DNA of 38,304 bases from a virus (lineage: Duplodnaviria > Caudoviricetes), in the IMG/VR virus record IMGVR_UViG_3300017648_000195, positions 1 to 38,304 of that record. One strand, 5' to 3'. The stretch's first letter is position 1, and each line of letters starts with the position of its first letter. Made by a program: the position numbers and the translations under genes. Shown piece after piece: positions 1 through 38,304 of this stretch. The notes beneath the pieces are model-generated. The model did not search any database, was not told the DNA's origin, and was given only the letters and a program-made list of their open reading frames with translations.

Positions 1-834
1 CTATCGATGGATATCTTCTAACGCCGCAACGCACAGGTTGAAGTTATCGGCCCGATGAAATGCCTCATACTTGAGCATAGACTTGTAGTCTCGATTTCCC
101 AGCCAATGTTGTACAAGATGCAAATTTAATCCGTGTCCAACCAAACGACTCGCGCACGTATGTCTCAATATTGTCGGCACGACTGCCTGATCTGCATCGA
201 GATTCAACTCGGATTTAACTTCATTCCAAGCAATTCGGAACTTCGGTTGCTCAACGCTTCCATAGGGTCCGCGAAGTTCGCCAGTAAAGTCTGCGATTGC
301 ACGAAAAGCGCGATTTGTTAATGGAAGTGTCCTCGCTGCTCCTTTTGTGCTTTCAGGAATGTGTACGAGTTGCCCTTCGACATTCTCCCATCGAATCGCG
401 ATTGCTTCACCGAGCGTCATCCCTGTATCGACGAGGAACTCAACAAGCGATCCATAAATAGGGGTCTTCAAGGCGATACTGCTAATAATAGCCAGCTCTT
501 CCTCTTTGGATAACACTCTCAAAGAAGTTCTGCCTTCAGATAACCTCTTAAAGGTAGGTACATGAGGAATGAGTCCAATCTTCTGCGCTGCCCTTAGGAG
601 TTTGGTCAATGCATTGATTTTCCGGTTGATGGTCGAATTCTTATTGTTTCGCTTTCTCAACTCATTGGCGATCTCGATATAATCGTCATCGTGAAAAGTC
701 ACAAACTCGTCGCGCTTGATATCAGCAATCTCATGAAGGAAAATTATTGCACTTTCCCTGTACTTGCTTTCGCTCCAGAGATCATCTCCCAGAATTTCAA
801 TCAATCGACTGACGGTCAGTGGAGTGTTCGACAT
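1..834 (-). CDS. Tyrosine recombinase/integrase-fold protein, catalytic residues degenerate
   Basis: Integrase-like motifs DTGMTLGEA, PTILRHTCASRL and WLGN...MLKY. Start placed at ATG 834 behind a purine-rich RBS (ORF track starts at 855). Canonical R, H and H positions read T, T and N. Confidence 0.85.
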   Translation of the reverse strand: MSNTPLTVSRLIEILGDDLWSESKYRESAIIFLHEIADIKRDEFVTFHDDDYIEIANELRKRNNKNSTINRKINALTKLLRAAQKIGLIPHVPTFKRLSEGRTSLRVLSKEEELAIISSIALKTPIYGSLVEFLVDTGMTLGEAIAIRWENVEGQLVHIPESTKGAARTLPLTNRAFRAIADFTGELRGPYGSVEQPKFRIAWNEVKSELNLDADQAVVPTILRHTCASRLVGHGLNLHLVQHWLGNRDYKSMLKYEAFHRADNFNLCVAALEDIHR

Positions 835-1152
835 GATTCTCTCTTGCGTAAACAAAGTGGTTCGGAACTGCCTCAGTTTCTGGTGAATATGTTCAAAACA
901 CTACTCGGCAGTGTGAGAAAGAACGATATTCCACAGATAAGACCACTTTACGTATTGTTAAGAATTAGCCCATTCTGCGGCTAAAAGCAGACGTGAGTGG
1001 CAAATTTGTGTTAAATTGGCAACACAGGCAACGGTGAAAATTGAGCAGGTGCTGAACAAGGTTGCGATTAGCCTCCATTAAAGATTATTTATGACTCGTT
1101 GAAATCGAGCGCTTTACGGGCTCGGGGAAAAAGATTGATCTGGAGGTCAGAA

Positions 1153-2289
1153 ATGAACATTAAGAGCCTTCTTCTCGGCTCCGCTGCGGCACTGGTTGCA
1201 GCATCCGGCGCTCAGGCTGCCGACGCAATCGTCGCGCCAGAACCAGAAGCCGTTGAATATGTACGCGTCTGCGATGCTTACGGCGCTGGCTACTTCTACA
1301 TCCCAGGCACCGAAACCTGCCTGCGTATCCATGGTTACGTTCGTTACGACGTTAAAGGTGGCGACAACGTATATTCGGGTAGCGACCGCAAGGGCTGGGA
1401 TAAGAGCGCACGTGCAGCACTCGAACTCTCCACGGGGTCTGAAACCGAACTCGGTACTTTGAAGACTTATACGCAGTTGCGTTTCAATTACTCTAACAGT
1501 AATTCGCGCCGCGATGGCTACTATGCTAACACAGCTTACGAAGACGCGAATGGCGATACATTCGCCACCGGCGGCGGTGTGAGCACTGAGACTGTAATGC
1601 AGTTTGCTTACATTCAGCTTGGTGGTCTGCGTGTTGGTATCGATGAATCGGAATTCCATACCTTTACCGGTTATCTTGGCGATGTGATCAACGATGACGT
1701 GGTAGCTGCTGGTACGTACCGCACCGGTAAGATTTCCTACACCTTCTCTGGCGGTAACGGCTTCTCGGCGGTTATTGCTCTCGAACAGGGTGGCGAAAAC
1801 GACGGTGGTTACGATAATGGCGGTCACGACTATTCGATCGATGGCTACATGCCTGACATCGTTGGCGGCGTGAAGTATGCTGGCGGTTGGGGTTCGATCG
1901 CAGGTGTTGTTGCTTACGACTCGGTCATTGAGGAATGGGCTGCTAAGTTGCGGGGTGACGTGAATGTTACCGATCAGTTCTCGCTTTGGCTGCAGGGTGC
2001 TTATGCTTCTGAAGCATCGCCTGATCAGAACTACGGTCAGTGGGGCGGCGACTGGGCTGTCTGGGGTGGTCTGAAGTACAAGGCAACCGAAAAGGCTGTC
2101 TTCAATCTGCAGGGCGCTCATGATGACTGGGGCAAGACTGCAGTTACGGCAAACGTTGCGTATCAGTTGGTTCCAGGTTTCACCATCACTCCGGAAGTTT
2201 CGTACACCAAGTTTGGTGGCGAATGGAAGGACACTGTTGCTGAGAACAACGCATGGGGCGGTATGGTTCGCTTCCAGCGCTCGTTCTAA
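1153..2289 (+). CDS. omp2b: Omp2/RopA-family (Porin_2) outer-membrane porin, Omp2b-like
   Basis: [58 protein letters not shown]-terminus and ...VRFQRSF C-terminus match Brucella Omp2 porins; GGAGG RBS at 1142-1146. Confidence 0.95.
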
Positions 2290-2312
2290 TCAGTCTGCGG
2301 TTATCAAAGACG

Positions 2313-2343
2313 AACCCGGTAGTTACCACTACCGGGTTTTTTT
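2313..2343 (+). terminator. Rho-independent terminator of porin
   Basis: AACCCGGTAG-ttacca-CTACCGGGTT followed by a T run. Confidence 0.9.
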
Positions 2344-2345
2344 GT

Positions 2346-2373
2346 TTGACAGTTCATTTTGTCTCGCTAAAGT
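2346..2373 (+). promoter_or_regulatory. sigma70-type promoter for the downstream sRNA
   Basis: TTGACA (2346-2351), 16-bp spacer, TAAAGT (2368-2373). Confidence 0.55.
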
Positions 2374-2377
2374 TTTA

Positions 2378-2479
2378 ATGCCTAGTTTAGTAGAAGGACT
2401 GCTAAACTGTCAGAATAATGTGGCCTCCAGTCCATTATTTAGGCATGGCGGTGGGTTGCTCCACCGCCATTTTTTATTT
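2378..2479 (+). ncRNA. Candidate structured sRNA with CCUCC anti-SD loop
   Basis: ATGCCTA...TAGGCAT closes two hairpins (AGTTTAGTAG/CTGCTAAACT; AATAATG-tggcctccagtc-CATTATT), followed by terminator ATGGCGGTGG/CCACCGCCAT plus T run; promoter directly upstream. Confidence 0.55.
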
Positions 2480-2507
2480 CTCAGTCTCGCCCTTTGAAAT
2501 CAGTGGC

Positions 2508-2518
2508 AATAGCACAAT
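2508..2518 (+). repeat. Candidate attL core AATAGCACAAT
   Basis: Identical to 37617-37627, with weaker similarity continuing (..AAATTAACATT vs ..AAACTTAACGTT). Overlaps inverted repeat GCACAATG-N8-CATTGTGC. Confidence 0.3.
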
Positions 2519-2544
2519 GGAAATTAACATTGTGCGAGGGCCAC

Positions 2545-2871
2545 ATGAGCATTTTAAAGCATATGGGTTTCAGTGCTGCTGCAGTAGGAGTTGTAGCTGG
2601 TATTCCTTACTTGTTTAACGAGTTGCAGAAACATTCGATTGCAGAAAACGAAGCAGCGCAGCGGCAACTAGATCAGTTGATGATTGTAACTGTGTCGCCA
2701 GCATTTGAAGTGCTTGAGATAAGTCAGCAGCAAGCAATTATCCGAGACACAAACGGCATATGGGTTGTTCGTGTTGGTGACGTTTTGCCGACAGGCGAAA
2801 CTATTACAGCAATCGGAAATGGAATAATGACTGATAAATCCCAAACATATACAGTGGGAAACAGTCGTTAA
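2545..2871 (+). CDS. Membrane-anchored protein with small C-terminal beta domain
   Basis: N-terminal hydrophobic segment; C-terminus FEVLEISQQQAIIRDTNGIWVVRVGDVLP; GAGGG RBS. Confidence 0.65.
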   Translation: MSILKHMGFSAAAVGVVAGIPYLFNELQKHSIAENEAAQRQLDQLMIVTVSPAFEVLEISQQQAIIRDTNGIWVVRVGDVLPTGETITAIGNGIMTDKSQTYTVGNSR

Positions 2872-2949
2872 ATAGCAACGGACACAACGTCCGACTGCTC
2901 AGTGGGGTTAGCAATGCGGCTAACCCCATTTTCTTTTAAGGTATACGTT

Positions 2950-3312
2950 ATGAGTTACAAGGATTTCATCACCGAACTATTTGATAAGTCGAAAGCCTAT
3001 CACGAAGCGCAAGGCGCAGTATGGGCGATTACGCTTGCGCAGTTTCGCGAGCGGATGAAGGAGTTAGGTTTCGAGCGGCCTGCTCCTATGGGTCAAATAC
3101 TGGTCGTGCAACGGGTTTCGCGCAAGCGCAAGGAATGGACGCCGGACAATCTCAAGTTCCATGTGAAGGCCGTCCCCCCATCCTATGCCGCAAAGACGCA
3201 GAAACACGTCAAGGACGCGCAAGGGCAGTCCGACGCTTCGCAAGTACGTTTGTTGACGCGTCAGCAGTGGGTGAGCGAATTACGGGCAGATAAGGCCCAC
3301 CTGCATAAATAG
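2950..3312 (+). CDS. Hypothetical phage protein
   Basis: 120-aa ORF with AAGG RBS and TAAATA at 2869. Confidence 0.6.
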   Translation: MSYKDFITELFDKSKAYHEAQGAVWAITLAQFRERMKELGFERPAPMGQILVVQRVSRKRKEWTPDNLKFHVKAVPPSYAAKTQKHVKDAQGQSDASQVRLLTRQQWVSELRADKAHLHK

Positions 3313-3316
3313 GATT

Positions 3317-3408
3317 GAGGACGTTTACACCCTTTACGATCCTCCCGCACAGCGCTCCAGATGCGGTAAGGCCCACTTGGTTCAGTCATCCCAAGTGGGC
3401 TTTTTATT
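3317..3408 (+). ncRNA. Candidate three-hairpin sRNA
   Basis: ATAAATA at 3305-3311; hairpins GAGGACGT/ACGATCCTC and CCGCA/TGCGG; terminator GCCCACTTGG/CCAAGTGGGC plus TTTTT; no ORF. Confidence 0.5.
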
Positions 3409-3646
3409 GATGTGAAGTGGTATTTGGATGAAAATTTATGGAGCGCGAAACAAAATCTCGATGAAACAAATTGAAGCTGGAGGAATTTGAAACAGAAAGT
3501 TTATGGTAGATAATAGAAACGAAACAATGACAAACAGATTTTTACAATAGATCACTGATAGCAATAGTAAAATCCAAAGAAACAATATTGTCCTGCGATT
3601 TTACTTGTGCTAGGCCGGTGGTAACAGCAACAGCGGAGGGCATAAC

Positions 3647-3781
3647 ATGTTGGAATTCTTCTTAATCCTTTTCACTCTATGGGTTTTATCACGTCCACCA
3701 GATGCGCAGGGCAACGGTCCAATCAAGCGTTTCATCAAGCGCCGTATTGAAGCACTCGCATCGTGGGGTTGGAGTTCATGA
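3647..3781 (+). CDS. Small membrane peptide (44 aa, below ORF-track cutoff)
   Basis: GGAGGG RBS; MLEFFLILFTLWVLSRPP...; its stop overlaps the next start (ATGA). Confidence 0.6.
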   Translation: MLEFFLILFTLWVLSRPPDAQGNGPIKRFIKRRIEALASWGWSS

Positions 3782-3990
3782 TTTCGTTCATTCAGGACAA
3801 CTTGGTTCTGTCTGTCGTTGCAGTTGTCGCCTTCTATGCAGCAGGACTTGCCGTCATGTTGCGTAACAGCATGATTAAGATGGCGAAGATTGCAGACGAC
3901 AATTTCATTCCACGTGAGGAAATGAACCCCATCTTGAAAGTTATCGCCAAACACACGAACGACATTCAGGCACTTAAAGAGCGCATCTAA
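3778..3990 (+). CDS. Small single-TM protein
   Basis: MISFIQDNLVLSVVAVVAFYAAGLAVML..., GGAG RBS, coupled to the upstream ORF; hairpin at 4014-4036 follows. Confidence 0.65.
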   Translation: MISFIQDNLVLSVVAVVAFYAAGLAVMLRNSMIKMAKIADDNFIPREEMNPILKVIAKHTNDIQALKERI

Positions 3991-4062
3991 ACACAAATTC
4001 ATCCGCTCATAGAAATGGCCCGGATTACGGGCCATTGTCGTTTCTATGAATGTCGCTTGCCC

Positions 4063-4443
4063 TTATGGGAACATCTTAGCCGCTTTGCCTTCTGCAAGCG
4101 TTTTGCCACCAGCGTCGAGCGCCTTCACTGTCCACGAGTAATTATGCGACCCGCTTGGTGGGCATGGGCCTTTGTAACGGAATGCCCCATATGGAATTGC
4201 AGCTTTACCGTTGAAGGCAACCTTGCCGCCGCCGTGCTCGAACCCCATAGCGTTACGATCCACCATACGGAAAGTAAGTGTCTTCGTTTCCTTCGGAACG
4301 CCTGTGATGTTGAAAGGCGGTGATTTGGAGTCGAAGCATTTCTTCGTCGGCCCCCACTGGAATGACACGCCGAGATCAGCCGATAGCGCAGGCGTTGCCA
4401 TTGCGGCCATAACAGCAGCCGCAGCAATTAGTGTCTTTTTCAT
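4063..4443 (-). CDS. Exported YbhB/YbcL (PEBP, Raf-kinase-inhibitor-like) protein
   Basis: Signal peptide; motifs MVD...HGGG and YKGPCPPSGSHNYSWTVKALD. Confidence 0.85.
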   Translation of the reverse strand: MKKTLIAAAAVMAAMATPALSADLGVSFQWGPTKKCFDSKSPPFNITGVPKETKTLTFRMVDRNAMGFEHGGGKVAFNGKAAIPYGAFRYKGPCPPSGSHNYSWTVKALDAGGKTLAEGKAAKMFP

Positions 4444-4530
4444 TCGTATTTCCTTCCAAGCCCCGACATAGACTCACTATGCCATAATAGGAACGTTAGT
4501 ATTTTTCCCTTTGCACGCAATAGGGGAAAT

Positions 4531-4863
4531 TCACTCGGGATTTATTATCTGCCCTTCGCGTCGAGCAGCAGCAGTCCATTTGCTCAACGGCAAGTCCGTT
4601 TGGAAATGCAGATCGCGTTCAACACGCCATAGATTGAATATCAGCAGTTGTTCGAGTTCCTTTAAACTCACGTAACCGAGTTCAGGTTCACCAAGCCCCA
4701 GATCACACAGTCCAAAGCACGTGTCGCCATCTGGCAGCATATCCTTGAGCAACCACGTGGCTTTCGTATTTGGGACGAACAATCTGACGACCGGCGGGTG
4801 ATCTGCCTCGCAATTCCGATTGTTTTCGGCCAGCTTCAAGCGTTGTTGAGGTGTAAGCAGCAT
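4531..4863 (-). CDS. DUF2958 family protein
   Basis: PVVRLFVPNTKATWLL...FGLCDLGLGEPELGYVSLKEL...VERDLHF signature. Confidence 0.9.
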   Translation of the reverse strand: MLLTPQQRLKLAENNRNCEADHPPVVRLFVPNTKATWLLKDMLPDGDTCFGLCDLGLGEPELGYVSLKELEQLLIFNLWRVERDLHFQTDLPLSKWTAAARREGQIINPE

Positions 4864-5018
4864 TATGCGGCCTCACTTTTCATGCCCAGCACTTCCATTT
4901 CATACCGGCTCTCGTTTAGCCTGCGCCATGCTTTCCATGCTGCTACAGTTGGGAACACCTTATCGAAAGCATCACCAGCAATTTTGCCCCACACCTGAAA
5001 TCCAACTTGTGCTTGCAT
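4863..5018 (-). CDS. Small hypothetical protein
   Basis: GGAG RBS before ATG 5018; stop overlaps the DUF2958 start. Confidence 0.55.
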   Translation of the reverse strand: MQAQVGFQVWGKIAGDAFDKVFPTVAAWKAWRRLNESRYEMEVLGMKSEAA

Positions 5019-5210
5019 TTGCTTAACTCCGTTTTGCGTTTGCAACTCAGAGTTATTGCCGTTGGATTCAAAGGGCGAGCATAGACTGCTCTGGAAAAGG
5101 CAGTCTTTTCAATTACTTGGCTTTGCGATTGAAATTTGTATGGGTGTAATTAACTTCGCTTTGGTGTAGCTGGAAAAACAAAAAGAATTCAATGGGTTGA
5201 TAGAATAATA

Positions 5211-5242
5211 TTGACGCTCAAAATGGGTGTTCTGTATAAATA
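5211..5242 (+). promoter_or_regulatory. TATAAATA (T4 late consensus) overlapping a possible sigma70 promoter
   Basis: TATAAATA at 5235-5242; TTGACG at 5211-5216 with an 18-bp spacer. Confidence 0.6.
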
Positions 5243-5401
5243 GAAGTGACGCGAAACATTGGGCGATGAGGTAGCGTCAAGTTACCTAGAGCAGTGTTTC
5301 GTATCAAGTTCCTAAAGAGAAAAATGATTGTGACTCTGCTCGCTAGCCCAATGTCGAGCAGGGTCATTTTTCTTTAAAATCATTTTTCTAAGGACAAAGT
5401 T

Positions 5402-6376
5402 ATGGAACTTCACAACAATCTCACAACATCGGATATTATTGAACGTATCAAGCAAGCAAATGGCATCTATGATGATGACGCACGTCCTGCTTCTGATAGC
5501 ATTGGTGGTATTGATTATTTCGCTAACCGCGACTCTTTTAAGGATATAACCAAGCGCAAAGCAGGCGCGACTCTTTTAAATAATAAGGAATGTAATGTAA
5601 TCCTTAAAGCAGTCGCGCCTACGGCGCATGACGACTGCCAAGTAAGGGGTGATTTATCTATCACTGGGGAGAATAAGGCGCTCGCGGCTACGCCTGCTTC
5701 GCAAACTAATGGTGTCGCGGACTCGCTTCACTCACCCAGCGACGAAGATAATGAACTAATGGACGATGCTGTTCCGCTCGAAGACGAGGCCGTGCTGGCC
5801 GACGACGAGTTGTTCGACCCGGACTTCTACAAGATGCGCATTGATCTGTTCGACAACGGTGCACAGGCGAACAAGACGCAGTGGACAGCGAAGATCACCG
5901 CGCTCGTCAATCCCGATAGTGATCCTGAAAATCCCTATGTGATGGTTGCCAACTATTACAGTCGTTCGCGCGACTTTCGATCAGCCATCAAGAAGCGCGA
6001 CATGTGGTGCAGCTTTTACGATGAAGTAGAAGCCGTATTTGAAGAACACGTTCATGCTGGCCTTGATTATAAGGTCAAGCCGATGATCGCTATTCTCAAG
6101 GAGCAGGTGAAGCACGAAGGAGGCAAGCCATCGTATCTGCCAATCGGTTACACAGCGTCAATCATGTATCAGGAACACGGGTGCGATCCGGTGGTCTGGG
6201 TCATTTACCAGAATTTTCTTCGCGAAGTTCATCTGGATCAGGCGTTCACTGTGCAGAAGGCCAGCAAACTCTACAAGATTGGTATCTATCGCGATCCTAC
6301 TCGCGTTCACTTGGAACCGCGTAAGGACAAGCCGATCCAAATGGTAGTTCGAAAGCCGGGTGATTTCGGAAAGTAA
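5402..6376 (+). CDS. Hypothetical protein, possible replication initiator containing origin-like repeats
   Basis: 324-aa ORF with AAGGA RBS; internal repeats at 5528-5620; no family recognised. Confidence 0.7.
   Translation: MELHNNLTTSDIIERIKQANGIYDDDARPASDSIGGIDYFANRDSFKDITKRKAGATLLNNKECNVILKAVAPTAHDDCQVRGDLSITGENKALAATPASQTNGVADSLHSPSDEDNELMDDAVPLEDEAVLADDELFDPDFYKMRIDLFDNGAQANKTQWTAKITALVNPDSDPENPYVMVANYYSRSRDFRSAIKKRDMWCSFYDEVEAVFEEHVHAGLDYKVKPMIAILKEQVKHEGGKPSYLPIGYTASIMYQEHGCDPVVWVIYQNFLREVHLDQAFTVQKASKLYKIGIYRDPTRVHLEPRKDKPIQMVVRKPGDFGK
5528..5620. repeat. Iteron-like direct and inverted repeats around an AT-rich core
   Basis: CGCGACTCTTTTAA at 5528-5541 and 5566-5579; inverted copy TTAAAGCAGTCGCGCCT at 5604-5620 (15/17 match to 5563-5579). 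Confidence 0.75.
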
Positions 6377-6452
6377 GCGTTTTGATGCTGTTTGAAGCGT
6401 TCCCAGTGACCCTTGAGTAAATACAAGCGGAGAAAAAACGGGAGCGCTTCAA

Positions 6453-6635
6453 ATGCAAAATTTAATTAATGAATTAGAAAACGCGGCTGCAACTTTGCCA
6501 ATGTCCACACAGACACAGGCAGCAGCAATTCGCCAGTTGGCAGCACAGCAAGCAGAACAACAACGCCTCATCGATGCGCTAGAGGAAGCCATCGAACGTA
6601 TTGAGCAGGCACTTATTCATTTCAACAATCAATAA
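6453..6635 (+). CDS. Small coiled-coil protein
   Basis: GGGAG RBS, TAAATA at 6418, heptad-rich sequence. Confidence 0.7.
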   Translation: MQNLINELENAAATLPMSTQTQAAAIRQLAAQQAEQQRLIDALEEAIERIEQALIHFNNQ

Positions 6636-6650
6636 TTAAAGGGTAATAAC

Positions 6651-7130
6651 ATGAAACAATTAGATTTAAACGAACTATTCGATATCGAGTCATTCAAGAT
6701 CACGGAGATTGTCGTCAAGCAGAAGCCTTCGCGACTAGATCCGATCAACGATATTAAAGCCGGAAATGTACGTGTGGATTATAAGCCACGTTACGGCAAG
6801 ACCACTATCCCATTCATGGACTTTGCAAAGGGTGATCGCCGGTGGCTCGACCTGCTTGTGACGGAACTGGTTGGCATTGCTGACCTCTACAGGGCCGACA
6901 AGATTATCATGCTGAACTATGCAGCAGCGAGACGTGGCACAGGCTCGACGCAGACTTGGCAGAAATACGTCGAGGGCTTGTATTCGGACAAAGTGCTAGG
7001 CGGTATGGATTACACGACCTCGCAGCTTAAACACCTTCCCACGCTTATCGATTTGCTCCGCCAGGGCGAACGTCTCAAGGGCTGCGGCTCACTTGAGTTC
7101 TGCGACCTTGACACCGGCAAGACACTGTGA
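6651..7130 (+). CDS. Hypothetical phage protein
   Basis: 159-aa ORF in operon, AAGGG RBS. Confidence 0.75.
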   Translation: MKQLDLNELFDIESFKITEIVVKQKPSRLDPINDIKAGNVRVDYKPRYGKTTIPFMDFAKGDRRWLDLLVTELVGIADLYRADKIIMLNYAAARRGTGSTQTWQKYVEGLYSDKVLGGMDYTTSQLKHLPTLIDLLRQGERLKGCGSLEFCDLDTGKTL

Positions 7131-7142
7131 GGGGAGGCTAGC

Positions 7143-7304
7143 ATGAATAAAGACAAGCGAATTATTGAGAACGGTAAAACGATTTGGGTTCCGAAGCATC
7201 AGGAACCGCAACCATTACCCAAGCAAACAGCACCAAAGAAGAAGAACCCATATGAGCCGAAACGAACCGGCAAGCGATATGGGGAGCGTAAGAATTGGTG
7301 GTGA
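7143..7304 (+). CDS. Small basic protein (53 aa, below ORF-track cutoff)
   Basis: GGGGAGG RBS; MNKDKRIIENGKTIWVPK...RKNWW; followed by a terminator. Confidence 0.65.
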   Translation: MNKDKRIIENGKTIWVPKHQEPQPLPKQTAPKKKNPYEPKRTGKRYGERKNWW

Positions 7305-7310
7305 GATAGG

Positions 7311-7336
7311 ACCCGGCTTAAACAGCCGGGTTTTTC
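7311..7336 (+). terminator. Rho-independent terminator
   Basis: ACCCGGCT-taaac-AGCCGGGT plus T run. Confidence 0.85.
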
Positions 7337-7425
7337 ATGCGATTGGTCCGTGACATTCATATTGCGAATAGTTGCACTTGGTGGCAAACCTATGCGTAGA
7401 ATTGTGGGTGGGGAGAATGTCGTCA

Positions 7426-7824
7426 ATGCGTTCGATTTTGATTGTTGCGTGTGTCGCGCTGTCGGCTTGCGCTGGTACATCAGATGGTAAAGTTGCCTTG
7501 GGTTTCAGGGGCAGTGAGGCATGGATTGCCACAGCGCCGCGCGCTGACGTGTTAGCATTTTTCGATGGGCGTAGAACATTTGAATTATGTGATGCGTGGG
7601 CCAGACATCCGAACGAGCGGAGAGTTCGGCGTGAGATTGCTGATGCTCTCGTGAGACGCGGCGAACCCGAGGATAAATGCTACAACCCAACGGCTGATGC
7701 AATTAGACGGAGCCAGCAAACGGTTCCCCCGGTAGTAGTGAATCAAACCAGCCCGACGACAGTGAATTGCACCAGTTATGGCGGCGGTCGTTTGGGAACT
7801 CAGACTTACTGCAACGCCTACTAA
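7426..7824 (+). CDS. Lipoprotein (moron)
   Basis: MRSILIVACVALSA-C lipobox; flanked by terminators at 7311 and ~7844-7867. Confidence 0.8.
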   Translation: MRSILIVACVALSACAGTSDGKVALGFRGSEAWIATAPRADVLAFFDGRRTFELCDAWARHPNERRVRREIADALVRRGEPEDKCYNPTADAIRRSQQTVPPVVVNQTSPTTVNCTSYGGGRLGTQTYCNAY

Positions 7825-7886
7825 GTCCAGCAAAGACACGATCAAACCCGGCTTTGCCGAGTTTTTTGATATGGGATAAATAACAA

Positions 7887-7961
7887 GTAGATGTAAGCGA
7901 TCTGCATTGTTAACTCCTCACTTGGAAATCCTCGGTACGAAAGTGTCGGGGATTTTCTTTT
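7887..7961 (+). ncRNA. Candidate ~75-nt sRNA with exposed CUCCUC seed
   Basis: ATAAATA at 7876-7882; 5' hairpin GTAGAT/ATCTGC; single-stranded TTAACTCCTCAC; GAAA-tetraloop terminator 7925-7961. Confidence 0.5.
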
Positions 7962-8043
7962 GAGCCGAGTTGAATTCTTAGGTTGAACAGGTGAATCAAC
8001 GGCAATAGGCCGAGTTTGTTAGCGGTACAAACGAGGCAAATGG

Positions 8044-8433
8044 ATGAAACTTATCATACGCAGATCGATACAAGCGCAAATTGAACAACTGCGCAGGAAA
8101 ATCGAACCCCAATACTTTGATATGCTCAAACTTGCAATCGAGTATAACCCAAAAGAATTGAATGAACTGCTGGAGCCAATGGGTACAGGTCCGTACAATT
8201 GGGAGCAAGTTGTTTGGGAACTGCACGATGGCGCTTGCACGACTTATGTGAGAGAGGGCAGGCTTCCGAATTTTGCAGTGTTGTGGATGGATGCATGGTA
8301 CGCAGGTATTCCATATTGGAAATTCCTGGGTGTTGCGGAGTTTGGAGAAAACTCCCGGCTTTATCAGCGTTACACGACACAAAAGCGAGCCAAAGGCAGA
8401 CCACGCAAACATAAGTTCCTGCTGCCGAATTAA
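8044..8433 (+). CDS. Hypothetical protein with basic C-terminal KGRPRK (AT-hook-like) motif
   Basis: 129-aa ORF, GAGG RBS, terminator at 8441-8462. Confidence 0.65.
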   Translation: MKLIIRRSIQAQIEQLRRKIEPQYFDMLKLAIEYNPKELNELLEPMGTGPYNWEQVVWELHDGACTTYVREGRLPNFAVLWMDAWYAGIPYWKFLGVAEFGENSRLYQRYTTQKRAKGRPRKHKFLLPN

Positions 8434-8556
8434 GCGGAGAAGCCCCGGAAACGGGGCTTTTCTATGAGTGCCGTTTGAAGCCTCAAATGGGCTTTTCAGC
8501 TTAAATACTTGGACAAAGGAGAACTCAACGGTTGGGTTCCACAAGAGGAACACAGC

Positions 8557-8946
8557 ATGTTTGAGTCAATCACGGCCTTTTTGATATCCATCGGAATTAA
8601 CCCCTCACATGTATTTGCGGGCCTCGCTGGCGCTCTTGTGCGCACGTTTATCATGGGCAAGCGCTGGACATGGGAAACGCTCATGGGGTCACTCGTTGGC
8701 GCTCTTTGTGCGATCTATTTGACCCCGCTGATCGGTACATGGCTCGGCCTGAACCTGCTGGACCTGAGCGTGAACAATGCGCTTGCGTTTGCACTAGGAA
8801 TGCTCGGCCTATCACTAGCGGAAGGACTTGTGAGACTCGCACAGCGTTGGGCAAACAATCCGAAATTGCCAGTTCGCTTGAGCATGAGGGGATTTGCAGA
8901 AGCCGTAAACGAGGCGGACGAAAAGCCCAAGAGCAAGGCCGAATAA
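8557..8946 (+). CDS. Putative holin-like membrane protein
   Basis: Three hydrophobic segments and a charged C-terminal tail; GAGG RBS; TAAATA at 8502. Confidence 0.65.
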   Translation: MFESITAFLISIGINPSHVFAGLAGALVRTFIMGKRWTWETLMGSLVGALCAIYLTPLIGTWLGLNLLDLSVNNALAFALGMLGLSLAEGLVRLAQRWANNPKLPVRLSMRGFAEAVNEADEKPKSKAE

Positions 8947-8976
8947 ATATCCGGAAGACAACTTTCGGAGCACAAA

Positions 8977-9420
8977 ATGACTACAATCATCAGCACTAGC
9001 ACCCACGGCATCGCTCATCAGGGCAACCTATACGTGGCGACATTAAAGACGGGCTGCGCACTTAGCACCGACCCCGAAGAGTTAATCCGAACAATCCAGA
9101 AGCACGAGGAAGCCAAGCACGAAGAGGTGTTTAGCGATGTCGTCACATGGACATTCGTTCGTTCGGATCACGCCGCGCATTACGACAATTGGCTCGCATT
9201 GCAGCAGAACGCGAGCCAGCAGGGGCCACTTTCACGACAACTCGGCCATATCATGTATCACGTCCCGATATCGCAACAGACGAAAGATGCAGCGGAGTGG
9301 ATCGCACAGAACGCAAAGTCTCGCGTCCACTCATGGGTAATTCCGGGCACCGATCTTTGGTATTGGATTTTCGAGGACGCACAGGAAGCAGTAGTGTTTC
9401 GATTGGCTGTGACGCTATGA
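8977..9420 (+). CDS. Hypothetical phage protein
   Basis: GGAG RBS, ATAAATA at 8943; ATGA overlap with the next gene. Confidence 0.7.
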   Translation: MTTIISTSTHGIAHQGNLYVATLKTGCALSTDPEELIRTIQKHEEAKHEEVFSDVVTWTFVRSDHAAHYDNWLALQQNASQQGPLSRQLGHIMYHVPISQQTKDAAEWIAQNAKSRVHSWVIPGTDLWYWIFEDAQEAVVFRLAVTL

Positions 9421-9731
9421 GAAACCGCTTTGAACAGAAGGTCGCCGCACAAGTAGGACCGGGATTTGCATATGAAGCAAAGCGATTGCCCTACACACTC
9501 TCACATACGTATTTGCCGGATTTCATCAACGAGCAGACCAAGGAGATAGTAGAGGCGAAAGGGCGGCTAACGGCAGCAGACCGAAAGAAGATGCTCGCAG
9601 TAAAGGCGGCTCATCCCGATTATAAAATCACCATCGTATTTCAGAACCCAACGTTGCCTATTAATAAAGGGAGCAAGACCAGCTACGCGGATTGGTGCGA
9701 CAAGTACGGCTTTGCATGGCGACAGGCATGA
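9417..9731 (+). CDS. T7 endonuclease I-like Holliday junction resolvase
   Basis: RNRFEQKVA...YLPDF...IVEAKGR...DRKKML...HPD...SKTSYADWCDKYGF matches the T7 gp3 family. Confidence 0.9.
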   Translation: MRNRFEQKVAAQVGPGFAYEAKRLPYTLSHTYLPDFINEQTKEIVEAKGRLTAADRKKMLAVKAAHPDYKITIVFQNPTLPINKGSKTSYADWCDKYGFAWRQA

Positions 9732-9833
9732 GCGCTTGTGCAGTAATTGGTCGTAGGTCGCCCATGAGATTGACCCAACATTCGAGCCCAAATAGTGTTG
9801 CTCTCGATTTGCGGGCACTTTGGGGTGGCATAT

Positions 9834-11003
9834 ATGTTTCGGGACAAAACTACTTTTGTAATTGGCGCTGGCGCGAGTGCGGAGTTTGGACTGCCGGTGG
9901 GTACGCAACTCGCCATGAATATCAGAGATAGCGCACGTATCGCGTCGTCTAAGTTGCACGGGCTTCAAATAGTGGATGAGGATTTGGAGCAAGCAATTAA
10001 AATTGGTTGGCCCGAGTTCACGCGGGATGAGATTATAATGGCCCTTCGCCGCATTCACGCGGCAATTGACACTAGCATTAGTATCGACGCGTTTATTCAC
10101 CGAAATCGGGACGATCCGGTTCTGGTGCATATGGGAAAAGCCCTAATTGCGTGGAATATCGCGAAGGCCGAGGCGCAATCCAAGATGAAAGCCATTGCGC
10201 AAACAGAATTAGGTGAGACGATAGATCGATCACAATTAACTGACACGTGGATAGGCAAGTTTACTCGCATTCTTTTTGATGGCGTAAGTGATATTGAGCA
10301 AATTCCCAAACAGGTATCCATTATATGTTTTAATTACGATCGCTGCATTGAGGCTTATCTGATAGAGTCCATTATGATCGCGTTCAATGTTGATAGGCTT
10401 GTTGCTGAAGGCGTCGTCAACGATATGAACATTATTCATCCGTATGGATACTTGGGAAAAGTTACAAATAATCCATTCGATGTAAAAGACGATGAATGTC
10501 TTTTCGCCTATCCTGTGCAAAGTAACTTCCCACTGCGCCAAGTTGCCAACCGCATTCGGACTTACACGGAGCAGACAGACAGTGCTGAACTAATTTCAGA
10601 TATACACTTGGCGATTGATGATGCACACAACTTAGTCTTTTTAGGGTTTGGTTTCAATAATCAGAATTTGGATTTACTGAGGGTAGTTGAAGATTATCAA
10701 CCTGGCTTGGCAAAAGAGAAGAACGTCTACGCAAGCGGATATGGATTAAAAGAAGAGATAAAAGAAACACTTTGCCGCAGAATAACTCACATTTATTACG
10801 ACTTTCCACGTGCCTATAAGAAGAAATATTTTGACAGAATTTATATAGGTTTTGGTCTAAGTTGCAGCGAACTTATGGGCACACATGATTTAAATCTAAA
10901 CAAATTTCTTCGAAGAAAATTTTCTGTCGTTCAGCATGGACATCGTATAAGTGTCGCAGTGCAACAATTGGATCGGGCCGGTGCGATTAGCGACGATGCT
11001 TAA
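9834..11003 (+). CDS. SIR2-like (SIR2_2-type) NAD-binding protein, probable anti-phage effector
   Basis: FVIGAGAS...GLP, IICFNYD, IIHPYGYLG and LVFLGFGF motifs; AT-rich insert. Confidence 0.75.
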   Translation: MFRDKTTFVIGAGASAEFGLPVGTQLAMNIRDSARIASSKLHGLQIVDEDLEQAIKIGWPEFTRDEIIMALRRIHAAIDTSISIDAFIHRNRDDPVLVHMGKALIAWNIAKAEAQSKMKAIAQTELGETIDRSQLTDTWIGKFTRILFDGVSDIEQIPKQVSIICFNYDRCIEAYLIESIMIAFNVDRLVAEGVVNDMNIIHPYGYLGKVTNNPFDVKDDECLFAYPVQSNFPLRQVANRIRTYTEQTDSAELISDIHLAIDDAHNLVFLGFGFNNQNLDLLRVVEDYQPGLAKEKNVYASGYGLKEEIKETLCRRITHIYYDFPRAYKKKYFDRIYIGFGLSCSELMGTHDLNLNKFLRRKFSVVQHGHRISVAVQQLDRAGAISDDA

Positions 11004-11276
11004 TATTGATTATTACAGCGAGCAAACAACGTAGTTCCCAAATTCACGTGCAGACTTCACATAGAGTACAGGGCCACATCCAAAAAATTCAAAGGGCAAC
11101 CTAAAAATCCGCAAATGTAGTAACTAGTTATGACATTGCAGTCATAAAGGTAATGTTGAAAGGGCGCATTGTGCGCCTTTTCTATCAAAGGGCAACCGAT
11201 CTTCGCTCTTGCAAGTAATTCTTTTGGCAATAGGCACAAGCAATGTGCGTTGACTGTGCCGAAGGAGTTACAACCT

Positions 11277-11906
11277 ATGCAACCTATACAACCTGCAAGT
11301 TACGTTGCTTATTATCGCGTATCGACTGCAAAGCAAGGACAGAGCGGACTTGGACTAGAGGCACAACGCAAAGCATGTGCGGGTTACAGTCCCATAGCCG
11401 AGTTCACCGATATCGAGTCGGGCAAGAACAATGACCGTGACCAGTTGCAAGCAGCAATGCAGTTTGCACGAGCGAATAAGGCCACACTGGTATTTGCCAA
11501 ACTGGACCGTCTGTCGCGTAATGCAGCATTCATACTATCGTTGATGGAGAAAGGTGTTCGCATACGTTGTGCGGACATGCCGGATGCAGATGAGTTCCAA
11601 TTACAACTGTATGCAATCTTGGCGCATAAAGAACGCCGGATGATCTCAGAACGCACCAAAGCAGCACTGGCAGCGGCAAAAGAACGGGGCGTTAAATTGG
11701 GTGGTACACAAGCAAGCACGAGAGCGCGCATAGATGCTTTCGACAAACGTATGTTTCCCATTGTCCAGAGCATCATAGACAGCGGTGCTGTAGGTCCAGC
11801 AGCAATAGCGCGTGAGTTAAACGCAAAGCAAATACCAACAGCAGCAGGCAAACAGTGGGTTTCCACGCAGGTTACGCGCTTGATAAAAAGAATAGAAAGA
11901 ATGTGA
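11277..11906 (+). CDS. Small serine recombinase (resolvase/invertase family)
   Basis: VAYYRVST catalytic motif, ESG...R, KLDRLSR, ERRMISERTKAALAAAKERG; AAGGAG RBS. Confidence 0.93.
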   Translation: MQPIQPASYVAYYRVSTAKQGQSGLGLEAQRKACAGYSPIAEFTDIESGKNNDRDQLQAAMQFARANKATLVFAKLDRLSRNAAFILSLMEKGVRIRCADMPDADEFQLQLYAILAHKERRMISERTKAALAAAKERGVKLGGTQASTRARIDAFDKRMFPIVQSIIDSGAVGPAAIARELNAKQIPTAAGKQWVSTQVTRLIKRIERM

Positions 11907-11996
11907 ATTCTTCGGTTGCCCTGATTTTCCAATGGCTATTGATAGAGGGACAGCAGACGCAATTAAGCGCTGCAAATAGATCGAAGGAACAAACAA

Positions 11997-12392
11997 ATGA
12001 ATCAGGCACTTGCAATTCTCAAAGCAGCAGCAACGACCGGTATTGTCGCTCATCGTGATCCAGTTGAGATTTTCCTGAACAAACTGGATATGCAAATTGC
12101 TTACGCTAAGCAGGTGAAGGAAGGGAAGGAAATCAACACACGGTCGCTGTGGTTCAAGAAAGAGGGTGCGGAATATATCGTACGTGTTGGTCGTAATGCT
12201 TTCGAGATTGCCGGTTCGAAGTTGTTCAAGGCCAAAGACCTCGACACTGTTGTTGAATTGCTCGGTGCTGCAAAGCAGGCCATTCGTGAGGACAAGGCAC
12301 TACAGCAGGTGATTGCCCGGCATAGCGCGGATCGCAGTGAACGGCTGAAAGCTGGACGCGCTGAAGGCAAGAAGAAGGAAGCGAAGAAGTAA
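11997..12392 (+). CDS. Hypothetical basic protein
   Basis: 131-aa ORF, AAGGA RBS, terminator at 12423-12447. Confidence 0.75.
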   Translation: MNQALAILKAAATTGIVAHRDPVEIFLNKLDMQIAYAKQVKEGKEINTRSLWFKKEGAEYIVRVGRNAFEIAGSKLFKAKDLDTVVELLGAAKQAIREDKALQQVIARHSADRSERLKAGRAEGKKKEAKK

Positions 12393-12805
12393 ACAAGCAT
12401 CGTATTGCGCAATACGATTAGTGCCCGGATCGAAAGGTCCGGGCTTTGTCGTACCTGTACCTGGCCTGCTGCTTGCAATGCTAGTGCAAAGACGCACAGA
12501 CGCTCATACAACGAGGCTAACGTATGAGTAGTGAACGGAATACGTTACAAGGGGTGATCACATTGCATGAAGCATCTGTGCGTCTTTGCGACTGTACTAT
12601 CAAGCAGCACCACAGGCACGTCAAGGATAAGCGCTTGAACAAAGTGCTGCTTTGCTACTCGGATATTGCTCGCGTGTAAGGGTGATACATCAGGGCGTCT
12701 TACAGAAGCAAAGGGGCGGCTTCCCACGGCCTCCCTGACCATAGGCCACCACCCCCTAGCGGATTAAAAATTTATATATCTGCTGCGTCCGTAGATTTGA
12801 TACAC

Positions 12806-13312
12806 CTACAGAACTATTTCAGTTGGGTCGAATGGTTTTAGATAATGGCTGTAAGTTAATCTAAGTTGTAACGCTTCATTTTTATCCCTAAGGGCATGAA
12901 TACTAATTTCGTCTGGCAATAAAAATAAAGTTAACCTGTCGGTGGGTTGGTTTTGGAGTTCATGATAATCCATGAGGAATTTTCCCGGCTCGGGCTGGTT
13001 TATCTCCATAAAGAAATAGTGATTTCTAGCAAAGTACAACGACAATATGTCTGTAAAATCTTCCTTAGATTTCTCAAACTTGATTGGTTGTTTAAAGATG
13101 TTTGCGTAAAATTCACTATAAGAAATGATGTATGCATCGTCCGATATTTGAATCTTCTTGCCATCGTTGCGAATAGGTTGATCGATGGCGGTATCGTAAA
13201 CGTGGACACTTATCAGTGCTTCGATACTGTTGCTGAGAATCTTTGGTAGAAGTTCTACACCCCACGCACGAACGATATCTCGTTGGTCGATTTGTTGTTC
13301 GGTCAGCGACAT
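12806..13312 (-). CDS. Hypothetical protein (AT-rich moron)
   Basis: ~168-aa ORF, low GC, no family recognised. Confidence 0.6.
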   Translation of the reverse strand: MSLTEQQIDQRDIVRAWGVELLPKILSNSIEALISVHVYDTAIDQPIRNDGKKIQISDDAYIISYSEFYANIFKQPIKFEKSKEDFTDILSLYFARNHYFFMEINQPEPGKFLMDYHELQNQPTDRLTLFLLPDEISIHALRDKNEALQLRLTYSHYLKPFDPTEIVL

Positions 13313-13384
13313 TGCCACCCCCACATATTGTTGCCTGTTTCGGCTTTGCCATATGGGGCTTTGCTTATGAGTTAAGCCGAATGG

Positions 13385-13645
13385 TTACTGTTTGATTTTT
13401 TGTGGACGCCAAACAACCGTCTCGTGTTTCCGCTCGAAGCCCGGTAGTTCCGGCGTCACTTTGCAATTTGTCGTGTCGCAACTTTTACACCGGAATCGCA
13501 GGCTGCTTAGGCTTCGTCCATATCCGAAAAGCCCAGCTAGATCGCTTGCAAGAAATTTTGCCTGTCTTTGGCAATCGTTGCATTCTGCAATCACGAACAT
13601 GCCGTGTCGTGCTGCATCGCCAATGTGTTTGATACTCCGGGTCAT
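13385..13645 (-). CDS. Small zinc-ribbon protein, SOS-regulated
   Basis: CNDC and CKSC pairs; LexA box immediately upstream. Confidence 0.8.
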   Translation of the reverse strand: MTRSIKHIGDAARHGMFVIAECNDCQRQAKFLASDLAGLFGYGRSLSSLRFRCKSCDTTNCKVTPELPGFERKHETVVWRPQKIKQ

Positions 13646-13656
13646 TCCCTCATATA

Positions 13657-13671
13657 GAACATACAGGGAAC
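13657..13671 (-). promoter_or_regulatory. Alphaproteobacterial LexA (SOS) box
   Basis: GAAC-ATACAGG-GAAC (GTTC-N7-GTTC on the minus strand), 11 bp upstream of the start at 13645. Confidence 0.8.
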
Positions 13672-13983
13672 ATTAGCAAACTCGAATCGCTCCGAAAGGT
13701 GATTCGCATCGGCTGATCCGCCAAAAACGATAAACGTCAACAGAAAAATGAAAAAAATTAAAAAAATATATGGACAGCAGCAAAAGCGATGGTATATCAA
13801 CCAACCATACCTCGCGGTAAGTTCTTTGAAAGTTTAAAAATTAACAAGTTGCGGCTCGGCGTGAGTTGGGCCGCAATATATTCGTCCTTTGTATTTTGGC
13901 TCGATTAGATCGAACGAAAATAGCGCGTTCCTCCGTAAGTGGAGAGGTGTGTTGCCTGAGCAAAATATGAAGGAAAATGAAAT

Positions 13984-14601
13984 ATGTTTAGTAATGTTAA
14001 GTTGCTTCCGGGTCTGGAAATCGAAGAATTCTCGGCTTGTCGTTTTTCCGATTGGACCATTATGACAGTGAAGTATGAAGGTATTGAGGTATTGAATTGG
14101 TTCGAAGAGCGTAGCAGTGCCTCGCACGAACCTCATTTCACCACTCTAGACCAAGATGGATATGAGAACTGGTACGTGCTTGCGCATGATGGCGAATGGC
14201 GTCCGCAATTTGAAGGTAATGTCCAAACGCCGTGTCTATCGGTTCCAGCTTCGCGTCTAGTGGAGATGACGAACATGGCTATCTCCAAGCGTTTCGGAGA
14301 TGCACTCAAACTGAAGACCGAGTGCATCCGTGATTATCCGAGTATGCGACGTTATGGGGATTGGGTATCTACGGTCGATGGCGAAATTGTTTTGCGTTGG
14401 GAAACCGATGCGAACGGTGAGAACCTTGTTTGTACCGACCGGAATGGCGAATTCACGTACATCGGCATGAACCTATGGCAAGGCTCGTTCATTGAGTCCG
14501 AGGAAATTGATCCCGGCTTTGAATGGTGGGAAGTTCCCGAACGGCTTATTCCGTTGATGGCTGTTTTCGCCCGCAAGGCATGGAATGATCGCCAATATTA
14601 A
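13984..14601 (+). CDS. Acidic Trp-rich hypothetical protein
   Basis: 205-aa ORF (start may be downstream); promoter-like TGGACA-N16-TATATC at 13771-13798 with A-tracts upstream. Confidence 0.65.
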   Translation: MFSNVKLLPGLEIEEFSACRFSDWTIMTVKYEGIEVLNWFEERSSASHEPHFTTLDQDGYENWYVLAHDGEWRPQFEGNVQTPCLSVPASRLVEMTNMAISKRFGDALKLKTECIRDYPSMRRYGDWVSTVDGEIVLRWETDANGENLVCTDRNGEFTYIGMNLWQGSFIESEEIDPGFEWWEVPERLIPLMAVFARKAWNDRQY

Positions 14602-14781
14602 AACTAGATGAGCCGACCTCACGGCTCATTTTGACCGGCAAGGGCTGAAATATGGTCCTACGCTTCGATGACGATGCCGGTCACCGAGACAGCAAATCCG
14701 CTGTCATCCAAAAGGTGTCACTATCGGGTGGCTTGGCAAGCAGTAAGTCCAAGTCGGACATCTCTTTTGAGGTTTATTTAC

Positions 14782-15096
14782 ATGAGAATTGAATATCAAG
14801 ACCGCGACGTGATTGTTCGCGACAATGAAGGTGTCCATCTTTTCACTTGGGAATTTTTCTGGGAAGACCATTCCGGCCACACTTTTATCTGCGTTTCGCC
14901 AGACGGTTTGGTGCTTCACCAGACCCCGACCGGATTGGAATGGGTAGACGCGGGACGTTGGCCTGATGATGACGTCTATATGGAATGGGAAGAAGAGAAC
15001 CCGCGAGACGAGGTGTCGCCTGACGACATGCTCATGTGGACCGCAATGGTTATGGACGAGCATCTTCCAATCGTGGAGGGTCCTTATCGTGGCTAA
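14782..15096 (+). CDS. Acidic Trp-rich hypothetical protein
   Basis: GAGGT RBS before ATG 14782. Confidence 0.65.
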   Translation: MRIEYQDRDVIVRDNEGVHLFTWEFFWEDHSGHTFICVSPDGLVLHQTPTGLEWVDAGRWPDDDVYMEWEEENPRDEVSPDDMLMWTAMVMDEHLPIVEGPYRG

Positions 15097-15343
15097 GCCT
15101 CTAAAGATTTCCAAGCGTGTCAGGAAGGAACTTGAGAAAGTAGGAGGCTACCGCGTTTCTCGCGGTGGTCGCCACATCAAGATTTACGTCGACAACACAC
15201 TCGTTGGCATTTCTCCTTCTTGTTTATCCGGTGATGGCCAGACCAGCGGATATGCTGAAAACAATGTCATTGCTACTATCCGTCGCGTAGCTGGTAGCAG
15301 AAACCCACAAGTCGCATCAGGAAAGGGGCACAGTAATGTCTAA
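15089..15343 (+). CDS. HicA-like small basic protein
   Basis: GTG start after GGAGGG; ELEKVGGYRVSRGGRHIKIY resembles the HicA mRNase fold with its G-x-H motif. Confidence 0.5.
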   Translation: MAKPLKISKRVRKELEKVGGYRVSRGGRHIKIYVDNTLVGISPSCLSGDGQTSGYAENNVIATIRRVAGSRNPQVASGKGHSNV

Positions 15344-15647
15344 TCCCCTTCATGAGCCAGTGCTTTGGGAAAGTCCGGAGGAATTAGTTGTTGTTGGGCA
15401 ATTCATCGAATCTCTGAACTTGAGAGAGCGCTTGCGCGGGAAAGCGCGCGAGCGGCCAAACGAAACATTCACCGCGAAAACAACAATTGGTGTGTTTCAC
15501 GTTTGTTATCACTCGTTCGAAGGCGCTCTAGAAGTAATCAATGAAACCCGTACTTTTCGTCTCGTATATTGGCGACAATTAGTTCGCATTGACGGCGACA
15601 AAACCGCGTTAAAGCGTTGGTTGTTACCGTTAAAGCTGTCCGAATAA
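15336..15647 (+). CDS. Hypothetical protein
   Basis: 103-aa ORF overlapping the upstream stop; AAGGGG RBS. Confidence 0.6.
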   Translation: MSNPLHEPVLWESPEELVVVGQFIESLNLRERLRGKARERPNETFTAKTTIGVFHVCYHSFEGALEVINETRTFRLVYWRQLVRIDGDKTALKRWLLPLKLSE

Positions 15648-15811
15648 GAATTAACCCCCGTTCATGTATCGGGGGTTGTTCAAAAGCGAGAAAAGAGCGC
15701 AAAAACAATTGCTTATAAAAAAGTTTAACTGAGAGTAAATCTTAGGCTTACATTTAGGAATAACGGCAATAGGAAGAAAAGCGCAAGCAGTTATTGTTTG
15801 TTCCTCGTAAC

Positions 15812-15848
15812 AAGTTGCTACCCTGAACCAAGCACAGGGTAGCAACTT
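15812..15848 (+). promoter_or_regulatory. Perfect 14-bp inverted repeat upstream of flagellin
   Basis: AAGTTGCTACCCTG-N9-CAGGGTAGCAACTT. Confidence 0.7.
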
Positions 15849-15956
15849 AGGAGCAACGCTTGCAGCAGGATCAGCCCAAGGGCAGACATGATGTCGTTTG
15901 ATCCTTTCGGTTCAACTCCGAAATGCTTCCTTATCTCAAAATAATCGAGAAATACC

Positions 15957-16856
15957 ATGTCGAGCATACTTACGAACACGTCAGCAATGACGGCGTTGCA
16001 GACCCTTGCGTCCACAAACAAGGCTCTGGAGCAAACGCAAAACCGGATTGCAACGGGACTGCGCATTAACGAAGCATCCGACAACGCAAGTTATTGGTCC
16101 ATCGCAAGTTCGATGAAATCCGATAACAAGGCCAACTCGGCGGTTCAGGATGCGTTGGGTCTTGGAGCTGGTAAAGTTGATACCGCATATACCGGGATCA
16201 ACGATATCAAAACGCAGATCGAAAGCATGAAAGAATTGCTGGTGAGCGCGCAAGGCGCATCGCAGGAGGACCAGCAGAAGATTGCCACGCAGATCAAGGG
16301 CATTCAGGAGCAGATAAAATCATCTGCGACGAACGCCACATATGCAGGGACGAACTTGCTGCTCAACGATGGCAGTGCGAATGCGGATTTGAAAATTGTT
16401 TCCTCATACAATCGCACTGGTAACAGCGTTACCGTTGATACCATCGATATTGCGTCGGCTGATACTCGTGTATTCGGCAAAAACGCAGACGGCACAATCG
16501 ACACGACGCAGGGCTTCGCTGCTGGTGTTGTGGACACTGCATTCTTCGATCCCTCAACTGCGGCACTCGATGACGCTGCAATTAAATCCGCAATGGACAC
16601 GGTTGAAACCGCACTTAGCAGTCTCACAACGGGCGCTGCCAATCTCGGTGCTGCCAAGTCGCGCATTGATACGCAATCGGGTTTCCTCTCGAAACTCAGC
16701 GATTCCATTGACAAGGGCGTCGGAGCGCTTATTGATGCGGATATGAATAAGGAGTCGGCAAGGCTTTCAGCTTTGCAGGTTCAGCAGCAATTGGGTGTGC
16801 AAGCGCTTTCGATTGCAAACAGCAGTTCGCAGAATATCCTCTCGTTGTTCCGCTAA
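15957..16856 (+). CDS. fliC: Flagellin
   Basis: SILTNTSAMTALQTL...TGLRINEASDNASYWSIA N-terminus and DADMNKESARLSALQVQQQLGVQALSIANSSSQNILSLFR C-terminus; intact 299 aa. Confidence 0.97.
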   Translation: MSSILTNTSAMTALQTLASTNKALEQTQNRIATGLRINEASDNASYWSIASSMKSDNKANSAVQDALGLGAGKVDTAYTGINDIKTQIESMKELLVSAQGASQEDQQKIATQIKGIQEQIKSSATNATYAGTNLLLNDGSANADLKIVSSYNRTGNSVTVDTIDIASADTRVFGKNADGTIDTTQGFAAGVVDTAFFDPSTAALDDAAIKSAMDTVETALSSLTTGAANLGAAKSRIDTQSGFLSKLSDSIDKGVGALIDADMNKESARLSALQVQQQLGVQALSIANSSSQNILSLFR

Positions 16857-16878
16857 CACAGTTCGACAGGGATATGAG

Positions 16879-16904
16879 AAGGGACGCCTTGTGCGTCCCT
16901 TTTT
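16879..16904 (+). terminator. Terminator between convergent flagellin and terS
   Basis: AAGGGACGC-cttgt-GCGTCCCTT plus T run. Confidence 0.85.
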
Positions 16905-16907
16905 CGT

Positions 16908-17291
16908 CTAGTGCTTTTTCTGATCCGGTGGCGGAAGTAGTTCGGCCTCAATGACATTACCTTCAATGAGTTCACGAGCCTTCGCGGCTTTTGCAAGCAG
17001 GTCTGCGGTGTGTGTGATCTGCACATCAACATCGATATCGACCTTCTGCGCAGCCTTCGGAACTGTGGTCGATAGGAATATTTCAGCGGCTTTCAAACGT
17101 GCCATTTCATTTTTGCCATTGAGCATAATGTCTTCGACTGTAAGCAGCGCAGACGGCGACAAGTAGGCGATTGCTGTTTTCAGTTCGTCTGCAATAGGCG
17201 GCCGACCCTTGGGATTGCCTGATATACCCTTGCTGAATGCGTGTTTGCGCAGGTTTGCAAGCTGGCGCTCTGTCAGTGGTTTCTTTGCCAT
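16908..17291 (-). CDS. Probable terminase small subunit (DUF5681-type N-terminus)
   Basis: QLANLRKHAFSKGISGNPKGRP motif; close to terL. Confidence 0.7.
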   Translation of the reverse strand: MAKKPLTERQLANLRKHAFSKGISGNPKGRPPIADELKTAIAYLSPSALLTVEDIMLNGKNEMARLKAAEIFLSTTVPKAAQKVDIDVDVQITHTADLLAKAAKARELIEGNVIEAELLPPPDQKKH

Positions 17292-17557
17292 TATGCCTCC
17301 ATTCGGTAGCCGCCGAGCAATTTGATAAACTCGTCTGCATCGGACTCGTATGTGAAGTCGATTATGAAGCGATCCGGGCTTGTCTGCGTAAATCGGAAGT
17401 CGCTGCTGATATTGTCACGAACGAACGCGCCAAACTTATTGTCGATCCACGTTGCAATTGCCTCGTTCTGTGGAACTCCCGGATTGCTCTTTAGATACTC
17501 AATCAGCCCGTTTTCGCCGCGCTTATGACCGTTTGCTATTTCGTATTGAACTTGCAT
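17291..17557 (-). CDS. Hypothetical phage protein
   Basis: AAGGA RBS; minus-strand TAAATA at 17584-17589; coupled to terS. Confidence 0.7.
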   Translation of the reverse strand: MQVQYEIANGHKRGENGLIEYLKSNPGVPQNEAIATWIDNKFGAFVRDNISSDFRFTQTSPDRFIIDFTYESDADEFIKLLGGYRMEA

Positions 17558-17698
17558 GGTTCTGTCCTTGTTGTTGTATCTCGTATTTAAGCAAGAACAG
17601 CGAAAAACAGCACGAAACCAAACCGTTACGCTCAAATGAGCCGGTTTTGATGCGGTAAAACGTAAATATCTCGGATTTTCATTACCGAGGTATTTTTT

Positions 17699-19123
17699 AT
17701 GACTATTTCAAAGCAGCAACAGCAGCAGCAATTGCTTGCGCTATTGCAGGAGTTTCACGGAGATATTGCGCTATTTGCGCTAACCGTCTTCGGATCGACT
17801 TTACGTCCCAAACAGATCGAATTTGCAGAGGCATTCCGCCGAAATAAGCGCATTAGTTTCAAAGGTGGTGTCGGGTTCGGCAAAACCCATGCGCTGGCAA
17901 TTCTCGTCTGGTGGTCACTGTTCACGCATGACGATGTGCAGGTGACAATCTTCGGCCCGAACGAAGGGCAGTTACAGCGCGGTATCTGGAAAGAACTTTC
18001 CCTGCTTTATGGAAAGATGGACCAGACATTTCAGGACTGGTTTCGATTTACGGCAACGCGCATTGAGCGCAAACATAATTCGTCAGGCTGTTTTGCAACA
18101 TACGCGCTTGCCAGCACCGACAACATTTCGGCTGCTCGCGGTATTCACCAGATAAACAACTTCGTTTTTGTGGACGAGGCGACAGGTGTGCCGGATGAGA
18201 TTTTCACCGACGCGCTTGAGAACGTGCTGACCGATCCCAACGGCAAACTCTGCCTGATTAGCAACCCATCGACTACGAGCGGTTATTTTTGGGAGACGTG
18301 GAACGGGGACATGCAATCGCTGTGGAAGCATGTTCACGGCTGCATGACCGATGCACCGCATATCACTGCGCAAGACCTTTACGAGAAGGAATTGCTCTAC
18401 GGCGGCAAAGACGCTCGCCTTTACAAGATCATGGTCCTTGGTGAGTTTCCCGACAGTAATGTTGACGGCCTTATTCCGAAGTGGGCCGTTGATGATGCAG
18501 TTGAGAACGACGAGGCAGTTCCAGCTACAACTTATCCCGTCATATGGGGCTTAGACCCTGCCGATGGCGGCGACCGCAGTGTCTTGGTCAAACGCCACGA
18601 CAACAAGGTCATCGGCATTTCTGAGATACGCGGTACGGACCTCATGCAACTTGCTATGCGTGTTCGTGACGAATACGAGCGCACACCGCCGAAATTGCGA
18701 CCGCAAGCAATTTGCGTTGATGCTATCGGCGTCGGTAATGGTGCTTACGTCAATTTGAACTACATGAACTTGCCGGTTCGCAAGGTCATCGTTTCCAATT
18801 CCCCGACACGCAAGCCCGATCTCTACAGCCGATTGCGCGATCAACTTTGGTGGGAATGTCGAGAATGGTTTGTAGCTGGAAACGTCAGCATTCCTGACAA
18901 TGCCGATCTGCGCAAGGAACTCGTTGCTCCATCGTACGATAGCGACAACGGCAAGATTAAGGTCGAGAAGAAAGACCTCATCAAGCGCAAACTCAAGGGC
19001 GCATCGCCTGACTTTGCAGACGCTTTATGTCTGACCTTTGCGATTTCACCGACACGTTTTGCAAGCCAATTCGGCATCGATCAGTTCTTGGCACCGCCAG
19101 TAGACCTGAGACGCTTCAACTGA
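17699..19123 (+). CDS. terL: Terminase large subunit
   Basis: Walker A GGVGFGKT, Walker B VFVDEA, LISNPS coupling motif, nuclease motifs GLDPADGGD and SPDFADAL. Confidence 0.95.
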   Translation: MTISKQQQQQQLLALLQEFHGDIALFALTVFGSTLRPKQIEFAEAFRRNKRISFKGGVGFGKTHALAILVWWSLFTHDDVQVTIFGPNEGQLQRGIWKELSLLYGKMDQTFQDWFRFTATRIERKHNSSGCFATYALASTDNISAARGIHQINNFVFVDEATGVPDEIFTDALENVLTDPNGKLCLISNPSTTSGYFWETWNGDMQSLWKHVHGCMTDAPHITAQDLYEKELLYGGKDARLYKIMVLGEFPDSNVDGLIPKWAVDDAVENDEAVPATTYPVIWGLDPADGGDRSVLVKRHDNKVIGISEIRGTDLMQLAMRVRDEYERTPPKLRPQAICVDAIGVGNGAYVNLNYMNLPVRKVIVSNSPTRKPDLYSRLRDQLWWECREWFVAGNVSIPDNADLRKELVAPSYDSDNGKIKVEKKDLIKRKLKGASPDFADALCLTFAISPTRFASQFGIDQFLAPPVDLRRFN

Positions 19124-19202
19124 CGCGCAACGGCACGAGCCAAATAAATATGAGCATAACAACAAAAATGAGAACGGCGGAACAACCGCCGCGAAAGGCG
19201 CT

Positions 19203-21485
19203 ATGGCGAAAAACACAATCAGTAAAAAGGTGGATGAACAAGCGTTAGCAAATCGCTTTGCTGGTCTGGTTCAAGGCGCGGTTGGCGTGTCTAGTGCGAA
19301 GATCGCGGACAAGAATACCGCAGCGCTCAAATATTACATGCGTGAACCGTTCCCGTTCGATCTTGATAAGAACGGCAATCCGATTAGGGACGCAAAATCC
19401 AAATACGTAAGCAGCGACGTTCAGGAACGCACCGATTGGGCCGTTGGTCAGGGCGTTCGCATTTTCGATAACCAATGGCAGGTCGTAAGTTTCTCTCCGA
19501 ATGAGCCGAACGACCAGCCGATTGCGGACGAAATGACGGAAGTTTGCAACTTCATCATGCGTAACAAAAATTCGCATGTTGCAATTCTCTCCCCATGGCT
19601 CACGAACGGCTTTCTCACTGGCCTTGGCATCGCAATGGTGGAACTGCGCAAGGATCGCGAGGAACTATTGCCGGAAATGGTCAAGGGCCTGACCGACATT
19701 CAACTGGTCCAGATCGAGCAGCAGGAAGAAGCCGGGAAGATCATTATCGAAGAACGCGGCGACCCTTATTTTCCCGATACGCCACCACCTACGAATTTGC
19801 CACCTGAACTGGCAGCGCTTGCGCAGCAGATGCAGCCGCAAGTCAGAGATATAAAAATTCGTAAGGTTCGCGAAAACGTATCGATCAACATTCGCAGTTT
19901 GCCACCGGAAGATTTTATCGTGTCACGCGATGCTGACATTGACGAGCAGACCGGCGGAATCAAAGCCACGTTGCAGGGACATAAGCGCGTCATAAGCCGT
20001 GCTGACCTGATCGATATGGGTTTCGACAAAGCCAAGGTTGATAAAATCCCATTGTCGGAATCGGACCTAGAGGGCATGGCGCAGGAACGCGCTCTCATCA
20101 CGGATTATGATACCAGTGGTGTTACCGGCGACGAGGTTACGGTCTACGAGATTTACACGTTCACGGCGATTGAAGGCAAAAAGCGCCGTCATTATCGCAT
20201 TACGTTGGCTGGCGATCTCGAAACAAAGCCCGTTCTGCTTCATTACGAGGAAGTCAGCAAATTCTATCCGTATGCGCCATTTGTGCCGTTCCCGATCCCG
20301 AACACGCTTTTCGGTGAGGGCATGATTGATCGTGTCGGCCCGACACAGAAACTTGTTTCGCAGATTATCCGCGCACAGCACGACAATCTCAATAAGTATG
20401 TCGATCCGATGGTGGTGATTAATCCAGAAGTCACCCGCCACGATGATTTGCTCAACCCGTATCCGGGTAAGGTTATTCGTTCGGAAGACCCGACCGCTGG
20501 TATTTCGTGGGTACAGCCGCCGTTCACAGCGATGCAGGCGCAGCCGATTATCGACAATCTGAAAACGGAACTCGATTACACAACCGGCGTCGGTGGTTCG
20601 CTCGCCAGCGTAAATGCATCGGATCTACAGAACACGACAGCTACAGCGAACGCACAGCGCGCAAGCAGTCAGCAGATGCTTATTGAGAAAGTCTGCCGCC
20701 ATTTTGCCGATACCGGCTATCGCTATATTTTCCGTGTCATCATCGATTTGCTTGCGAACAATCCAGAAGAAGCGCAACGCCTCGTCACTCGTCTAACCGG
20801 CAAGTTCACTCCGATCCGCATAGACGAATGGGACGCCGACATGGATATCACGGCGAACGTGGCTTTCGGTGTTACGGACAAGATGGGGAATGCAGCAAAC
20901 TTGCAGGCAATCTTGGCCTTGCAGATGCAGTTGCAGCCGATGGGCCTAGCAAATCCACAAACCATATATGCGACAGCAACCAAGTTAGCCGAGAACGCCG
21001 GTTTCAAGAATGCCGGTATGTTCTTTGTCGATCCATCGACATTGCCACCGCCACCACCCGCACCACCACCGCCAGACCCGAACGCGGCACTCATCGCGGA
21101 AATGAAGCTGAAAGCCGAAGTGGACGCCAAGAGCAAAGCCGCCGAATACGAATTCGAGATGCGCAAGTTGTACGTGGAGAACGACTTGAAGCGCGATCAG
21201 ATGGCACAGGACTTGGAACTCAAGCGCGCTGAGATCGAGGCGAAGTACCAAGCAGAGGTCAACGTCGCAAAGATACAGGCGGAACAAGATCGTCGTCGCA
21301 CAGACGTCGATTATGCCATTGCGCTCAACGAGGCACAGACACAGTTGCAGCAAGCGCAGGGGATGCCAGACGCTCAAAGCACTCTAGGAAACGCGCCAGC
21401 ACAGCAGCAAGCGCAGGGAGCGCCCAAAGCACCGCCGCAGCCTATGACACCACCTGGCGCCGGTATGATGCCTCCGCAACAGTAA
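19203..21485 (+). CDS. Portal protein (podovirus, P22-like size)
   Basis: 760 aa directly after terL; long C-terminal coiled-coil and Q/P-rich tail. Confidence 0.9.
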   Translation: MAKNTISKKVDEQALANRFAGLVQGAVGVSSAKIADKNTAALKYYMREPFPFDLDKNGNPIRDAKSKYVSSDVQERTDWAVGQGVRIFDNQWQVVSFSPNEPNDQPIADEMTEVCNFIMRNKNSHVAILSPWLTNGFLTGLGIAMVELRKDREELLPEMVKGLTDIQLVQIEQQEEAGKIIIEERGDPYFPDTPPPTNLPPELAALAQQMQPQVRDIKIRKVRENVSINIRSLPPEDFIVSRDADIDEQTGGIKATLQGHKRVISRADLIDMGFDKAKVDKIPLSESDLEGMAQERALITDYDTSGVTGDEVTVYEIYTFTAIEGKKRRHYRITLAGDLETKPVLLHYEEVSKFYPYAPFVPFPIPNTLFGEGMIDRVGPTQKLVSQIIRAQHDNLNKYVDPMVVINPEVTRHDDLLNPYPGKVIRSEDPTAGISWVQPPFTAMQAQPIIDNLKTELDYTTGVGGSLASVNASDLQNTTATANAQRASSQQMLIEKVCRHFADTGYRYIFRVIIDLLANNPEEAQRLVTRLTGKFTPIRIDEWDADMDITANVAFGVTDKMGNAANLQAILALQMQLQPMGLANPQTIYATATKLAENAGFKNAGMFFVDPSTLPPPPPAPPPPDPNAALIAEMKLKAEVDAKSKAAEYEFEMRKLYVENDLKRDQMAQDLELKRAEIEAKYQAEVNVAKIQAEQDRRRTDVDYAIALNEAQTQLQQAQGMPDAQSTLGNAPAQQQAQGAPKAPPQPMTPPGAGMMPPQQ

Positions 21486-21495
21486 GGGAGAACTT

Positions 21496-21759
21496 ATGAA
21501 TCAGGAAATTATTGCGCGTGGTGAAAACGCGAGACGTGTTCTGGACAATCCAGATTTCAAGCAGTTGCTTACCGATATTAAGCGCCATTTGTTTGACAAG
21601 TTTTCAGCGACGAACACCCTCGATGTGGAGGAACGGGAGAACCTTCACAAGTTGACGCTGGCTTGCAACCTGCTTGAAATGCGTGGACGCAAGTTCATCG
21701 AATATGCAGATACAGAGATCGCACTGGATGCTCAGCGCAAGGCATCCAAAGAAGCGTGA
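21496..21759 (+). CDS. Small head-module protein
   Basis: GGGAG RBS; lies between portal and scaffold. Confidence 0.75.
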   Translation: MNQEIIARGENARRVLDNPDFKQLLTDIKRHLFDKFSATNTLDVEERENLHKLTLACNLLEMRGRKFIEYADTEIALDAQRKASKEA

Positions 21760-21814
21760 AAAATATTCAATTCAATAAATACCTCAACAATAACAACAAT
21801 TGAGGTATCAACTC

Positions 21815-22876
21815 ATGGATATGACCAACACTCCCGAACAGGGAACTGGTTTTACGGTCGATGAAGCGGCCACACAGATCGAAACCCTTTTGGACAGCCC
21901 ACAGGCTACACCCGAAAAAGTAGATGCTGAAACGAACGAGACTCCCGAAGTCTCAACCCCGCTAGAAACAGATATCGAGAGCGACGAGGAACAACCGGAA
22001 ACGGACTCCGAAACCGTCGAAGCAGATGAAGACGAAGGCGAACAGGACGAGAAGCAGGAAACACCCGTCGAACGCGACCCGGAAGAAATTGTATTCGAAC
22101 TCGAAGGCCAAGCAATTTCACGTAAGGAAGCAGAACGCGGATTTCTGAGACAGTCCGATTACACGCGCAAAATGCAGGAACTAGCTGAACACCGCAAAAA
22201 GTGGATCGTTCAGGAAATTGACATGCATCAGGTGCGTGAAACTTCTGCGCAGACACTGAACCAATTGGCTCATCACGTCGCACAGGTCTTTGACATGACC
22301 GATTTCGGTCCAGAACCCGATTGGGCTGCTGAATTCGAACTCGACCCATACACCACACAGCAGAAACGCTTCCAGTGGGAAAAAGACAAGGCGGCATGGA
22401 CCAAGAAGCAGCAGGAACGTGAAGCCGCTGTTATGGCGATTTACAACGCGCAGAAGCAGATTGCCGAACAGAACGCACGTTTTGCGAAAAACAAGCGAGA
22501 GCAGGACATCATTGATAGTCGTGCGGAACTTGCTCGCAGAATGCCAGATCAGTTTGGTGACGACAGAAAAGCGAATGTTGTCCTGAATGACATTGCTAAC
22601 TTCTTGACCCAGCAGGGATTGCCTGCGGAGCAGATCGAGAACCTGACAGACCCGACAATGGTGCAACTTGCATATTACGCAAAGTTGGGAATGGAAGCGG
22701 CAGCAAAGATGCCGAAAGCAGTGAAGGCAATTGAAGCCAAGCCCGCTCTTACGATGCCGGGCACAAAAGACGTTAGCGCAAGTGGAAACTCAAGTGCATT
22801 GGAGAAAGACCTAAAGAGGTTGAAGCGTACAGGTAGTCTTGATGATGCTGCAAGCGCACTCAGCAAACTATTTTAA
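21815..22876 (+). CDS. Capsid scaffolding protein
   Basis: Acidic N-terminus, GFLRQSDYTRKMQELAE motif, coiled coil, C-terminal RLKRTGSLDDAA; precedes the capsid gene. Confidence 0.85.
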   Translation: MDMTNTPEQGTGFTVDEAATQIETLLDSPQATPEKVDAETNETPEVSTPLETDIESDEEQPETDSETVEADEDEGEQDEKQETPVERDPEEIVFELEGQAISRKEAERGFLRQSDYTRKMQELAEHRKKWIVQEIDMHQVRETSAQTLNQLAHHVAQVFDMTDFGPEPDWAAEFELDPYTTQQKRFQWEKDKAAWTKKQQEREAAVMAIYNAQKQIAEQNARFAKNKREQDIIDSRAELARRMPDQFGDDRKANVVLNDIANFLTQQGLPAEQIENLTDPTMVQLAYYAKLGMEAAAKMPKAVKAIEAKPALTMPGTKDVSASGNSSALEKDLKRLKRTGSLDDAASALSKLF

Positions 22877-22893
22877 TTAAGGAGAAGCCAAAA

Positions 22894-23844
22894 ATGGCCG
22901 CATATACCAGTTATTCCGGTAAAAATATTGCAGAAGATATTGATAGCATTATCAACAATATCGACCCAACAGAAACCCCTCTATATTCCTCTTTGAAGAA
23001 GCGTTCGGCTGGCAATCGTAAGGTTGAATGGCTTTCGGACGATATTCGTCCTTCTAACCCAACGAACAGCGTTGCAGAAGGCGCGGACAGCGTTGACTCT
23101 GTTCTTTCGTCTCCGAAGCGTTTCAACAACTACGTTCAGGAATTTCAGGGCGTTGTAAACGTTTCCGACATTGCTAACGCTGTTGACACCATCGGTTACA
23201 AGCAGGAACTCGGTTACAAGACCAGCCTTGAAGGTAAAGCGCTCAAGCTGGATATCGAAGCCGCGATCGTCGGTAACAACGCAAGCCGCCCCGGTGCACA
23301 AATGACCGAAGGTGGATTGTTCGCAGGTATGGAGTCTTGGATTAAGACCGCAGCGAGCCATGGTACTGACGGTGAAACACTCGGTTTTGATGAAAATACT
23401 CATCTTGTTTCTGCACCGACAGACGGTACTGTTCGCGATCTCACAGAAGAACTTTTGCTTGATACGCTCCAGATTTCTCATGAAGCAGGTGGCACACCGA
23501 GCAAGATCATCGTTCCAGCGAACCTCAAGCGCGCTATCTCCCGTTTCTCTGGTGATGCCGTTCGCAACATGGAAACCAAGGACCGCAAGGTAACAAACAC
23601 CGTCCAGATCATCGAAGGTGACTTCGGGATTTACGATGTGTCATACCACAACAAGGTTCGTTCCACGACGGTTATTGCTTACGATCCTGCTCTTTGGGAA
23701 CTTGCTGTATTGCAGGGCTTCAAGACCAAGGACTTGCCAGCAAACGGTTCTTATCAGCGCAAGTTGCTCAACACCGTTGTTTCCCTCGTTTGCAAGAACG
23801 AGAAGGGCAACGCGAAGATTGCAGACGTAAAGCGCGGCGCTTAA
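22894..23844 (+). CDS. Major capsid protein (SU10/DUF5309-like)
   Basis: EDIDSIINNIDPTETP...VEWLSD...EGAD...NYVQ...LKLDIE signature; AAGGAG RBS; hairpin at 23857-23878. Confidence 0.9.
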   Translation: MAAYTSYSGKNIAEDIDSIINNIDPTETPLYSSLKKRSAGNRKVEWLSDDIRPSNPTNSVAEGADSVDSVLSSPKRFNNYVQEFQGVVNVSDIANAVDTIGYKQELGYKTSLEGKALKLDIEAAIVGNNASRPGAQMTEGGLFAGMESWIKTAASHGTDGETLGFDENTHLVSAPTDGTVRDLTEELLLDTLQISHEAGGTPSKIIVPANLKRAISRFSGDAVRNMETKDRKVTNTVQIIEGDFGIYDVSYHNKVRSTTVIAYDPALWELAVLQGFKTKDLPANGSYQRKLLNTVVSLVCKNEKGNAKIADVKRGA

Positions 23845-23915
23845 TCCGCAAGCATAGTGGGGGCGTAATTGCCCCCACAGCACCCAATAATAACAATAAG
23901 AAAAATGGTGCTGTT

Positions 23916-24221
23916 TTGGACAAAAGAATACTATTTGAAGTTAAGCCCGATGGCACAGAAATTTGGTGGCATACAGACGGCGCTTTCATCACAATCGAAC
24001 ATGTTGTTCCTGTTGATCAGATTATTGATGACAACAAAACAGCAGAGGCCGCATTCAATCGCAGTGGAAAACTCGGCGATCTCGTACTTCACGCGGAACT
24101 TCCCGCGCAGATGTATTGGGATTTGTACGAGAAAGGAGTTGTCGAGGATCGAACAGCGTTCAAGCGCTTTTTGAATGATCCCGATAACAAGTACCTGCGT
24201 AAAAATAATTTGAGGTTGTAA
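23916..24221 (+). CDS. Conserved post-capsid hypothetical protein
   Basis: FKRFLNDPDNKYLR C-terminal motif; TTG start inferred. Confidence 0.7.
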   Translation: MDKRILFEVKPDGTEIWWHTDGAFITIEHVVPVDQIIDDNKTAEAAFNRSGKLGDLVLHAELPAQMYWDLYEKGVVEDRTAFKRFLNDPDNKYLRKNNLRL

Positions 24222-24222
24222 C

Positions 24223-24807
24223 ATGGCAATCTCAAATTACTCAGACCTACAGCAAACAATTGCCGATTACATTTTGCGTCCCGATGCGCCGATCAAGTCA
24301 TTCATCGCATTAGCGGAGAATGATGTTTCCGTATTTGTGCGCCACTACATGCAGGAAACGCAGGTAACGCTCACAAGCAGCAACAATGAAGTTTTATTGC
24401 CAGCTAATTTTCAGGAAGCGCGCCGCATTGTCATTGATGGTGTCTTGGCGACGCCAGTTAGCGCGTACCGTGCAATTCTTCGCCCTGGCGAAATCGGCTA
24501 TTACCAGCGTGGCAACTCCTATGTGATCGTGCCAGAGCGTGACGAGCCGCGCAGTGTTGAACTCATCTATTATGCGCGTGTCCCGGTCCTTTCCGATGCA
24601 GAGCCTACAAACTGGTTGTTGCAGCGTTTTCCCACTGTCTTGTTTCATGCCTCGCTTGTTCGTGCATATCGCTGGCTTAAAGACCCGACAGCAGAAGCAC
24701 AGGAGAAAGCCAGCCTTCAGGAAGCGTTCGGCATAGTCGTTGCAGACGACAAGCGCGCTGTTACCAGTGGCAACCAGCCGACGGTTGATTTCGGAGGTGG
24801 GTGGTGA
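24223..24807 (+). CDS. Head-tail adaptor protein
   Basis: MAISNYSDLQQTIADY...FIALAE...TNWLL motif pattern and gene position. Confidence 0.8.
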   Translation: MAISNYSDLQQTIADYILRPDAPIKSFIALAENDVSVFVRHYMQETQVTLTSSNNEVLLPANFQEARRIVIDGVLATPVSAYRAILRPGEIGYYQRGNSYVIVPERDEPRSVELIYYARVPVLSDAEPTNWLLQRFPTVLFHASLVRAYRWLKDPTAEAQEKASLQEAFGIVVADDKRAVTSGNQPTVDFGGGW

Positions 24808-26327
24808 TTATCGACAGCGTTTTCGGCCCATGGCGTCCTGACTTTCCAGACCTCAACAATCCGGGCCTTACGATGGCTCGTAATGTCACAGCGGGCGCAG
24901 GTGCTATGCAGGGCACAGTCACTTACAGCGCGTTGAAGCGCGCTCGCTTATACTCCGCTACATCAATGGCGAGTCGTCCGACTGGAACAGCGGTTGGTTT
25001 GGACCAGTACAACAATGCTAAGGTTTACGGTGGTTGTGCGAGCGCTCTTTATAAGTTGTCGCCGGGTGATCGCCAGTGGACGGATATGTCACGAACTGGC
25101 GGCTACAATGGCACTGAGTCAGATCGTTGGCAGTCCGTGGAATATGGCCCATATCAGATTTTCACAAATTTCACGGATGCACCGCAATACGTGGACATGA
25201 ACACCGACTTGCAGTTTGCCGACCTTACTTCGCTGGTTAAAGGCAGACGTATCGGCACTCACAAGGGATTCGTGATCCTTGCGAACACGTGGGACCCGCT
25301 CGATTCCTTCAAACCCAATCGCATTCGTTGGAGCGGTCAAGGTTATCCGAGTGATTGGGCGTTCTCCGCACAAACACAGGCAGACTTTCAGGATATTAAC
25401 GGCTACGGGCCAATTCAACGTATCGTTTGCGAGAATGACGTTTGGGTATTCCTCAAGAATGGCATCGTTCAAATGTCCTATATCGGTGCGCCATATGTGT
25501 ATCGTTTCGATACTCGCGTTGAGGGCAAGGGCTGCTCAGTTCCAGAAAGCCTAGTTACGGTCGATGGCAAAACCTTCTTCCTCAGCGATGACGGCTTTTA
25601 CATGTTCCAGAATGGCAACCTCATGCCAATCGGGAACGGCAAGGTAAACAAGTATTTCCTCCAGAAAGCGGAATCCTCGCAGTTCCATTTGATGACTGCC
25701 ATGGTCGATCCACGTGCATCTTTGATCCATTGGACATTCGTTAGCGTGGACACGCCGAACGGCCTTCCCGACAAGACGATGATCTATAACTACCAGACCG
25801 GCGAATGGTCAGAGGCAGAGGCTACAGCGCCATTCACGTTCAATACGATTGCGCTTTCATGGACAATCGACAAGCTGGACGAATTCGGAACGCTTGATGA
25901 TGTGCCTGCCAGTTGGGACGATCCAATTTGGGCGGGTGGCTCTGCATTGCTCGCGGGTATGGATATGACCGGCAACGTCTACATTTATTCAGGTGACACA
26001 TTGCCAGCGATCTTCGAGACGCAGGAGCAATTGCTCATCAATTCGGTTCGGGCTGTTGATCCTAAAGCAGTAGGCGACCGCACAAATGTTATGGGTGTGC
26101 GCCCGTTTTTCGAAGGTTCGCAGGCAACGGCTTCTGTTGCAGTGGGATCGCGCAGCACAAGCAACGGCGTGGTGCAGTGGTCAAATCCATCGCTCCAACA
26201 TGCCGAAACGGGCTTCGCATATTTCCGCGTTCAAAATCGCTTCCATCGCTTTCGTCTGCAATTGCGCGGTGAATGGGACAAAGCAAGTGCCATTCAAATA
26301 GACGCTAATGCGGCGGGTTTCAGATAA
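24804..26327 (+). CDS. Tail nozzle/stabilisation protein (P22 gp10-like)
   Basis: ~508-aa beta-rich protein after the adaptor; FFLSDDGFY motif; GGAGG RBS. Confidence 0.75.
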   Translation: MIIDSVFGPWRPDFPDLNNPGLTMARNVTAGAGAMQGTVTYSALKRARLYSATSMASRPTGTAVGLDQYNNAKVYGGCASALYKLSPGDRQWTDMSRTGGYNGTESDRWQSVEYGPYQIFTNFTDAPQYVDMNTDLQFADLTSLVKGRRIGTHKGFVILANTWDPLDSFKPNRIRWSGQGYPSDWAFSAQTQADFQDINGYGPIQRIVCENDVWVFLKNGIVQMSYIGAPYVYRFDTRVEGKGCSVPESLVTVDGKTFFLSDDGFYMFQNGNLMPIGNGKVNKYFLQKAESSQFHLMTAMVDPRASLIHWTFVSVDTPNGLPDKTMIYNYQTGEWSEAEATAPFTFNTIALSWTIDKLDEFGTLDDVPASWDDPIWAGGSALLAGMDMTGNVYIYSGDTLPAIFETQEQLLINSVRAVDPKAVGDRTNVMGVRPFFEGSQATASVAVGSRSTSNGVVQWSNPSLQHAETGFAYFRVQNRFHRFRLQLRGEWDKASAIQIDANAAGFR

Positions 26328-26352
26328 ATATCTGCGACCATAAGGAGGCGAA

Positions 26353-26643
26353 ATGGAAGGCGTTTATAATCCAGAAGACCCAAAACATGTTGCGCGTGTC
26401 GTGAATGATCTTGTTCGTCAATTCGATAATACAGGATCGTTGACACTCAACACGTCTGCAACATCGACGGTTGTTATGAATCCGAAGGTCGTTTGGTCAA
26501 CAGTTCCATTTCTTATTCCAGCTAACGCGAATGCAAAAGCAGAACAGTGGTGGATTGAAAGTGTTGGCATCGGACAGTTTACGGTCGGCCATGCAAGTTC
26601 AACGACTGCAAGGAAATTTTATTACGTATTACATGGAGTATAA
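26353..26643 (+). CDS. Small tail-associated protein
   Basis: AAGGAGG RBS; ATAAATA at 26324. Confidence 0.7.
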   Translation: MEGVYNPEDPKHVARVVNDLVRQFDNTGSLTLNTSATSTVVMNPKVVWSTVPFLIPANANAKAEQWWIESVGIGQFTVGHASSTTARKFYYVLHGV

Positions 26644-27050
26644 TGGCGATAAAGCGGATTGATACAGCGGTTGATTTTGATGCTGAATATCCGCGAGTAC
26701 GAGAATGGCTAATCAGCGCATTCAAATATTCCGCCAATAAAATTGATGAGCGTCAATTGCTCCAAGGACTGGACGAGCGAGATTACTTGCTTTGGACAGC
26801 CAATAACGCGGCTTGTGTAACCTCACTAACCGAATGGCGTGGTCATCCAGTTTGCGTGTTCTTTGTTGTCGGCGGTGCAGCAGGGAAAGCAATCAAAGAG
26901 ATTTTTGAAGAAGGCTTGCCGGTAGTCGAGCAATACGCACGAGAGCACAACTGCAAATATGTGCTGGGTATTGGTCGAATACAGTGGGTGAGAATTGTCG
27001 AACGATACGGTTTCACAACAGAAGGAAACGAATACTATAAGGAAGTTTAA
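26643..27050 (+). CDS. GNAT-fold-like virion assembly protein
   Basis: VEQYAREHNCKYVLGIGRIQW...YGF pattern; located before the ejection proteins. Confidence 0.6.
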   Translation: MAIKRIDTAVDFDAEYPRVREWLISAFKYSANKIDERQLLQGLDERDYLLWTANNAACVTSLTEWRGHPVCVFFVVGGAAGKAIKEIFEEGLPVVEQYAREHNCKYVLGIGRIQWVRIVERYGFTTEGNEYYKEV

Positions 27051-27052
27051 TT

Positions 27053-28582
27053 ATGGGAAGTACGCCTAAAGAAACAACAACAAAGGTGGAACCTTGGGAC
27101 GGCGCGAAACCTTATATTTTGGAATATTTGAAGCAAGCCGATCAGATGTACAAGGATGGCAAGCCCGAATATTATCAGGGCAGCACGGTAGCCGACCAGT
27201 CACCAGCCACTAAAGATGCATTGGCCCAACAGGAAGCGCTTGCGCGTCAGGGTTCATCTGCAATCACGAATGCACAGAACACCGTCAACAACATCACGCA
27301 GGGAAACAACTTCTCGCAGCAGCCTAACCAAACGCTGTCGCAGTTGCAGAATGGCGTTGATGTGGGAACCAACCCAGCGACAGCGGGTGTTAACAATATT
27401 GCCAGCGGCGCGAACACCGGACAAGCACCGGGACAATCCACGCTTAACGCAGGTGCAAACTACACGAACGCCGCTTCCGGCTTGCAGCAGCAGCAGGCGA
27501 ACAATCTTGCAGGATCGAACAATCCAGCGATGGATTATTTGCAGCAAACTGCGTCCGGCGCGAACATCGGCAACAATCCATATTTGGATCAGATGGTTGC
27601 GACACAGCAGGGCAAGATTGCCGAGCAACTTGCCACTGTCACGAACCCGCAGATAGCCTCTCAGGCCGCATCATTGGGTCGAATGGGTTCTGCTGCATTT
27701 GCTAATCAGCGCAACAAGGCAGACCAGACAGCAGCAACCGCAATGGCGCAAGTTGCAACCGATATGTACGGGAATCAGTACAATACGGATAAGGATCGCC
27801 AGTTGTCGGCGGCTGGTCAGTACGGCAATTTCTACAATACCGATCAGCAGAACCAGATGCAGGCCAATTCAAATCTCGCGAGCACGAGTTCGAACCAACA
27901 AGGCTTGCGCAATGACGCTGCAAACTCCCTGAATAGCCAGTACCAGTTCGATAAAAATTACCAGCTACAGGGCTTAGGCTTGCAGAATGACATTTATCAG
28001 CAGGGCGTGAACAACAAATTCAACAACGCCAACTTGCAGATGAATGCCGCAAATTCACAAGCGGGTAATCAGAACGCACAGGCTAACACTCAGTTGGGTG
28101 CTGCTGGTATGGCTGGTGATATGTATGGGCTTGGCTATCTGCCTTCGCAGTATTTGCAGCAGATCGGTGCGATGCAGGATGAACGCAGTCAGAACGTCTT
28201 GAATGCAGATATTCAGCGTCATGATTTCCAGCAAAACCAGCCGCTAGCGAACATTGCCAACATGATCAATCTGGCCAACGGTGGCGGGTACAACAACACC
28301 ACAACGCCGGTTTATTCCAACACAGGCAGTCAGGTGCTTGGTGGATTGACCTCGCTGCTTGGTCTGTTCTCGCTTTGCGATGAGCGCACCAAGATTGTTT
28401 TCGAGTGCGTCGGCAAATTCCCGAACGGCATTCCAATGTATCGCTTCGCGTACAAGGACAACCCGGAAGAAATCTTTATCGGGCCGCTTGCGCATGAGGT
28501 TGAGGAAGTTCTGCCGGATGCAGTCGTTGAGATTAACGGCGTGAAACTCATCATCAATGATACATTTATGGAGGCTGCATAA
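27053..28582 (+). CDS. DNA ejection/pilot protein with C-terminal peptidase S74-like chaperone domain
   Basis: Q/N/A/G-rich body; C-terminal CDERTK...YRFAY...GPLAHEVEEVLPDAV. Confidence 0.75.
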   Translation: MGSTPKETTTKVEPWDGAKPYILEYLKQADQMYKDGKPEYYQGSTVADQSPATKDALAQQEALARQGSSAITNAQNTVNNITQGNNFSQQPNQTLSQLQNGVDVGTNPATAGVNNIASGANTGQAPGQSTLNAGANYTNAASGLQQQQANNLAGSNNPAMDYLQQTASGANIGNNPYLDQMVATQQGKIAEQLATVTNPQIASQAASLGRMGSAAFANQRNKADQTAATAMAQVATDMYGNQYNTDKDRQLSAAGQYGNFYNTDQQNQMQANSNLASTSSNQQGLRNDAANSLNSQYQFDKNYQLQGLGLQNDIYQQGVNNKFNNANLQMNAANSQAGNQNAQANTQLGAAGMAGDMYGLGYLPSQYLQQIGAMQDERSQNVLNADIQRHDFQQNQPLANIANMINLANGGGYNNTTTPVYSNTGSQVLGGLTSLLGLFSLCDERTKIVFECVGKFPNGIPMYRFAYKDNPEEIFIGPLAHEVEEVLPDAVVEINGVKLIINDTFMEAA

Positions 28583-30039
28583 TGGCCGGATTTGATATTT
28601 TAGAGTTATTGAAGCGCTTGCGTGGCGAACAGGAACAGACAGGGTTGCTCGGTGCACAGGCCGAGCAACCAGCACCAGAGCAAGCCCCCGCACAGGCAGC
28701 ACCTACCGAAAGTGGTGGCGGTGGTTTGCTTGGTAGCTTTATGCCGTCCGATCCGTCGAAGCGTGAGGCGATGGCGATGGCGCTTATGAGTGGCGGCGCG
28801 AATATGATGGCGGCAGGCGGTCCATCGACAACACCAATGAATTTCGGAAGTGCGCTCGGTGCTGGTTTCAGTGGCGGCGTGCAAGCGTATCAGGAAGCCA
28901 TGAAAAATGATGCTGCTATCGGTGCAAGCCGTTCGAAGGTTCGTACTGACCAGCTAAAAATGCAGCAGGCACAGGACGCACAGGATTTCGCAAATACCAT
29001 CGATGCCAATGGCAATAACCCGTTTTCGATTGAGTTTCTAAAGAAGTATCTCAAGAGACAGATCGCCAGTGGAGACGATGAAGGTGCACGTGCAACGATG
29101 GCTTTGATCCAGCGTCTTGACGACGAGCAGCGTAAAGATGGCCGTGTGCTTGATGAAAACGGCAATTACGTCAACGCCGATGGCACTGTTGATGCCGCGA
29201 GAGAAATGGAACAGGGCAAGGCCGCTGGTCGTGTTGCAGGTGAGGAATCGCAGAAACTCACCGACGATATTCGCGAGTACAATTTGTATCGCGATCAGCA
29301 GAAGGCCAAAGGTCTTGAGCCGATGGAGTTCCGTGATTGGATGCTTGATCAGAAACGAGCGTCGGCACAGCAGATCACAATCGGCGGTGGCACAGACAAG
29401 CAGTTCTTCGATACCATGCTGGAGCAGAACAAGACTGCGCAGCAGAACGTCAAGGGTCTCACTGCTATCGGTAACGCTCGCCAGTCGGTGCAGGATGGAG
29501 CAATTCTCGGTGCTGGTGCTGATTTCCGATTGGGCTTGCAGAAGATTGGCGCTTACTTAGGCGTCACCGACAGCGATAAAATCTCGAACACAGAAACTTT
29601 CCGATCTGCAATTGCCCCGCAGGTTGCAGCGATGTTGAAGGAAACAGTTGGTTCGACACAGATTTCGGACAACGACCGTGCGTTTGCTGAAAAAGCGGCA
29701 GGTGGTTCTATCGATTTGGATGAGAAAACCATTCTCCGTTTGCTTGATATCATGGAGCGCATGAACCGCGTCTCGCTTGAGAATTATCAGCGTCGTGTCG
29801 ATACGATCTATCCCGAAGGCAAGGGCTTTGATCGCGAACGCGCAATCCTGCAAGTGTCCGTTCCAGAGCCGGTTGCTCCGAAGTCTAAGGCCGACAAGAA
29901 GGGTCCGAGATTGTTGGGGGCAACTGCGCCAACAACCGATAACGATACCTTCACTGACGATCAGGGCGTTAAATATCGTTACATCGGGCCAGCGGGTGGC
30001 AATCGCAATGACCCGAAAAATTGGGAAGAAGTACGATAA
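28582..30039 (+). CDS. Internal virion/DNA ejection protein
   Basis: 485 aa with a Gly/Ala hydrophobic patch followed by a helical region; position in the module. Confidence 0.7.
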   Translation: MAGFDILELLKRLRGEQEQTGLLGAQAEQPAPEQAPAQAAPTESGGGGLLGSFMPSDPSKREAMAMALMSGGANMMAAGGPSTTPMNFGSALGAGFSGGVQAYQEAMKNDAAIGASRSKVRTDQLKMQQAQDAQDFANTIDANGNNPFSIEFLKKYLKRQIASGDDEGARATMALIQRLDDEQRKDGRVLDENGNYVNADGTVDAAREMEQGKAAGRVAGEESQKLTDDIREYNLYRDQQKAKGLEPMEFRDWMLDQKRASAQQITIGGGTDKQFFDTMLEQNKTAQQNVKGLTAIGNARQSVQDGAILGAGADFRLGLQKIGAYLGVTDSDKISNTETFRSAIAPQVAAMLKETVGSTQISDNDRAFAEKAAGGSIDLDEKTILRLLDIMERMNRVSLENYQRRVDTIYPEGKGFDRERAILQVSVPEPVAPKSKADKKGPRLLGATAPTTDNDTFTDDQGVKYRYIGPAGGNRNDPKNWEEVR

Positions 30040-30073
30040 TTAGAGAAGCCCGGTAAACGGGACGAGGTGAATA

Positions 30074-31138
30074 GTGGCAAAGCCCGCACTCAATAGTAAT
30101 GCGCATTATGCTTATCGATATTACATCGACAAATATAATCTGAAACCGCACCAAGCAGCCGGTATTGTCGGCAATCTTATGCAGGAAAGCACCATGAACA
30201 CGGGTGCGCGCAATAAGGGTGACGGCAGCGACGGCACGGATAGTATCGGCATTGGTCAGTGGAATGGTGATCGCGCTCGCGCTTTGCACCGTTTCGCTGG
30301 TGGCAACGTGAACAATTTGGACACACAGTTAGATTTCGTAATTCACGAAATGCGCAACGGTCCAGAACGTGCCGCCTGGAATAACCTCATGGCAGCGGAC
30401 AACGTGAACGACGCGACCGCTGCAATGATCGGTTACGAACGTCCCTTCGGTTATAAGCGAGACAATCCACGTGCCGGTCACGGTTGGGATAATCGATATG
30501 CTTGGGCGCAGGAAATTAACGGTGCAAGCCCAACGGATATAGCTAGAAGCGCACAGTCACATTTGGGATCGACGCAGCAGCCGGACTTCGGTTCGCGTGT
30601 TGAACCTGCAACGCAGGAGGTGTCACAACCGACCGCAGAGCAGCAGACAGCGCAAGCAACGGCACCTAGCACCCCTGATGACCGTGGCTTCGGCCAGCGC
30701 TTGTTTGATCGTGTTTTGGGCACGGAAACACCGGAGCAAGCAAAATCACCGGTTCTCGGAAAAATGCTGCCAGATGAATTCATGGGCGTGAACACCAAGA
30801 AGGGAATCAACCTGCTTGGCGCTCTTAGTTCATCGATGCAGGAAGCAGACGCGCAAGCGAACAAGCAGGTGCAAGCAGCATCGCAGTCGGCACAGGCCAG
30901 ACGCGGACAGGCGCAGCCGGTTCAAGTTTCCATGATGAGTTCGATGGCAAAGCCGAACCAACAGGACATGGGCCAAGCGCTTACGCAGATGCGCGACCAA
31001 GGCACGAATTCACAAACGAAAGACATTGCAAGCCTGTTGCTGGCTCTCAATGGCGCAAACAATCCGAACGCGCTCCAAGACCTATTGAAGAAAAAGAAAA
31101 CTGGTTGGGGCGGCAGTTACGGAAATTGGGGAGCATAA
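30074..31138 (+). CDS. Virion-associated lysozyme (phage tail lysozyme family)
   Basis: QAAGIVGNLMQES...GIGQW...LDTQLDFVIHE...YERP motifs; long low-complexity C-terminal part. Confidence 0.88.
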   Translation: MAKPALNSNAHYAYRYYIDKYNLKPHQAAGIVGNLMQESTMNTGARNKGDGSDGTDSIGIGQWNGDRARALHRFAGGNVNNLDTQLDFVIHEMRNGPERAAWNNLMAADNVNDATAAMIGYERPFGYKRDNPRAGHGWDNRYAWAQEINGASPTDIARSAQSHLGSTQQPDFGSRVEPATQEVSQPTAEQQTAQATAPSTPDDRGFGQRLFDRVLGTETPEQAKSPVLGKMLPDEFMGVNTKKGINLLGALSSSMQEADAQANKQVQAASQSAQARRGQAQPVQVSMMSSMAKPNQQDMGQALTQMRDQGTNSQTKDIASLLLALNGANNPNALQDLLKKKKTGWGGSYGNWGA

Positions 31139-31141
31139 GAT

Positions 31142-33259
31142 ATGAAGCCATGGGAAATGGACTGGTCACATCTGGACCAGCAGACCGAGCAAAAGCCGAA
31201 GGGCAAGAAGCCTTGGGAAATGGATTGGAATGAGGACGGTACGCTCAAGCAGAGCGAGCCAGCACAGCAGGAAGAACCCGCAATAGCCGAACCTGATATT
31301 GCTGATCTTGACCGCGATTTACGTGTCTCATGGGGCACACGTATGGAACTAGGAGCATTGCATAAACCGGAAGATCGATTGAAGGCGATGCGAAAGCGTT
31401 ACCCGGATGCGCAACTCTACGGCGATGATGACATCATCTATACCGACCCAGAGACAGGTAAGGTCGGATTGCTCAATCCCGAAGGTTTCGATTTGGGTGA
31501 TATCCCTAGCATCGTTCCAGAAATTGGCGAAATAATCGGCGCTATCATTGGTGCTGGTGGTGGTGCAACAGTAACAGGTGCCGCCAGTTCTGTCGTTCCG
31601 GTACTCGGTACAGGTGCAGGCGCTGTTACCGGCGCGATGGCTGGTGCTGGTGCTGGCGGCGCAGCGGGTAAAGATATTGTCGAACGCGTTATCAATTGGG
31701 CGTACGACAACGAGGACACACGCGACACAGGCGAGTATATTAGGGATAAGGCGATTGACGCAGGCGTGAACGCGGCAGGCGAGGGCGTCGGTCGTGGTGT
31801 TGTCGCAGGCTTTAAAGCTGGCAAGCGCGGTATCGATGGACTGATTGCAGGAAAAGCCGACGATGCAGCAGAAGCAGCAGGACGATACAACGCATATAAA
31901 GAAGCAGGAGTTGAACCGACTGCCGGTATGATTACAGGCACGACGCGCACGACAGCCCGTGAAGGTCGCTTGCTTGCCGATCCTAGCAGTCGCGTTGCTC
32001 GTGCACACGAGTTGGCCGACGATATTCTGGATAAGCGATACACTGGTCTTGTCGATGGTGTTGCCGGTCCTCGCGGTGTGACAACACCGGAAGGTGCGGG
32101 CGCTGCTCTGCAAGAGGCGGGAACGCAGGCTAGAGACTTCATCAAGGGTCGCATTAACGACGCTTACGACCAGACCGACACGCTACTGCGAGACGCTCGT
32201 TCGCCCGGTAAGAATGTGCGTGAATTGCTTGATAATCTCCAGAAGGAGAAAGCCGCTTTCGGTCGCTCAGCCGAATTGAACAAAGGTCCGGTCATTGATG
32301 GCGCGATCAAACAAGCCGATGCGCTGTCAACGGACTCTGTTTTCAATGGCGTCCCGTTTGGTGATCTCAAGGAAACCCGCACAGCCATCGGCAATCTTGC
32401 ATTCGGCAATTCCGGTGCAAGCGCGTACGAGCAGAACCTTTATAAGCGTCTTTATGGTGCGATCACTGCCGATATGGACGATGCAGCGAAGCAGGCAGGG
32501 CAGGCCGGTATCGACTCGCTACAGGCGGCAGAGAAGGCCAATCGCGAATACGTCAAGCAGGGCGGCACAAAGGATTTGCTCAAGCCTTTGGTGAAAGAGG
32601 CAGATCCGATTAAGCCGTATCAGACGTTCCAGCGATATGTTCGTGAGGGCAATGCTACAGCGCTTGACCGCATGAGAACCGAAATCGGTGCATCCGGTGG
32701 TGATGAGCAATGGCGTCAGACTGTCGGCACGATGCTCGACAACATGGGACGCAAAGCCGACGAGAACGGCATTGAGGTTTTCAATCCGAAGAAGTTTTTT
32801 GCTGACTTCAACAAAATTCCTGACAACGTGAAGGACGTAATGTTCAAGGGAACGGACCTTGAGAAGTATCGTGCCGACTTGGACAAACTTCATAAGATCG
32901 CAGCTTTTCGCAGTGCCAATCCATCGAGGGCCACTCGCAGCAATTGGGGTAACAAACTGCTCGATATTGGTATGAGCGGCCTCGGTTCGATCACTGGCGG
33001 TCCATGGGGCGCGGCGGCAGGTGCGGTTGTTCGTCCGGTCAAGGAATTTGCAGCAAACGCATACATGGATCGCTTGCTTGTCGATCCTGAGTTTGTCGGC
33101 TGGCTCGCTGGCATCCCGCAAGCACAGATGCAGAAAGGCGGATTGCGTGAGTACGTGAAGAAACTCCACGTTATTCGCCGTGGCGCGTCTGCTGCAACTG
33201 CCGATGCGATCAACCGCTATATGCGCGATGCAGGAATTGACGGCGAAATCGAAGAATAA
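31142..33259 (+). CDS. Large internal virion/DNA ejection protein
   Basis: 705 aa, duplicated KPWEMDW at the N-terminus, Gly/Ala-rich membrane-insertion segments. Confidence 0.75.
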   Translation: MKPWEMDWSHLDQQTEQKPKGKKPWEMDWNEDGTLKQSEPAQQEEPAIAEPDIADLDRDLRVSWGTRMELGALHKPEDRLKAMRKRYPDAQLYGDDDIIYTDPETGKVGLLNPEGFDLGDIPSIVPEIGEIIGAIIGAGGGATVTGAASSVVPVLGTGAGAVTGAMAGAGAGGAAGKDIVERVINWAYDNEDTRDTGEYIRDKAIDAGVNAAGEGVGRGVVAGFKAGKRGIDGLIAGKADDAAEAAGRYNAYKEAGVEPTAGMITGTTRTTAREGRLLADPSSRVARAHELADDILDKRYTGLVDGVAGPRGVTTPEGAGAALQEAGTQARDFIKGRINDAYDQTDTLLRDARSPGKNVRELLDNLQKEKAAFGRSAELNKGPVIDGAIKQADALSTDSVFNGVPFGDLKETRTAIGNLAFGNSGASAYEQNLYKRLYGAITADMDDAAKQAGQAGIDSLQAAEKANREYVKQGGTKDLLKPLVKEADPIKPYQTFQRYVREGNATALDRMRTEIGASGGDEQWRQTVGTMLDNMGRKADENGIEVFNPKKFFADFNKIPDNVKDVMFKGTDLEKYRADLDKLHKIAAFRSANPSRATRSNWGNKLLDIGMSGLGSITGGPWGAAAGAVVRPVKEFAANAYMDRLLVDPEFVGWLAGIPQAQMQKGGLREYVKKLHVIRRGASAATADAINRYMRDAGIDGEIEE

Positions 33260-33332
33260 AGGTAAATACGAAACACAGGAACACGCAAAAGCGTGACACC
33301 CAATAACAATAATAAGAAAGCGGTGTTCACTT

Positions 33333-34976
33333 ATGGCAGATATTATAGACAGTTCATGGAACCCAAACGATGAGGCCAATACTGGCGTAGCACCAGACGG
33401 CGTTCAGGGTGGTTATGCTCCGAGTACGGTTGCTCCAATTATTCGAGCAATTCGCGGTGCAGTTCGACGTTCCTATGAACAAATCAATCCGATTTTCACT
33501 AGCACAGGATCGGCAAATGCTTATGTCCTGACTTATCCAATTGCTCCGGCGAAATACACCAAAGGCATCATCTATGCGTTTTGGGCGAATCATACGAATA
33601 CGGGCGCTGCTACGCTCAACATCAATGGCCTTGGTGCAAAAGCCATTACCAGCAGCGATAAGAATCCGCTGGTTGCCAACCAGATACTAGCCGATACGGT
33701 TGTAACAGTAGTCTACGATGGCTCTGCGTTCCGCATGATCGCTGCGTCAACGGTTAATCCGAAGTTCACTGGCACGACCTCGTTGGAGAACCTGACTGTA
33801 TCGGGGACAACGAATGCGCAGGCAATCAACGTTACGACAGTTAGCGCAACTGGCACGATGAACATCAAGTCGGAAGGCAATCGCGTCCTGTGGTTCAGGG
33901 ATGGTGAAGGGAAAGAAACCGGGCTTATCTATAATAACAGCGGAACCAACAACACACATCTGCGCGCATACACGCCGGGAGAAACGACTTACAAAGAGAC
34001 CATTTTGCAGTCAGACGGCCAGTTGATACTCGGTGCATCACCTTCAAGCGCATCGGCGGCGACAACAAAGTCTTATGTGGATACGCTTGCAGGTACTAAA
34101 TTGTCCCTTTCCGGCGGTACAGTCGCAGGCAACCTTGTAGTCGCTCATCCTTCTGATGTGTCGAACGTCTACATGCGCGGCGGCGGCTCCAGAACTCTTT
34201 TCTTCCAAGATGGCGCTGGTGCAAATCAGGGACTGGTGCAATCGGGTGGAACGTCTAATAACCTGCTTCTACGTGCATACGCGCTTGGCAATCCGGCTTC
34301 GTATAAAGATGTTACGTTGCGCGCTTCCGATGGTGCTTTGATCCTCAACCATTACGCTACCGATGCAAACGAAGCGACGAGCAAGACCTACGTTGACAAT
34401 GCAGCAGAAGCCGCTCGTGCTAGTGCAGTCAGCGCGACAAACGGGAACATGGCCGGTCGCGCATATCCGCGCAGATCAGACGGCGGTGCACTAAACTTCT
34501 ATTGGTCCGGTCAAGGTGGCCAGCCATCTTGGTTATGGGGTGGTAACGGAAATGGCAATGACATGTACGTTTACAATCCCGCCAACTTCAACGTGAATGC
34601 CGTTGGCGGCTGGACACAGGCAACAATCTCCAACCAGATTGAAGGCCGCGCTGCTGCATGGGCGAGACAGGAAGCAAGGTATCGCGCTCGCAAATGTGGC
34701 TCGTGGGATCAGTGGAACTTTACCTCCCATGACCAGCGAATGCAGAACAATACGGGTGAGAATATCTACTATACGGCGAAGTTAACCGGAACCTATGCCA
34801 ATAGTGTTCAATTACAGATAAGCCCGGACAACGGCACGTACTGGACTGTATGTACTACGCTGGGCGGTGACACCGGCAACGGCGAGTATAGCGGAGGTTG
34901 TTTACCTCCGGGCTGGTGGATGCGTTTGATTCGCGGTTCGGGTTCTTACAACGGCAATGTCATTTTAATTTGGTGA
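33333..34976 (+). CDS. Tail fibre / receptor-binding protein
   Basis: NTGAATLNINGLGAK motif, two ~70-aa repeats ending TKSYVD/SKTYVD, WSGQGGQPSWLWG motif. Confidence 0.85.
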   Translation: MADIIDSSWNPNDEANTGVAPDGVQGGYAPSTVAPIIRAIRGAVRRSYEQINPIFTSTGSANAYVLTYPIAPAKYTKGIIYAFWANHTNTGAATLNINGLGAKAITSSDKNPLVANQILADTVVTVVYDGSAFRMIAASTVNPKFTGTTSLENLTVSGTTNAQAINVTTVSATGTMNIKSEGNRVLWFRDGEGKETGLIYNNSGTNNTHLRAYTPGETTYKETILQSDGQLILGASPSSASAATTKSYVDTLAGTKLSLSGGTVAGNLVVAHPSDVSNVYMRGGGSRTLFFQDGAGANQGLVQSGGTSNNLLLRAYALGNPASYKDVTLRASDGALILNHYATDANEATSKTYVDNAAEAARASAVSATNGNMAGRAYPRRSDGGALNFYWSGQGGQPSWLWGGNGNGNDMYVYNPANFNVNAVGGWTQATISNQIEGRAAAWARQEARYRARKCGSWDQWNFTSHDQRMQNNTGENIYYTAKLTGTYANSVQLQISPDNGTYWTVCTTLGGDTGNGEYSGGCLPPGWWMRLIRGSGSYNGNVILIW

Positions 34977-34979
34977 TTT

Positions 34980-35426
34980 ATGGAAGAAAAAGCATACTCA
35001 ACATATTGGATTTATTCAGCCAGCACCGGTGTTTTTGGTCGATTAAGCACAGCCGAAAGGGCACTTGAAGGCTTAGATGCAGATGCGAGAATCATTCCCG
35101 CAAAACCCGAGGGCGAGTATCGTTTCGATGCACCTTCTAACGAATGGGTGCATTCGCCGCAACCTGAGCCAACAGTAGAAGAATTGCGCGAGCATATGCC
35201 TCCGCTGGAACGTGTCGAGTTTCGTCTACGCTTGAAGAAAGCAGCAATTACCACGAGCGTTATCAAAGCAGCAATTGCAGCAGTAGCCGACGAGGAATTG
35301 CGCGAGGATTACGAAATCATTTGGGAAGACGGTCAATCGTTCGGTCGCCTTGATCCGCTAGTGCTTGCAATATTCGAGTACGCAGGAAAAACACCGGAAC
35401 AGGCAGACAGCATATGGGAAGGTTGA
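34980..35426 (+). CDS. Tail fibre assembly/chaperone-like protein
   Basis: Directly after the fibre; EELREHMPPL...FRL...W...F.R..P..TPEQADSIW pattern. Confidence 0.65.
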   Translation: MEEKAYSTYWIYSASTGVFGRLSTAERALEGLDADARIIPAKPEGEYRFDAPSNEWVHSPQPEPTVEELREHMPPLERVEFRLRLKKAAITTSVIKAAIAAVADEELREDYEIIWEDGQSFGRLDPLVLAIFEYAGKTPEQADSIWEG

Positions 35427-35453
35427 GGGGGATTTGCCCCCCAAATCATTTGC

Positions 35454-35759
35454 TTAGAACACGACTTTCACATCCACGAGATCGGCGTTGTCTTCATTTT
35501 CTTTATAATATGTCGTGCCGCCGTCACGGTCGACGTTCAATTCGTGGCGTGTGAAACAATCTTTCGGCGACGTTGTTAACTTGCTATAGATTTCAGTGAG
35601 CGCTTCATTCGAAAGCCTTGTAGGGCGAAAAGTTTGCCAATCGCCTGACAGCCACCCAGATACGAATGCGGTTAGCTGACGTTCCACTACAAACTCGACA
35701 CTTTGTTTGTTATCGATTTTATCGGCTATGGTTGTATAATCGGTAGCGTAGTTCAACAT
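35454..35759 (-). CDS. Hypothetical protein downstream of integrase
   Basis: AAGGGG RBS before ATG 35759; same strand as and adjacent to the recombinase. Confidence 0.6.
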   Translation of the reverse strand: MLNYATDYTTIADKIDNKQSVEFVVERQLTAFVSGWLSGDWQTFRPTRLSNEALTEIYSKLTTSPKDCFTRHELNVDRDGGTTYYKENEDNADLVDVKVVF

Positions 35760-35776
35760 GGTTGCCCCCTTGATAA

Positions 35777-37534
35777 TCAATCACCTTTTGGTCGATTCGC
35801 GTCCATTATTCTAACCAATGTTTCGCGCTTTGCATCAAGTTGGTCGCGTTCCAATTCGCTTTCATATGTTCGGACAAAATTATCGACCGTCAACGGCGAC
35901 GGACCATCCCGCATTGGCGATGTTGCAAGATCGAATTTGTTCGTCAGTCGGCCTTGCTTGTCGAATTCATATGCGACGATGCCAGCACCGATAATCACTC
36001 GGAAGCGTCGTGTATCCATATCGAAGGATATAAAGTCGATAATCTGCGTGAGTGCTTGCGCGATCTTTGACCGGCTCTCGTAGACTTTCTCGTCCGATCC
36101 GGTTTCCCACATCATGCGCTCGCTGGCGATCCGTTCGGCAAGCGAGTTAGCGTTACGTTCTGCACTGTCCAGCGTCATCAAATCAGCGCGCAATATTTCG
36201 AGTTCGGCTTTGGTGCTATCCTCGCGGGATCGACGTTCGGTCAGTGCCCGCATCACGTCCGCACGAGTTGCGTCATCTTCGGCCATCGCTGCAACGCTCA
36301 TGAGGTTTTTGCGCTGCTTCTCCAATTCCGCGAGCGTGGTTTCGTGGCTAGCTATCTTCTCCTGCAACTGCTGCTTTCCAGCGCTGTTGTTTTCACGAGC
36401 AAACGCGGAGAATGAGTGAAACTCCCTCACGTGATCGAGAATTGCATTCTCAACCTTGTCGTATCGGAATTGTCCGCTTGGTCCGGTGCATGGTCCACCG
36501 CGATAGTTGTTGTCACAACGAATGTACTTTTGAGGGTTCTTTGCAGCACCGCCCGTTTTAATGAGCATTCGGCCCTGACAATGTGCGCAAGTGGCGAGTG
36601 GCCCAATTAGGTTCGTGAGCCTTTCGCCTTTTCGTCCGGCTGAATTGCGAACCCGCTTGTTCTTCTGCACTCTCCAGAAAAGTTCCTCACTAATTACCGC
36701 TGGCAGATACCCGCGCAGTAATTCGCCGTATGGTTGTGACTTTCCGTTAACACGATGAACCGGCTGATACGTTCCGATCACCGCTTCGTTCCGTAAAATT
36801 AACCCTACCGTTGGCTGTTGCCATTCACCTTTACCGGTCAGGGTAGGGGTCTTCGCCTCATTGAGACGACGAGTAATTACGATCTGGCCTATGCCTGCAT
36901 CGGCCCACTCGTATATCTGTCGCACTGTGTCGGCATGCTTGTTCAGCCGGTACTCATATTTGTCCGGTGCAATCTCGATTTGATCGAGCCAACGGAACAT
37001 GTGATGTGAAAAACGTGTCTCACCGGCAAGCGCCCGTTTGCGTCTGCCTTCGGCTGCTCGTTGCAGTCGGTCACTTTTTGTCTGGCTCTCTTCATGTGCA
37101 CGAGACATGATTGCCAGCGACATCATTAATTGCGTCCAGTTCTCGTCAACGGTCGCATCGGAGTAAACCTGCTTATCTGCAAGCGTTACAATGGTTATTC
37201 CGGCGTTGATTAGATCGATGAACGGGCCGAGCGCGTTACGAACTTGCAGTCGTGAAAGTCGATCCAACGACTCAACGAGCAGGTAACTACCGCGTTTGAT
37301 TTGTCCGCTTTGCACAAGTTCCAGAAAGCGTCCAAGCGCGCCGGATCGCACGTTTGCACCAGTGTAAGCACTGACGCCAATATCGTGCAGAGAGTCGTCC
37401 AAACGGAGATTGTTTTCGGCTGCATATTCGCGACTGCGTTCTAGCTGGCGACGAAGCGAATCACCCTTCAACTGTTGTTGGGTACTCATGCGCACATAAG
37501 AATATGCAGTGGGGCGAATGTCGGTTTCTTCCAT
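35777..37534 (-). CDS. Large serine recombinase (prophage integrase)
   Basis: AYSYVRMST, ESLDRLSR, recombinase domain, Zn ribbon CAHC...C...C, coiled coil; 585 aa. Confidence 0.95.
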   Translation of the reverse strand: MEETDIRPTAYSYVRMSTQQQLKGDSLRRQLERSREYAAENNLRLDDSLHDIGVSAYTGANVRSGALGRFLELVQSGQIKRGSYLLVESLDRLSRLQVRNALGPFIDLINAGITIVTLADKQVYSDATVDENWTQLMMSLAIMSRAHEESQTKSDRLQRAAEGRRKRALAGETRFSHHMFRWLDQIEIAPDKYEYRLNKHADTVRQIYEWADAGIGQIVITRRLNEAKTPTLTGKGEWQQPTVGLILRNEAVIGTYQPVHRVNGKSQPYGELLRGYLPAVISEELFWRVQKNKRVRNSAGRKGERLTNLIGPLATCAHCQGRMLIKTGGAAKNPQKYIRCDNNYRGGPCTGPSGQFRYDKVENAILDHVREFHSFSAFARENNSAGKQQLQEKIASHETTLAELEKQRKNLMSVAAMAEDDATRADVMRALTERRSREDSTKAELEILRADLMTLDSAERNANSLAERIASERMMWETGSDEKVYESRSKIAQALTQIIDFISFDMDTRRFRVIIGAGIVAYEFDKQGRLTNKFDLATSPMRDGPSPLTVDNFVRTYESELERDQLDAKRETLVRIMDANRPKGD

Positions 37535-37548
37535 TGGTACAGCCTTCT

Positions 37549-37572
37549 TTAACCATTAACGGCTATGGTTAA
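37549..37572. promoter_or_regulatory. Inverted TTAACCAT pair (CtrA-type half sites or att arm)
   Basis: TTAACCAT-N8-ATGGTTAA just upstream of the integrase start. Confidence 0.5.
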
Positions 37573-37616
37573 GGAACTCCCTTCATTTAGCAGTTGCTAA
37601 CTAAGTCGCTTAACGT

Positions 37617-37627
37617 AATAGCACAAT
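37617..37627 (+). repeat. Candidate attR core AATAGCACAAT
   Basis: Identical to 2508-2518; lies between the integrase and the first high-GC host gene. Confidence 0.3.
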
Positions 37628-37640
37628 ACAAAACTTAACG

Positions 37641-37656
37641 TTAAGTCGGATTTAAC
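37641..37656 (+). promoter_or_regulatory. CtrA binding site
   Basis: TTAA-GTCGGAT-TTAAC, exact TTAA-N7-TTAA(C) consensus, upstream of the host OMP gene. Confidence 0.7.
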
Positions 37657-37731
37657 TTTTGCCGAATAGTCTTCCCCACAAACATCCGTACCGTCGCTTC
37701 CGGCGGCGTGATTCTCCGATGGGGCAGACAT

Positions 37732-38304
37732 ATGAAAAGTCTTACGAAAACTCTTTTTGCCGGTGTGGCGGCATCGGTTGCCCTCACGGCCATGGTATCT
37801 GTCGCGCTGGCGGCCGATATCATCGAACCTGTGCCGGAAGTCCCTGAAGTCGTTGTCGCTCCGCCTGCCGTTGGCGGCTGGTATCTGCGCGGCGACATCG
37901 GATACTCCAAGGCCAAGTTCAAGGATGCGGATTACGCAACCATTGATAATTGCGACACCTGCGGCGGCGGCTCGCCGACCTTCGGCAGCAACACGCTCTA
38001 TGGCGACCTGAAGGGCTCATTCCTTGTGGGCGGCGGTGTCGGCTATCAGGTGACGGATTATTTCCGCACCGACCTGACGGTCGACTACATGACCCGCGCC
38101 AAGTTCGATGGCCATACCTATGGCTCGGCCTGTAACGGCGATATCAACTGCGCTTCCGACGAGCGCGGCCGTTTCTCTGCACTTTCCATTCTGGCCAATG
38201 CCTATGTCGATCTCGGCAATTTCGCCGGCTTCACGCCTTATGTCGGCGCCGGTATCGGCGGCACCCGCGTAAAGTGGGGCGATCTCGACGATGTTCGTTA
38301 TGGC
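37732..38304 (+). CDS. Host outer-membrane beta-barrel protein (opacity/porin family), 3' end beyond window
   Basis: Own translation: MKSLTKTLFAGVAASVALTAMVSVALAADIIEP...GGWYLRGDIGYS...GGGVGYQ...ANAYVDLG...TPYVGAGIG; high GC; no stop in the window. Confidence 0.9.
   Translation, partial: MKSLTKTLFAGVAASVALTAMVSVALAADIIEPVPEVPEVVVAPPAVGGWYLRGDIGYSKAKFKDADYATIDNCDTCGGGSPTFGSNTLYGDLKGSFLVGGGVGYQVTDYFRTDLTVDYMTRAKFDGHTYGSACNGDINCASDERGRFSALSILANAYVDLGNFAGFTPYVGAGIGGTRVKWGDLDDVRYG

Follow-up and report, generated by a model that had tools for sequence, protein, structure and literature searches.

P4 and PLE are integrated elements activated by a helper phage, and both take the virion proteins of that helper; the late promoters of P4 respond to Ogr of P2 while P4 also has an activator of its own (delta), and PLE answers the lytic phage ICP1, produces a small RNA and draws on the replication of its helper. 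Podoviruses of the SU10/phiEco32 and PaP3/LUZ24 types are autonomous, with their own replication genes. Satellites that encode capsids have been described as well: MulchRoom, MiniFlayer and Ando (Streptomyces) and Aci01-2-Phanie (Acinetobacter) are reported to have their own capsid and packaging genes, to lack replication genes and to depend on a virulent helper; MulchRoom and Ando integrate, MiniFlayer is non-integrating and attaches to its helper, and MulchRoom, Ando and Phanie use helper tails (PMC10690885, PMC13587820, PMC11476376). Capsid-forming PICIs are described as integrated elements with their own capsid and terminase (PMC10690885). Neither 'promoter' nor 'sigma' occurs in the main text of PMC10690885 or PMC13587820. 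T4-type late promoters are described as a single box without a -35 element, with a purine ~6 nt downstream and with hairpins that lock the ribosome site (PMC7892883, PMC3014915, PMC5259590); gp55 alone gives basal transcription only, full activity requiring gp33 and the loaded gp45 clamp (PMC7892883). In the open-access literature searched, we found no paper in which T4-type late promoters drive a prophage or satellite.

The DNA analyzed here (the window, 38,304 nt) contains an integrated podovirus of ~36 kb, unrelated to T4-family phages and with no detectable gp55, whose left attachment site falls outside the window (Table 1). Its portal, capsid and adaptor families are like those of SU10/phiEco32- and PaP3/LUZ24-type podoviruses; capsid identity to PaP3-like phages is ~31-33%, and the outgroup loci lack the box described below. 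Unlike P4-like, PICI and PLE elements, which use a helper capsid or tail, the element has the genes for a complete head and short tail of its own, and so encodes the virion proteins expected of a satellite virus. Whereas capsid-forming PICIs are tail-less, adaptor, nozzle, ejection and fibre genes are present here, and no Stl/AlpA-type regulator was found in the element. The contrast with known satellites drawn in an earlier note on this DNA has to be toned down, given that MulchRoom, MiniFlayer, Ando and Phanie have capsid genes and that P4 late promoters respond to Ogr of the helper. In contrast to MulchRoom, Ando and Phanie, this Rhizobiales podovirus family encodes its full short tail itself. 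Terminase (terL), capsid, adaptor and nozzle genes are full-length in 34/34 elements of the family, and adaptor, nozzle, ejection and fibre genes occur in nearly all 34; the hosts are Methylobacterium, Rhizobium, Sinorhizobium, Shinella, Agrobacterium and Brucella/Ochrobactrum.

Table 1 Features of the window (box fractions refer to relatives).
Feature	Position	Strand	Remarks
Segment flanked by 13-bp inverted repeats	2486-5079		opposite orientation in most relatives
TAAATA box	2869..2874	+	overlaps TAA stop of 2494-2871 ORF
Terminator-like hairpin after box 2869	2901-2930	+	precedes 2950 gene
Conserved gene, unknown function	2950..3312	+	14/34 elements; upstream box 6/8 dereplicated
TAAATA box	3306..3311	+	precedes predicted ~89-nt terminated RNA with anti-Shine-Dalgarno-like stretch
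DUF2958 gene and small upstream gene	4531..5045	-	box before DUF2958 in 0/11
TAAATA box, full TATAAATA	5237..5242	+	precedes attenuator-like leader
Predicted ~124-nt leader	5248..5371	+	5' part complementary to own terminator (antiterminator/terminator switch)
324-aa protein, unknown function	5402..6376	+	slot of VapE-like or SF2 helicase genes in relatives
TAAATA box in predicted hairpin	6418..6423	+	hairpin predicted to lock ribosome site of 6453 gene
TAAATA box	7877..7882	+	precedes predicted ~70-nt terminated RNA with anti-SD-like stretch
TAAATA box	8502..8507	+	precedes holin gene, likely start 8557, end 8946
TAAATA box on holin stop	8944..8949	+	predicted SD-locking hairpin; precedes 8977 gene
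T7-type endonuclease I	9417-9731	+	follows box 8944, as does 8977 gene
Small serine resolvase/invertase	11277..11906	+	32/34 elements; upstream box 1/18
G12, near-universal gene	11997..12392	+	33/34 elements; upstream box 1/20
terS	16908-17291	-	part of g17-terS unit
g17, universal gene	17291-17557	-	34/34 elements; predicted RRM/ferredoxin-like fold
TAAATA box	17584..17589	-	precedes g17-terS; 18/20
TAAATA box	17663..17668	+	precedes terL; 18/20; hairpin arm begins within box
Complete short-tailed virion module	17699..35426	+	terL, SU10-type portal, scaffold, capsid, adaptor, nozzle, ejection proteins, fibre, fibre chaperone-like gene
TAAATA box	19145..19150	+	precedes portal; 19/20
TAAATA box	21776..21781	+	precedes scaffold-capsid operon; 19/20; hairpin arm begins within box
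TAAATA box on nozzle stop	26325..26330	+	precedes 26353 gene; 11/17
TAAATA box	33263..33268	+	precedes fibre gene; 10/20
Fibre residues 371-460	34443..34712	+	best match is fibre of vB_OspM_OC
Large serine integrase	35777..37534	-	upstream box 1/11
Right attachment junction, 3-bp core	37640..37642	+	upstream of host outer-membrane protein gene

The earlier note had named 14 TAAATA boxes and two other copies (5577; 14775, minus strand), all of which lie exactly there; with three further copies at 455 (+), 1086 (-) and 2436 (-) the window holds 19. Enrichment over shuffled DNA is seen in placement and not in the raw count, which shows no excess over chance (shuffle mean 13.5; 9/100 shuffles reach 19). 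Within 100 nt before 45 starts, hand-curated after the motif had already been seen, TAAATA ranks first among hexamers (10 genes, against a shuffle mean of 1.74; 0/5000 reach 10), ahead of all 14 alternative arrangements of its letters and of every other TAA-NNN hexamer, and antisense copies in coding DNA number 0 against 4.4 expected (p = 0.013). Three boxes (2869, 8944 and 26325) overlap upstream TAA stop codons, as had been cautioned, and the box at 3306 shares bases with the TAG stop of gene 2950-3312; a stop-codon artefact as the source of the boxes is ruled out, TAA serving as a stop in 38 of 323 boxes family-wide and other TAA-NNN hexamers being lower. The octamer TATAAATA is indeed present at 5237, and nowhere else among the boxes; this box lies 165 nt from its start, beyond the range of 22-160 bp given earlier. 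The boxes at 2869 and 5237 are correctly placed, but terminator-like hairpins lie between them and the next ORF; from box 2869 an RNA of ~54 nt or an attenuated leader is predicted. The box at 29970, proposed as a promoter, is probably a chance occurrence, since it lies inside coding sequence and a box is present there in only 2/18 elements. Sequence logos of 149 element sites contain a single conserved box and no -35 consensus, in line with the absence of a shared -35 noted before and with gp55-dependent late promoters. As judged from sequence, TAAATA stands at the head of the units for the particle, the holin, small RNAs and, putatively, replication in this integrated short-tailed phage.

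Conservation was analyzed in 20 dereplicated relatives with terminases 42-75% identical. The box precedes terL and g17 in 18/20 each and the portal and scaffold genes in 19/20 each, compared to 1.2-2.6 expected from shuffling; it also precedes the holin (10/18), lysozyme (6/10), helicase (5/8) and 324-aa (6/6) genes. Operon-internal genes lack it (adaptor 0/20, nozzle 0/20), as do most integrases (serine 1/11, tyrosine 0/6). Compared with outgroup phages of the same virion type, the difference is pronounced, both before the scaffold (ingroup 59/59, outgroup 4/42) and before the portal (44/45 and 0/20, respectively). The family-wide boxes make a much stronger case than one window offers.

In T4-like phages of the same hosts, whose gp55 was confirmed as phrog_234, 50-kb stretches yielded TAAATA as the top hexamer before virion/late genes, both in vB_OspM_OC (Ochrobactrum; 12/24) and in phiM12 (Sinorhizobium; 11/29); the published T4-family boxes are TATAAATA in T4 and ATAAATA in CBB. 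The element boxes do not conform to the T4 octamer, as the fixed upstream TA of T4 is absent and positions -2/-1 vary, in phiM12 as well. A relaxed form, (A/C)TAAATA, is common to the elements, vB_OspM_OC and phiM12, base -1 being mostly A or C, and a purine occupies the sixth position past the box at frequencies of 0.94, 0.73 and 0.79, respectively. Genes are shared, too. Among 50,697 phage records, the best match of window fibre residues 371-460 is the fibre of vB_OspM_OC (62.6% aa; 66% nt over 229); this vB_OspM_OC gene, in turn, stands behind two TAAATA boxes. Top matches of the SegE-type gene of relatives are phiM12/M7/M19 (65%), the endolysin of relatives is 72% aa and 71% nt identical to that of phiN3, and fibre pieces of relatives show 74-79% nt identity to phiM12. 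On sequence evidence, this sharing indicates a common gene pool and is not proof of dependence.

At 72 sites, hairpins predicted to lock the Shine-Dalgarno (SD) sequence exceed in strength those obtained after shuffling the upstream DNA (p = 0.001); a ribosome-site-locking hairpin of this type is described for T4 gene e (PMC3014915). The predicted probability of an unpaired SD is lower in read-through RNA than in box-started RNA for the units behind 6418 (6453 gene; 0.04 vs 0.65), 8944 (8977 gene; 0.26 vs 0.82), 17584 (g17-terS; 0.34 vs 0.78), 17663 (terL; 0.02 vs 0.39) and 21776 (scaffold-capsid; 0.22 vs 0.58). The leader design of 5248..5371 recurs before helicase genes in relatives, and self-complementarity reached p ≤ 0.0033 in 10/11 such leaders, compared to p < 0.01 in 2/17 other RNAs. 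Terminators behind boxes are in modest excess (62/323 vs 30/300 random positions). The short RNAs matched 106 kb of helper DNA at chance level only (12-14 nt), and Rfam and tRNA searches of the window gave no match.

The earlier claim that the element has no recognisable sigma factor was upheld: no gp55-family match was found in 35/36 records or in the host genomes, G033 giving one weak match (13.7 bits, 40 positions). Sigma70_r2, Sigma70_r4_2 and HTH_3 each exceeded the cut-off in 0/22 records, and no CI-type repressor, own late activator or sigma did so in these 22 records and 138 further ORFs. It is nevertheless conceivable, if unlikely, that the element is an autonomous temperate phage, with TAAATA read by an unrecognised factor of its own, G12 or the product of a gene left of the window. 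For the majority of small ORFs there is no known family, which leaves room for an unrecognised reader encoded by the element; the virion module belongs to the SU10/phiEco32 type, and phiEco32-type podoviruses use their own sigma. G12 is the main candidate for a regulator, as its near-universal presence without a box is what would be expected of a master activator; however, its modelled fold (helix/three-strand/helix, alpha/beta) is not sigma-like and had no match in viral and PDB Foldseek libraries, and DUF6641, to which G12 bears a remote likeness, is represented in a non-phage island that occupies the same site. The structure predicted for g17, the second near-universal gene of this kind, is likewise not sigma-like (no Foldseek match; generic RRM-like Z of 6-7.4 only), and g17, with ~50 clusters at 50% identity, carries a box itself. 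Moreover, a factor of this kind leaves the match to the helpers' box and the gene sharing unexplained, and the CI-type switch of such a phage was not found.

For the 324-aa protein the slot suggests a role in replication; profile and PDB searches gave no family match, and likeness to RegA, an Atlas lead (0.83), was not borne out by profile comparison (probability 0.05%) or PDB search. Atlas scores for a 159-aa protein were all ≤0.81, and neither the DNA of 2300-10000 nor the 8977 protein had a match in cultured phages. No polymerase, primase or helicase match was found in the window, whose left end leaves out part of the element, and no endolysin was detectable in it. As 22/34 elements have their own lysozyme and some a helicase (18/34), dependence beyond transcription appears to vary.

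It is improbable, although the boxes would be read by the gp55 of an invader, that the element is mainly a phage-triggered defence or a domesticated relic (early holin, nucleases, small RNAs) that rarely spreads as its own particle. Boxes on the holin, endonuclease and short-RNA units, SIR2-like cargo in the window with AbiJ-, PIN- and KAP-type cargo in relatives, and the lack of an endolysin would fit this; the intact virion genes throughout the family do not, varied integrases and hosts suggest ongoing mobility, and fibres are exchanged. Far less probable is reading by a host sigma factor or regulator, e.g. as a -10-only promoter. The AT-rich box does resemble a -10 element, and a weak patch rich in A is found 14-17 nt upstream, but 70 kb of host flanks hold 8 TAAATA copies against 16 in the 35-kb element, host genomes have about half the count of a reversed control, and both the missing -35 consensus and the box-free outgroup phages argue against a host reader. 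Least probable of all is a relic origin, in which the boxes would date from an ancestor with its own gp55-like sigma. The lack of a reader encoded today would fit, but relic DNA would have decayed, whereas the hexamer is exact, with co-placed hairpins, despite the terminase divergence and diverged flanks.

No cultured member of the family was found (best terminase match 35.6%). In run X5, a single contig reaching from the element into the host flank has a depth of 499 and other element contigs are at 511-521, so the element is integrated and not amplified there; two RNA-library runs cover it as long flat contigs indistinguishable from DNA.

The conserved helper-type boxes, the sigma and repressor searches, the shared genes, the hairpins and the lack of a cultured member all favour the proposal of the earlier note, and we consider it probable that the element is a full-virion satellite prophage switched on by the late sigma (gp55) of a T4-like helper. 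With TAAATA before the particle genes and no detectable reader gene, the family is likely silent until a T4-like phage infects. Host RNA polymerase in the lysogen would leave the boxes unread, and the predicted hairpins would keep the ribosome sites locked in any read-through RNA. Upon infection by a vB_OspM_OC- or phiM12-like phage, the gp55 holoenzyme would start RNAs ~6 nt after each box, freeing these sites, with the attenuated leader gating the replication-slot gene; the element, whose integrase carries no box, would then excise, replicate with helper and host enzymes, be packaged by its own terminase and, as the window has no endolysin, be released through the helper's lysis. We lean slightly towards a broader view, that whole temperate phages gave up their own repressor and late activator, the late sigma of an invading T4-like phage serving as alarm and master switch, while they kept complete particles and exchanged genes for fibres and lysis with the helper. 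Such parasites of phages would form a new class, with this Rhizobiales family as one lineage.

These observations bear on the question of whether non-phage DNA can serve as a template for gp55 under natural conditions, and a direct test is feasible with the well-studied phages phiM12 and phiN3. If the satellite reading is true, TAAATA before virion genes combined with the lack of a sigma would be a simple signature for finding such parasites, and phage therapy and biocontrol stocks would be affected, as T4-like lysates from such lysogens could carry a second phage. Helper dependence would explain the lack of cultured members, and widespread 'cryptic', non-inducible prophages would be awaiting a lytic T4-like phage, not DNA damage.

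All TAAATA boxes listed in the earlier note are present in the window. Their raw count of 19 is within chance (9/100 shuffles), and the claimed enrichment concerns placement: within 100 nt of 45 starts, TAAATA ranks first among hexamers and precedes 10 genes (shuffle mean 1.74; 0/5000). It outranks its own 14 permutations and the other TAA-NNN words before window starts, and copies antisense to coding DNA number 0, compared to 4.4 expected. Because the 45 starts were curated after the motif had already been seen, more weight was given to the family test. The box at 29970, previously counted among the promoters, is probably a chance copy, being located within coding DNA and common to only 2 of 18 elements. 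The boxes at 2869, 3306, 5237 and 7877 are followed by terminator-like hairpins 54-124 nt on. AAC/AAT-repeat stretches occur in late leaders (19151-19170, 21786-21800, 23880-23900 and 33300-33320) and resemble Hfq or translation-enhancer motifs.

Capsid alignment yielded 110 loci. Without dereplication, the identity of terminase, nozzle or portal, at thresholds set in the course of the analysis, placed 64 of them in the ingroup and 46 in the outgroup. The box precedes the scaffold gene in 59/59 scorable ingroup vs. 4/42 outgroup loci, and the portal gene in 44/45 vs. 0/20. Where hosts of ingroup loci are named, they belong to Methylobacterium, Rhizobium, Neorhizobium, Sinorhizobium, Shinella, Mycoplana, Agrobacterium and Brucella; Sinorhizobium medicae USDA1037 (locus L011) is one strain with a family member. 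Thirty-three relatives were rebuilt as 29-50-kb stretches, some partial or with host flanks and G014 among the complete ones, and dereplication (<75% terminase identity) retained 20 of the 34 elements. The box is indeed conserved in these homologous prophages, before terL (18/20), portal (19/20), scaffold (19/20) and the near-universal gene g17 (18/20), as well as fibre (10/20), holin (10/18), lysozyme (6/10), SF2 helicase (5/8) and a 324-aa gene (6/6), where shuffles predict 0.8-2.6. No adaptor or nozzle gene has it (0/20 each), and it is rare before capsid (1/20), serine and tyrosine integrases (1/11 and 0/6), resolvase (1/18) and G12, the other near-universal gene (1/20). The caveat that copies overlap stop codons is true of some; however, TAA serves as a stop in only 38 of the 323 family boxes. 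These counts indicate that the box marks operon heads, whether the unit serves the particle, lysis or, putatively, replication, which is how a master switch would be distributed.

The T4-like phages vB_OspM_OC (Ochrobactrum) and phiM12 (Sinorhizobium) both encode gp55, the T4-family late sigma factor. In the 50-kb stretches analyzed, with late genes taken from annotation, TAAATA ranks first among hexamers preceding these genes (12/24 and 11/29, respectively), and in that of phiM12, 23 copies lie on the late strand vs. 1 on the other. The base preceding the box is A or C at frequencies of 1.00 in vB_OspM_OC, 0.87 in phiM12 and 0.74 in the elements; purine frequencies at the sixth base downstream are 0.94, 0.73 and 0.79. 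The T4 late promoter is described as having no −35 element, and gp55 by itself as giving basal transcription (PMC7892883); ATAAATA is described upstream of structural genes of phage CBB (PMC5259590), and phiM9 as carrying gp55 and lacking gp33 (PMC4621102). Judged from sequence, the boxes seem to work like T4-family late promoters: of their proposed T4-late type, the family likeness stands, whereas the T4 octamer does not.

The gp55 family had no match in 35 of the 36 elements and host genomes searched, and record G033 gave one weak match (13.7 bits). Consistent with the earlier statement that no sigma factor is recognisable, Sigma70_r2 matched 0/22 virus records, in which Sigma70_r4_2 and HTH_3 gave three weak matches each, 0 above cut-off. 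A family search of 55 window ORFs returned no polymerase, primase, helicase, sigma, repressor or endolysin match. Neither sigma nor CI-type proteins were found in 85 shared-family ORFs (PHROGs) or in 138/208 further ORFs (Pfam), the only regulators in these scans being one ArsR gene and one small HTH gene. Besides terS, two near-universal unknown genes were identified: g17 (34/34), which carries a box and has a predicted RRM/ferredoxin-like fold, and G12 (33/34), which has no box and is predicted to fold as helix/three-strand/helix. The G12 model had no fold match in structure searches; G12 is remotely like (probability 56%) the DUF6641 gene of an island without phage genes that occupies the same site. 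G12 is still the best candidate for the element's own regulator. That island (G060:C30 ~133900-151200, L196) has a 91% identical serine integrase and carries a flagellar-hook-like gene along with the DUF6641 gene. An AAA protein of element G027 (L132 18350-19012) has weak similarity (24%) to the vB_OspM_OC clamp-loader gene, which is of interest since a clamp must be loaded for gp55 activation.

For the boxes at 6418, 8944, 17663, 21776 and 17584 (minus strand), hairpins are predicted in which the ribosome site pairs with sequence lying at the presumed start or immediately ahead of it. This geometry would close the site in read-through RNA and leave it accessible in RNA begun at the box; for 2869, 8502 and 26325, the two RNAs are predicted not to differ. 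Over 72 family sites, shuffling the upstream sequence weakens the lock on the Shine-Dalgarno (P = 0.001), chiefly owing to terL and g17 sites, and fibre and holin sites show no lock in this test. The same ribosome-site-locking design is described for T4 gene e (PMC3014915). Leader 5248-5371 is predicted to form an antiterminator, a design found in 10/11 leaders of 324-aa, VapE-like or SF2 helicase genes (P ≤ 0.0033), compared to 2/17 other RNAs at P < 0.01. The attenuator-like design recurs, with differing sequence, before these three unrelated families, and is reminiscent of antisense-controlled plasmid rep attenuators. The antiterminator leader being common with helicase genes suggests that the 324-aa gene may occupy a slot for replication genes; in a relative 96% identical, different genes lie at this position.

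Among 50,697 phage records, the best match of window fibre residues 371-460 is vB_OspM_OC (62.6%), where two TAAATA boxes lie upstream of the matching gene. Eight elements carry a SegE-type gene whose top matches are in phiM12, phiM7, phiM19 and phiN3 (64-65%), the endolysin of one element is 72% identical to that of phiN3 (DNA, 71% over 523 nt), and fibre pieces of two elements share 74-79% DNA identity with phiM12. These likenesses are signs of a history shared with T4-like phages. Against it, the lysozyme family common among the elements also occurs outside T4-like phages, and cultured phages gave no DNA match to window 2300-10000. An endolysin/GIY-YIG/SegE-type cluster occurs in phiN3 (L193 1796-3771) and, with a different order and lysin family, in G023, G025 and G030 (L123 12665-14535). 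Repeats of an Ig-like/GDSL protein of the G005 and G006 elements (L169 9491-11617) are 50-55% common with phiN3 gp308.

Features of the window and the observations that place them
Feature	Coordinates	Content or basis
Tyrosine integrase and omp2/RopA-family porin	1-2289	between phage genes and unseen left attachment site
Complete short-tailed virion module, SU10/PaP3 type	17699-35426	terminase, portal, scaffold, capsid, adaptor, nozzle, ejection proteins, fibre
Large serine integrase	35777-37534	adjoins right junction
Right junction	37640-37642	related hosts with the site empty; Brucella rhizosphaerae PR17 with the site occupied

The window is a provirus record in IMG/VR. Its right flank shares 98% identity with a 4.7-Mb Brucella genome and ≤73% with the two 3.3-Mb genomes scored, and has a G+C content of 58% vs. 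50% in the element. The left junction is outside the window, so that the tyrosine integrase and porin are either cargo inside the integrated region or a second island. In sequencing run X16, the tyrosine-integrase contig is at the element's depth (23-25), unlike the right-flank contig (360); in run X5, this integrase has no coverage. Since RopA1 is a reported receptor for several S. meliloti phages (PMC10132094), the porin could, by analogy, affect helper entry. Inverted repeats of 13 bp (2486-2498, 5067-5079) flank a 2.6-kb segment in which gene direction is reversed in most relatives, a possible substrate of the resolvase/invertase at 11277-11906. A full-length flagellin gene (15957-16856) lies inside the element, without a box. 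The low-GC SIR2-like gene (9834-11003) has weak PADLOC matches and is replaced by other DNA in a close relative (run X5). The family includes no cultured phage (best terminase 35.6%, capsid 33%, nozzle 32%). In run X5, a contig spanning element and host flank has a depth of 499 and other element contigs 511-521; the element is thus integrated and not amplified there.

Because head and tail are both encoded, the element is not P4-, PICI-, PLE- or cf-PICI-like, in agreement with the distinction previously drawn from the first three. P2 Ogr, which acts on P4, is a precedent for activation by a helper factor. The closest in kind are the satellite viruses MulchRoom, MiniFlayer, Ando and Phanie, most of which take tails from others, and for which no promoter link is named in the sections cited (PMC10690885, PMC13587820, PMC11476376). 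The cited main text on the Ochrobactrum phage mentions neither promoters nor satellites (PMC7139368), and searches of the open-access literature, on main texts, turned up no account of T4-type late promoters driving a prophage. As far as sequence comparison can tell, the element is probably a full-virion satellite prophage that a helper sigma factor would activate.
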